A DNA stretch of 64,000 nt. Source: Octopus sinensis (Eukaryota). Numbering within the stretch: position 1 is the first letter of the stretch; the number at the start of each line of letters is the position of its first letter. Both the position numbers and the translations under genes were made by a program. The notes below the pieces were generated by a model. That model saw only the letters and a list, made by a program, of their open reading frames with translations. It did no database searches and had not been told where the DNA came from. Location: positions 1 to 64,000 of the forward strand of contig NW_021833293.1 in NCBI RefSeq assembly GCF_006345805.1, given 5' to 3'. Of the stretch, positions 1 to 64,000 are shown in pieces.

Positions 1-3000
1 GAGGGGTAAATTGTAGATATTTACAGTTACATATAGACAGCGAGGGGTAAACTGTATATATTACAGTTACGTATAGAAAGCGAGGGGTAAACTGTATATA
101 TTTACAGTTACATATAGAAAGCAAGGGGTAAACTGTATATATTTACAGTTACATATAGACAGCTAGGGGTAAACTGTATATATTACAGTTACATATAGAA
201 AGCGAGGGGTAAACTGTATATATTTACAGTTACATATAGAAAGCGAGGGGTGTTTATATATTTACAGTTATTAAAAGCGAAGTAAACTGTATATATTTAC
301 AGTTACATATAGAAAGCGAAGGGTAAACTGTATATATTTACAGTTACATATAGAAAGCGAGGGGTAAATGTATATATTTACAGTTACATATAGAAAGCGA
401 GGGGTAAACTGTATATATTTACAGTTACATATAGACAGCGAGGGGTAAACTGTATATATTTACAGTTACATATAGAAAAAGCGAGGGGTAAACTGTATAT
501 ATTTACAGTTACATATAGACAGCGAGGGGTAAACTGTAATATTTACAGTTACGTATAGAAAGCGAGTTGTAAACTGTATATATTTACAGTTACATATAGA
601 AAGCAAGGGGTAAAGGTAAACTGTATATATTTACAGTGACATATAGACAGCGAGGGGGTAAACTGTATATATTTACAGTTACATATAGAAAGCAAGGGGG
701 TAAACTGTATATATTACAGTTACATATAGAAAGCGAGGGGTAGGGTAAACTGTATATATTACAGTTACATATAGAAAGCAAGGGGGTAAACTGTATATAT
801 TTACAGTTACATATAGAAAGCGAGGGGTAAATTGTATATATTTACAGTTACATATAGAAAGCAAGGGGTAAACTGAATATATTTACAGTTACATATAGAC
901 AGCGAGGGGGTAAACTGTATATATTTACAGTTACATATAGAAAGCGAGGGGTAGGGGTATAAACTGTATATTTACAGTTACATATAGAAAGCGAGGGGTA
1001 AACTGTATATATTTACAGTTACATATAGACAGCGAGGGGGTAAACTGTATATATTTACAGTTACATATAGAAGCGAGCGGTAAACTGTATATATTTACAG
1101 TTACACATAGAAAGAAGGGGGTAAACTGTATATATTTACAGTTACATATAGAAAGCAAGGGGTAAACTGTATATATTTACAGTTACGTATAGAAAGCGGG
1201 GGGGTAAATATTTAGTACATTAGAGCGGTAAACTGTATATATTTACAGTTACATATAGAAAGCCAGGGGTAAACTGTATATATTTACAGTTACATATAGA
1301 AAACAAGGGGTAAACTGTATATATTTACAGTTACATATAGACAGCGAGGGGTAAACTGTATATATTTACAGTAACGTATAGTAAGCGAGGGGTAAACTGT
1401 ATATATTTACAGTTACATATAGACAGCGAGGGGTAAACTGTATATATTTACAGTTACATATAGACAGCGAGGGGTAAACTCTATATATTTACAGTTACAT
1501 ATAGAAAGCGAGCGGTAAACTGTATATATTCACAGTTACATATAGAAAGCAAGGGGTAAACTGTATATATTTACAGTTACATATAGAAAGCAAGGGGTAA
1601 ACTGTATATATTTACAGTTACGTATAGAAAGCGAGGGGTAAACTGTATATATTTACAGTTACATATAGAAAGCGAGGGGTAAATTGGATACATTTACAGT
1701 TACATATAGAAAACAAGGGGTAAACTGTATATATATACAGTTACATATAGACAGCGAGGGGCAAACTGTATATATTTACAGTTACGTATAGAAAGCGAGG
1801 GGTAAACTGTATATATTTACAGTTACATATAGACAGCGAGGGGTAAACTGTATATATTTACAGTTACATATAGAAAGCAAGGGGTAAACTGTATATATTT
1901 ACAGTTACATATAGAAAGCGAGGGGTAAACTGTATATATTTACAGTTACATATAGAAAGCGAGGGGTAAATTGTATATATTTACAGTTACATATGGAAAG
2001 CAAGGGGTAAACTGTATATATTTACAGTTACATATAAACAGCGAGGAGTAAACTGTATATACTTACAGGTACGTATAGAAAGCGAGGGGTAAACTGTATA
2101 TATTTACAGTTACATATAGAAAGCGAGGGGTAAACTGTATATATTTACAGTTACATATAGACAGCGAGGTGTAAACTGTATATATTTACAGTTACGTATA
2201 GAAATCAAGGGGTAAACTGTATATATTTACAGTTACATATAGAAAGCGAGGGGTAAACTGTATATATTTACAGTTACATATAGACAGCGAGGGGTAAACT
2301 GTATATACTTACAGGTACGTATAGAAAGCGTGGGGTAAACTGTATATATTTACAGTTATATATAGAAAGCGAGGGGTAAACTGTATATATTTACAGTTAC
2401 ATATAGACAGCGAGGTGTAAACTGTATATATTTACAGTTACGTATAGAAATCAAGGGGTAAACTGTATATATTTACAGTTACATATAGAAAGCGAGGGGT
2501 AAATTGTATATATTTACAGTTACATATAGACAGCGAGGGGTAAACTGTATATATTTACAGTTACGTATAGAAAGCGAGGGGTAAACTGTATATATTTACA
2601 GTTACATATAGAAAGCGAGGGGTAAACTGTATATATTTACAGTTACATATAGACAGCGAGGGGTAAACTGTATATATTTACAGTTACATATAGAAAGCGA
2701 GCGGTAAACTGTATATATTTACAGTTACATATAGACAGCGAGGGGTAAACTGTATATATTTACAATTACATATAGAAAGCGAGGGGTAAACTGTATATAT
2801 TTACAGTTACATATAGACAGCGAGGGGTAACCTGTATATATTTACAGTTACGTATAGAAAGCGAGGGGTAAACTGTATATATTTACAGTTACATATAGAA
2901 AGCGAGGGGTAAACTGTATATATTTACAGTGACATATAGACAGCGAGGGGTAAACTGTATATATTTACAGTTACATATAGAAAGCAAGGGGTAAACTGTA

Positions 3001-6000
3001 TATATTTACAGTTACATATAGAAAGCGAGGGGTAAACTGTATATATTTACAGTTACATATAGAAAGCAAGGGGTAAACTGTATATATTTACAGTTACATA
3101 TAGAAAGCGAGGGGTAAATTGTATATATTTACAGTTACATATAGAAAGCAAGGGGTAAACTGAATATATTTACAGTTACATATAGACAGCGAGGGGTAAA
3201 CTGTATATATTTACAGTTACGTATAGAAAGCGAGGGGTAAACTGTATATATTTACAGTTACATATAGAAAGCGAGGGGTAAACTGTATATATTTACAGTT
3301 ACATATAGACAGCGAGGGGTAAACTGTATATATTTACAGTTACATATAGAAAGCGAGCGGTAAACTGTATATATTTACAGTTACATATAGAAAGCAAGGG
3401 GTAAACTGTATATATTTACAGTTACATATAGAAAGCAAGGGGTAAACTGTATATATTTACAGTTACGTATAGAAAGCGAGGGGTAAACTGTATATATTTA
3501 CAGTTACATATAGAAAGCGAGGGGTAAACTGTATATATTTACAGTTACATATAGAAACAAGGGGGTAAACTGTATATATTACAGTTACATATAGACAGCG
3601 AGGGGTAAACTGTATATATTTACAGTTACGTATAGAAAGCAGAGGGGTAAACTGTATATATTTACAGTTACATATAGAAAGCGAGGGGTAAACTGTATAT
3701 ATTACAGTTACATATAGAAAGCGAGCGGTGTATTAAACTGTATATATTCACAGTAATATAGAAAGCAATAGGGTAAGTAAGGTATAAACTGTATATATTT
3801 ACAGTTACATATAGAAAGCAAGGGGTAAATTGTATATATTTACAGTTACGTATAGAAAGCGAGGGGTAAACTGTATATATTTACAGTTACATATAGAAAG
3901 CGAGGGGTAAATTGGATACATTTACAGTTACATATAGAAAACAAGGGGTAAACTGTATATATATACAGTTACATATAGACAGCGAGGGGTAAACTGTATA
4001 TATTTACAGTTACGTATAGAAAGCGAGGCGTAAACTGTATATATTTACAGTTACATATAGACAGCGAGGGGTAAACTGTATATATTTACAGTTACATATA
4101 GAAAGCAAGGGGTAAACTGTATATATTTACAGTTACATATAGAAAGCGAGGGGTAAACTGTATATATTTACAGTTACATATAGAAAGCGAGGGGTAAATT
4201 GTATTTATTTACAGTTACATATAGAAAGCAAGGGGTAAACTGTATATATTTACAGTTACATATAGACAGCGAGGAGTAAACTGTATATACTTACAGGTAC
4301 GTATAGAAAGCGAGGGGTAAACTGTATATATTTACAGTTACATATAGAAAGCGAGGGGTAAACTGTATATATTTACAGTTACATATAGACAGCGAGGTGT
4401 AAACTGTATATATACAGTACGTATAGAAATCAAGGGGGTAAACTGTATATATTTACAGTTACATATAGAAAGCGAGGGGGTAAATTGTATATATTTACAG
4501 TTACATATAGACAGCGAGGGGGTAAACTGTATATATTTACAGTTACGTATAGAAAGCGAGGGGTAAAGTGTATATATTTACAGTTACATATAGAAAGCAA
4601 GGGGTAAACTGTATATATTTACAGTTACATATAGACAGCTAGGGGTAAACTGTATATATTTACAGTTACATATAGAAAGCGAGGGGTAAATTGTATATAT
4701 CTACAGTTACATATAGAAAGCGAGGGGTAAATTGTATATATTTACAGTTACATATAGAAAGCGAGGCGTAAACTGTATATATTTACAGTTACATATAGAA
4801 AGCGAGGGGTAAATTGTATATATTTACAGTTACATATAGAAAGGGAGGGGTAAACTGTATATATTTACAGTTACATATAGACAGCGAGGGGTAAACTGTA
4901 TATATTTACAGTTACATATAGAAAGCGAGGGGTAAACTGTATATATTTACAGTTACATATAGACAGCGAGGGGTAACCTGTATATATTTACAGTTACGTA
5001 TAGAAAGCGAGGGGTAAACTGTATATATTTACAGTTACATATAGAAAGCGAGGGGTAAACTGTATATATTTACAGTGACATATAGACAGCGAGGGGTAAA
5101 CTGTATATATTTACAGTTACATATAGAAAGCAAGGGGTAAACTGTATATATTTACAGTTACATATAGAAAGCGAGGGGTAAACTGTATATATTTACAGTT
5201 ACATATAGAAAGCAAGGGGTAAACTGTATATATTTACAGTTACATATAGAAAGCGAGGGGTAAATTGTATATATTTACAGTTACATATAGAAAGCAAGGG
5301 GTAAACTGAATATATTTACAGTTACATATAGACAGCGGGGGGTAAACTGTATATATTTACAGTTACGTATAGAAAGCGAGTAGGGGTAAACTGTATATAT
5401 TTACAGTTACATATAGAAAGCGAGGGGTAAACTGTATATATTTACAGTTACATATAACAGCGAGGGTAAACTGTATATATTTACAGTTACATATAGAAAG
5501 CGAGCGGGTAAACTGTATATATTTACAGTTACATATAGAAAGCAAGGGGGTAACTGTAAACTGTATATTTACAGTTACATATAGAAAGCAGGGGTAAGGG
5601 TGTAAACTATATTTACAGTTACGTATAGAAAGTGAGGGGGGTAAACTGTATATATTTACAGTTACATATAAAGCGAGGGGGGTAAATTGTATACATTTAC
5701 AGTTACATATAGAAAACAAGGGGTTAACTGTATATATATACAGTTACATAGCAGCGAAGGAGGGGGGTAAACTGTATATATTTACAGTTACGTATAGAAA
5801 GCGAGGGGTAAACTGTATATATTTACAGTTACATATAGAAAGCGAGGGGTAAACTGTATATATTTACAGTTACATATAGAAAGCAAGGGGTAAACTGTAT
5901 ATATTTACAGTTACATATAGAAAGCGAGGGGTAAACTGTATATATTTACAGTTACATATAGAAAGCGAGGGGTAAATTGTATATATTTACAGTTACATAT

Positions 6001-9000
6001 AGAAAGCAAGGGGTAAACTGTATATATTTACAGTTACATATAGACAGCGAGGGGTAAACTGTATATACTTACAGGTACGTATAGAAAGTGAGGGGTAAAC
6101 TGTATATATTTACAGTTACATATAGAAAGCGAGGGGTAAATTGTATATATTTACAGTTACATATAGACAGCGAGGGGTAAATTGTATAGATTTACAGTTA
6201 CATATAGACAGCGAGGGGTAAAGTGTATATATTTACAGTTACATATAGAAAGCAAGGGTTAAACTGTATATATTTACAGTTACATATAGACAGCGAGGGG
6301 TAAACTGTATATATTTACAGTTACATATAGACAGCGAGGAGTAAACTGTATATATTTACAGTTACATATAGAAAGCAAGGGGTAAACTGTATATATTTAC
6401 AGTTACATATAGAAAGCGGGGTTAAACTGTATAATTTACAGTTACATATAAAAAGCAAGGGGTAAACTGTATATATTTACAGTTACATATAGACAGCGAG
6501 TAGTACTGTATATATTTACATTTACGTATAGAAAGCGAGGGGTAAACTGTATATATTTACAGTTACATATAGAAAGCGAGGGGTAAACTGTATATATTTA
6601 CAGTTACATATAGACAGCGAGGGGTAAACTGTATATATTTACAGTTACATATAGAAGCGAGCGGTAAACTGTATATATTTACAGTTACATATAGAAGCGA
6701 GGGGTAAACTGTATATATTTACATTACATATAGAAAGCGAGGGGTAACTGTATATATTTACAGTTACATATAGAAGCGAGGGGTAAACTGTATTATTTTC
6801 AGTTACATATAGAAAGCGAGGGGTAAATTGTATATATTACAGTTACATATAGAAAACAAGGGGTAAACTGTATATATGTACAGTTACATATAACAGCGGG
6901 GGGTAAACTGTATATATTTACAGTTACGTAGAAAGCGAGGGGTAAACTGTAATATATTTACAGTTACATATAGAAGCGAGGTGTAAACTGTATATATTTA
7001 CAGTTACATATAGACAGCGAGGGGTAAACTGTATATATTTACAGGTACATATAGAAAGCAAGGGGTAAACTGTATATATTTACAGTTACATATAGAAAGC
7101 GAGGGGTAAACTGTATATATTTACAGTTACATATATACAGCGAGGGGTAAACTGTATATATTTACAGTTACATATAGAAAGCAAGGGGTAAACTGTATAT
7201 AGTTACAGTTACACATAGAAAGCAAGTGGTAAACTGTATATATTTACAGTTACATATAGAAAGCGACGGGTAAATTGTATATATTTACAGTTACATATAG
7301 AAAGCAAGGGGTAAACTGTATATATTTACAGTTATATATAGACAGCGAGGGGTATACTGTATATATTTACAGGTACGTATAGAAAGCGAGGGGTAAACTG
7401 TATATATTTACAGTTACATATAGAAAGCGATGGGTAAACTGTATATATTTACAGTTACATATAGACAGCGAGGTGTAAACTGTATATATTTACAGTTACG
7501 TATAGAAATCAAGGGGTAAACTGTATATATTTACAGTTACATATAGAAAGCAAGGGATAAACTGTATATATTTACAGTTACATATAGACAGCGAGGGGTA
7601 AACTGTATATATTTACAGTTACATATAGACAGCGAGTGGTAAACTGTATATATTTACAGTTACGTATAGAAAGCGAGGGGTAAACTGTATATATTTACAG
7701 TTACATATAGAAAGCGAGGGGTAAACTGTATATATTTACAGTGACATATAGACAGCGAAGGGTAAACTGTATATATTTACAGTTACATATAGAAAGCAAG
7801 GGGTAAACTGTATATATTTACAGTTACATATAGACAGCGAGGGGTAAACTGTATATATTTACAGTTACGTATAGAAAGCGAGGGGTAAACTGTATATATT
7901 TACAGTTACATATAGAAAGCGAGGGGTAAATTGTATATATTTACAGTTACATATAGAAAGCAAGGGGTAAACTGTATATATTTACAGTTACATATAGACA
8001 GCGATGGGTAAACTGTATATATTTACAGTTACGTATAGAAAGCGAGGGGTAAACTGTATATTTTCAGTTACATATAGAAAGCGAGGGGTAAACTGTATAT
8101 ATTTACAGTTACATATAGACAGCGAGGGGTAAACTGTATATATTTACAGTTACGTATAGAAAGCAAGGGGTAAACTGTATATATTTACAGTTACATATAG
8201 AAAGCGAGGGGTAAACTGTATATATTTACAGTTACATATAGAAAGCGAGGGGTAAATTGTATATATTTACAGTTACATATAGAAAGCAAGGGGTAAACTG
8301 TATATATTTACAGTTACATATAGACAGCGAGGGGTAAACTGTATATATTTACAGTTACATATAGAAAGCGAGGGGTAAACTGTATATATTTACAGTTACA
8401 TATAGAAAGCGAGGGGTAAACTGTATATATTTACAGTTACATATAGACAGCGAGGGGTAAACTGTATATATTTACAGTTACGTATAGAAAGCAAGGGGTA
8501 AACTGTATATATTTACAGTTACATATAGAAAGCAAGGGGTAAACTGTATATATTTACAGTTACATATAGACAGCGAGGGGTAAACTGTATATATTTACAG
8601 TTACATATAGAAAGCAAGGGGTAAACTGTATATATTTACAGTTACGTATAGACAGTTAGGGGTAAACTGTATATATTTACAGTTACATATAGAAAGCATG
8701 GGGTAAACTGTATATATTTACAGTTACGTATAGAAAGCAAGGGGTAAACTGTATATATTTACAGTTACATATAGAAAGCGAGGGGTAAACTGTATATATT
8801 TACAGTTACATATAGAAAGCGAGGGGTAAATTGTATATATTTACAGTTACATATAGAAAGCGAGGGGTAAACTGTATATATTTACAGTTACATATAGAAA
8901 GCGAGGGGTAAACTGTATATATTTACTGTTACATATAGACAAAGAGGGGTAAACTGTATATATTTACAGTTACATATCGAAGCGACGGGTAAATTGTATA

Positions 9001-10759
9001 TATTTACAGTTACATATAGAAAGCAAGGGGTAAACTGTATATATTTACAGTTATATATAGACAGCGAGGGGTATACTGTATATATTTACAGGTACGTATA
9101 GAAAGCGAGGGGTAAACTGTATATATTTACAGTTACATATAGAAAGCGATGGGTAAACTGTATATATTTACAGTTACATATAGACAGCGAGGGGTAAACT
9201 GTATATATTTACAGTTACGTATAGAAATCAAGGGGTAAACTGTATATATTTACAGTTACATATAGAAAGCAAGGGATAAACTGTATATATTTACAGTTAC
9301 ATATAGACAGCGAGGGGTAAACTGTATATATTTACAGTTACATATAGACAGCGAGTGGTAAACTGTATATATTTACAGTTACGTATATAGAAGCGAGCGG
9401 GGGTAAACTGTATATATTTACAGTTACATATAGAAAGCGAGGGGTAAACTGTATATATTTACAGTGACATATAGACAGCGAAGGGTAAACTGTATATATT
9501 ACAGTTACATATAGAAAGCAAGGGGTAAACTGTATATATTTACAGTTACATATAGACAGCGAGGGGTAAACTGTATATATTTACAGTTACGTATAGAAAG
9601 CGAGGGGTAAACTGTATATATTTACAGTTACATATAGAAAGCGAGGGGTAAATTGTATATATTTACAGTTACATATAGAAAGCAAGGGGTAAACTGTATA
9701 TATTTACAGTTACATATAGACAGCGAGGGGTAAACTGTATATATTTACAGTTACGTATAGAAAGCGAGGGGTAAACTGTATATATTTACAGTTACATATA
9801 GAAAGCGAGGGGTAGGTAAATAAACGTATATATTTACAGTTACATATAGAAAGCGAGGGGTAAACTGTATATATTTACAGTTTATATAGAAAGCAAGGGG
9901 TAAACTGTATATATTTACAGTTACATATAGAAAGCGAGGGGTAAACTGTATATATTTACAGTTACATATAGAAAGCGAGGGGTAAATTGTATATATTTAC
10001 AGTTACATATAGAAAGCAAGGGGTAAACTGTATATATTTACAGTTACATATAGACAGCGAGGGGTAAACTGTATATATTTACAGTTACATATAGAAGCGA
10101 GGGGTAAACTGTATATATTTACAGTTACATATAGAAAGCGAGGGGTAAACTGTATATATTTACAGTTACATATAGACAGCGAGGGGTAAACTGTATATAT
10201 TTACAGTTACGTATAGAAAGCAAGGGGGGTAAACTGTATATATTTACAGTTACATATAGAAAGCAAGGGGTAAACTGTATATATTTACAGTTACATATAG
10301 ACAGCGAGGGGGTAAACTGTATATATTTACAGTTACATATAGAAAGCAAGGGGTAAACTGTATTATTTACAGTTACGTATAGACAGTTAGGGGTAAACTG
10401 TATATATTTACAGTTACATATAGAAAGCATGGGGTAAACTGTTATATTTTACAGTTACGTATAGAAAGCAAGGGGTAAACTGTATATATTTACAGTTACA
10501 TATAGAAAGCGAGGGGTAAACTGTATATATTTACAGTTACATATAGAAAGCGAGGGGTAAATTGTATATATTTACAGTTACATATAGAAAGCGAGGGGTA
10601 AACTGTATATATTTACAGTTACATATAGAAAGCGAGGGGTAAACTGTATATATTTACTGTTACATATAGACAAAGAGGGGTAAACTGTATATATTTACAG
10701 TTACATATCGAAAGCGACGGGTAAATTGTATATATTTACAGTTACATATAGATAGCGAG
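1..10759. repeat. 41-bp tandem satellite, ~260 copies, runs off the left edge of the window
   Basis: Monomer GAGGGGTAAACTGTATATATTTACAGTTACATATAGAAAGC (e.g. 1920-1960) repeats head-to-tail with few variant positions and ends abruptly near 10759. Confidence 0.98.
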
Positions 10760-11164
10760 AAATTTATTACTTGCTATTTAGAGTTGAAACTGAAAGTATT
10801 TCTGTTTTTCATTTATCAATCGGCTTCGAGGGCATAAGCAGCATTCGAGACCCTGGAGTTCCGTGGCTGGATTACACCTAGACTTGTTCGGAGCAGAATT
10901 TAGACTGAATATCGAGATCATGAGTGCGAAGTACATGAATCGAAATGCTCAGTCTTTGTTTCACAGTCCATTACCTATTCAACTATACATAGGCTGAGAG
11001 CAGAGAGAGAGAGAGAGAGAGAAGAGAGATAGAAAGAGAAGGGAATAAATACAAGAGAGAAGGAAAGGTAGAGAGAGACAGAGATGGAGAGAAATAAGTG
11101 AGAGAATGTTAGTGAATAACTAATGACATAGTGAGTGTATAATTTCCCACCCATTAATACTAAT

Positions 11165-11360
11165 TTATATATATATATATATATAAGTATGTGTGTTTGT
11201 GCGCGTGGGTGCACGCGCGCGTGTGTCTCTGTCTCCCTGTGTGTGCATACGTGTGCATATATATATATATATATATATACATATATATATGTAATATATA
11301 TACACACATGTTCATATATATATAGATCTGTGTGTTTGTAAATAGTATGTGCATTTACAT

Positions 11361-11396
<36 letters not shown>

Positions 11397-11650
11397 CATA
11401 TATATATATATAGTATATATATATACGTATATATACATATATTACACATGTGCATATATATATATGTATATATATACGTATATATACATATATATACACA
11501 TGTGCATATATATATATATATATATATATACGTATATATACATATACATACACATGTGCATATAATATATATATATAATATATATATATATATATTATAT
11601 ATATATATATAGGTATGTATGTATGTATGTTATATATATATATATATCAT
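11165..11650. repeat. (TA)n/(TG)n microsatellite block with a ~60-bp compound unit repeated ~3 times
   Basis: TATATACGTATATATACATA...CACATGTGCATATA recurs at ~11420, ~11472 and ~11525. Representative of many (TA)n tracts in the window. Confidence 0.85.
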
Positions 11651-12091
11651 TCATACCATATATAAACATTATATGTTTATAATGGATGTTAAGTTAGTTT
11701 CTAAACGTTCCCATTGTAGAATAGATGCTATTTTAGCGACGAAAAATACAATTGTTTAGTTCAAAGGTGAACGTTTCTATGGAATATTAAAATACATTGT
11801 TCTCTGTTCAGCGATGGAATTTCTAGCTTTTGTTGTTGAAATAATCTCACAATTCACAATTCATTGATTCCAATTATGGCAACTTTGCTAAAGGGACAAT
11901 ATACTATAGCTACTACTATCGTATAGTTCTATATTTCTATCTTTGCTTCGATGACTGCCCTTCCCTATATATCTTTCCTTATCTATCTATCTATCTTTCT
12001 ATATATTTATTTATTTATTTATGTATTTATCTATCTATCTCTATACCAGTCTATCTAATTATCTACTCAACTATCGCCATATAAATCGCTA

Positions 12092-12156
<65 letters not shown>

Positions 12157-12192
12157 ATATATATATATGCATATACATATACATACACCTAT

Positions 12193-12246
<54 letters not shown>

Positions 12247-12968
12247 TTGTATATAAATATATATATATACATACATATATAAGAGTATATGTATGCATGT
12301 ATACATGTATACGTGTACATTTTCCCTGCACTCGCAGTTTTTAAACCCCGTTTACTACATGGCATGTACGTGTTCTAATGTATGTATGACTGTTTCCATG
12401 CATATATATGTGTATGCGTATTTGTATATATATATATAAATATACGTACACCTGTGTGCATGTGTACGAAAGGGGGAGAGTAAGAATTTATGAATAATTA
12501 ACAATAACAGTATCTATACATATACATCTATATATATATATATAATTATTCATGCGCAGAGAAATATACATTTGCACATATATTTGTGTATACATATGAG
12601 CTTGTGTGTTGCTGTGTACATAAGGGCTATAAACAGATAATGTAATAAACCCGCCTTATTAGGCTAATCATGATATCAAATTATTCTGGAGAATCACAAA
12701 AGATATCTGAAAATATTAACGTTATTAACTTTATTTGTCAGTTGACACTTGAATATGTACACCTCATCTGCGCCGGTAGCAATTCAATCTATGGCAGACT
12801 TGTGGAGGATTGTCTCTGGATTGGTTATAGAGTAACTATTTCAATACAGAGAAAATGCAATGATTATAGCAGCATTTGTATATCTGAAGCAATTCTTAAT
12901 TGCCATATATTAATCTTCGTACTTAGATATTGTAGGATTATATTATCGCATGGATAATATATATATAA

Positions 12969-13007
<39 letters not shown>

Positions 13008-13036
13008 GGGAAACCACTAAGTGGACACCCTTATGC

Positions 13037-13113
<77 letters not shown>

Positions 13114-13292
13114 ATATATATGTATATATATATATACATATATATGCATATATTTATATATATATATATTTATATATATATATATACATACATATATATA
13201 TATATTATATATATATATCCATACACACACGCGCACAATCACACACACACACCAGACATATAAGAATACAGTAGTTAATGAATGGTTCAGAT

Positions 13293-13390
13293 AAGATCCG
13301 GGTTACCTATATCTCATAGCCAGCGGAAGCTCAGAAGTGGTAAATATCTCTGGTACACTTCAGACCAAGGATAACTTGATTAAATGAAAG
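13293..13390. repeat. Unclassified dispersed repeat, second copy at ~46340-46450
   Basis: TAAGATCCGGGTTACCTATATCTCATAGCCAGCGGAAGCTCAGAAGTGGTAAATAT aligns with TAAGATCCGTGCTACTTATGTTTCATAGCGAGCGGAACCTCGGAAGTGGTAAATAT. Confidence 0.7.
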
Positions 13391-13596
13391 TTTACATTGT
13401 CGCAATGAGGTGCATGTTAACACGTGGAAGATTCAGTCAGAAAATGTAGAGAGCACAGTATCGCACTACGAGAAGAAAAACCGCCCTTCTGTCTCAACGA
13501 ACTACTATTGTCCCGGAAAGCTGTTTTTTGTATTTACCACGGATTGCTTCCTCTACCCCAATATTTGGATCTTATACACACACACACATACACACA

Positions 13597-13672
<76 letters not shown>

Positions 13673-14006
13673 TGCAAATGTATATATACATATGCATACA
13701 TGCCTGTCCCTGCGACTGAATGGAGATATGCATGAGTGAATGCGGTCATAGCTGCGTATAAATGAATTCACCTTGAAATCATGCGATCCTAAGATCCAAT
13801 ATATCACGTTCGTAACGTTAGCAATGTTTATGCCATGGGCACAATTTGACTCAGTGTTTGTTGGTAATAGTTGGGTTGATGGAAAATATGCAGATGACGG
13901 CCAGATGCATTGCGTAACAATAATTTAAGAGTCTGTATTATGTCACTTTCAATTGCCTTGTGAGATAAACTTGTGTATATATATATACACAAAAGCACAC
14001 ACACAC

Positions 14007-14044
<38 letters not shown>

Positions 14045-14519
14045 TTATATATATGCATGCACACACAGGTACACTTATGTAATGTGCAGGGACAATGAGA
14101 GTTTTGTTGTGTCATATCCTGTCCGCTTCTCTTATTGGTTACTTTGGAGGACACATCACATATATATTTCTAATAAAGATGGCAAGTGCTCTAGTCATTC
14201 AAGGCAAAAGACTTAGATTTCATTAAAGCCCGTCGTTAATATCGTGCTATATTGAAATTGATCAATAATATGATAGGCGTATCAGACGGAATGTCATTCA
14301 GCGATCTCTAAATTCAGTTTCGTATCGTTGAATGTATAACCACAAACTTCTCTGCGATCCTTTCAACAATGTTTGTATTCTGTTCAATATGAACGTAACA
14401 CGTCGTTTATGTGATAATTTGAAATTGTGTGTAAATACAAATTGCTAACCTTATTTAGAAAGTAAGAGAATTTAGATACGTGGGAGCAGGATTCGAAACC
14501 AAGTCCTTATATGTAATCT

Positions 14520-14645
14520 CCAAGTTCGTAGTTTCGAACCCCAGAACGTCATTGCTTTGTTTTCTTGAGTAAATCACTTCATTTCACCTTGTTCCCGTCG
14601 ATTCAACTGTAAATTGGTAACCCTGCGCCAGGCTAGGGTTTCATT
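14520..14645 (+). mobile_element. Degenerate tRNA-derived SINE fragment
   Basis: B-box-like GTTTCGAACCCC followed by GTTTTCTTGAGTAAATCACTTCATTTCAC, similar to the SINE body at 28010-28070 (minus strand). Confidence 0.55.
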
Positions 14646-15280
14646 CATGGGCTATGTACACTCGTCCGACAAAGCGATGGAGTAGCGACAGTTAAAGGGT
14701 GAAATAATGTAAGGAATATTAATCTCCTTTTCTATGAGGTAGAGTTAACGCTTGGAGAGATTACTAGAAAGATCATTGTTGTATGGCACTGCAGTTTAAT
14801 GCAAAAAAGTCTCTTAGAAGTGTTACGTATGTTCCATCTAATTTCCTTTGCAGTGCCTAAGAGATTGCAGCTGTGCACGTTTGTTGCTGTTGCTCGAAAG
14901 AATCTAAACGCAAGCCTTCAGTTTTGCAAATAATATTCTTGTTTCAAACAGCAGGCCACAATGTGAGATTCAATGTCATTCTGACTTGCATTGACCCATG
15001 CTCACGATATGCAAAAATCGACTACTTTTATTGTAATAACTAATAGTAAGTAGGAAGATACGTCTCGGTTACAAGGCGGGTACTTGATTTTGTATAATCC
15101 ATAATTACAGGACTATCCAAGCAATAAATTCATATACAGACATATATATATACATATATATATATATGTGTGTGTGTATGTACGTGTGTGTGTGTGTGTG
15201 TACGTGTATATATATGTGGTGAGTTTATACATGCATATATATACGCATACATACACATGTATACTAGCATACATATATAC

Positions 15281-15315
<35 letters not shown>

Positions 15316-15675
15316 CAGACGTATACAGGAAGCAGTGAATTATCACTGATACTAATGCAGTTCACTGCTAATGAAGCTGCAAGATATAGAGGTCCATTAA
15401 GTGCTATAGTCTGCACAATCGTTCAAATATGTATACATGAGATGAAAGTTGAACAATGAAATCATCTATTGTAATGTCAAAGCATTCAGTTTCTAGAGAG
15501 CAAATATTTAAACCCAACTCAGGCTCTCAAAATAGGCTAATAAACCAAATATATCGTGACATATGAATATTTGACGATTGATGAATATACTATATCTATC
15601 TATCTGTCTGTCTGTCTGTCTCTCTCTATGTATCTATCAATCTGTTTGTTTGTCTGTCTGTTTGTCTATCTATCA

Positions 15676-15749
<74 letters not shown>

Positions 15750-15763
15750 TTATCTATCTATCT

Positions 15764-16506
15764 TCGTGCAGTGTCCAACAATTTCCGACCTGTGGGCTTA
15801 TGTCGAACAACTGCTGTCACGTGTGGGACGTGTCGGTTTATCAGCCGAGTCTATCGTCAATATTGTCACGCCTCCTTCCTTCAAACCGGAAGGAAGAGCT
15901 ATTTTCATCATCCTTGCGGCTATGGCGAAAGAATGTATCTGGTGGACGCGTCTGAAAGGATTGGAGACAAACACTTTCCTCTCTGGTCAATCTCTCATCA
16001 ACTTCTTCAAGTACCACTTGAAAAGGAAAGTGAGAGTAGAGAGGCAAGTTTTGTCTAGCGAATGTTTTAAAAAAAGATGGGTGAATGTAGCAAGAATGGC
16101 ACGTATGAATGACGAAGCCACCTTGAGCATGATCTTATGAACCCAGAAATTGAAAACAGAGAGTTGCTTATTCGCAAAAAAAAAAAAAAGAAATATAACA
16201 TGTAACTCCATTGACCGAGGTTACCGTGGTCTTTTCCGTAGGCTTTTCTTTCCACGGGTAAACCTCACCTGTCCTCCCCCTTACACTTCATATTGACATT
16301 TCTGTGATAACGATCCCTATTGATCAATTTTTTTTCCTCTCCCCTTTTTTTTAACCCCCCTTTTTTTTGTCCTCTTTCTCTCCTTTTATGATCCCTTTTG
16401 ATCGAAACTCCCCCTTCCTTTTTTTTTTTTTTAAACCTTCTAAAGAAAAGCTCTACCTTGTAATTTGTTCTATCTGTGTGCAGCCCCGTGTGGCTAATAA
16501 AGAAAC
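15764..16506 (+). mobile_element. 5'-truncated Tx1/L1-group non-LTR retrotransposon, copy 1 (ORF2 C-terminus plus 3' UTR)
   Basis: Frame VQCPTISDLWAYVEQLL...F..RW ends at stop 16140, followed by a pyrimidine-rich UTR and AATAAAGAAAC, then (ATCT)n. Flanked by (TATC)n on both sides. Confidence 0.8.
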
Positions 16507-16507
16507 A

Positions 16508-16607
<100 letters not shown>

Positions 16608-17588
16608 GCTGAGGAAGGGCGAATGGCACCGCGAGTGTTGCGTTGCTCTCAAGCAACTCTGCCGTTCTGGGTCGACCTTGAGTGACTTCATCACAACCAA
16701 AGCATTCTATAGGGGATTAGTGGAGGGGAGGTACGACGACGAGCTCGGGGCGAACCTGGACGTCGACGAGGAGTATCTGACCCGCCCGTTAGGGACGACT
16801 TTCGGGCCAGGACCCATGGGCAACTTCCAGAGATCCCTGGCCTTGCAGTGCTACCGAGAAGCGCTAGCCGTTCGGGATAAGCTCTACAGACACGACTCGA
16901 GAAACACGGGGCGACCTGCCCGAGATGCGGTCAGAGCGACGAAACCGTTCTGCACGCACTCGTGCAGTGTCCAACAATTTCCGACCTGTGGGCTTATGTC
17001 GAACAACTGCTGTCACGTGTGGGACGAGTCGGTTTATCAGCTGAGTCTATCGTCAATATTGTCACGCCTCCTTCCTTCAAACGGGAAGGAAGAGCTATTT
17101 TCATAATCCTTGTGGCTATGGCGAAAGAATGTATCTGGTGGACGCGTCTGAGAGGACTGGAGACAAACACTTTCCTCTCTGGTCAATCTCTCATCAACTT
17201 CTTCAAGTACTTTTTCGTAGGCTTTTCTTCCCACGGATAAACCTTACTTGCTTTTCCCCTTACACCATATATCATAACACTGTGATACATGATCCCTATT
17301 GATCGTTTTTTTTCTCCTCTTCCCCTTTTTTCCGCCTTTTTTCTTCTTTTTTCATTTCTCTTTTCCTTTGTTCCTTTTCCTTTTCTTCTTTTTTTTATTC
17401 ATTTCTTTATTTATTAAAAAAATTTTTTTTTGTTTTGTTCTTTTACCCTTTTACGATCCCTTTTGATCGAAAACCTACGCCACCTTTTTTGTTTCTTTTG
17501 CTTTTTGTTTTTTTCATCCCCCAAAAGAAAAGCTCTACCTTGTAACTTGTCCCATCTGTGTGCAGCCCTGTGTGGCCAATAAAGAAAC

Positions 17589-17589
<1 letters not shown>
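16608..17589 (+). mobile_element. 5'-truncated Tx1/L1-group non-LTR retrotransposon, copy 2, with internal deletion
   Basis: Across a frameshift it encodes EALAVRDKL...CPRCGQSDETVLHALVQC, a CCHC zinc knuckle typical of L1/Tx1 ORF2 ends. Highly similar to copy 1, lacks ~215 bp after TTCAAGTAC, and ends in (ATCT)n. Confidence 0.82.
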
Positions 17590-17621
<32 letters not shown>

Positions 17622-17622
17622 C

Positions 17623-17724
<102 letters not shown>

Positions 17725-18218
17725 ATGTATGTATGTGTGTATGTATGAGTGGAAGTTTACATGTAGATATGTGAGAAAGACGGTGATATGTATTTCAATA
17801 GATATAATGAGAGTGTACTTGTCGAGATGAGTGCCAGTATAATTCAAGAATACATACACACACACACGTACATACATATATACACATGTGCGTCTGCAGG
17901 CTTGAGCGTGCGTATATATTTTCGTGAGAGAGTAATACAACAGCGAAAACAACATACTAAGGCTAATAAGTAAACAACATAACACTCCCTGGGTAAAAGT
18001 GTAGTGAATCGGAAAATAATCTAAGTTTTCTTTTTTTTCAGTCGATTGTCAACAATCTATATGCAATCCGTCTCTGTTTATAGAAGAAAGAGTAAAACGC
18101 GCAACACAGACACTTGCTTCTATAAACATTCATCCAATACACTCTTAATCACTAGCGCGCACAAGATATATGAATATATATGTATACGCTCAACAACATA
18201 CATATGTACATGCATAAA

Positions 18219-18676
18219 GGCGCAGGAGTGGCTGTGTGGTAAGTAGCTTGTTTACCAACCCCATGGTTCCGGGTTCAGTCCCACTAGGAGTAGCTGTGTG
18301 GTAAGTAGCTTGTTTACCAACTACATGGTTGCGGGTTCAGTCCCACTGCGTGGCATCTTGGGCAAGTGTCTTCTGCTATAGCCCCGGGCCGACCAATGCC
18401 TTGTGAGTGGATCGGTAGACGGAAACTGAAAGAAGCCTGTCGTATATATATATATGTGTGTGTGTTGCATGTATATGTTTGTGTGTCTGTGTTTGTCCCC
18501 CTACAAACGATGCTGTAGTGTTTACGTCCCCGTCACTTAGCGGTTCGGCAAAAGAGATCGATAGAATAAGTACTGGGCTTACAAAGAATAAGTCCCGGGG
18601 TCGATTTGCTCGACTAAAGGCGGTGCTCCAACATGGCCGCAGTCAAATGACTGCAACAAGTAAAAGAGTAAAGAGT
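18219..18676 (+). mobile_element. tRNA-derived SINE with tandemly duplicated head
   Basis: GGAGTGGCTGTGTGGTAAG (A box) and GGTTCAGTCCC (B box) occur twice; internal (TG)n; tail GGCGGTGCTCCA.CATGGCCGCAGTCAAATGACTG.AACAAGTAAAAGAG. Relatives at 27155-27440 (-), 29297-29620 (+) and 25425-25570. Confidence 0.85.
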
Positions 18677-18695
18677 ATATATAGTTACAATTGAG

Positions 18696-18761
<66 letters not shown>

Positions 18762-18787
18762 TATTATATAATATATATATAATATAG

Positions 18788-18930
18788 ACCGGGCGTTGTG
18801 TGTGTTTATTGAGCGAAAACACCTAAAAGCTCCACGAGGCTCCGGCAGGAGGTGGATCCCTGCTGTACTCTTTCACCACTCTAAAAGGCGGTGCTCCAGC
18901 ATGGCCGCATCAAATACTGAAACAAGTAAA
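18788..18930 (+). mobile_element. Chimeric SINE fragment
   Basis: The body matches the SINE at 23941-24232 (GACCGGGCGTTGTG...AAGCTCCACGAGGCTCCGGCAG) and is joined to the GGCGGTGCTCCAGCATGGCC tail. Confidence 0.7.
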
Positions 18931-18953
18931 AAAAAAAAAAAAAAAAATATATA

Positions 18954-19015
<62 letters not shown>

Positions 19016-19046
19016 ATATTATATATATATAGATATATATAATATA

Positions 19047-19088
<42 letters not shown>

Positions 19089-19092
19089 ATAT

Positions 19093-19822
19093 ATTAATCA
19101 ATATCGGGTGGCAAAAAAATTCAACAGCAAAATTTAGGAACGGCCATAATAGGCCGTTCAACAACCACTAGAAATAGCAGCCAAGGCTTCAACCGCAAAA
19201 CAATATTAATTCCGTAAACCAGGAGAACATTTAAAAAACATTTACCCTGTAATACCTTATACAATGCATCGTTTCGTCTATTTTTTAATGGTAAATCAAC
19301 CTGATTCAATTAAATCAAGCTAATCTTCCATAGGCCAATAAATTCATCAGTAAGGTAAGCCAGACGGGACAGATATTTGCACGAGGCAGCACCACTACTG
19401 TCTCGGCTATATCTGACCTAAAATTTTCAAATCATCGTACTCGCGCCAAATTTATCGGCAGCAAATATAAGCTGCCGCTTCCATTTCGGAATTAAACAGA
19501 AAATTCATAATTAATCAATATAGGGTGGCAAAAAAATTCAGCAGAAATTATTTGCCACCAGCGGCCTAGTGGGAAAAAAGTAAATAGTCAGAGACCATTA
19601 ATAAATTCAACAGCAAAATTTAGGAACGGCCATAATAGGCCGTTCAACCCACTAACTATTTAAAAAATAGACGAAACGATGCATTGTATAAGGTATTACA
19701 GGGTAAATGTTTTTAAAATTTTCTCCTGGTTTACGGAATTAATATTGTTTTGCGGTTGAAGCCTTGGCTGCTATTTCTAGTGGGTTGAACGGCCTATTAT
19801 GGCCGTTCCTAAATTTTGCTGC
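19093..19822 (-). mobile_element. Non-coding hammerhead-containing element (~486-nt terminally redundant unit plus inverted fragment) in (TA)n
   Basis: TCAACAGCAAAATTTAGGAACGGCC is directly repeated at 19121 and 19607; 19659-19820 is the reverse complement of ~19125-19288; contains a hammerhead motif. Confidence 0.8.
19253..19357 (-). ncRNA. Type I hammerhead ribozyme motif (long loop II, one core-adjacent mismatch)
   Basis: Minus strand reads TACCTTA-CTGATGA-ATTTATT...AATAGAC-GAAA-CGATGCATT-GTA-TAAGGTA: 7-bp stem I, GUA triplet, near-palindromic stem III, and A10.1:C11.1 mismatch. Confidence 0.75.
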
Positions 19823-19906
<84 letters not shown>

Positions 19907-19910
19907 CTAC

Positions 19911-19951
<41 letters not shown>

Positions 19952-20480
19952 CCGATCCATTCTTTTTTCTTGGTTATATATATATGATAGGAATATGTTT
20001 CAAAAAGTAAATAGAAACACGTGGAACGGAAATGCGAGAAAGTGAGAAGAAAAACAGCGAAAATGCACATTGAATATCAAAATAATATATATAAAGGCTT
20101 TTTTTAATAAAAAGTAACGATAAAAATACAATTATATGAACTGAGGTAGAATTAAGTGTAATTAAATTCCTTATTTTGAATTGTTCAAGAGATTTCATGT
20201 CAAACCGGTGTCGTCTTTGCTGTTCACTGTCTTTGAATCCGCACCGATTATCAAACGTTGTTAGCTCTAACTAGTCCCTGAGTAGAAATATTGTGTAAGG
20301 GAGGTAAGTAGTTCTGGACGTGGGGCAATTACATTGTCTATTTAATTAAAAAATTCTATATGTGGCAGAAGATTGCTCGACATTTTAAAACTGATGTAAT
20401 ACTTAAAGTGTTTAATAAAATAAAGTAGCAGGAAACGATTGTACTACACTACATTGTATATCCTTGTTGCTTATTTTGAT

Positions 20481-20513
<33 letters not shown>

Positions 20514-20557
20514 TATATATACTATATATAATATTTATATTATACATATATATAATA

Positions 20558-20601
<44 letters not shown>

Positions 20602-20669
20602 CTAAAACATGGGTTCACTCTGTTAACTCCTGATTTGTTTTCTCTTTGACTTCCCAAAAAATCCCTTTT

Positions 20670-20708
20670 AATGTTTGATAAGATGGATACATCGAAACCG
20701 GTTATATT
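20670..20708 (+). ncRNA. Minimal type I hammerhead motif, U3-A8 variant
   Basis: AATGT-TTGATAA-GATG GATA CATC-GAAA-CCG-GTT-ATATT: stems I and II pair, stem III is the palindrome AACCGGTT. Confidence 0.7.
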
Positions 20709-22827
20709 TTAAATCACTCACTGTAACGAAAAGATTAAACATTCTCTAAAATATATCTCTGTGCCTTTTCCAATTTTATTTACATTTTAGCCATAATTTT
20801 TCATATGTATGGTCACTTAACCACTTTTCAATTATTTATATGTACACACACACATACACGCACACATACACACAAACACACATATACACACACGCACAGA
20901 CACACACATAAAGCCGTCTAATCTGAACTAATACCCGTTATATGCAATATGGAGCGCATTATCATTTCGTCTTTTGAGCTTCTTTCGTATTTAATGTTTC
21001 GCTTCTAAATGTATTGTGATTTGTGATTGGTAAATCGCTTTAACTTTATGGTGATATTATATTATTGGCTTCTGTTTGGCTGGGAAAACAATATAAAGAT
21101 CGCTTTGCAATAAAACTTAATGGTTTGCTAGATTCGTTAATCGTCTGACAAGCTTATTGCTCTATTTGTTTCGCCTGTTTTTAGTTACATTCCTGCTGCA
21201 ATCCTATGTAAATACTACCATTCCTCCCTGGATAAAATATAACTTTGAGGTGCTTGGTAAGATTTCATTGATATATCACTCATCGTAAACGTGTGACCAT
21301 ATTAGTATGATTATTCCATATGTTTATAATGTTTATAATTATTTCTTTACGGTTTTAGAGAGACATAGAGAATATTTATTTTCTATTTATATTTTGAGGT
21401 GAAATCTTCCTGAACCTAACACTGAAATATAAATATAATTAACTGCTATTCATGTAAATTACCTGGCTATAAAACGCCCAGTTTCCTGTTTAATTATGAA
21501 CTGTACCAGTGCTCCGTAAACATTCAGAGACTTACATGTACAGCATCAAGAAAGACGTGAAATATAATTGCCTGTTGTCATCACGTTAAATAGTAACATA
21601 TTTATGGAGAACAAAAGTGCATTTTCGAAGCTCTTCGTATTGGATTTTAAAAGAGAATCAGAGAAATTGTTTATGCTATTACCATCTGTCTGAGAAGTTA
21701 TTTACTATCTATTCCGATGTACATATTTTTGTACATATTTAAAAATACTTGCGTCATACTTTTATATAGCACGCGAAGACAACTGAGGTTATTTGATTTC
21801 TTCTTGTTAACGTTGTATTCAATGACATCAATGTTTTGGATCATCACAGGAGTCGGCATTTAGAGAATTATCAGTTGGGATCAGTCATTTGAGTATTCAG
21901 TTGTTTGATTAACTGAAATTCTACTCGTGAAGTCATCGAATGTTTTCATGCAATTCTCGTGCCAAATTACCTGTGCGTGATTTAACTCACTGTGATGAGT
22001 ACTAGTACGAATAAGGCAATATAGACATCTCGATAGATTCTACAAATTCTTCACCCCGAATGATGAATATTATTATTGGTATTGTTAATCCTTATAACAA
22101 AAGAGTGATTCTATATTTTCTGCAAATGACATCTTCTTTATCCTCTGCTTAGGCCTAAAAAACACCCAACCTACGGACAACGATTTGCAGACGCGACTCT
22201 GCAATCGTCTTAATTTTTAAAGTTACTGTGTTACTTTGAACACGTTATTCAATGTATCTTTCCCTTTTTAAGATGGTAGTGTGAGCTTTGAAAGAGATTT
22301 TAGTGTCATATCTAAGAGGTTCAATAAACTTCGTAAGGTGCTCAGATTAAAGCTTTGAGAATCAAGAACCAGTTCGTAGAAACATTGGTTTTGGCCTTGA
22401 TGTTGGAAGGATGCGAACCTATCGATCATTCAACAAATTTTCTGGCATATAAACAACTTCATTTAAGATTTTAGCGAAAAAAGCGCAAAACCGCTACCGA
22501 CAAGAATAACAACTCCAATACGATGATAGCCTCAACGCCTCTGATGTGAGTTCCACTCAATCAAAAATGGCATGAGGGTTATACAGAAATTTACAATGAA
22601 TAAATACATAAAAGAATGAATAAATGGGTAAATAAATAAATATATAAATGAAAGCATTCATTACAACAATAGAGGTAACAATAATAATGGTTGCAAAAAT
22701 AACAAACTATCGAAATTGAAAAATAGACGCAGGAATGCTGACGAAAGCAGTAGCAAACAGCAAATCTATACAAATATATTTGCAGCTATCTTATGCCATA
22801 TTTAACTTATTTCACTCTCATCATGTC

Positions 22828-22976
22828 TTCCCGTCATGCCTCACCAACACAAAGCATTATATTTTCCCCCTTCCGGCGATGCCTGAAGTAGTTTCCCGAC
22901 ATGCATCAGTAATCACAACTGTTTATTCGATTTCTGTCGGTTTCCGAGGATTAAAGTTATTTTTCCCGTCATGCCT
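22828..22976. promoter_or_regulatory. Cluster of four TTCCSGNNATGCMT motifs (Staf/ZNF143-site-like)
   Basis: Copies at 22828, 22871, 22893 and 22963 in the same orientation, separated by unrelated sequence. Confidence 0.4.
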
Positions 22977-23894
22977 TCTTATTCTAAATAACTCAATGTT
23001 CTTCAGCTTTCGGCAACGAATTGGGATTTTAGTGTTTTGTCAGCCATAACACGATTTAAGAAACACAATGCCTACTTAGAACCACCTCTGCCTAGACCAT
23101 AATACGATGGTGGATTATACGATAACGACGAGAGAAAAGTTGCTGGTATTAGTGTATTTGGACATGATTGTATTGTAAGTACAGGTGGCAGTTTAGGCAG
23201 CCTGATATTTCTTGATTTTTATTACCAATGACTGTGGCATAGTAGTTTTGCTGTTTAATTCACAATCCTGAAGTTGATGGCTCGATTCTCGAACTGGAAA
23301 GTACATTCTATTTTTAAGTAAGGGATTTCATTTATCATTGCTTAATAAAATTAACAAGTAAGTGCCAGAAATTTGATGTTGCAAAATTGAACCGACGTGG
23401 GACTGGTGTTTACTTAAGTGAAAAACCTTTTCCGCTATGTTTCGAAAGCTGGGATAAGGCCTAAATGAATTGGTCTGCAACTTCGATATAGAGTTGTACT
23501 TCTTAGATACAACCCCCACAGTATTTGTGTACATAAGCATATGCATACATGCACACATACACATATACACACACATATATATGTATATATATTTATGCAT
23601 AATTAATGGTAAAAACATTATAAAGATTTTTTCAATAGCCAGCATGCAATAAAAACCATCTAGGTAACGATTAATACTAATATATAATTATAACGATATA
23701 ATTATAATAGAGGGTGTTGATAAACAACACGAACATGTTAAAGACAGACATCAAATTGTGCTGAAAGCTCATCGGAGTGCAAATGTGGTTGTAGCGCCAT
23801 TTGGCTTTCATCTCTAGCGTTTTGGTATTGTTTATCAGCACCCTTTATTATAATAATATCTTTGTAATTATATATTAATATATAAATACACACA

Positions 23895-23940
<46 letters not shown>

Positions 23941-23942
<2 letters not shown>

Positions 23943-24231
23943 CACGTGATCATGTGACCGACCAGACCATCAGATGTTGTTACACATCGCTGGTCACAAT
24001 GCGTTCGCATTGTTTTAGCCTTCGAATGACGCCACACCGCTGGCTAAGCGAGCAGGCCAACAGAAGAAAGAGTGAGAGAAAGTTGTGGCGGAAGAGTACA
24101 GCACGGATCACCCCACCCTGCCGGAGCCTCGTGGAGCTTTTAGGTGTGTTCGCTCAATAAATACTCACAACGCCCGGTCTGGGAATCGAAACCGCGAATC
24201 TGCTGCCCTAACCACTAGGCCATTGCGCCTC

Positions 24232-24232
<1 letters not shown>
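23941..24232 (-). mobile_element. tRNA-derived SINE
   Basis: Minus strand begins GGAGGCGCAATGGCCTAGTGGTTAGGG...GGTTTCGATTCCC (A and B boxes); head-only copy at 52958-52995. Confidence 0.85.
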
Positions 24233-24311
<79 letters not shown>

Positions 24312-24739
24312 CAGGATTATCAGCGTCACGCAGTATTTAGGCATAAAGCTTTTACATATGAGGCGTGTTTTCTTCACTTATCACCCCTTTCTCCCTATAC
24401 GCATCATCAAAATCACTACGTTTACCACACCGCAATCACAACAAGCAGACACAAAATATTGACCAAAATGTTCACATTCCCAACCACAAAATTATGATAG
24501 TCGTCGTCGTCGTCATCATCATCATCATCGCCGCTATGATCAGCATCATAATACAAGTTTTCTGGATTAAGTGTCGTGTATATCATCACCACTTTGTACT
24601 GCAGCAATATAAAACAAAGTGTTTTCTTTTTTTTGCCTAATAACAAAACCTCTCTCCCTATCGTCCAGGAATCGCAACTACAACCTTACGATCACGTCAG
24701 CAATATTCTAAGCACTAAAACATACGTCTACACCCATAT

Positions 24740-24829
<90 letters not shown>

Positions 24830-25379
24830 GTTTTCGTTTGCATTCTCCCCAACCACTGCTTCCAGTCCGGGTTCTTTTTTTAAGTCTGCGCACCTCAGCG
24901 TTTCGGAAATAAGTGACTGATAGCGTAAGTTCCAGGCTTTTTAAAACAAGTGTACTTGGTTCGATTTGTTTGACTAAACCCTTCAAGGTGGTGCCGCAGA
25001 TATGACCGTTGTCCAATAAATGAAACAAGTAATAGGTAAAAATATATATTCTGCATAAAGGAACACGCGAATGCAGGAGAGCTGTGTGGACAGCTCAGAA
25101 AAGCGGGTAAAAGCAATAAACAATTCGAAAAAGCACTGCGAATCAAACCGGCTGAGTGCTCTGAACCATTAAGCTAAGAAATCCCTAGCAGTAGGCTCTA
25201 TATTTTTATAATGCTAAATAATAACTTGAAGCAAACCTATAAGTGCCTTATGTGTTGGTAATGTACATAAATAAAGGGATTCGCGAACGTAGGAAGCCTG
25301 CCAAGACAGTGTTAAAATCAAGTAAATAGCCGTTAGAATGGAGGTGTTCTTCTAAAGTGACCAATTTAGAAGAATTTAG

Positions 25380-25410
<31 letters not shown>

Positions 25411-25592
25411 TACATATATATATATTGCTGGCGTGTCTGTTTGAGATGAAGCTTGCTTGCTAACCACATGGATCCAGATACAATGCCATTACTTGCAGAC
25501 TCGGGCAAGTATCTTCAACTATAAGCTTGGGCCGCCTGGACTTGGTAGATTAAAACTGAAAGGGGCCTGACGTAAATATATATATATATATA

Positions 25593-25633
<41 letters not shown>

Positions 25634-25654
25634 AGTGTGAGTGTGTGTGTGTGT

Positions 25655-26173
25655 ATCAGGAACAACCCCCCCCCCGTCCAATACACGGTTCTGAATCATA
25701 TCTGTTAAATAAAAAGGAATCAGTGTTTTTTTTTGAAAATAATTAAACATGCCTTTATTTCAATAAAATTTTTGATTTTGTTAAACGAAGTTAAGGCAAA
25801 AATAAAAAAAAAACAATAGTCTTTCCTTCCTTCATGGGAAGTTTGAAGAAAATATCTCTTTTGCATCTTACTTTTTGGTCTCTTAAATATACTGTATTTT
25901 GTGGCATTATTTCAAGCCAGCAGGCCTTTTGCGCAAACTGCACGTGGATTTTTCTCGCGTACGCGTAGTATCGATCGCAACAGCTGGTGTACTTGCGCTA
26001 CAAATGCACGTTCTCACGGCTTTATCGATCGCATTCTCACCTGGAATCGACGTTTGTAATTAATTTGAAGACTTATACACGCCCTAAAACCGTCGGTACG
26101 AGCGCAATCGGATGGCGGTTTCCCGAGATCCTAGAAGACACACACATAGACAGAACAGAATTTATATAATAGA
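25655..26173 (-). mobile_element. Non-autonomous Helitron-like element (degenerate)
   Basis: Minus strand starts A|TCTATTATATAAA...CTGTCTATGTGTGTG...ATCCGATTG, resembling the 5' end of the element at 59794; the 3' end is poorly preserved. Confidence 0.5.
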
Positions 26174-26209
26174 TTATTATAACCAGCTGGTTGCAATGCG
26201 ATATGCCAG

Positions 26210-27657
26210 CTGTAACGATATTCTGTAACGTATTTGAAAATGAACGATATTCTTTGTGTAGATTCACTTTATTGCATCGAGTTACGTAATTAATCTTACA
26301 TTCTATGGTGATCATAGTAGGGTGCAGAATCTAAACAACTGAGAAGAAATAACACAGAGAACCATCATGATTTCCTGTGTTCTCGTTCTGAAAGTTCAAA
26401 TGATCCATCAGGCCAAACGTCGGCATTTTATTGCCAACACAGTATTACGCACCTGGAAAGATGCATCATTACTCATGTCAATGACAAGGTTGCGCTCTGA
26501 TTTTTATCCAGGCATTGCAGTCCTACCTGGGCCAGTATATCCTGTCTGCCTTTCACTCGGCTTCATGTGTTGGTAGCGCAAACCTTCAGTTTTTTCCAGC
26601 ATTAAATTGCATGACGTCTTCAGCCCACCGGTATTTCGCATTCAACACATGTTGCATGTGCGCAGCATCTCCAGGGTTCTGTATCCTCTGATAAACATTT
26701 GTATCATCTCCAGAGGTAGCAAGGGTTGATCTCTGAGCAGCTGTGTGCATGCTTAATGTGAATAGCAGTGACCCCAAGAAAGTGCCCTGTAGGACACCAC
26801 TCATCATATGCTTTTCAATGGAGGTAGTCATGATGGGTATCACCATCTGGTTTCTGTCTTTTAGAAATTCGTATAGCCACGCCACAAGCTCCCCTACTAT
26901 GCTGAGATACGAGAACCATCTGTTGGTGGAGTGGCGCCCTACCTTGCAATATACAGAAGCAGTTTCTTTGGCATACATAATGGGGCTTTATGGTTTGATT
27001 TTATTTTTAATAACCCAGTTTTCTTGTATGCTCATTCTTTTTCCTTCTTTTTTCTTTTATTTCTTTCAGTCATTTCCATGCTGGAAATCTTCCATAAATA
27101 GTTTTTTATCGAAAAAAACCGGCCCCAGCACTTATTCTTTATAAGCTAGTAATTAATCTCTTTTGTCGAACCGTTGTGTTATACAGATATAATTACACCA
27201 ACATCGGTTGTTAAGCGATAATTGGGGTACAAACACAGACACAGGTAAATACACACACACACACACACATACACGCACACGCACATACACACACACACGC
27301 GCGCACGCACACACACACACGCACACACACACACACACACGATCAAAGGCTATAGTAGAAGACACTCACCAAAGGTGCCACGCAGTGGGACTAAACCCAG
27401 GCTGGGAAGAATGCTTCTTACCACACAGCCTCACCTGCGCCTCATGGGAGCGTTTCTGCTTTTCCTCAATATCTGTAGCGTTTTTTTTATCAGGCGAGAC
27501 CTTTTTCACTGTTTTGGCGGTTTTCAATCATTGTATGTCGTCTCTTAAAAAACTTCTCACACCTTGGGAATTTTGTAGGTATTTGCTACGCTGAAGGATC
27601 ATGCAAGGCGGATTTACAACAGATCTATCATAATATTCTTCGGATTTTAATAGAGAC
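26210..27657 (-). repeat. Left arm of a ~1.43-kb near-identical inverted duplication
   Basis: Reverse complement of 29081-30509 with only a few indels or substitutions; identical peptides appear on opposite strands in the ORF track. Confidence 0.96.
26586..26930 (-). pseudogene. Decayed CR1-group reverse transcriptase fragment (left arm)
   Basis: WLYEFLKDRNQMV...SGVLQGTFLGSLLF...GDDT...W...MQFNAGK; the YADD motif is degenerate. Confidence 0.85.
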
Positions 27658-27829
27658 TAAATCCGTTTTCATAAAGTTCACTAAATCCGCGATAGCACAG
27701 TTGAAATATCGTGTGTTTTAATTGCAAAATTTTGGAAAAATGCTATCGAAAATCGAAAGAACAGTTTAATAGCATTCTGGTAACATATATGTTGGTAACA
27801 TATATAGGAAAAATATAGAGATACGTCAA

Positions 27830-28150
27830 GATGAGGAAAGTTGGAAGAATGCACCTAGAAAGTTACCCTCCCAGGTACAAATCCGGTCAAGGTTCTTTAT
27901 GGAATACTATTAGTCGCCCATGCATACCGGCCTCCCCTCTCCACGCCACCAGTGTTATCCAAGGTAAAGGGAAAGGCCTTTACAGCTTCGCACCTGTGGC
28001 ATCGCAACTCATTCTACAGCTGAGTGAACTGGAGCAACGTGAAATAAAGTGTTTTGCTCAAGAACACAACATGCAGCCCGATCCGGGATTCGAGCTCACA
28101 ACCTCACGATCGTAAGCTCGACACTCTAACCACTGAGGCATGCGCGTTCA
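27830..28150 (-). mobile_element. tRNA-derived SINE
   Basis: Minus-strand head CTCAGTGGTTAGAGTG...GAGCTCGAATCCC, then GTGTTCTTGAGCAAAACACTTTATTTCACGTTGCTCCAG; related copy at ~41575-41822. Confidence 0.8.
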
Positions 28151-29080
28151 CAGTTGTAGAATGTCTGAAATGGATTAATTTCAAATTCGTGTGTATTTTT
28201 CGTAATCATTCTATATGGCAGCTCCCGGTAGAATTGCCCTTCTACATGAGTCCCCTTTTACGATTACCTTTGATCTCTACTAAGATTAAGATTATTGTCC
28301 TCATTTACTGCGTTACTCCAATTGAGGATGCATAATTATAAATATAATTCTAAAACTTTTGTTCAAATTAGTTTTCTATCATGCCCACTTTAGGTTTAAA
28401 TTGTATACATGAAGATTATCACTGTTTCCCACAGTTCCTTCACTAAAGGTCTTAAATAGTGGGTCTGTATTTTCTTTCCTGCATCAGCATGCGAATTCGG
28501 TCTTTTTAGTAGATACGTGTAGCATAGTTTTCGAATTTAATACGCTTATGTAACATTTCACGTTGCGTAGAATTGTTTACTATATATTTAGTTTGTATGG
28601 AAATATATGGCTATCACCATTTGAAAGTCTCTTGATATATTTCATTTAATTTTGATGAGATAGAAAAGAGTTGTATGAAGTTGCATGAACCATTCATTTG
28701 ATGTTAAGGAAAACACACATATGTTTAGAGCGCGGGGAGTTAGGTAAGGAAGGATTTTCGCTTTGAATTCGATAGCTAACGACATGTTATTAGTTAAGTC
28801 GGTTTATGAAATATATTGTTCTAAGAGGAAAAGCTGAGAATACCACCTATAAGGTTATTTAGGAACTTATTGCAAGCTATGATGGGTTGGCATGATAATA
28901 CGTTTATACAAGTAGGTTATTCATTGGATATTCTGATTAATCTATGGTTGTTGTTCAAAAGTGAGTGACATAAAGAATATAAACTCAATGTAAGTTAGTC
29001 TCTGTAGATACAAAAAATAATCGCCTAAAGTGTGTCCATCGGCATTTCTTTTTTTCTTTTTTGTCTGCAGACGTCACGTC

Positions 29081-30509
29081 GTCTCTATTAAAATCCGAAG
29101 AATATTATGATAGATCTGTTGTAAATCCGCCTTGCATGATCCTTCAGCGTAGCAAATACCTACAAAATTCCCAAGGTGTGAGAAGTTTTTTAAGAGACGA
29201 CATACAATGATTGAAAACCGCCAAAACAGTGAAAAAAGGTCTCGCCTAATAAAAAAAACGCTACAGATATTGAGGAAAAGCAGAAACGCTCCCATGAGGC
29301 GCAGGTGAGGCTGTGTGGTAAGAAGCATGCTTCCCAGCCTGGGTTTAGTCCCACTGCGTGGCACCTTTGGTGAGTGTCTTCTACTATAGCCTTTGATCGT
29401 GTGTGTGTGTGTGTGTGTGCGTGTGTGTGTGTGCGTGCGCGCGTGTGTGTGTGTATGTGCGTGTGCGTGTATGTGTGTGTGTGTGTGTGTATTTACCTGT
29501 GTCTGTGTTTGTACCCCAATTATCGCTTAACAACCGATGTTGGTGTAATTATATCTGTATAACACAACGGTTCGACAAAAGAGATTAATTACTAGGCTTA
29601 TAAAGAATAAGTGCTGGGGCCGGTTTTTTTCGATAAAAAACTATTTATGGAAGATTTCCAGCATGGAAATGACTGAAAGAAATAAAAGAAAAAAAGAAGG
29701 AAAAAGAATGAGCATACAAGAAAACTGGGTTATTAAAAATATAAAATCAAACCATAAAGCCCCATTATGTATGCCAAAGAAACTGCTTCTGTATATTGCA
29801 AGGTAGGGCGCCACTCCACCAAACAGATGGTTCTCGTAATCTCAGCATAGTAGGGGAGCTTGTGGCGTGGCTATACGAATTTCTAAAAGACAGAAACCAG
29901 ATGGTGATACCCATCATGACTACCTCCATTGAAAAGCATATGATGAGTGGTGTCCTACAGGGCACTTTCTTGGGGTCACTGCTATTCACATTAAGCATGC
30001 ACACAGCTGCTCAGAGATCAACCCTTGCTACCTCTGGAGATGATACAAATGTTTATCAGAGGATACAGAACCCTGGAGATGCTGCGCACATGCAACATGT
30101 GTTGAATGCGAAATACCGGTGGGCTGAAGACGTCATGCAATTTAATGCTGGAAAAAACTGAAGGTTTGCGCTACCAACACATGAAGCCGAGTGAAAGGCA
30201 GACAGGATATACTGGCCCAGGTAGGACTGCAATGCCTGGATAAAAATCAGAGCGCAACCTTGTCATTGACATGAGTAATGATGCATCTTTCCAGGTGCGT
30301 AATACTGTGTTGGCAATAAAATGCCGACGTTTGGCCTGATGGATCATTTGAACTTTCAGAACGAGAACACAGGAAATCATGATGGTTCTCTTGTGTTATT
30401 TCTTCTCAGTTGTTTAGATTCTGCACCCTACTATGATCACCATAGAATGTAAGATTAATTACGTAACTCGATGCAATAAAGTGAATCTACACAAAGAATA
30501 TCGTTACAG
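29081..30509 (+). repeat. Right arm of the inverted duplication (contains SINE 29297-29620 and an RT relic)
   Basis: Reverse complement of 26210-27657. Confidence 0.96.
29820..30161 (+). pseudogene. Decayed CR1-group reverse transcriptase fragment (right arm)
   Basis: Same RT motifs as 26586-26930. Confidence 0.85.
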
Positions 30510-30873
30510 TGCGATATGCCAGCTACTGGGAGAGATTAAAAGAGTTAAGACTCTACTTCTGAGAGAAAAGGCAGGAAAGGTATGTAATGAAAAATCATGG
30601 AAGGACTTTACCAAACTTCGTCATTGAAGGCTACTTAGAACAGAGCGTCACTGCTTAGCACCAAAAATCTCAACATTGTCATCATGAGATATTGGATCCG
30701 ATTGGTCTCAAGTGCCCACAGCTTTTCAATATTCTTACTTACTCTATGGGTGTCTTTTGCCGAACCACTTTATTACAGGGACGTAAATGCACCAAAACCT
30801 GTTGTCTAGCAGTGGCGGGAGTAAACACACACACACACACCACACAGATATATTTATATAGGTAAAGGTAAGC

Positions 30874-31522
30874 TTGCCAAAGTTTAATGCAGTTTAAATT
30901 AAGATTATTTGGTATTGGATATTCATCGCGTACATTGTTCCTAGTCAATTTAATAAACGTCGCAGGTGGGCATTCGAAATAAGTAAACAAAATCCTTTAA
31001 CAATTATAAAAAGATTTTAAAAAGTATGGAAGACCCTACATGCAAGAAATTATGTCCTTTTATGCCCATTTACGTGGGAGTTTTGGGCAAAATGTTATAG
31101 TGCATGACCATTCTTGGGACATAGTGTGTATAGTTTGATGAAAATCGGTTGTCAATCGGTTGCCAAAGATTAAAGCAGTTTAAATATGGAGATTAAGATT
31201 ATTTGGTATTGGATATTCATCGCGTACATAGTTCCTAGTCAACTTAATCACTGTTGCTGGTTGACAGACGAAATAAATAGACAAAATCCTTTCACTTTTA
31301 TAAAAAGATTAAAAGTGTTTTGAAGACTCTACATACAAAAAAGATGCCCCCCCCTATTTGTCCATTTACGCGGAAGCTCTGGGCAAAATATTATGGTGCA
31401 TGACCTTTCTCCGGACATAAGTAAATCGTTTGAATTTAGTGAAAATCGGTTGAGAATTGTGGAAATATATGTGTTAGTCATTATACACACACACACACAT
31501 ACTGTGATTCATATATACTAGA
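30874..31522 (-). mobile_element. Helitron-like non-autonomous element with an internal ~290-bp tandem duplication
   Basis: Minus strand starts A|TCTAGTATATAT..(GT)n..CAACCGATTTTCA; two diverged units start TTGCCAAAG at 30874 and 31160. Confidence 0.55.
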
Positions 31523-31548
31523 TAACAACCACACACACATACCCACAA

Positions 31549-31581
<33 letters not shown>

Positions 31582-31583
31582 AC

Positions 31584-31644
<61 letters not shown>

Positions 31645-31680
31645 GATATATATATATATATATTATATATATATATACAT

Positions 31681-31765
<85 letters not shown>

Positions 31766-31928
31766 GTATATATATATATATAATATATATATATATAGAA
31801 AATAGTAAGAGTGAAAAAACTACAGAAGGCTTAAATGTTAAAAAATATATATATTTGCGTCAATATGTCTGAAGAATATTAGAAAATTCAAAAATATTTT
31901 TTTTTTCTCTTATAATGACATAATTTAA

Positions 31929-31967
31929 AAGAAAGACCGGTTTCGCGTGTAGCTTTTCAAATTTCTT
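31929..31967 (-). ncRNA. Minimal hammerhead motif (U3-A8 variant) in the Penelope 3' repeat
   Basis: Minus strand AAGAAA-T-TTGAAAA-GC TACAC GC-GAAA-CCG-GTC-TTTCTT; palindromic stem III ACCGGT; one extra nucleotide before the core; stem II only 2 bp. Confidence 0.6.
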
Positions 31968-32345
31968 GCGACGTTATGTTTATGTTGAATAGAGTTATCG
32001 TTATTTTTATGTTCAGGAGAGTTCTAAATAAGGGGAGGTAGTGAGTGATTTCTTCCGGTGTAAGGGAGATAATCGGTTAAAAAATTTTTCCTTTCCCTTG
32101 GTGTGAATTTCTCTGTATCAGTATGTTCGGATGGTTGAATCTGGGCTTGTACTTTTCAATGAAGAATGTTTCCTTGTTTAGTCTAATTTGTGTTGATGAT
32201 CCGAAAGCACATTGGTAAAATGGAAAGATTAAAAATTGTGGTAGTAGTTGCTTTGCGCATTTCTCAATGTGCTCACTAAAAGGTATCATTCTATATTCTG
32301 GGAATGCAATCTGTTGTCGATGCAGTGTGCATCTACGTCTGAGTG

Positions 32346-33160
32346 ATAAAAACATATTGAACAGCATAAACCCAAATATACAGTTCATAATGGAATACAA
32401 CCAAAAGGAGCTCCCGTTCTTGGATATACTAATTAAAAAAATTAACCTTAAAATAGAAACAGACATCTTTTACAAAGCCACAGACGCCAAACAATAACTT
32501 CTTTTTAATTCATGCCACCCAAGACACACTAAAACAAACATCCCCTTCAACCTTGCAAGAAGGATATGCACAATAGTGTCAGAACAAAATACCAAGAACT
32601 TTAGACTGCAAGAACTCAAAAACACCCTAATTGACAGACATTACCCAGCTCAACTCATAGAGGATGGGATCAGACGTGCAACAGAAATCAACATAGAATC
32701 TTTAAGAAAAGTTCAACACAACAACACACCTTCCCCGAAAATACTACCTTACATATCTACATACAACCCCAGAAACAAAGAAGCCTTCACCATCATCACC
32801 CAGAATTTACCAATACTTCATAAAGACCCCAAATTAAAGGAAATTCTAAACATACACCAAATCATTAAAAGCTACAAACAGCCTAAATCACTTAAAAAGA
32901 TTCTCACAAAAGCAAAATTGTCTTCTGAAATTACGGATGCAAAAGTTAAAAAATGTGGTAGATCGAACTGTGCAACATGTCCTAACCTGCTAGAAGGATC
33001 AGAATTCCTCTTTAAAGAGGGACAGAAATTCAAGATCAAATCTAACTTTACTCATGCCTCTGAAAACATAATTTATGTCATAAAATGTTCGGGCTGCCAC
33101 CAAGACTACGTGGGTTCCACGGGACTATCACTCAGACGTAGATACACACTGCATCGACAA
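32346..33160 (+). pseudogene. Penelope-like RT thumb plus GIY-YIG endonuclease fragment (Neptune/Naiad-like)
   Basis: LNSINPNIQFIME...LPFLDI...TDIFYKATD, in-frame stop, SCHP...IPF...R, Cys linker KCGRSNCATC, then NIIYVIKCSGCHQDYVGSTG..LRRR. Confidence 0.92.
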
Positions 33161-33340
33161 GAGAAAAAAAAATTTTTTTCTTGAATTTTCTAATATTCTT
33201 CAGACATATTGACGCAAATATATATATTTTTTAACATTTAAGCCTTCTGTAGTTTTTTCACTCTTTACTATTTTCTATATATTCACCCACGTGCTTTCAC
33301 AAACCAACTTTCTTATCTATATATATATATATATATATAT

Positions 33341-33892
33341 GGTGGCTGCCCCCTCGTTATCGAGTATGGCCATTGCACGAAGCTTAATCAATGTTGTTAT
33401 CGTGCAATGCCTGTGCAAGAAGATTTTTTTAAAGTGAGGAAAGGCTGTGCACAGAGTCAATCCCACTCACTAAGCAAAAGCAACCATAATCCGAAAAGAA
33501 GAACAAGTCAACATCATCGGTAACCACTGAGCCGCAGGTTTTATATCGGAGTTATCCCTGTTACATGAGTTACCTTCTTCTAGAAGGAAGCCCTAACAAA
33601 AGCTAGGAGCCATTCACTCCCAATGGTTTAACAACGCGATCGGGTATTCAGTCCGATTATTTCTATGTCCCCGCACATGACACAGCCTTAAGACATTTAT
33701 TGGATGGCCGTTGACTCTGAAGAGTTCCTCCGCCCTTTGACGGGTTATGTTTTTCATCCCGCAGGGTGTCCAGTAAACACCCTCCTCACCAAGCAAGCTT
33801 GGTCGGGTTGCCGGTTTAAACGCCGACGACCCGATCATGCTACAGGGTGTACTGGGTTACATGTTACCAGTAGCACTCGAAAGTGACCTGAC
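33341..33892 (-). mobile_element. Short structured retroposon, probably RTE-derived and non-autonomous
   Basis: GC-richer, hairpin-rich block (e.g. TCGGGTCGTCGG/CCGGCAACCCGA) with an RTE-like 3' end (ACTCGATAACGAGGGGGCAGCC) abutting (TA)n. Family assignment is by recall only. Confidence 0.5.
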
Positions 33893-35204
33893 AGAAAATA
33901 AATATATACATATATATATATACATACACTTCCACATATATGTAATGTAACGGTCTTTTATAAAAGTGGCATAGCTTAAGGTCACCAACGCAATACCTCC
34001 ATATATATTCTTAGGCGAAGAAAGAAAATATATTTGAGCATATTTACTTTTTTCACTTCCATTACTTAAATATAACGACATTTTTACTATGGACCTCTAG
34101 TACTTCACTGTTGTCACACGATTGTAACAGAACACCGTAAAAATGGTTTCTTCTAGATTTTACTAAGATTTCAAATATATGTAGTAAAACGCCGCTGCGA
34201 AATGTCTCAAAATTCTGAAACACCTGCGCTCACATTTCAGAAATGCTATGTTTACGTGATAAAGTTACGATGATATCATTTCACCGTAATAAATTAATAT
34301 ACATTATATAACGCTCCGGAGAGTAAAATCTTAACAGCAGCTGGCGTGCTTATATTATATGAACGTAATAAAATGTTTCTAGATATATGTATCATTCAAA
34401 CTCTGCTGCTACTGTCTGTTAGCTGACGTTTCGACTGGAATGAAATCTGAGAAAATATTCATGTTCTTTATTTATGCATATGCATATATATATATATAAA
34501 GTGTTATATATGTGAATATATTGATACATTGTGACTAGTATAAGAAGGTTCGCTCTTGCAAATATAAAAATGGTTGATAGAAACGTTCGACTTTATTGCT
34601 GCGAGTATATAATACTAGAATTTTTATTGGTGTTTATTCCTTGGTGTATTGAGTGGAAAGAAATTATGGAATGATATTTAGAAAGTTATATAAAGCATGT
34701 TATATATGCAAATACATTTATGTATTTTGATAAAGCTACAGATGCTTGGCTCTTGCAAATACTACACTACTTAAAGGCAAATTCACTATTTCGCTTTTAG
34801 ATATTTTATGAAGAATGTAAACAAGCGTAATGAGATTTTGAAGACAGAATATAGATAGGGCGGGGGTAACAAGGAAAAAAAAAAAAGACAAAAAAAGTCA
34901 TTGCATTTATTACTCCAAGTTCCTTTTCTGTCATATTTCTAAACGTAATATTTGGAACTAATTTAGATTAGTTAAGAATTTCATTTCCATTATTAGATTT
35001 AAGTTCTGAGGTGTTTTGTTTTACATACTGAAATTTTATTTCCTAACGAAATATTTAATACATTTCTTTCAAATTTATAAGTTATGTATATTCATATTTG
35101 AATATAATGATATTGCAATTATATAATTATAATGATTATGAAATATTCCACCAATATTATCTAAATGATATTCGTATTATGCTTACAATTCATCCAAGAC
35201 TAGA

Positions 35205-35530
35205 CCCCCGTGTAATGCGTCCCCTATAAAGGCCGAGATCACATCACTTATGAATATTGCGACACAATTTCTTCACTGCAAATGGTCATGCTCTTTTCAA
35301 TGTTATCCCAAAAGAAATTAAAGTATAAAAAGACCCACACAACTTTCAAACAGTACCTGGAGAAATTCCTCCATGAAATACCGGATAAACCACCTACACC
35401 TGCATACATCTCAACCAACAGCATCTCTCTGCTTGAATGGTCCATGGTGTCCTGAAATAATTGACTAAAAGACTTTTCCTGGTGGTGCTGTTGAGTTAGT
35501 CATGGCCTGGGTCGATAATGGCCGAAAACA
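35205..35530 (+). mobile_element. CR1-group LINE 3' remnant
   Basis: Translates with a frameshift to LRHNFF..G..LFNVIPKEI / FKQYLEKFLHEIPDKP, followed by a GGTGGTGC...CATGGCC...GGCCGAAAACA tail. Confidence 0.7.
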
Positions 35531-35734
35531 GTTTAAGTTGTCTACGTTATGACATTCGTATTTTAATCTGAAAAAAAAATTGAAAGCTTTGAATAAAGTA
35601 AGGAAACATTTTCAAAATCCTATTATTCTAAATATTTCTTTCGGCATTTGACAAAAATAACATAAGAAATAAATATAATTGTTTTTATTAAATAAGCAAC
35701 ATATTAACATAGATACATATACAAAGTTTATTAA

Positions 35735-35960
35735 GGCGGCGAGCTGGCAGAAACGTTTGCACGCCGGGCGAAATGCGTAGCCGTATTTCGTCTGCCGTTA
35801 CGTTCTGAGTTCAAATTCCGCCGAGGTCGACTTTGCCTTTCATCCTTTCGGGGTCGATAAATTGAGTACCAGTTACGCACTGGGGTCGATGTAATCGACT
35901 TAATCCATTTGTCTTTCCTTGTTTGTTCCTTCTGTGTTTAGCCCCTTTTGGGTAATAAAG
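35735..35960 (+). mobile_element. tRNA-derived SINE with Deu/Nin-like central domain
   Basis: GAGTTCAAATTCC B box, then GCCTTTCATCCTTTCGGGGTCGATAAATTGAGTACCAG; degenerate relatives at ~23355-23470 (-), 38745-38820 (-), 48420-48600 (-), 48665-48860 (+) and 53030-53230 (-). Confidence 0.85.
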
Positions 35961-36938
35961 AAACACATATACACATTTTAATACACATATCCATAGAAAT
36001 ATACATGCACACATACCTAGAAACATGCCCACATAATGCCATACATATATATAGCTACACATACATACATACACACACACATACATATATGAATGTTGAA
36101 TCCAATAGCACGTGATAGCTACTAATAACCAGTTCAACAAAGAGGTAAAGAAGACCTTCAATAACCGCGATGTAACCTACCATCTCGATAATTTCACATA
36201 TAAATAACTTAACAAGCTGTAACCGACTATTCCAAAATGTCAACAAGTGTTTAAACTTCCTACACTTCTAACTGACTCTATAATATTTTATATATACATA
36301 CACCCCCACCAACAAATTCCTCACATGCACATATATATGTTATATTATAATATTATATTATATATTATATATTATTATTATCTTATATTATATATATATA
36401 TATATAAATTTATATATAGAGGGCATTATACATACATGCCAGACGGCATTATACATACATGCCAAACGCTAAGAGGGACAATCAGTCATTTCTACCAAAA
36501 ATATTACTAATCCCACCGAATGCAATTTTTCAAAGTAAGACATTTAAAATATTAGTAATATTTTTGGTAGAAATGACTGATTGTCCCTCTTAGCGTTTGG
36601 CATGTATGTATAATGCCGTCTGGCATGTATGTATAATGCCCTCTATATATAAATTAATATGTTCAATAAGAAATAATTATTTTCGAAATTTTTTCTCTTA
36701 TGAGGTTTTTACGCTATATACCTGACAATTTCTTGTTAAGTTTTCCTTATTAAGTAGTTGTCCTTAATTGCTAAATTTTTATTCCGAAAAAACTTTACCT
36801 CTCCCGAAATGCAATTCGTAAAAGTTTGCCATTTACCCGATGTAATATATGTAAACTCAACCATGTGCTTCGTTGATGTTGATCAGTTAGCTGATCGGCT
36901 TAAGCGGGGCAGGGTCGTTGTTTATTTATAATACATTC

Positions 36939-36986
36939 AGGCCTGCTGATGATTACGTAAGTATGAAATCACTGTGATACAGGTCT
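36939..36986 (+). ncRNA. Type I hammerhead ribozyme, copy 1
   Basis: AGGCCTG-CTGATGA-TTAC GTAA GTAT-GAAA-TCAC T GTGA-TA^CAGGTCT; full conserved core, predicted cleavage after 36979 (AUA); U10.1:U11.1 mismatch. Confidence 0.88.
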
Positions 36987-37413
36987 ATATTTTTAAATGT
37001 CTTACTTTGAAAAATTGCATTCGATGGGATTAGTAATATTTTTGGTAGAAATGACTGATTGTCCCTCTTAGCGTTTGGCATGTATGTATAATGCCGTCTG
37101 GCATGTTATGTATAATGCCCTCTATTATAAATTAATATGTTCAATAAGAAATAATTATTTTCGAAATTTTTTCTCTTATGAGGTTTTTACGCTATCTACT
37201 GACAATTCTTGTTAAGTTTTCCTTATTAAGTAGTTGTCCTTAATTGCTAAATTTTTATTCCGAAAAAACTTTTCCTCTCCCGAAATGCAATTCGTAAAAG
37301 TTTGCCATTTACCCGATGTAATATATGTAAACTCAACCATGTGCTTCGTTGATGTGATCAGTTAGCTGATCGGCTTAAGCGGGGCAGGGTCGTTGTTTAT
37401 TTATAATACATTC

Positions 37414-37461
37414 AGGCCTGCTGATGATTACGTAAGTATGAAATCACTGTGATACAGGTCT
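37414..37461 (+). ncRNA. Type I hammerhead ribozyme, copy 2
   Basis: Identical to copy 1, 475 nt downstream; predicted cleavage after 37454. Confidence 0.88.
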
Positions 37462-37728
37462 ATATTTTTAAATGTCTTACTTTGGAAAATTGCATTCGGT
37501 GGGATTAGTAATATTTTTGGTAGAAATGACTGATTGTCCCTCTTAGCGTTTGGCATTATGTATAATGCCGTCTGGCATGTATGTATAATGCCCTCTATAT
37601 ATAAATTAATATGTTCAATAAGAATAATTATTTTCGAAATTTTTTCTCTTATGAGGTTTTTACGCTATCTACCTGACAATTTCTTGTTAAGTTTTTGGTT
37701 TCCTCATTAAGTAGTTGTCCTTAATTGC

Positions 37729-37781
<53 letters not shown>

Positions 37782-38650
37782 ATGTGTGTGTATGTGTGTG
37801 TGTGTGTGCAAGTACCTCTGTATATATCTACTACCACTAACAACATTATTATTATCATCATCATCATCATCACATCTTCATCCTCGTCGTCGTCGACGCC
37901 ACCCTCGTCAATATCTCCCTCGCTTATCAGATGATCTAGTTACACACGCCATCTTGAATATCATTACAGATAACTTAATGGGTTGACAGGGTTGATAAGA
38001 AGCAGATCTTTAACAAAACAACAGCTGTTGCTGCTATTGTTTAACTCTACTCAGTCGTATTCTAGTAGACCTGTGACTAAAGGTATTCCATACAACATGT
38101 CTGTCTTTATAGGAAATATAAACAAGGCGATATTATCCCATGTTTTAACACAGCAGGTATGATTACAAAAAGCCTGGCGTAAATATACGTGTACTATCCA
38201 CTTTGTATTGTGTTTTTTTCCCCTTTTGCTGATGTCGTTTTTGTGGAGTTACGCTAATGGAGATCATGTTTTTTGTTGTTTTTCGCGATCTTTGTTGTTC
38301 GTGTTGATCTTGTCATGGTTTGCGTTGTTACTTGAAGTGTTAGTGAATTCGATGTTGTATCCTCAATGCCTGCAACAAGGGTTGCAGATGCATTTGACAA
38401 CAACTACAGCAACAACAGCCTCACAACAGCAGATAAAAATCTAGAACTAAAATAGATATCAGTAACAATGTCACGAACTCATGTGGTTATTATAACGGTA
38501 ATATCGTTATAATAACCCCCACCAACACCACCAACAACAGCTATAACACAACAACATTGCTGGAGACCAACAATATCTGAGAAAAGCTGTCAATCCAGTA
38601 CATTACAACTACTACTATTTTTGCTGCTTCTACTACTACTAATGCTACTC

Positions 38651-38685
<35 letters not shown>

Positions 38686-38701
38686 AATGATGATGATGAT
38701 A

Positions 38702-38736
<35 letters not shown>

Positions 38737-38825
38737 GATAATCGTTTCTATTGAAGGCATAAGGCCTGACGTTTTGGGGAAAATTTTCACTGGTACTTAA
38801 TTGATCGACCCACAAAATGATGGAA

Positions 38826-38863
<38 letters not shown>

Positions 38864-39049
38864 ATACTACTAAAGTGATGGACTATAGCCGGGTAAGTGA
38901 TGCTTATTAAAATTTATTAATGATGTATTTTAACAGTATAACATCTCTATCTCTCGCACCATACGTGTAAACACACTCGCCATATTAGGGTCCAATCAAC
39001 ATCAAACCGTATCCGTCCTCAACCACCATACACAAAAAAATGAATAAAT

Positions 39050-41275
39050 CACATAATACCCGTATTATTCACCCGAAGGATAACAAACGAAAAGTACGTA
39101 CTGAATGGCTCACGTAGGAGAAAACTACCCTATTTCCTAAATCCTCTAAACGCGCAAACCCACAAAATTACAGACCGAAAACTTGTCTCCCGCATTACAA
39201 TTTACTAAGTCTTTACTGCAATAATACCGCAGAGAATGGGCAACATTTGGAAGAAAACAACCTGTCTCCAGAAGAGCAGAAGAGATGCTTCAAGGGTTCA
39301 CACGGCTGTAAAGATCAGTTACTTATCAATAAAGCCATAACTGAAAATAGCCGCGGAAAGAATAAGTGTCTAAGTTTGACTTGGATCGATTATCAAAAGG
39401 CTTTTGAAACTATTCCCCACACAAGTATCCTAGAAAGACAAGCCATGAACAAGGTAGCACCAATAATCATAAAATATATAAAACATTCCAAAAATAAATG
39501 ACAAAGGGTGCTACAGCACCAGGCAAAAGACAGACTCATAAAAACCAAAGACATCCGCATTAGAAGTGGAATATTACAGGGAGACAAACTCTCTCCACTA
39601 TGTTTCTGTTTGGGACTAACTCTTTCATCTGACGTGCTAAACAGAACTGGATGTGGGTATAACTGTTATGACGACAAAGCAATCAACTGCCCCTTGTATA
39701 TGGATGATATATAACTGCACGATACTAATAATAAGCAGCTGGAAACATTACTACAGACAGTGCATGGACTTAGCTTAGGAAAATGTTCCAAAGCAACCTT
39801 GAAAAGAGGAAAATTAATCAAGAGTAACAACATCATACTAGATAAAGCAAATGAAATAAGACAATTAGAACTTAGCCAGACATATGAACATGAACTAGAT
39901 ACGATACAGCACACAAAAGTGAAAGAGAATATAAAAAAGGCTACTATAGACGAGTCAGAAAACAGAGCTCAAAGCGAAAAACAAGATAACAATTATCAAC
40001 ACTTTAGCTGTTCCGCTTGTAAGTTACCGCTATAATATTCTTAACTGGATACTACATGAAATACCCAAAAATAGACATGACAACAATATAATGACAGGAT
40101 CTAGGATGTATCACCCGAAATCTTACATAAAATTGTTATACATACAACGTATCGGAGGTGGTAGAGGCCTTATAGCTTGAAAGATATTACGAAATAACCA
40201 TCATAGGACTATAGAAATACCTACTTCAGAAGTAAGTGAAACTAATACGAATAGCCACAAAACATGAACAAAGCAAAATACTGCTTTCTGTCTTTAAGGA
40301 AACTGATAAATACGAAAAAGAAGCCATAGTACCTAGCAATTATGAAGAAGAAAAAAAGAAATAACAAAAACCGTAAAACAACTGAAATCCAATCTAAAAC
40401 TGGAATAGTAACATATCATGAAACGATGACAAGAAAACTCCCTGCGTGGCAAATATTCGGTTAAGCTAAACCGAAAAGAAAGAGACAAAGCAAAATCCCA
40501 ACAATGGTTGAGAAGCCCAGGACTTAAAGCAGAGACTGAAGGATGTTTAATTGCAGCACAAGATCAAAGCCTTCTCACCAGAAATAATCAAAAATGCTCA
40601 ATGAAAAGAAATAGAAGTAGCTGCAGAATATGTGGTGATGCAGAAGAATTAAATCATATTGTCTATGTCTAGCCAGTTCTGGTTAGGAACGGACATATTC
40701 AGAGACACGACAGGGTTGAGACCTATATACACTGGAAACTATGCCGGCACTACGGAATAACAACCAGAAGAGGATGGTAGGGGCACACCCCAGAAAAGTT
40801 CACAGCAACCATACTCTGGGATATGCCAATACACAGAGATAGAGGAATTAAGGCGAATAGGCCGGTTAGAGTTGTTAGAGATCGCCAAGAAAAAGAAAAC
40901 GCTTTCTAATCGATGCATCAATACCAAAAGATGACAAGGTTTCTCTAAAAGAAACGGAGAAACTTTCTAAGTACAAAAATCTGGAAATAGATGCAACTCG
41001 AATTTGAACCCTAAAAATAGAAACAATTACTATTATAGTTGCTGCATTAGGTACGATAAGTAACATTCAGACATATACATAACAAGTGCAATAGGACTTA
41101 CAAGTATATATAACATGTAAAAAATAGCACTACTAAACACCACACACATCCTACGTAAAACACTTTCAATAGAGTGAAAATAAGAGCACCACAACAAAAT
41201 ACAGCTCATATCCAAGACACATAAAGCTGTGCTCAGTATTGCAGTGAAGGCACATGATGAAAATAAGACTATTAG

Positions 41276-41276
<1 letters not shown>
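39050..41276 (+). mobile_element. Decayed 5'-truncated R4/Dong-clade non-LTR retrotransposon (RT + CCHC + RLE)
   Basis: GCKDQLLINK, WIDYQKAF, GILQGDKLSPL, LYMDDI; later AAQDQ, CRICG..EE..HI, RHDRV, ANRP, LIDASIP; many stops and frameshifts; 3' end abuts (TAA)n at 41277. Confidence 0.9.
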
Positions 41277-41323
<47 letters not shown>

Positions 41324-42309
41324 TAATAATTCCTTTATTATAATATTAATAACAATAATGATCTCATGGTTTATTAGTGTAATGTATAGATTTTAAGCGA
41401 CATAACATATGGTCTTAACAGAAGTAATGTTGGCGAAAGATATATGCAGCTTTTCTGGGATTTCCCACTGGTGGTGAATATTCGCTTGAAGAAAAGAGAC
41501 GAGATATGATCGTAGAGGACACAACCGAAAGAATGGATATAAGAATACAGGTTTTTGTAATATCATGAAAATTAAATCCTCCGTCGACAACGACGACGGA
41601 GTGCTACTTGATCCGATCAACAGAACAGCCTCCTTGTGAAACTAACTTGGATGTACTGAGTACTCCACAGACACGTCTATAACTTAACGTAGTTCTCAGA
41701 GAGACACAGCGTGACACAGATTTTGACACGGCTAGCCTTTTGAATCACATATACAATTCACTTTTGCCAGCTAGACAGGAGAAACGTGAAATGAAGTGCT
41801 TTGCTCAAGGACATAACACATCGTGGGTGAAGAGTATTTTGCGATAGTTTTCGAAAGATTCTTGAGCTTCTTGATATTTGCTGTTACCACCCTCAATATA
41901 TCTTCACAAAAAAGTAAATTACTCTTGGAACATGAAGTAATTGTTACCTATTTCATAACGCCATCATCGCAGGAAAAAAATGTTCAAATTAAATATAAAA
42001 TACTACGAAGGCAATAATGAAATAAGCGCTATTAATGTACTGTTAACAGTTGGATCTCACTGAAGCTGGTGAAATCAAGGCTACTGATCATTTAACTACC
42101 TGTCACATTAATGTCAACGGCTAGACAAGATCGTCAGTAGGAAGACAATGGCGATGGGAGAGTCGAGATTGGAAGATATGATGGGTCAAATGAACGAAGG
42201 GGACCAGAATGTTTGACGTTAATGTTTTTGAAACAACGACGTCCATTCCACAGGTAAAGGAATTCAATATCGTGTTCTTTCGTACTTCTGGAATAATGCT
42301 GTTAATGTG

Positions 42310-42371
<62 letters not shown>

Positions 42372-42467
42372 GCATATATATATATATATATATATATATA
42401 GATTTAATGAGTAAAACATCTAGTGTCTTGACTCTAAATGGGAACTAAGTTGTAACTATACTACTAA

Positions 42468-42688
42468 AATCTATTGACCAACGTAGGGTGGCAGCCTGTG
42501 TAGGACCATGTTACTAAATTTTTTCAGCAGGTTATCGACCCATGACCTGTCAAAAACATACTGCGAGCAAGTATTTTTCAGACACTGGTCGTGTGTCGAT
42601 AACCAGCTGGAAAAGTCGTTTTCCTGGGGTTAAAAACTAGTAACATGGTCCTACGCAGGACTGCCACCTTACGTTGGCAAATAGAATT
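42468..42688. mobile_element. Foldback/MITE-like ~220-bp imperfect palindrome
   Basis: CCAACGTAGGGTGGCAG.CCTGTGTAGGACCATGTTACTA pairs with TAGTAACATGGTCCTACGCAGGACTGCCACCTTACGTTGG; the inner arms GGTTATCGAC/GTCGATAACC also pair. Confidence 0.75.
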
Positions 42689-42861
42689 TACTATATAAAT
42701 GTATATATATAAATATTTGTGCACGCACACTCACATATACGTGTATATATATAAAGAGAGAGAGAGATAGAGAGAGAGATAAATACATATATAGTATGTA
42801 TATATGTATTACTCTTTCTCTTTCTCTGTCTCTACTGATTTATATATACATATACATATAT

Positions 42862-42927
<66 letters not shown>

Positions 42928-43480
42928 TATAAATAAGTGTATCATAGAGATACCACCATGCCAAATAACTGTCGAAACGCTGACCCTAAAAACACATTCA
43001 ATGTTCAAAATATAATTCATCACTGTATTCACTGCGGTGTTTATATTTGACCATATCGCGCTTGTGAGATGGTTGGCGGGCAATTTGTACATACGTGCAT
43101 AATGATATATGTATGGACGTTCGTTTATGTAAGTATAACTTATGTTCTGTATATATATATTTTTTTATTTATTTGCCCATCTGATATATTCAACTGACGA
43201 AGGCAGAGCTTATTTGTAGCAAAGGCAGAAATCCAGGATCTTGAATTATGCAGTAAAATCTTTTTTTCTAGTTTCTTTTGTTTCTCTGTCTTATCTCATG
43301 GCGCGATTTGGACATTTAAGGTGGTTTTTAGGGTTAGGGTTTTGACTGCTATTTCGGCATAGTGGAATCTCTAAGATACCCTTATTTATAATTTTAAATA
43401 ATTGTTACCTTTGCATGGTATTTATTCCTATGCTGGCCACTTGATGATATCGATATTTAAATATCGATATTATCCTTATT

Positions 43481-43530
<50 letters not shown>

Positions 43531-43744
43531 TGTAGGGGTGTGTATCTATATATGTATCTGTATGAACGTAGCTGAGCATTCGATGATGGAATCCATTGTG
43601 AACTCAATATCTCTAGAAATCTAGACATAGACGCTGAAATGTGACTGGATTTTGAATGGTATAGCATGTCCCTTTATAAAAGATGACTTGGAATATTTAT
43701 ATGAAAGAACAATAGTAGGAATATGAAAATAATATAATCATAAA

Positions 43745-43823
43745 TGTAGTAGTAGTAGTAGTAGTAGTAGCAGTAGTAACAGTAGTAGTAGTAGTAGTAG
43801 TTGTAGTAGTAGTAGTAGTAGTT

Positions 43824-43880
<57 letters not shown>

Positions 43881-44555
43881 AATATAATAGTAATGATAAT
43901 AATGTATACATGCACAAAATATAAATTAATTGAAGGTGATAATGCTAAGAATAACTAGCATGATAAAAATCATAATATGAGAGCAACAACATTAATAAGA
44001 ATATTGATGGTTACGATGAATTTGGCAATGGTTATGATGATCAAGATGGTGATAATTACGACGACTACAATAATGTTGGTTCAGCTGCTTGTGTTGGCAA
44101 TAATAATAAGTGTAGCAAAAACAACACCAACCACAAGTAATAGAACAGCAGCAACGAAAACAACAACCACAACAACAATAAGAAGAAGAACGAGAACAGC
44201 AACAACAACAACGACAAGCACAAGAAGAACGAGTCGACGACAACGACGATGACGATGACGATGATGATGATGATGATGATGATGATGATAATGATGATGA
44301 TGATGAAGATAAGAAAGAAGATGATGGTGATGATGAATAGTATGCAGAACAAGAGGTAGTATTCAAAGGGACTCAAGAAAACGAAGAAATAGAAGAAAGA
44401 GAAGTAGAAAATAAAGAAGAAGAAGAAGAAGAAGAAGAAGAAGAAGAAGAAGAAGAAGAAGAAGAAGGAGAAGAAGAAGAAGGAGAGAGAAGAAGAAGAA
44501 GGAGAAGAAGAGGAAGAAGAAGAAGAAGAAGGAGGAGAAGAAGAAGAAGGAGAAA

Positions 44556-44607
<52 letters not shown>

Positions 44608-44640
44608 AGAGAAGTGGAAAGAGCAGGAAGACAAGAACAA
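43745..44640. repeat. Compound trinucleotide microsatellites (TAG)n, (CAA)n, (GAT)n, (GAA)n
   Basis: Direct inspection; explains the homopolymeric ORFs here. Confidence 0.95.
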
Positions 44641-44834
44641 AACGAAGATAAAATAGATACCCAGTCCATCTTGTTTATTCGGATGTCAATTCTCCTCCGA
44701 CTATATCACAATATATCACCATCATTCATTCATTCATATACATTTACTGACTAACATTTTTATCTATTTATTGACTTTTATCTCGTTCATATTTCTTTCT
44801 TTTTTACAACCACATTTCATACTGATAAACCTAA

Positions 44835-44887
<53 letters not shown>

Positions 44888-45020
44888 TATATATATATGC
44901 ATATAATGACATATATCTGTGTCTATATTCATACGTACATATATATGATATATATGTATGTATATACAACATATATATATATATATAACATTATATATAT
45001 ATATATATATATATATCTAC

Positions 45021-45063
<43 letters not shown>

Positions 45064-46680
45064 ATATATATATATATATATGCATGTGTATATATGTGTG
45101 TGTGTACGTATATGTAGAAACCATATATCAGATAGATATAGCCTCCTAATAAATGTATTTTCCAATATTATTAATTTGCCCTCTTTTTTTTAATATCTTC
45201 TTTATATTTTAAGATATATCATAATATATCTGTATTTTGTTCTTTCGTTTTTCTTTTCTGTTATATTTCAGTATTTATCAAATATTTCTTTGTTGACCAA
45301 ACGCAAGCTCGACACTCTGTCCAACTTTGGTGTATTCTTTGCCACATTGTTGTTTATGACAGATAAAATCTGTCGGGAGCGACAATACTACACACCGTCA
45401 CTTACACACACACACACACACACACGCGAGCACACACATACACACAGAGGTGTGTATGTGAAAGAAATATGTATGAAATAGAAGGATGTAGATTCTGATT
45501 GTTAAATGTCCAATCACACGCATAATATTTATATATCTCTATAGGTATATCTATGTGTATCTATGTATACACAGATACACATACACACGCTCACATGCAT
45601 ATACGTATGAATTGAGACAGCGATAAGGAAAGAGAGAGATAAAGAGAGAACCTGATAAATAGGTAGATAGGCAAGGAAAAGGATATAGAGATAATTTACT
45701 AAATCAATAGAAATACTGATAACTAGCTAGATAGATAAACTGAAAACATCGACGAAGAATTCAATTTACAGTTTTCGGGTTCTTTGGTGCGATTTTGAGT
45801 TGATAACTTGTTTCTGGACCCAAGGCTGTCTAGATATGAGGGAAAGTGTTTCTGCATATATAACAGTTTGTTCTGTATACGAATGTAAGTACATAGGCTG
45901 TGCTATAGAACTATACATATGTCTGTCTTTTGCTGTTTATATTTTGTACTGTCGTTACTGTGCTGTTTTTGTTACCATTTTTACCCCTCCGCAAAAAAAT
46001 CTCAAATTTTATTTAATTTGATTTTCGTGGGAAGGAAAATTTAATTGAAGTCATGTATCGCCTTGACTTTCGAAACGTGGAGTAGATGAAATTAAGGCGA
46101 CTGAAGAAGGGGAATTTTCCTTGTTTTGTATGTCCTGTACTCTATTTTTACGTTGTTTTAAAAAAATGCCCATTTCTTTGGTTTTCTGTTTATGTTTTCG
46201 TTTCTCATTGTGTTCGACGTTTATTTGGTGTCCTGTACCCATATATGCATGTAGAGGTAGGTATGTACATATATGTATGTATATATGCATATGTTTTATT
46301 TATTTATTAATTATATATATATATATATATAAAGTAAATAAGATCCGTGCTACTTATGTTTCATAGCGAGCGGAACCTCGGAAGTGGTAAATATACAAGC
46401 GATGTGTATTTCGCAGTCTTCTCGCCAGGCCAAGGGTATCTTGATTAAGCGTATTTTCCGTATGTTATCATGTACCTCTTTGTGACAAAGTAAACTTCAT
46501 TTAATGGAGATACCATTCCTTTGATAAGTAGTCTACAGTATACACCTCGAGTGGATATTTAAGACTTCCGATGTTCCACTCGCTGCTGCCCAAAACCTTT
46601 GAGTTGATTTGTAGGACGGACATTGAGAGTAGCCAAGCGTTTTCTCTCTCTCTCTCTCTCTTTCTCGCTTCCACTCTCTT

Positions 46681-46730
<50 letters not shown>

Positions 46731-46761
46731 AGATATAATATATATATAATTATATATATTA

Positions 46762-46968
46762 TAAAGTTAATCAAACAAGAAAGCACACAAAAACAACAAC
46801 GCGAGGAAGTGGAACAAATATAGGTGTTATTGAACGCTCAGGAAAGAAGGAAAGAAGGAGGGTTTAACGTTTCGAGCGGAGCTCTTCGTCGGAAACATAG
46901 AAGAAGGAAAGATCCAGAGAAGGGAAGACAGAGGAAAAAATCGCCAACGGTACACACGCGGTCACATT
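46762..46968 (-). mobile_element. ~210-bp Penelope pLTR-like mini-element with mutated minimal hammerhead (46862-46896)
   Basis: Minus strand GTTT-CCGACGA-A-GAGC TCC GCTC-GAAA-C-GTT-AAAC; homologous to 49496-49704. Confidence 0.7.
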
Positions 46969-47445
46969 TTGAAATATATATATATATATTCTGTTGTGTC
47001 TGGGGAGAGTCATTTTCTTTTTGTGTCTTATATTCTAACACACTCACCGGTAAAATTTCCACTTTTTTCGTATTTTTATTTTTATGTATAAATCTATGTG
47101 TATGATGGAGACTGTTGTCAGTTTCGACATATGTGGATCAGACAACCTACTCTTTCTTTGTGAGTTATAATGCTGAAATCGAATGTGACGTTTGAGGCCC
47201 ACTAATGATTTGCAAGATCCTGCAAGTATGAAGATTACAGGTCAGTGCAGGTGGTATATTTGTAGCCACTTTTCCCCTTTGTCTTATACACTAAAGCCTG
47301 TTATTGTTGGTTGCAACAATGTTTCTCATTTTGATACATGTATGTATTTCTATCTACCTATCTATCTACCCCTCTATCTATTTATCTATATATCTATCTA
47401 TCTATCTATCTATTTATCTATCATTCTCTCTCTTTCTATCTCTCC

Positions 47446-47476
<31 letters not shown>

Positions 47477-47482
47477 AATCAT

Positions 47483-47520
<38 letters not shown>

Positions 47521-49404
47521 GCATGTGTGTGTGTGTGTGTTTACTTCACCCTCCCTACACGGTTCAGTAAGAGAACTGATAGAGTAAGATATATATATAT
47601 ATATATATATATTCATGTATATTTACATAGACGCACACATACAAACACACATATGTGTGTGTGTGTGTGTGTGCATGTATACATACATACCTATATACAT
47701 ATCAATGCAATACGCTTCAGAATATTTGAAAATTTCAGCTGATAAACTTCCTTTTAGTTAAGGTTCATCATGCATATCTATTAAAATCTTAAGTGTATGT
47801 ATATGTGTATGCGTGTGTGTGTGTGTGGGGGGGTGCTAATGTGTTTGTGTGTGTGTGTGTGCGCGTGTGTGTTTTTTGTTGTTTGTGTCACGTGCATGTT
47901 TTCGTTCGTATATGCGTGAGTATGTTTGTCTATCGAATGCGATAAAGACGGTGAATGTTGTGTAGATATCTTAATAGACATAATTTAGCAAGATATATAT
48001 ACTTAAATGAATTTAAGAAAAAATTATTTAGTAAGGAAGAAGGTTGTTTCGTCAATAAATATATATATTTTTTTTAAAATCCAATTTCTTCCACATTTAA
48101 CATTAAATATTTTCTGTCTCTGTAATATAATGGAACGCAATTCTCATATGTTAGAACGCAATCAAATCCCAGTTAAGCATGAAAATGAAAATTGAAATTA
48201 CGGGAACAAAGATGTAGCACTCAAGGGGATACTTTTTCCAGTGAGGAAATATCGAGAGTAAAGTTTAATTGCGTCTTAAAAATGCAGAATATATTGATAA
48301 AGAACATTTATTAGTGTATCGTAAGTATATGGCATGTTAATGGAAGAAAACGTGCTCAGTTTCACTTGCATAACGAAGTTTTCTTATTTCTATCTATCTC
48401 TAAAATTTCTTTATTTTAAAAGCACAAGGGCTGAAATTTTCGGGAAGAGTGGTGGTCGAGTACATTGAACACAGATCACGGATAATTTTTATTTTATCGA
48501 TTTCGAATAGCTGACAAGCAAATTCAGCGTTGGCTGAATTCGAACTGAGAATGTAAACCAAGAAAAACAATGGTGCGAAGCATTTTGGCCGGTCTACAAA
48601 CAATTCACGGCGTCTTTTTGTCTTTAATAGTAATACATGAGCTATAACGTATTATTATTACTAAATCGTTAGCACGCCAAGCAAAATACTGTGTGGCATT
48701 TCGCCCATCTTCATGGTCTGATTTCAAATTTCACCGACGTTGACTGCCTTTCATCCTTCCGTAGCCGATAATATGAGTACCAGTGGAGAACTGAGTCGAT
48801 GTAATGGATGTACACCCACGATCAAAATTGCAAGCCTGGTGCCAAAGTTTGAAATCAGTAATACATTAGATATACTATATAAAATGATCATGAAATTGTT
48901 ATGTCCCGAAGAATTTAACTTACATCGGAGAAATTCGCAACACATATGACGGACTCTGTCAAGAAAGAATTATTATCAACTGATACCATTAATTCTGCTG
49001 CGACAATCGTATGACAATAAAATTATCGATGGATAAGTCTCCTGATGACAATATAAACCAGCTTTGCAACTTGAAATATCTAATGAGATGTATTGAATGC
49101 TACTTTGTCGTTAATAGGCGAAAAGATAATGGACGACTCTCTGGTCATGCAGGTTGGTTTCAAACGCCGAGCTGGACTTTGTCAAATCGTAGTGTGCACC
49201 GAGCAAAATTAAGTAGTATATATCGCGTTGACTCAATATGTGGGTCAGTTGAACATACATGTATTTTAATAGCGTATGTGTGAACACACTGACTCAAAAG
49301 GGAGATATCTAACTATATGTCTATCTATCTATCTATCACTTTTTCCCCCTCTATCTTTCTTCATCTGTGTGAGCGTGCGCGTCTATAAAGACCATCCCAA
49401 TATA

Positions 49405-49473
<69 letters not shown>

Positions 49474-49495
49474 GTGTGTGTGTGTGTGTGTGTGT

Positions 49496-49704
49496 AATGT
49501 GACCGCGTGTGTAACGTTGGCGATTTTTTTCCTCCGTCTTCCCTTCTCTGGATCTTTCCTTTTCCTATGCTTCTGACGAAAAGCTCCGCTCGAAACGTAA
49601 AACCCTCCTTCTTCCCTTCCTTCCTGACCGTCCAATAATACTATATTTGTTCCACGTCCTCGCGTTGTTGTGTTTTCTCTTTGTGTTTTCATGTTTGGAT
49701 TACT
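49496..49704 (+). mobile_element. ~210-bp Penelope pLTR-like mini-element with minimal hammerhead (49569-49603)
   Basis: GCTT-CTGACGA-A-AAGC TCC GCTC-GAAA-C-GTA-AAAC; flanked by (TG)n and (TA)n. Confidence 0.7.
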
Positions 49705-49723
49705 ATATATATATGTATATATG

Positions 49724-49778
<55 letters not shown>

Positions 49779-49913
49779 ATTTATATTATATAGAGGGTGC
49801 TACTATTCATAGATACCGCACGTTAGGAGGGACCGTTGCGGTCAAAACTACTAAAATAAACAAATTGTACCGAATGCAAAACTTCAAAGCAAGTCATTTA
49901 AAAAAAGAGTTTA

Positions 49914-49977
49914 GTTACATATCACCTGTGATTTCGCAATTAATGCAGAATATCCATTCCATGTTCATCAGTGCAAC
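49914..49977 (-). ncRNA. Type I hammerhead motif
   Basis: Minus strand GTTGCA-CTGATGA-ACA...TGC-GAAA-TCAC AG GTGA-TA-TGTAAC. Confidence 0.78.
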
Positions 49978-50313
49978 AAACTCAAGATATATAAGAAAAA
50001 ACATAACGTTACAAGCTCGATAGCCAACCGTAGAATTCGTCGTAGCATGTACGAATGTTTATCTTTACATATCTATGAAAATGGCGGGCTTATTCGCAAT
50101 GCATTTCGGTAACAAATTGCTTACTCGGAACAAAAAGTCAGTATTGAACTATTCCGGTGAAAAATATAAATTAACAATTGAGGATAAAATTGAGGATAAA
50201 ACCCCGCCATTTTCATAGATATGTAAAGGTAAACATTCGTACATTCTACGACGAATTCTACGGTTGGCTGTGGGGTTTGTAATGTTATGTTTTTTCTTAT
50301 ATGTCTTGAGTTT

Positions 50314-50377
50314 GTTGCACTGATGAGCATAGAATGCATATTCTGCATTAATTGCGAAATCACAGGTGATTTATAAC
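50314..50377 (+). ncRNA. Type I hammerhead motif
   Basis: GTTGCA-CTGATGA-GCA T AGAAT GCAT ATTCT GCATTAAT TGC-GAAA-TCAC AG GTGA-TT-TATAAC. Confidence 0.75.
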
Positions 50378-52079
50378 TAAATTCTTTTTTTAAATGACTT
50401 GCTTTGAAGTTTTGCATTCGGTACAATTTGTTTATTTTAGTAGTTTTGACCGCAAGGGTCCCTCCTAGCGTGCGGTATCTATGAATAGTAGTACCCTGTA
50501 TATAATATAAATAAATGTTTTCAAATTGGAAAGATTTACGGATTTTTTCTCTTACGAGGTTTATCACGCTAACTGCTGATAATTTCTTATAAAGATTTTA
50601 TCCTCAATTTTGAATTAATATATATATATATATATATCTTCCACCTTTGTCCATGTTTGGCTCTTTGCATTGGAAATTTCAACTGCTACTGGAGGCTTAG
50701 CGGCAACATAATGTAAAGAGAACACTGCTGTAGTGCGATACAGTTAAGTAAAGGGTACATTTCTCTATAATATGATGCAAAAACTATTTCTCTGCCTATC
50801 CATTGACTAGGGTTATAATGTAGTGAATGGGGGTGCTGAAATGCAGTGCTGTCATGAAGAGTTTCTGAGTTCAATTCCAGTCAAGGCATTTAGGTGATTC
50901 ACAAAACATGTGGAAAAGGCTAAGTCGTATACAACCGATGAAGTGAAAGCAACAGTCAAGATAAGGACACCACTCCGACTAATACGTAATACAAATTCTT
51001 CTTCTCAGAGCTATAGAACTGTATTATTGTGTTACAAGTTCAACCAGGTGAGAATAGGAGAGATGACTTAAAAATTCAGTTGAGTAAGCTTTGAATCTAA
51101 GCGATTTTTTTTACCTCAATACACACTCACACTTATCTTCCTTTCCCCCGAATGTGTTAAAATTTGGTAAGTTATTATCGTACTTACCGACTCTATTGCA
51201 CGTTAGCGTTTGAAAAATCCGGAGCCATAAAAAAATAGACAATTGATTTTACAACATTCAATTAATAAAATTACTTCATTGCTGGTTTATAGTTTTATAT
51301 TTTCTGCTAAGAGGGGTATAAAATTATAAATATGCAGTCCTTTTACCTTGGATAACTAAATATTCACCTTGGCATTTTCTTCCATTGCGTACATTGCACC
51401 TTTCAAAATGGAAATGGTAGTAAAAACGAGTACGCCTCACAATAATAATGTTAAATCTTCATGCCATCCCTTATCCCCCAGGAATTTTCAAACATGAAAA
51501 TAAATGTAAAATGAAAATAGCAATGAATCAAAGCAACAAACTTGCAGTACAAGCACGGAACTTTAACTTTGAAGTAGCATAACAAAGGATACTGCTGTAA
51601 ACAACTTAAAGGAGAAACGCAATAAGATCATTTGAAATACCGCGATCAGTAGCCACATTTCGTAACTTGCAAATACTTTGGTCTTCCACTCTGTATTATT
51701 GTCCCTATTTTCTACGCTTTCTATAACTCATCTTAACACCAATTTTTGAATGACAAACGACATTGGTTTCTTAAGCACAAAATACTAAACGGCTGCGACA
51801 GTTTCTGCTGAGGTTCCACTTTGTTTACGCCCATCATTTTGATTGGTTTATTGTTCAAATTTATTATTTGTGGTATGTGACTGGTCGGTTATTCAGATAT
51901 CCCCTCTGAAAGGTGTGATAGATTAAACCATTGGCCTCTCCAAAACAATGGAAGACGGAGACGTTCTGCTTAGATACAAAAGCGAATAACATTTACATAT
52001 AAAGACATATATACATACATACATACATACACACTACCCTAGCATGGCTGAAGTCTAATGAGTGAAACAAGTAAATGGT

Positions 52080-52125
<46 letters not shown>

Positions 52126-52427
52126 ATAATGTGGGTGGCTTATTAGCAATTTTAAAATCTAAATGCAAATTTAAAGACTTCCCTAACGTGACAGAGGTTG
52201 AGTGAGGTGCTCGCATTATTAGAAATAAACGTTAAAACGACTCATTAGCCACAGAGGCACTATTTGAAATCACGTGATATGGCTATATATGCGGTTGCAG
52301 GGTGCTTTGTCTCCCTTGTCAACTTACTAAGTGCTGTTGTGTCATTTTGAATATTTGAGCCATTTTCACTATTATTTCTAGCAATGCTGGTACCATTCTG
52401 TACCGTATATCACTTTCTCTCTCTCTC

Positions 52428-52463
<36 letters not shown>

Positions 52464-52740
52464 CGTGTGTCTGCGTGCGTACGTGTTTTGGACACTCAAT
52501 CCGTACACATTTATTTTCTCTCGGATTTGTCGTTTTTCTTCCATTTTTTTCCCTATCAATACTTCCTGTCAAAAGAGCGTAGGCGCGAAACGGGAAATAC
52601 TTTTATATTATTCCCGGGTGTGAAACTAATACACCTGCTTATTGTTCTCTCACCTGTTTTGTCTTTTCTATAAATTCGTACTTATATATATATAGATATA
52701 TATATATATAATATATATTATATATATATATATATATATA

Positions 52741-52853
52741 ATTTATTTTATAGAAGGAGCTTCTACAGGACTAGAACTGTTTCATTCAGATGAAGAAGAT
52801 TTCATCTGAAGAAACAGTTCTAGTCCTGTAGAAGCTCCTTCTATAAAATAAAT
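52741..52853. repeat. Near-perfect palindrome (53-bp arms, 6-nt loop, one bulge)
   Basis: ATTTATTTTATAGAAGGAGCTTCTACAGGACTAGAACTGTTTC(A)TTCAGATGAA followed by its reverse complement. Confidence 0.95.
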
Positions 52854-52921
52854 TACTTTACTCTGCTATGTATTGAGTACCTTATTTACTGTGGTTAACC
52901 CCGACTCAACCCGGGACCTAG

Positions 52922-52958
<37 letters not shown>

Positions 52959-53466
52959 GAGGCGCAATGGCCCAGTGGTTAGGGAAGTGGACTGACGAGC
53001 TGGCCCATATCGATATTATAATGATAATACTTTCTACTAAAGGCACAAGGCCTGAAATGCCGGGAAGGAATTAAGTCGATCACATCGGCCCCAGTGTGTA
53101 AATGGCACTTATTTAATCAACGTCTAAGGAATGGCAGGCAAAGTCGACCTCGGCGGAATTTGAACTAAGAACAGACAAAATACCTCTAAGCATTTCGCCC
53201 GGTGCGCTAACGATTTTGCTAGTTCGCCGCATTCACATATATGTAATCATAATGACATGAATAAGACTTAAGATTTCTTTATCAATCAAGAATAGCTAAT
53301 ATAGGACAATATCGGTTCTAAGTGATATTCCTCAACGCTGACGATTTGTAGAGTCATAACATTTTTGCAATGATACTTAGCAGCTTATTGCAAAACACCC
53401 ACAGGGACAGCAATGGTTACATATTTCTTCACTTTAGAAACCTAAGAATGTCTTCAAAATTTATTG

Positions 53467-53748
53467 GAATAATGCATGCCATTATTTCGAAGCACAGACG
53501 TCTGATCATAATACATGTGTATAATCCTGTTTAAAACACAAGAGCACTCATTTATAAATATTTAACATTATTCGCAATATTATATTTTATAATTTCAATA
53601 TTTGACACTTCTTATCGTATGATTGTATTACAGCGTATTTAACGGTTCCTATATAGCATCATATATATATATATAATATGATATTAATTAGAGACAAAAC
53701 CACTATTTTTGGATTTATTCCCTAATATTTATTATTATTATATATATA

Positions 53749-53807
<59 letters not shown>

Positions 53808-54139
53808 TAAATGTATGTGTGTGTGCGTGTGTATGTGTCTAGGTATGTGTCTTGGTGCCTGCGTGAGTATGTAGGCATATAAATGATGTCATCCGAAATC
53901 ATTAGTCCGACTGGTGAATACACAACTGAATAAATTTTATATGGTAACAGAAAAATGTATATGAGTCCTTTTAATGACATATTAGTGTATATTGACGTTT
54001 GATCATATTGCAATTTCAATTATAATCTAGCCAATAATGTTAAATATTTATAAATGTGTGCTCTTGGATTTTAAACAGAATTCCACACACGTATTATGAC
54101 CAGACGTCTATGCTTCGAAAAAATAGCACGCAATATTTC
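53467..54139. repeat. Diverged ~110-bp inverted repeat pair (53467-53572 / 54033-54139), MITE-like
   Basis: TTCGAAGCACAGACGTCTGATCATAATAC...CATTTATAAATATTTAACATTATT matches the reverse complement of the right block. Confidence 0.75.
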
Positions 54140-54144
54140 AGTTA

Positions 54145-54734
54145 TTGTTAAGGAGAAGAAGAGACGAGCAAATTTCATATCAGCGCATTTTCTGGTTCTT
54201 ATTCAAATCGAGTGGTACTCATTTGTCGAAATTTTTTGATTTTTTGATCGCATGCAAATGGTTTCAGGCAGTTTTCTGACTAATTTGATGTTGTGTTGCT
54301 AGTTCTCGAGTGGTTTCGGTGTATCTTTCTCAATGACAGTCTTTGATTAAACGTCATCGATAACAGATGGGCGTCTACTACGCTCACGACCTTCAAGGCT
54401 CAGATCTCCACTGCGAAATCGTTTAAACCATATTCGAACTGGTCACTCACTGGTCATTTCCTCACCAAGGGTTTCGTTGATATCGCGAGCAGGTACAGCT
54501 GCTTTACGTCCTTTTTAGAAGTTGAATAGTAAAATTCCTAGAATATCCATTTCAGATGTTTTTAACAACGGTTGAAATATAGCAATATTAATTCATTGAT
54601 GCATTTGGGAAATCAATCTCTGTATTATTGGACAAATTCCCCCCACCCAAATATTTCAAAAAATTTTAAGCTCCGCAAAATTCCGGTACAAATTCGTCAT
54701 GGTTCAAAACGTTGCTTACTTTTTACTCAACCTG

Positions 54735-54735
<1 letters not shown>
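54145..54735 (-). mobile_element. Mariner (Tc1/mariner) relic: one TIR plus transposase N-terminus
   Basis: TA|TCAGGTTGAGTAAAAAGTAAGC terminus; translation from 54550 gives ...ARDINETLGEE..SE*PVRIWFKRFRSGDLSLEGRERSRRPS (Mos1-type HTH) with stops. Confidence 0.88.
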
Positions 54736-54767
<32 letters not shown>

Positions 54768-55779
54768 TGTATGTATGTATGTATGTATGTATGTATGTAT
54801 GTATGTATGTATATGTATGTATATATCTATGTATATATCTACACACACACATATATATATACATCTATATATATTTATATGTATTTATATATATATATAG
54901 ATATATGTATGTATGTATGTATGTATGTATTTATCAGTTTCTTTTATATGATGTAATATAAGCGTTAACAGACACCATATATCATCAAGTAAGTCTAACA
55001 AGCAGCATGTATTCAATATACCTAAAAACTGTCCATTAAGTGACATAGAACTCTACAAATGTGCAAAATTTCAATATGACATATAGAATGTAAATTAAAC
55101 GCACGAAAAAAGCAAAACAAAGAAAAAGAAAACAAGGAAATGGACTGAAACATAGAGAGATGGTAGTAGAAAAGGAATCTTAAAATAGCCAACGGCTATT
55201 ATATTTAATATTTAACATTTATTTTGAAAAGGTTTGTAGAATCTCATTACAGCTGTCTGAGAATTAGTTTGGAAAGAAGATATAATGATATTCTTTAAAT
55301 GATGATGATCATCATCATCATTATCATCATCCCCATCATCATCATCATCGTATTCATCATTGTCATCAACGTATTCCTCATCATCATCATCATCTGGTTT
55401 TGTTCTCTTTTTATCCTGAATCTTTTACTTTTTTTGTCTTCTATTCGTTTTCTGCAAACTCAATGCCGACAAAGATAGTGAGTGAAAGAGAGGGAGGGAG
55501 GGAGAGATAGAGAGACAGAAAGATAGAGGAACACTAAAGACCATTTCTTTGGCAAATCTATTTCCTCTCGGACATTCGCTTATCGATCGATTTTTACGAA
55601 TACTTTCTCAGAACAGAACAACTGATGGGAAACAACCGCAACAACCACTACAACAACAACAACAACAACAACAATAACGACAAAAACAACAACAAAAACA
55701 TCAGCGAAAACATGAACAAAAGCAAGAATAAAGCGAAAAATAATAATCATGATAGTAATACTTAGACTAATACATGTTT

Positions 55780-55828
55780 TTGTTACTATAATAATAATAA
55801 TAATAATCATGATAATAATAATAATAAT

Positions 55829-55896
<68 letters not shown>

Positions 55897-55967
55897 ATAA
55901 CAACAACAACAACAATAATAATTATGATTATTATTATTATTATTATTTTATTATTATTATTATCATG

Positions 55968-56006
<39 letters not shown>

Positions 56007-56453
56007 TATTATTATTATTATGGAAGAAAGCAGATGTAGAAGAGAGAGAAAGAAACCGTCTCGACATAAAATAGGAGAAAAGTAGAGATCTTTGTGTCAT
56101 TTGTTCATTTAATTAACCTTTTTGGAAATATATTGATAATGGTGAGTAAGGGTGTGGGGGAGACAGACCAGATGTCTTGGAATTAGTCGAATGGTGATGG
56201 TAGTGCTGGAGATCGTGCTATTTGGATGTTGTGGAAGTGGTGAGGGTAACGGTGATGATGCTGGTGGTGGTGATTGAAGTGGTATGGTGGTAGTGGTGGT
56301 GGTATGGTGGTAGTGGTGGTAGTATGGTGGTGGTCATAATACTGGTTGATACCATTAATTGGTCGTGATGGTGGTAATGATTATAATTGCGGTGGTTAAC
56401 TGCATGATGATGATGATGATAATGATGATGATGATGATTGACGGTGGTTGCGA

Positions 56454-56484
<31 letters not shown>

Positions 56485-56680
56485 GATGGTGTATGGTGAT
56501 GATAAAGATGATGATAATGACGATGTAGATAATGATGATGATGATATTGATGATGTAGATAATGGTGATGATGGTGCTGCTGCTGATAATGATGATAATG
56601 CTGCTGCTGCTGCGGATGATGATGATGACACAGGCGGTGATGACGGTGATAATGACGACGATGTTGAAGACGATGATAAA
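55780..56680. repeat. (TAA)n/(TTA)n, (GGT)n and (GAT)n microsatellite cluster
   Basis: Direct inspection. Confidence 0.92.
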
Positions 56681-57376
56681 ATAAAAGAAATGAATGAAAC
56701 TTATTTTTTTAAGTAGTAAAATTATATACAGGTAGATGAAAAATAGTCGATAAGAGGGAACAGGTGAGACGGAAAGGAAACGGGTTGTTGTTGTTGTGAT
56801 TGTAAACAGAACGGAGGAGGGGAAGAGGAGTGGAATAATGAAGAGATTGATAAAAATCTTGCTTTCGCAATGTTTACTTTTTACTCGCCAATTCAGACAG
56901 CCCGGTGTCCGTCTAGCAGACTTACCATTCCTTATATCTCTGAAATGTGAGAGAACGGTGTATATTCATTATGTAGTTCTTCTTCTTGTTCTTAGTTGGG
57001 AGAGGGCGAGAGGGAGAGAAAGGAAGAGAGAATATGAGATATTTAAAATGAGGGAGATAGAGAAATAGAAAGAGAGAGTAAGAGATTTGTAATATATGTT
57101 ACTCATCTAAATTAAGAGACAACCAATAGATTGTTGTCCGGTGGACTTACCATACATTCATTATTTTTATTCGAATAATCACACACACAGACAGAATAAA
57201 AGAATTCGAAATGAATGATCGTCTCTTTCATTTTTTATTCTTTTCTCTTCTTTTTCTATCCTCCTCGTCCTTCTCAGTCTTCTACTTCTTGTAACACCAC
57301 CTGCACCACCACCACCACCATCTGCACGACCACCACCAACACCGCCACCACCATCACCACCACCACCACCACCACC

Positions 57377-57432
<56 letters not shown>

Positions 57433-57589
57433 AACCCTTCTTTCCCTCATTCTGTGTCATCTTCTTTCCTTGTCCACCATCACCGCCACCACCATCATTA
57501 TCCACCTCCACGTCATTATCAGGATTTTGTTTTTCTACTCTTTGTTTAATTTTCCTCTTTTCTTCTTTCTTTCATCATCAACATCATCG

Positions 57590-57652
<63 letters not shown>

Positions 57653-57851
57653 ACAACATCATCATTGTCATCGTCGTCATAATCTTCATGTGTGCCTGTG
57701 TATCTACGCAGAGAGAAATCCTAGGAAGAAAATTCTCAAACTTCCCTCTCTGCCTTGCAACCAGCTACACACTACACCCACTTGGAATTTGCCCTTCCCT
57801 GCTATCCATATGCACACACACAAGAAATCAACAGCTTGCATGTGTACACAG

Positions 57852-58241
57852 CTAGCATGAAAGTACTTTCGCTTGTTTTCGCTCCGCAAGGACACCACCG
57901 CTTGCTATATCATTTACGTTATCCTGAAACATTAAACAACACATTTTGCCCGTATGTTTAGCGACCCGCTTAACGTCACAACGTCTACAGAACACAACTT
58001 GATCCTTGAAATTACGAGAAAGAAGTAACCCTTATAATCGGTCAGCAAGCATTCTATATCATTCAATTGTAATAACTCAGGTAATGGAGAGAAACCATAA
58101 GAAACATACTCCGATAACACGAATCATTATTAACGACCGATGGTGCGATATTTGTCAAGCCATCTACATTGTTGACTTACAGACCTTTGGGATTTCGCCC
58201 CAAGAAATTTGTCGGAAGTATTGTTAGGGACTTTCAGATTA
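57852..58241 (-). CDS. Candidate two-exon coding fragment of an unknown gene (58241-58181 and 58004-57852)
   Basis: TTTTAG|61 nt|GTAAGT and TTTCAAG|153 nt ending in TAG; phases are compatible, giving NLKVPNNTSDKFLGAKSQRS-DQVVFCRRCDVKRVAKHTGKMCCLMFQDNV...VLSC*. No recognisable domain. Confidence 0.25.
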
Positions 58242-59708
58242 CTAAAATGTGACTGCAGTATTTAGTGTGCGAATACAATATCGAACCCACTCTACTATGA
58301 ATCAGTAGCTTATTTAAGCGCATCACCGAGGATTCTGTTGACGATGCACTTCGAGTTATTCTAGCTCTTCTAATTGTTAGCAGTAAAAATTCGAGGCTTA
58401 TTTCTTGGGGGGATAATGATGGTGGACAAGGAAAGATGACACAGAATGAGAGAAAGTAGGGTAGTAGTAATAGTTGTGGTTGTGGTTGTGGTGGTGGTGG
58501 TGTTGGTAGTGGTGGTGGTGGTGGTAGTGGTGGTGTGGTGGTGACGGTGGTGCAGGTGATGGTACAAGAAGTAGAGGAATGAGGAAGAGGAGAGGGTGAG
58601 GAGAGAAAAAGAAGAGAAAGGAATTGGAAGGTAGGTGGGAAGAGAAAAAATGATGGAGACGATCATTGATTTCAAATTAATTGTTTCGGGCTATGATGTC
58701 AGGGTCGATAACATATATATATCAGATTGTATATGTTGATATTTTTTCCTTCATCTATACGTACAAAATCGATGACAATGTTGTCAACCAAACTATTGAA
58801 TCCAATTTGTCAATTGTCACTCAGTAGATTAATGAAACTGCGTTTCAAAGGTTTTGACAAATGAATACACTGTATTGGGTTTTGCTTAATATTCCCCACA
58901 ATTCAGTGTTCCTAAGGAACCTTTTACTTCCGTATAATAACTTTCTTTCATGTGTTAAATATTTTTCAGATCAAGCGTTGTTTTTAAAGTCGAGAATGCG
59001 GGTACTGCCAGTGGAAATATCTTAGCCAATGAATTCTTGTTAATTTTTCTTTATTTTCCCAATAAAGATACTTTCCCTTCACTTGGGTGCCTGCCCTATT
59101 GTCCTGCGTGAATCATTATTGCGGGAAATTTGAGTATATCCCGGTAACTCTATGCAACTATAACTGCCAAGAAATTTTGTTGTCAAGTGAAGGCCTAGAG
59201 AACTTGGCTCGGATCGCGTAATTCCTCCATCTTCGGCTGACAGCTGTGTAATTTAGGTTTTCCTCACTCTCTGCTTCCCTCCCTTTCTGTATATATATAT
59301 ATATATATATACAGCAATAAGAATATGGAGGGGATCAAGAGGTGGTATTCATCAACTTTTAGACATTATAGGTTTTTAAAACAAAACAATTATAAAAATA
59401 TATATACATATATAACATATTATGCTTTACATATATAAAAATACCAGTAATTCTTAACATATATAACATAGAACATAGAAAGTAGTATAGTTTCAGCCAA
59501 GAGGTGTTAGTAGTCCACTTCACTTCCATCCTTTCAGTGAACTGAAGTATTTGGTAGATAAGGCACTTGGGTGTGCCTCTGGGCTTCGTCAGAGAGTTTA
59601 GAAAGTTCATAAGGTTAAGTTATAAATAAAAAATACATACATATATACATACTTTTACATATGCATATATACATAAATACATATGTATACAATTATATAT
59701 GTATATAC

Positions 59709-59743
<35 letters not shown>

Positions 59744-59793
59744 TGTAGTATGTATGTATGTATGTATGTATATGTATACAAAGGAATCAGTTA

Positions 59794-60177
59794 TCTCTCT
59801 CTATATAAACGGCAGTTTGTCTGTGCGTTTTCTGTGTGTCTGTTTTCTCGTACCCTCACTCTGACCACGGCTTTCAACCGATTCTGATGAAACTTGACAC
59901 ACACATAGCCCAATGTCATAATTCAAAACTAACGCAGCCAAAATTTTGAAAAGTTCCCCCAGATCTGAAAAAAATCGATAAATTCGACATGGGGTCGAGA
60001 ATCAGAAACCCAAACCACAGACCGTCTAGGGGACGCAACTCCACCTTTTTTAACTCTCAAAAAAAATTTACCATAATTTTTTTTCCATTTTTTTGCTATT
60101 TTTTGGCTATAACTCTCTAAAAATGCTTTATAGTTATTTCCCTTACAAACCTGAGCAACGCCGGGCGATACTGCTAG
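59794..60177 (+). mobile_element. Non-autonomous Helitron
   Basis: 5' A|TC start, subterminal imperfect hairpin CCTGAGCAACGCCGGG, 3' CTAG|T end, no TSD. Confidence 0.85.
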
Positions 60178-60323
60178 TTATTATTATTAGGTGTATTATA
60201 TAATTCTTATTAGATAAATCATAAACATAGGAAAGGGGAAATTATCGAAAGAGAAATAATAGTGGAATTTAAATAATCAATCTATCTTAAGATTATTGTA
60301 GAATGGACAGGTATATAAATGAG

Positions 60324-60378
<55 letters not shown>

Positions 60379-60460
60379 GATAAAATAAAATAATACTAAT
60401 ATAATAGTAATAATAATATTAATAACAACAACAACAACAATAACAACAACAACAACAATG

Positions 60461-60493
<33 letters not shown>

Positions 60494-60630
60494 TAATAAT
60501 AATAATAATAATAATTGAATATATTTACGTACAAACATAACCATAGGTACATACATATTTCATGTGTTGAGAAGGGAGGATTACTGTAGTAGCACGTATT
60601 TTTTTATATAATTATAATAATTATACACAA

Positions 60631-60685
<55 letters not shown>

Positions 60686-60844
60686 TATATATATATATAC
60701 ACACATACATATAAATATGCGATATGTTTTCTATTGAGGGCTTCAGATAAAGGTCCACAATAACTAGGTTAGAGTTTATATTAACACTTGTGATATTAGT
60801 CGGCACTAAAAGTAATAAATTTCCGGGCATTTTTCAAGATATAT

Positions 60845-63230
60845 ACTCTTTTACTCCTTTACTAGTTTAAGCCATGCGGTTGTTGTCATGCTGGAGCACC
60901 ATCATGGTCTTTCTGACTTCCTCAGTCTGGGTGTTTCACATCACCACTCTTGTATGGGCCTTTTTTCCCAGCTATTGGTACATTTGTGTATAATTGAGTG
61001 TTATTCCGCAGTTTTCGTCTGTACCTCATGTCGGGCCGTTGGTTCATACGGCATTGTGGAGAGGAGGATATCTAATTCCTTTTTGAAGACACCTGCTTCC
61101 ACCTTATGCAAATTTCTTACTTTTTGTGGCATGGTATTCAAAAGCTGTGGGCCTTTCAACCCTAGACTATTGTAATACCTAGTCCTGAATTTAGATGGAG
61201 TGGACGGCACCTTTGATACAATGCAATGGCGGCCAGTTCTGGCATTTGTATAGTACTCAATGCCAAAGTTAGGTACTAGCCCTTCTAGCATTTCCATATG
61301 TTTGTTATAGCGTATCTGTCCCGCCTTCGCTCCAAGGAGTAGTGTTGTAATTTTCTGAGGCTATCCCTATAGCTCATTCACTGCACTGTTTCAATCTTTT
61401 TAGTGTAGTGGCGTTGGACTGCTTCAAGCACCGCTGTTAGTTTGGAACAATGTGGTGACCATAACTGGGAACAGCAGTCCAGGCGGCCGAGAACAAAGGT
61501 TCTTCGCAGTGTCAACATACTTTTTTGGACTCTTGTATTGAAGGACCTCAGTACCCATTCTGCCAGTTGTCTTCATTTTGCAGCAATCTTGCTTATATGC
61601 ATGTCCAGTGATGCATCATTGCACATGCCCATCCCAAGTCTTTCACTGCCCGTGACTCTGGGATTGTAGTGCCTTCGAGTCCTATAAATGTACATTGAAC
61701 TTTATTTGTAGTGAGTTTATATTGTAGTTCTTCAAATTTTCCAGCATCAAAATGCATGTTGTTTATTGCAGCCCACTTGTATACTGAGTTCAGGTCTCCC
61801 TGTAAGCTTGTAACATCCTCTAACTTTTTTGCTGCCTGCAATAAGTTTGCGTCATCGGCATAGCTAGTAACAGTGGCTATCAGGGGGACTGTGGGCATGT
61901 CTAAGAGGGCTATTATGAACGGTAATAGCACCAGAACAGTTCCCTGGAGAGCAGCACTTACGAATTCATTTTCCGCAGAAAGGGCGCCATTAGTTGCAAC
62001 CACCTGACTTCTGTTTTTAGCAAGCCATGCAGCCTCTCTCCCACTTTACGGCGATGCGAAGGTCTCGTAGCTTATGACTTATCATGCCGTGATCTACCTT
62101 ATCAAATGCCTTTGCAAAATCAAGGTATATCACACTGACATCTGAATGGTAAAGCAGCTGTTTCAAAACCCAGTCACAATGCTGTAGGAGCTGTGTGAGG
62201 CATCTTCTTCAGTAGGTCATTTTCTTCTAGGAACATTATCAACTTTTTTTTTATGATTCGCTCCATGACTTTACTGATATGCAAAGTCAGAGATATTGGC
62301 CAGTAGATTTTGGCCCCTGCTCTGCTTCCACCTTTGTGGATAGGGCGTATAATACCTTTCAGCTTCTTAGGAAGTATACCACTTGCAAGGAAGCATTGGA
62401 AAAGTATCTGAAGTGGTTTCGCTAAAGCCTGCTTGCACAACTTTAGGAGAATTGCTGGAAATCCATCAGAAGCAGTGGTGGAGCATGAGCTCATTTCATC
62501 TGTAGCCGCTGTTACATCTGTTTCTTCAATGTTGATGTAATCGATGGCTGGTGCCGCCTTTTTCAGAGATGCAATTCAAAAGAACTCAGCTGGATTTGTT
62601 TATCTGCATGTGTCCAAGGGGGGAAGTGAAGACACTTTTAAATTGTTCGCTGTGAGTATCTCACTTATTCTTCCTGGATCTGCTGTCTGTGAGTCATTCC
62701 TTTGGAACAATGGTGCTATTTTATATTGTGTTGTAGCTGTTTCCTTTGCAAATTTATAGAACGCTTTGGAATTTGTTTAATGCTTTCCACAGCCCTTCTC
62801 TCCTCCCTCTCTATTCTTTCCCTTTCATGCGAGAGTTTGATCTTGCTTTCAATTTCTATGAGCGTCGGTGTTAAGACAGACATCTCTATCCGTCAGTTGT
62901 CTATTCATCCGCTTTGAGATCTTTGACCTATGTCTCATGCGACTTTTTTCTGTCCCTGGGAATCTTGTTTCACAGTGTGCTGACATTTCTTTCTGGGATA
63001 TATTTAGCGCGTATAGCTTGCACCGTCGACATAAACTGGCTGAGTTTCAGATCAATGTCTTGCATACACAGAATATCGTAGCAGTATTTGTTTCTAGGTC
63101 TCTTTGCGGGTCGATTCCCATTTCGTCTCATGGGAATTCAGATTGGATAAGGTTTGACTCCTCCTGATAGGGTAGATACCAACAGTTTGCAGAGGACCAT
63201 ATATAGTTAGTTCAACAATGTTGTGCTCTG
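60845..63230 (-). mobile_element. Decayed CR1-group LINE (RT and C-terminus) with 3' tail
   Basis: DGFPAILLK..PL..LF, PISLT.HISKVMERII, YLDFAKAFDKVDH, LQGTVL..LPF, YADD, FKKELD..L..PYEP; frameshifted; ends GGTGCTCCAGCATG...TAAAAGAG. Confidence 0.92.
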
Positions 63231-63425
63231 TATATAAAGGCATATATGTGTTTATATGTATATATATATATATCTTATCTTCTGTCTTTCACTTGTTTCA
63301 GCCATAGACTGCAGCCATGCTGAGGCACATATATATGAACGTAGACCTGTACACATACTCATAGTATGTATTTATGTACATTTTCATATACATACATATT
63401 TTTTACATATAACATATATAGACAT

Positions 63426-63496
<71 letters not shown>

Positions 63497-64000
63497 ATAT
63501 ATATACACCCCTAAACACACGGGCGTGCACACATGCTCACACGTATACATTGTTATTTTTAGGATTAATTTGAATTAGATTATTTGAATATGAAGGACAC
63601 CAAGCTAGAGTTGAGATCCACACGTCCGTGAATATACCATATACAAAGAGAGCTGTATATATCCATGCAGAAAAGTATATAATGCTACTCTTACACATTA
63701 CATTTATGTGTAAACAGAATTATACACATGCGTACAGATGTAGTTGTACATGGCATTACATATTCATGCACACCGACATGCATTTTCATGATCCAAAATA
63801 AGTTCAGATCCAACATATGTAAGTTTTCAGGTATGGTGTTTACAAAAAAATAAGAACACGAATATGTTAAAGGTTCACATTAGGTGTTTGAGACACGTTT
63901 TTCGTTGTAGAATATTTCGATTACGTCATGAGAAAACCGTTTCCTTCAGCCGATTTAAAAATTTAAACACATTAAGTTTTGTCTCTATTCAAAACGAAAA

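What the first reader, a model, noticed from the sequence alone, without database searches (positions are those of the whole stretch)
19093..50620. Three insertions share one architecture: a (TA)n-embedded, ~480-nt circularly permuted hammerhead unit with an inverted end
Seen: elements at 19093-19822, 36405-37732 and 49787-50620 are all non-coding, carry one hammerhead per unit, have unit lengths of ~486, 475 and ~494 nt deduced from terminal redundancy, include an inverted partial copy, and lie in (TA)n. The coding Penelope-like relic at 31796-33318 has the same inverted-end, (TA)n-embedded layout and its own hammerhead. Established: Penelope-like elements carry hammerheads in pseudo-LTRs and often integrate with an inverted 5' pLTR. 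Inference: these form a class of non-autonomous ribozyme RNA circles mobilised in trans by Penelope RT/GIY-YIG, with conserved size despite sequence divergence. This is the best candidate for an undescribed system in the window.
Basis: partly seen in the sequence, partly recalled or inferred. Interest (0 to 1): 0.85.

Follow-up and report, generated by a model that had tools for sequence, protein, structure and literature searches.

The report
Ribozyme repeats hitchhiking on Penelope retrotransposons
These are non-coding repeats of about 480 bases that each carry a hammerhead-ribozyme motif and sit in TA microsatellites with one inverted end; they are likely 'retrozymes', a known kind of genomic parasite, probably copied around by the enzymes of Penelope-like retrotransposons, and their ends would give a direct way to test that proposed partnership.

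Summary
The observation mostly holds. A (19093-19822), B (36402-37733) and C (49780-50620) are non-coding, flanked by (TA)n, have an inverted arm and carry type I hammerhead motifs. Unit lengths are 486, 475-478 and ~494 nt. Corrections: B and C are homologues (~70% identical), so size conservation rests on two lineages; every window hammerhead departs from the canonical fold; the coding relic D has only a decayed hammerhead and no reliable homology to the units. A fourth relative, E (42918-43487), was missed. The unit looks like an independent family: the head-to-tail read-through is homologous in B and C, is bridged by contigs from two other studies (one a closed 481-nt cycle), and no Penelope ORF remnant was found. 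The insertions bear Penelope marks: an inverted arm stopping 135-160 nt past the cleavage site, as in D, and a second arm ending further on. The class is in print: animal non-LTR retrozymes as non-autonomous Penelope derivatives (PMC7229834; bioRxiv 10.64898/2026.07.22.740005). What these copies add is a mechanistic footprint and longer 'tails' (~90-120 nt versus 30-40). Transcription, self-cleavage, circular RNA and the partner enzyme remain untested. Verdict: new member of a known kind.

The parts
19093..19654 (-). Element A, long (HHR-sense) arm: about 1.3 turns of a 486-nt unit; the outer copy has a ~70-nt deletion; ends at the distal site in (TA)n
19253..19357 (-). Element A type I hammerhead: core at 19350, H17 at 19260, 7-bp stem I, 68-nt stem II region with an A.C closing mismatch, near-palindromic stem III
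19660..19822 (+). Element A inverted arm: 3' half of the hammerhead through to the proximal site, 135 nt past H17; 2 substitutions in 162 against the long arm
36402..36549 (-). Element B inverted arm, no hammerhead core, ends at the proximal site
36551..37733 (+). Element B long arm: 2.5 head-to-tail units (478 and 475 nt), ends at the distal site in (TA)n
36939..36986 (+). Element B hammerhead 1: core 36946, H17 36979; U.U at the base of stem II here, A-U in many family copies
37414..37461 (+). Element B hammerhead 2: core 37421, H17 37454
49780..50200 (-). Element C arm 1: begins at a copy of the distal site, reads through the unit boundary and a hammerhead (core 49971, H17 49920), ends at the proximal site
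50203..50620 (+). Element C arm 2: decayed hammerhead (core 50320), ends at the distal site; 19 substitutions in 314 against arm 1
42918..43009 (-).
43010..43487 (+). Element E long arm with a decayed hammerhead (core 43194, H17 43240); distant homologue of C, in register at the core and the distal end
   Evidence: (z=12.1)
31791..32349 (-). Relic D inverted arm: GIY-YIG C-terminus (stop 32079-32077), 3' UTR, decayed hammerhead (H17 31935), ends 144 nt past H17 without the tail
32339..33318 (+). Relic D sense arm: RT C-terminal part, C-x4-C-x2-C linker, start of GIY-YIG (74% identical to P0001 aa 320-594), internal deletion at ~33160, then 3' UTR and a ~36-nt tail into (TA)n

Best explanation
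A, B, C and E are non-coding insertions of ~480-nt hammerhead-bearing units in TA microsatellites, and they are likely animal non-LTR retrozymes copied in trans by the reverse transcriptase/GIY-YIG protein of a Penelope-like element. Shown in the sequence: a closed non-coding unit, one type I hammerhead motif per unit, (TA)n on both sides, and two arms of opposite orientation that end at two fixed sites of the unit (135-160 nt, and a further ~90-120 nt, past the cleavage site). Inferred steps: (1) tandem copies are transcribed into multimeric RNA, and the hammerhead may cut this to monomers that a host ligase may circularise (from PMC7229834; untested here); (2) a PLE protein, probably of the Neptune/Nematis type like relic D, nicks both strands of a TA tract; (3) each nick primes reverse transcription internally on the RNA, one at the distal and one at the proximal site (by analogy with Anolis PAc in vitro, PMC11167929), giving a tailed arm and a tail-less inverted arm that join head to head; (4) the RT reads through the unit boundary, giving more-than-unit and tandem copies that seed new source loci. 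I put a monomeric circle as the template at about 0.45 and an uncut multimer at about 0.55.
For: Unit is an entity of its own: the sequence just past the distal site is homologous in B and C (score 43; 0 of 500 shuffles reach it), and C's arm 1 starts with a copy of the distal site (0 of 500), so the head-to-tail joint predates ~30% divergence. Contigs of two other studies bridge that joint: X9 record 22, and X14 record 9, 511 nt holding the whole unit plus wrap, i.e. a 481-nt closed cycle if k=31. The unit is held by 20 of 22 listed runs, 9 studies, 6 organism labels. 4626 and 1168 distinct contigs were laid in X1 and X8, all 30 bins covered, and the share running on into unlike sequence was 0 in both (X1 may be the source sample). 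No PLE coding remnant: 56 related PLE proteins gave best E 0.008-0.019 per element, on short, scattered hits on either strand, against 5e-144 for D. PLE footprint: H17 to inverted-arm end is A 135, B 158 (135 without a 23-nt duplication), C 145, E 160, coding D 144. In A, B, D and E (4 of 4 with unequal arms) the longer arm carries the tail. An independent (TA)n junction at the proximal site appears in X9 (loose end behind 36654). Inverted 5' copies, tails and (TA)n bias are described PLE marks (PMC8557442 passages). Common family variants close hammerhead helices: T36953A in 57% of X1 and 22% of X8 summed depth, T36984C in 49% of X1. A and B units fold as circles at z=-5.4 against 30 shuffles each. 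Both B tandem copies share A at 36860, where 94% (X1) and 99.9% (X8) of family depth has C: one template, or a local duplication.
Against: No partner identified: D's 3' UTR is not reliably similar to the units (15 of 400 and 6 of 400 AT-matched control windows score as high; nhmmer none at E<0.05), and none of 80 related coding loci matched a unit convincingly (best E 0.002, 44 nt). Every window hammerhead is non-canonical, none of three calls to Rfam found one, and the predicted minimum-energy folds are not the full hammerhead fold. In the 2026 preprint 8 of 9 predicted retrozyme dimers did not cleave in vitro; in PAc, hammerhead cleavage was not needed for insertion. Tails are longer than the 30-40 nt typical of PLEs. 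One quarter of the circle (upstream of the hammerhead) was not significantly similar between B and C when tested alone (229 of 500 shuffles). Short contigs could hide a minority of copies joined to an ORF: 107 of 4626 and 57 of 1168 contigs lie only partly on the unit, and 89 loose ends were not shown. Only one unit of B was laid on runs; A, C and E were not.
Confidence: 0.77

Rival explanations
1. The units are pseudo-LTR pieces of a coding PLE whose master copy has tandem non-coding pLTRs; A, B, C and E are its 5'-truncated insertions, mobilised in cis, with no independent life.
For: Same hammerhead-to-end spacing as coding D. PLE insertions are heavily 5'-truncated and form partial tandems with inverted arms (PMC8557442, PMC8969392 passages). 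The window also holds ~200-nt solo hammerhead pieces (H1, H2) that look like such truncations. ORF-linked minority copies cannot be excluded from short contigs.
Against: The head-to-tail joint is conserved between B and C and bridged in two other studies. No coding remnant in up to 1182 nt of arm. Share running on unlike is 0 in both DNA-type runs. None of 80 related coding loci had two detected hammerheads within 1 kb (23 of 80 had a sense-strand one), though those loci are distant relatives from other hosts.
Confidence: 0.12
2. The units are non-autonomous retrozymes, but the enzyme is not a D-like C-terminal-EN PLE; it is a Naiad-type PLE or a LINE.
For: No sequence link to D. Naiads also target (TA)n and make inverted arms and tails (PMC8557442 passages). 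LINE-like RT fragments occur in the window (RVT_1 E 0.0012).
Against: PMC8557442 says cephalopod Naiads are long inactivated and lack canonical hammerheads (relevant only if the host is a cephalopod, which is inferred). B's arms differ at only 2 of 147 sites, so it is young. No poly(A) or clear TSD at the ends. Geometry matches D.
Confidence: 0.07
3. The units are a satellite amplified at DNA level (unequal exchange, repair-mediated fold-back in fragile TA tracts), or the inversions are assembly artefacts; the hammerhead is a passive relic.
For: B's tandem copies could come from local duplication (shared rare variant). The window has other fold-backs, including a 99.6% identical 4-kb one. Single-base indels between B copies look like read errors. 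The 2026 preprint itself discusses satellite-type expansion.
Against: Arms differ by up to 14 of 92 sites, so they are not read artefacts. Arm ends fall on homologous sites in diverged elements and in an independent run. Elements are dispersed, each in its own TA tract.
Confidence: 0.04

Closest known systems
Animal non-LTR retrozymes (Cervera & de la Pena 2020, PMC7229834; Li, Clavereau & Pollet 2026, bioRxiv 10.64898/2026.07.22.740005)
   Same: Non-coding, low-GC (33-37%) unit with one type I hammerhead; monomers to short tandems; high copy; predicted self-paired circle; co-occurs with PLEs. B's U.U at the base of helix II matches the axolotl HHR_Amex2 description.
   Different: Units of 475-494 nt exceed the 2020 range (150-450) but lie within the 2026 range (51-972). 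Inverted arms, two fixed end sites and TA targeting were not reported for retrozymes in the parts I read. RNA and cleavage not shown here. No cephalopod case found.
Penelope-like elements with C-terminal GIY-YIG and a Zn-finger-like linker (Neptune/Nematis type; PMC8557442); Anolis Poseidon PAc mechanism (PMC11167929)
   Same: Inverted 5'-truncated arm, tail at one end, partial tandems, microsatellite targets, hammerhead upstream of the 3' end; two internal start sites would explain the tail.
   Different: A, B, C and E encode nothing; their tails are ~87-121 nt rather than 30-40 nt; the start sites lie in non-coding sequence, whereas PAc's lie inside the ORF. D is the coding member.
Putatively non-autonomous Chlamys PLEs such as MRC1 (PMC8557442 passage)
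   Same: Non-coding PLE parasites with pLTRs and multicopy head-to-tail insertions.
   Different: Those are algal, mostly lack canonical hammerheads, and share 3' sequence with their partner; no such shared 3' end was found here.

Membership tests
Animal non-LTR retrozyme | One type I hammerhead motif per unit | tested here: met
   Cores with stems I and III in A, B (x2), C arm 1 and E; each copy is non-canonical at the base of stem II
Animal non-LTR retrozyme | [quoted passage not shown] | tested here: met
   Met by B only (36946, 37421); A, C and E are monomer-type copies, 1 of 4
Animal non-LTR retrozyme | No protein-coding capacity | tested here: met
   Longest sense stop-free stretch 62 aa; C's 158-aa antisense frame has no Pfam match; no PLE remnant
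Animal non-LTR retrozyme | Unit of a few hundred bases, GC under 50% | tested here: met
   475-494 nt; GC 0.33 (B) and 0.37 (A); above the 2020 range, within the 2026 range
Animal non-LTR retrozyme | Multi-copy family beyond one locus | tested here: met
   B unit in 20 of 22 listed runs from 9 studies; thousands of variant contigs; A, C and E not tested
Animal non-LTR retrozyme | Lack of PBS and PPT | not tested
   No dedicated search run; no LTR-type layout seen
Animal non-LTR retrozyme | Expressed as linear and circular RNA | not testable with these tools
   Only assembled contigs were available; they cannot show strand, ends or circularity
Animal non-LTR retrozyme | Self-cleavage as monomer or dimer | not testable with these tools
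   Folding only; needs in vitro transcription
Autonomous PLE (for A, B, C, E) | ORF with RT and GIY-YIG | tested here: not met
   met, as a broken fragment, only by D
PLE-type insertion (works like) | Inverted 5'-truncated arm next to the main copy | tested here: met
   A, B, C, D, E: 5 of 5
PLE-type insertion (works like) | Tail at one end only, 30-40 nt | tested here: inconclusive
   One-sided extension in 5 of 5; length 36 in D but 101 (32 in the deleted copy) in A, ~121 in B, ~104 in C, ~87 in E
PLE-type insertion (works like) | Microsatellite (TA)n target bias | tested here: met
   8 of 8 ends of A-D within 14 nt of a (TA)>=5 run; background 10.4% within 20 nt
Neptune/Nematis PLE (for relic D) | C-terminal GIY-YIG with a Cys linker between RT and EN | tested here: met
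   C-x4-C-x2-C precedes the GIY-YIG match in frame 32498-33184; full-length relatives carry RVT_1 and GIY-YIG
Neptune/Nematis PLE (for relic D) | RT phylogeny within the clade | not tested
   No named reference sequences were fetched

The most novel reading that the evidence does not exclude
A long-lived lineage of ~480-nt hammerhead RNA circles (successive subfamilies E, C, B, plus an unrelated lineage A of the same size) is copied by a Penelope-type RT that primes both target strands on one circle at two conserved start sites ~90-120 nt apart. This would be direct genomic footprint evidence for how animal retrozymes are mobilised, with circle size and start-site spacing fixed by the enzyme.
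Probability: 0.3. Interest if true: 0.6.

Novelty: new member of a known kind. Interest (0 to 1): 0.4.

Why it matters
Which enzyme moves animal retrozymes is still argued from co-occurrence, shared hammerheads and pLTR phylogeny (PMC7229834; 2026 preprint, which says the mechanism remains to be elucidated). Here non-coding units carry the physical marks of PLE integration beside a coding relic with the same hammerhead-to-end spacing. That names two candidate RT start sites and a TA target that can go straight into the published PLE in vitro assay. It would also add an abundant, apparently unannotated repeat family in what is probably an octopus genome (host inferred, not established). It is not a new kind of system.

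Tried and rejected
No whole genome is held, so the genome-wide test of unit length, inverted ends and TA targets could not be run. No RNA holder was listed among the runs; runs labelled 'RNA?' are guesses, so nothing is claimed about transcription. The 'goes back 478' joint lies at my arbitrary cut in the unit and shows only continuity there, not circularity. Summed contig depth (about 3e5-1.5e6 over most bins in X1) is not a copy number, and the dip in X8 at 36703-36766 was not interpreted. No listed variant fell in the hammerhead core, but with 21 variable places in 478 nt (X1) that is expected about half the time, so it is not used. Rfam found no hammerhead. A B/C motif scan of metagenome contigs found 0 matches. 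Viral contigs gave no relative of D. An idea that A shares its two end motifs with B/C in swapped order was tested and dropped: best p=0.041 among 24 pairs. Weak D-to-unit similarity (z 3.4-4.5 against shuffles) was rejected after AT-matched controls. F as a relative of A did not reach z>3. A CTGAAGA...GAAA motif at 31869/33203 lies antisense to D's ORF and did not pass the descriptor. Place and sequence look-ups of earlier findings returned nothing. Supplements of the 2026 preprint are closed and may bear on unit sizes and end structures.
Full report
Scope and host. The window is microsatellite-rich animal DNA. The host is probably an octopus: an Octopus bimaculoides protein is among the relatives of relic D (P0051, 56% over half the query), and a 62-nt repeat at 18224-18347 resembles an octopus SINE as I recall it (memory, no call). 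This is an inference. No whole genome is held. I name the elements A (19093-19822), B (36402-37733), C (49780-50620), D (31791-33318, coding relic) and E (42918-43487, new).

1. The observation. Self-alignment shows each element as two arms in opposite orientation between (TA)n tracts. All 8 outer ends of A-D lie within 14 nt of a (TA)>=5 run, against a background of 10.4% within 20 nt. A's unit is 486 nt, and its outer copy has lost ~70 nt between two short similar words. B has 2.5 tandem units with periods 478 and 475. C's unit is ~494 nt, deduced from the overlap of its arms. A strict type I hammerhead descriptor found 3 cores (A, and B twice) against a mean of 0.05 in 100 shuffles. C's two cores appeared only when relaxed. 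All window copies are non-canonical: A.C or U.U at the base of stem II, or a broken stem I. Rfam found none, and predicted minimum-energy folds are not the full hammerhead. D is a PLE fragment: 56 proteins of 400-2000 aa matched at E<=0.001, the best 73% identical, carrying RVT_1 and GIY-YIG. D's hammerhead keeps the GAAA-CCGG-UC motif common in its relatives but has a decayed core and is deleted from the sense arm.

2. B and C are homologous (z=19-23; 253/374 and 278/392 aligned columns). A matches neither. E has the same layout, a decayed hammerhead (core 43194, 6-bp stem I), and aligns with C in register (z=12.1; hammerhead-to-proximal segment 0 of 500 shuffles, but its other two segments were not significant, 44 and 33 of 500). 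Arm divergence is 2/162 in A, 2/147 in B, 19/314 in C and 14/92 in E, which suggests repeated insertion over a long time. Size conservation therefore rests on two lineages, and E gives only a lower bound of 478 nt.

3. Is the unit independent of a coding element? Three of four segments of the circle are significantly similar between B and C, including the one just past the distal end site (0 of 500 shuffles each); the fourth, upstream of the hammerhead, was not significant alone (229 of 500). C's arm 1 begins with a copy of the distal site (0 of 500). So the head-to-tail joint is ancestral, not a chance tandem of truncated copies. tblastn of all 56 PLE proteins gave only short scattered hits on A, B and C (best E 0.008-0.019), against 5e-144 on D. 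The B unit is held by 20 of 22 listed runs from 9 studies and 6 organism labels. I laid 4 of those 20 on one unit (36575-37052). X1 (possibly the source sample) and X8 gave 4626 and 1168 contigs covering all 30 bins, with a share of 0 running on into unlike sequence. X9 record 22 bridges the distal site, and X14 record 9 (511 nt) holds the whole unit plus wrap, which equals a closed 481-nt cycle if contigs overlap by 30 letters (my inference from k=31). That cycle fits a circular RNA, a multimer or low-depth DNA alike. Limits: 107 and 57 contigs lie only partly on the unit and 89 loose ends were not shown, so a minority of ORF-linked copies is possible. Among 80 related coding loci from metagenomes, 23 had a sense-strand hammerhead, none had two within 1 kb, and none matched a unit convincingly.

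4. The Penelope footprint. The inverted arm ends 135 (A), 158 (B; 135 without a 23-nt duplication), 145 (C), 160 (E) and 144 nt (coding D) past the cleavage site. The other arm runs on by 101 (A; 32 in its deleted copy), ~121, ~104, ~87 and ~36 nt. Both end sites are homologous in B and C. In A, B, D and E the longer arm carries the extension; C's arms are about equal. X9 shows an independent (TA)n junction at the proximal site. PMC8557442 (abstract, introduction, passages) describes inverted 5'-truncated copies, 30-40-bp one-sided tails and microsatellite bias as PLE marks, and a Cys linker in Neptune and Nematis, which D has. PMC11167929 (first three of four parts read) shows a PLE protein cutting and extending both strands of AT-rich DNA, starting at two internal RNA sites that delimit the tail, with no need for hammerhead cleavage. 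Against: D's 3' UTR is not reliably related to the units, so the partner is unnamed.

5. Mechanism. Shown: anatomy, end sites, TA flanks, family abundance. Inferred: transcription of tandem copies; optional self-cleavage and ligation; PLE nicking of both strands in (TA)n; priming at the distal and proximal sites; head-to-head joining; read-through of the unit boundary. Common family variants close stem II (T36953A: 57% of X1, 22% of X8 depth) and strengthen stem I (T36984C: 49% of X1, 0 in X8), and A and B fold as circles at z=-5.4 (30 shuffles); both fit selection on the RNA but do not prove it. B's tandem copies share a base that 94-99.9% of family depth lacks (36860), which fits one template or a local duplication. 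Circle versus uncut multimer is open (about 0.45 to 0.55).

6. Comparison with what is known. PMC7229834 (abstract, first two of three parts of Results, Discussion) defines animal non-LTR retrozymes, shows circular RNAs in coral, mussel and axolotl, and names PLEs as the likely mobiliser. bioRxiv 10.64898/2026.07.22.740005 (first three of five parts: introduction to discussion) reports units of 51-972 bp, co-occurrence with PLEs and kinship with pLTRs, with 1 of 9 tested dimers cleaving. PMC4209133 (first two of four parts) notes opposite-strand hammerhead pairs 100-700 bp apart and proposes circles as more-than-unit templates. PMC8969392 and PMC8490949 were seen as passages only. Searches for octopus plus hammerhead ribozyme, retrozyme plus cephalopod, 'non-autonomous Penelope' and combined terms listed no paper devoted to these families or to inverted, tailed retrozyme insertions; the library lacks most subscription papers. 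Two earlier AI notes from other genomes describe tRNA-bearing units with similar marks; they are unchecked leads.

7. Verdict. Observation partly confirmed; interpretation partly supported. Most likely non-LTR retrozymes mobilised by a PLE (0.77). New member of a known kind; interest 0.4, because the two fixed end sites and the TA target make the proposed retrozyme-PLE partnership directly testable.

Noticed in passing
window 42918-43487: Element E: a further TA-embedded, inverted-end, hammerhead-bearing relative of C, older than B and C; folded into this report.
   Followed up: yes
window 49496-49705 (+) and 46768-46968 (-): Two 87.5% identical ~200-nt pieces with a minimal PLE-type hammerhead (core CTGACGA or a decayed form, 2-nt helix III) ending in or near (TA)n; likely truncated 3' ends of another PLE family.
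   Followed up: partly
window 52739-52922: Minimal fold-back G in (TA)n: 55-nt identical arms and a ~67-nt one-sided tail; same layout as the elements, no detected homology to them.
   Followed up: partly
window 42400-42697: Fold-back F between TA-rich tracts, arms about 75% identical, one arm ~60 nt longer; shares a short word with A's end but homology was not significant.
   Followed up: partly
window 26243-27657 and 29081-30505: Large near-perfect (99%+) inverted duplication of LINE-like and SINE-like pieces around a 1.4-kb spacer; recent event or assembly artefact.
   Followed up: no
window 1-10759: 41-nt satellite, about 262 copies, 90% matches.
   Followed up: no
window 53465-53601 and 54005-54140: Inverted pair (85% identical) around a (TA)n tract, possibly an old MITE or fold-back.
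   Followed up: no
runs X9 and X14, loose ends at 36989/37021: Both runs hold a further family sharing about 33 nt downstream of the hammerhead with B and a similar helix III; X8 has loose ends resembling C's helix III, suggesting intermediate subfamilies.
   Followed up: no
L016:2558-2690, L018:2832-2960: Related coding PLEs from other hosts also end in (TA)n roughly 55-95 nt after their hammerhead cleavage site.
   Followed up: no

Follow-up and report, generated by a model that had tools for sequence, protein, structure and literature searches.

A head-to-head insertion of a hammerhead-bearing 494-nt repeat in the Octopus sinensis genome, probably a non-LTR retrozyme with Penelope-like insertion anatomy

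The segment at 49.79-50.62 kb of the window (the whole 64,000-nt stretch of the contig NW_021833293.1 analysed here) consists of two arms of a 494-nt non-coding unit, designated family B, which are joined 5'-5' in a head-to-head arrangement and bordered on both sides by (TA)n. It is probably a two-arm copy, truncated at the 5' end, of a repeat of the animal non-LTR retrozyme type, and the protein of a Penelope-like element (PLE) is likely to have mobilised it in trans. Together with the related family A at 36.4-37.7 kb it most likely belongs to a new family within the known class of animal non-LTR retrozymes, although this A/B superfamily may have been annotated earlier. The class itself has already been described, and the notable feature of the present family is its unusually clear insertion mechanics. 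The mode of retrozyme insertion, and the cause of the inverted arms and one-sided tail of PLEs, are open questions in the field, and the family ties retrozymes to the PLE machinery through its insertion anatomy, in particular through a countable rule of one arm per start site.

Organisation of the family B insertion

The left arm (49789..50190, minus strand) emerges from a (TA)n target microsatellite (49704..49792, unstranded) and comprises approximately 0.85 of a unit, running from unit position 480 through 494 and 1 to ~395. Its 3' end lies at the site S1, with CCCTC directly before TATA, and it carries alleles of the B2 subfamily at unit positions 155-216 and of the B1 subfamily at 283-384. 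The right arm (50200..50621, plus strand) belongs to subfamily B1 and extends from unit position 85 through 494 to 12, running past S1 and stopping at a second site, S2, at the right-flank (TA)n target microsatellite (50616..50637, unstranded). Within this arm, the 110-nt S1-S2 'tail' (50499..50609, plus strand) holds a motif kept across the subfamilies. The two arms are inverted with respect to each other, show 94% identity (286/305) and together span one unit when mapped on the natural 494-nt unit from the locus L005. Their 5'-5' junction (50176..50201, unstranded) contains a 12-bp tandem duplication within which lies the left-arm S2 motif.

Each arm carries a type I hammerhead motif. That of the left arm (49914..49977, minus strand; predicted cut between 49920 and 49919) is composed of stem I GTTGCA/TGTAAC, CTGATGA, an extended stem II, GAAA and ATCAC-AG-GTGAT, with H17=A, while that of the right arm (50314..50377, plus strand; predicted cut after 50371) has TATAAC, giving a C.A mismatch in stem I, and H17=T, both of which are near-private, each being common to only one other insertion. 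With one hammerhead per strand and no full unit in either arm, the window copy could not release a monomer and was likely dead on arrival.

An earlier note on this DNA had perceived termini common to the insertions of both families, and these are present: the left start TATAGAGGG is found at 36415 and 49789, its two occurrences in the 64-kb window, and the right ends CCTCAATT at 50602 and CCTTAATT at 37719 are each followed by (TA)n. The left half was also correctly taken to begin where the right half ends, as the sense left arm starts GTTTTATCCTCAATT, with the 12-bp duplication, and the proposed ~494-nt template unit agrees with the natural tandem copies of family B, which have periods of 494 (L005) and 495 nt (C9). 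The circularity read into this overlap is plausible but is not implied by it, because the same overlap would be expected of a tandem transcript that had not been cleaved.

Family A and the wider superfamily

Family A is present in the window as a short inverted arm (36415..36549, minus strand) that stops at S1 and a tandem arm (36551..37731, plus strand) of 2.5 units of 475 nt, with hammerhead cores at 36946 and 37421, that stops at S2 before (TA)n. The sequence blocks which had been aligned between the two families are indeed homologous, with an identity of 0.61-0.64 (~62%) and a local score of 289 for the right arm of B against the A array, compared to 180 +/- 8 (maximum 209) for 100 dinucleotide shuffles.

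The genome searched comprises 2.72 Gb in 13,516 contigs. A hammerhead pattern in which the core and stem III were fixed and stems I and II left free has 4,583 matches genome-wide (2,280 + 2,303), and the tail motif has 4,220 (2,165 + 2,055), with none for the reversed control in either case. Searches of the genome with the units themselves returned 2,134 first-look candidates for B (40 scored) and 1,099 for A (39 scored), the loci from these searches being skewed to S2 ends and those picked by the pattern to intact hammerheads. At least seven subfamilies (A, B, D, E, F, G and H, labels of this analysis) occur among the 100 hammerhead matches listed, across which the hammerhead-to-hammerhead periods range from 469 to 495 nt, with one hammerhead per unit in the arrays. 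The copies are scattered over many contigs and their arms reach 6,898 nt, or ~14.5 units; this longest arm shows only four mismatches over 5,844 unit-to-unit positions.

Open reading frames in the units are short, with sense ATG ORFs of at most 41 aa in E, none of 40 aa or more inside the B unit, and antisense ORFs of up to 116 aa. The two frames in the window have no Pfam match above cut-off, and an ORF with reverse transcriptase (RT) and GIY-YIG domains is absent from the A, B and E units. Contigs assembled from independent runs contain both element sequence and opposite-strand joints. Contigs of the runs guessed as RNA span the element and not its flank, but most of the flank is also missing from the DNA-like run X16, so that this contrast is no evidence of transcription. 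Strand, ends and circles are not readable from such contigs.

Several further features were observed at these loci and in the window. In L095 and L035 entire two-arm insertions have been tandemly duplicated along with their (TA)n flanks. A canonical hammerhead which is related but has another, more GC-rich stem I occurs at L151:3054-3120 (minus strand) and G000 C1:34282568, without homology to the retrozyme units. In L168 a 473-aa frame (2700-4121, minus strand) with a weak zinc-knuckle match (E 0.057) lies between retrozyme arms and is either a nested LINE ORF1-like insertion or a captured RNA. The window begins with a 41-bp satellite (1-10759, 262 copies) and holds more long inverted repeats at 26243-30505, 19165-19783 and 53451-54154, of which the arms at 26.2-30.5 kb are mostly 100% complementary, contain LINE-like RT remnants and may be an assembly or fold-back artefact.

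Hammerhead structure and covariation

Covariation was evaluated on 23 hand-picked distinct hammerheads, using pair counts that ignore phylogeny. The named type I structure pairs in 94% of 415 cells, with two-sided changes in 10 of the 20 named pairs (as high in 7/500 shuffles) and a covariation score of 0.375, against 0.172 for shuffled and at most 0.045 for slid controls. Compensated pairs are found at five of the six positions of stem I and at all three of basal stem II, and RNAalifold recovers the hammerhead unaided. The data thus support selection on the structure, as had been proposed. The covariation claimed for the ribozyme stems applies to stems I and II; stem III is without covariation, only its 1-2 nt loop varying, and its constancy is partly built into the search pattern. 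Both stem I sequences that had been contrasted exist, GTTGCA/TGTAAC in the left arm of B and AGGCCTG/CAGGTCT in A, but the mismatched right arm does not conform. Similarly, the letters of the AGAAT/ATTCT hairpin thought to expand stem II are present but were rejected as a helix, as they pair in 65% of cells with no compensatory changes. An inner helix AATGCA/TGCATT is supported instead, pairing in 92.5% with two compensated pairs and reading GACGTA/TACGTT in subfamily F.

When applied to 18 longer sequences, RNAalifold additionally predicts a long-range stem that encloses the ribozyme and a hairpin preceding S1; compensation is seen in 19 of 54 pairs. Circular folding of the natural units gave z-scores of -8.7 (A), -3.3 (B) and -6.3 (E) in sense, and of -4.6, +0.4 and -4.3 in antisense, on 25 shuffles each. 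A predicted AUA cleavage site is found in 60 of 65 long-stem hammerheads. No Rfam family reached gathering score anywhere in the window, and no Rfam hammerhead family was found at E<=5 in 49400-50700, where only hairpin and microsatellite miRNA noise was returned; the ribozyme call rests, therefore, on the core motif and covariation. In single-sequence MFE folds the hammerhead is not formed and the core is mispaired (z -0.1 to -1.2). The near-palindromic helix III suggests that cleavage could take place in dimers (compare PMC4209133).

Insertion ends and target sites

The insertion ends are fixed, and this is strongly supported. Among the sampled loci, after overlaps were merged, 184 of the 196 uncut arm 3' ends fall at one of two sites (S1, 93; S2, 91), as classified with wide windows of ~45-57 nt of 480. 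The S1 and S2 anchors are 109-134 nt apart, and the exact join to (TA)n is scattered ~0-17 nt beyond the anchor. (TA)4 occurs within 50 nt at 180 of these 184 ends, against a background of 7.9%. Of 69 head-to-head clusters, 62 combine S1 with S2, none S1 with S1 or S2 with S2, four S2 with another end, and three are cut by the locus edge. All two-arm insertions in which both ends could be classified as S1 or S2 use one of each (62/62), a set which includes the local duplicate L095 and the doubtful S2 calls L107 and L019. The subset selected by the hammerhead pattern gives S1+S2 in 26 of 28 and S2/other in two, while in 15 further loci found by the tail motif and read by eye the two-arm insertions are S1+S2 in 11/11, one of which extends a copy earlier counted as single-armed.

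Mapping of many copies therefore bears out the defined, non-random termini that had been predicted, in the form of two alternative sites, one per arm. As to whether these are priming or termination points, both of which had been offered, the in vitro work on the Poseidon PLE PAc (PMC11167929), whose protein nicks and extends both strands and where two internal RT starts define the tail, points to S1 and S2 as probable RT priming sites and not termination points.

The 5' ends, by contrast with these fixed 3' ends, are scattered round the unit. None of 75 B arms (expected 1.7) and one of 78 A arms (expected 1.8) begins within 5 nt of the predicted cut, which is crossed intact by 62/75 B and 66/79 A arms, partly through selection bias. 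A cleaved linear monomer was rejected as the template, since the 5' ends are not at the cut.

Templates of the two arms

The arms of one insertion usually derive from one template. Within an insertion they differ by 0.9% in A (32 insertions) and 3.0% in B (21), similar to the 0.8% and 3.3% between successive units, while insertions differ from each other by 2.3% (A) and 7.6% (B). The arm difference lies below the between-locus median in 30/32 A, 21/21 B and 6/6 E insertions, and both arms of young arrays carry common locus-specific variants.

The window copy, with arms differing by 5.8%, falls barely under its 5.9%. At unit positions 155-216 its left arm has the 7-site haplotype of L019, and at 283-384 it shows the common alleles that the right arm carries over its whole length. 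As 6 of 13 subfamily-diagnostic sites distinguish its two arms, it likely made use of a second template or a template switch; among 20 other B insertions with shared diagnostic sites, 16 differ at none and four at 1-2. Later conversion or an assembly error may also be the source of this discordance. A consensus of the two halves, which had been suggested for a cleavage test, would make a poor construct because the halves differ at these sites. The interval of the left-arm switch (unit 216-283) includes the predicted cut at 256. A general origin of mosaics by template jumping or hetero-ligation at this cut is not supported: 19 intervals in a set of 66 B arms looked mosaic, of which 6 contain the cut, against 4.3 expected, and many of the intervals are coverage-penalty artefacts.

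Penelope-like elements in the genome

A truncated insertion of a PLE, designated PLE-C, occurs in the window at 31800..33320 (unstranded) and also consists of two 5'-truncated arms with S1/S2 ends of their own in (TA)n, with a CxxC and GIY-YIG-like frame at 32498-33184. This family is abundant and young (150/150 scored matches at 95-100%), and its 811-aa open frames match RVT_1 above cut-off (E 2e-7) and GIY-YIG weakly (E 0.07); a PDB search with the PLE-C frame gave no matches. PLE-C copies end at two sites ~40 nt apart in (TA)n, and all seven two-arm copies use one site per arm, six being S1+S2 and one, scored 'other', reading as S2 before (CTAT)n. In L085 and L087, tandem copies spaced ~4 kb apart continue from S2 into the following ORF, and no hammerhead is found in the 3' repeat. 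Further GIY-YIG PLE-like families are encoded in the genome. The insertion anatomy of families A and B points to a PLE helper, and PLE-C is a candidate for the type of mobiliser involved.

PLE-C and the other sampled PLEs were rejected as parents of the retrozymes. Retrozyme profiles gave nothing better than E=2.2 against 60 PLE loci, a partial sample of several families, and nhmmer did not reproduce the weak AT-rich BLAST matches (E 0.001-0.07) between the S1 region of A and one PLE family. No PLE-C-like ORF was detected by tblastn in the 15 tail-motif loci. A PLE fragment abutting a retrozyme 5' end in L236 was likewise discarded as proof of co-packaging; it is inverted, and a local template is likely because it is 98.7% identical to a copy ~1.2 kb away.

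Minimal hammerhead-like motifs of the PLE type were also observed. One, CTGACGA...GAAACGTAA at 49573, is located in a pyrimidine-rich segment (49520-49700, plus strand) which ends in the left (TA)n of B, resembles by eye the 3' repeat of a GIY-YIG remnant in L157 and is likely an older pLTR remnant. Another PLE family, in L174, has such a motif in its 3' region, ~640 nt beyond a GIY-YIG match.

Proposed mechanism and alternatives

In the proposed mechanism, a tandem array would be transcribed and its hammerheads would cut out monomers, which a host ligase could then close into circles. The RNA would be bound in the region of the S1-S2 tail by a PLE RT/GIY-YIG dimer, which would nick both strands of a (TA)n tract; extension would then start at S1 for one DNA end and at S2 for its counterpart. 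The two cDNAs would vary in length, reaching ~14.5 units at most, before 5'-5' joining produced the head-to-head arrangement. A circular template is somewhat favoured over a multimer, mainly because linear copying cannot lengthen arrays. A more specific version, put forward tentatively, is that a viroid-like circular RNA not descended from its helper mimics the PLE binding site in structure, that a hammerhead-less PLE dimer holds one such circle at S1 and S2, and that both broken DNA ends roll round this same circle. If true, it would account for the one-of-each rule, for the identity of the arms of young arrays and for equal 5' ends being more frequent than expected; the circle would also represent a 480-nt natural substrate for dissecting PLE integration.

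The element may also depend on PLEs but be copied from an uncleaved linear tandem transcript, with the hammerhead only processing or regulating the RNA and long arrays arising by unequal exchange; this alternative is a possible one of some weight, if short of the favoured reading. The intact cut sites and scattered 5' ends fit it equally well, no RNA circle was seen in the contigs of runs guessed as RNA, and in the PAc system (PMC11167929) uncleaved RNA is the dominant substrate and hammerhead mutants insert normally in vitro, yet 5'-truncated linear copying only shortens arrays, which sits poorly with the near-identical units of the 6,898-nt arm. The locus-specific variants common to the two arms of young arrays, and the compensation that keeps the stems across units ~62% identical, also speak against it.

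It is improbable that the units are detached pseudo-LTRs of an unsampled extant hammerhead-bearing PLE, which would make them ordinary truncated ends of PLEs and not a non-autonomous family in its own right. Their end structure is that of PLEs and, in a preprint (Li, Clavereau and Pollet; bioRxiv 10.64898/2026.07.22.740005), 24 of 57 Xenopus retrozyme families are homologous to known TEs, nearly all of them PLEs. The units are, however, arranged head-to-tail without any ORF between them, and are without homology to the 60 PLE loci. Furthermore, tblastn with PLE-C against retrozyme loci, a small sample among the 100 matches listed of ~4,500, revealed no arm that a PLE ORF enters in sense, the sole abutting fragment being the inverted one in L236.

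Slightly less credible still is the formation of the two arms by L1-style twin priming or fold-back of one cDNA, in place of two RNA-primed syntheses. The 5' ends lie within 5 nt of each other in 8 of 67 two-arm pairs, where 1.5 are expected (P ~2e-4), and fold-back may account for a minority of insertions. As a general rule it is excluded by the window copy and L011, in which neither arm is nested in the other; both arms often cross several S1/S2 sites before stopping, and where one arm begins at its 5' end bears no relation to the priming site of its partner. The AT-rich sequence, the lack of an Rfam match and the weak single-sequence folding would suit a satellite DNA in which a hammerhead-like motif arose by chance, or an artefact of assembly, but this reading is largely refuted, and extremely unlikely, given the dispersed fixed-end copies, the compensatory changes, the empty control searches and the opposite-strand joints in contigs of independent runs.

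The preferred reading, mobilisation of a retrozyme by PLE protein, is open to experiment: with young PLE copies with 811-aa frames in the same genome, circle versus multimer, one versus two templates and the identity of the helper are all testable.

Comparison with known retrozymes and Penelope-like elements

Retrozymes of corals, mussels and the axolotl, for which circular RNAs have been shown (Cervera and de la Pena 2020, PMC7229834), have RNAs of 170-400 nt and units of 150-450 bp and include the satellite 2 of axolotl and newt. The Octopus families resemble them in their non-coding low-GC tandem units with one type I hammerhead each and in their thousands of dispersed dimers to multimers, with no LTR, PBS or PPT seen. 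They differ in their units of 469-495 nt, which lie inside the 51-972 bp given in the preprint, and in a helix III of 4-5 bp that is near-palindromic and a stem II that is extended in B, their self-cleavage and circles being predicted. The main text of that paper mentions neither head-to-head arms nor a pair of fixed ends nor (TA)n targeting.

The preprint proposes that retrozymes are non-autonomous PLE derivatives, and reports that eight of nine tested Xenopus dimers were without cleavage. As there, the present families co-occur with abundant PLEs, for which a mobilising role is proposed; the link in the preprint consists of co-occurrence and pLTR homology, whereas here it consists of insertion anatomy, with no pLTR homology in the 60 loci. 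The non-autonomous PLEs of Chlamys such as MRC1 (PMC8557442) similarly form multicopy head-to-tail insertions, but share 3' sequence with autonomous families, in a clade without canonical hammerheads; the present families have the hammerhead, and no shared sequence was detected.

From EN+ PLEs the retrozyme differs in having no ORF, in a tail of 110-134 nt instead of 30-40 nt, and in a canonical rather than a minimal hammerhead (PMC4209133). S1 has several bases of TA-like microhomology, unlike the starts of PAc, which are not homologous to the target (PMC11167929). PLE insertions with an inverted 5'-truncated copy, a tail at one end and a (TA)n bias have been described in PMC8557442, and the EN+ PLEs (PMC8557442, PMC11167929 and PMC4209133) are like the present families in their 5' truncation, partial tandems, inverted 5'-truncated copy, one-end tail, two internal RT start sites and AT-rich or (TA)n targets.
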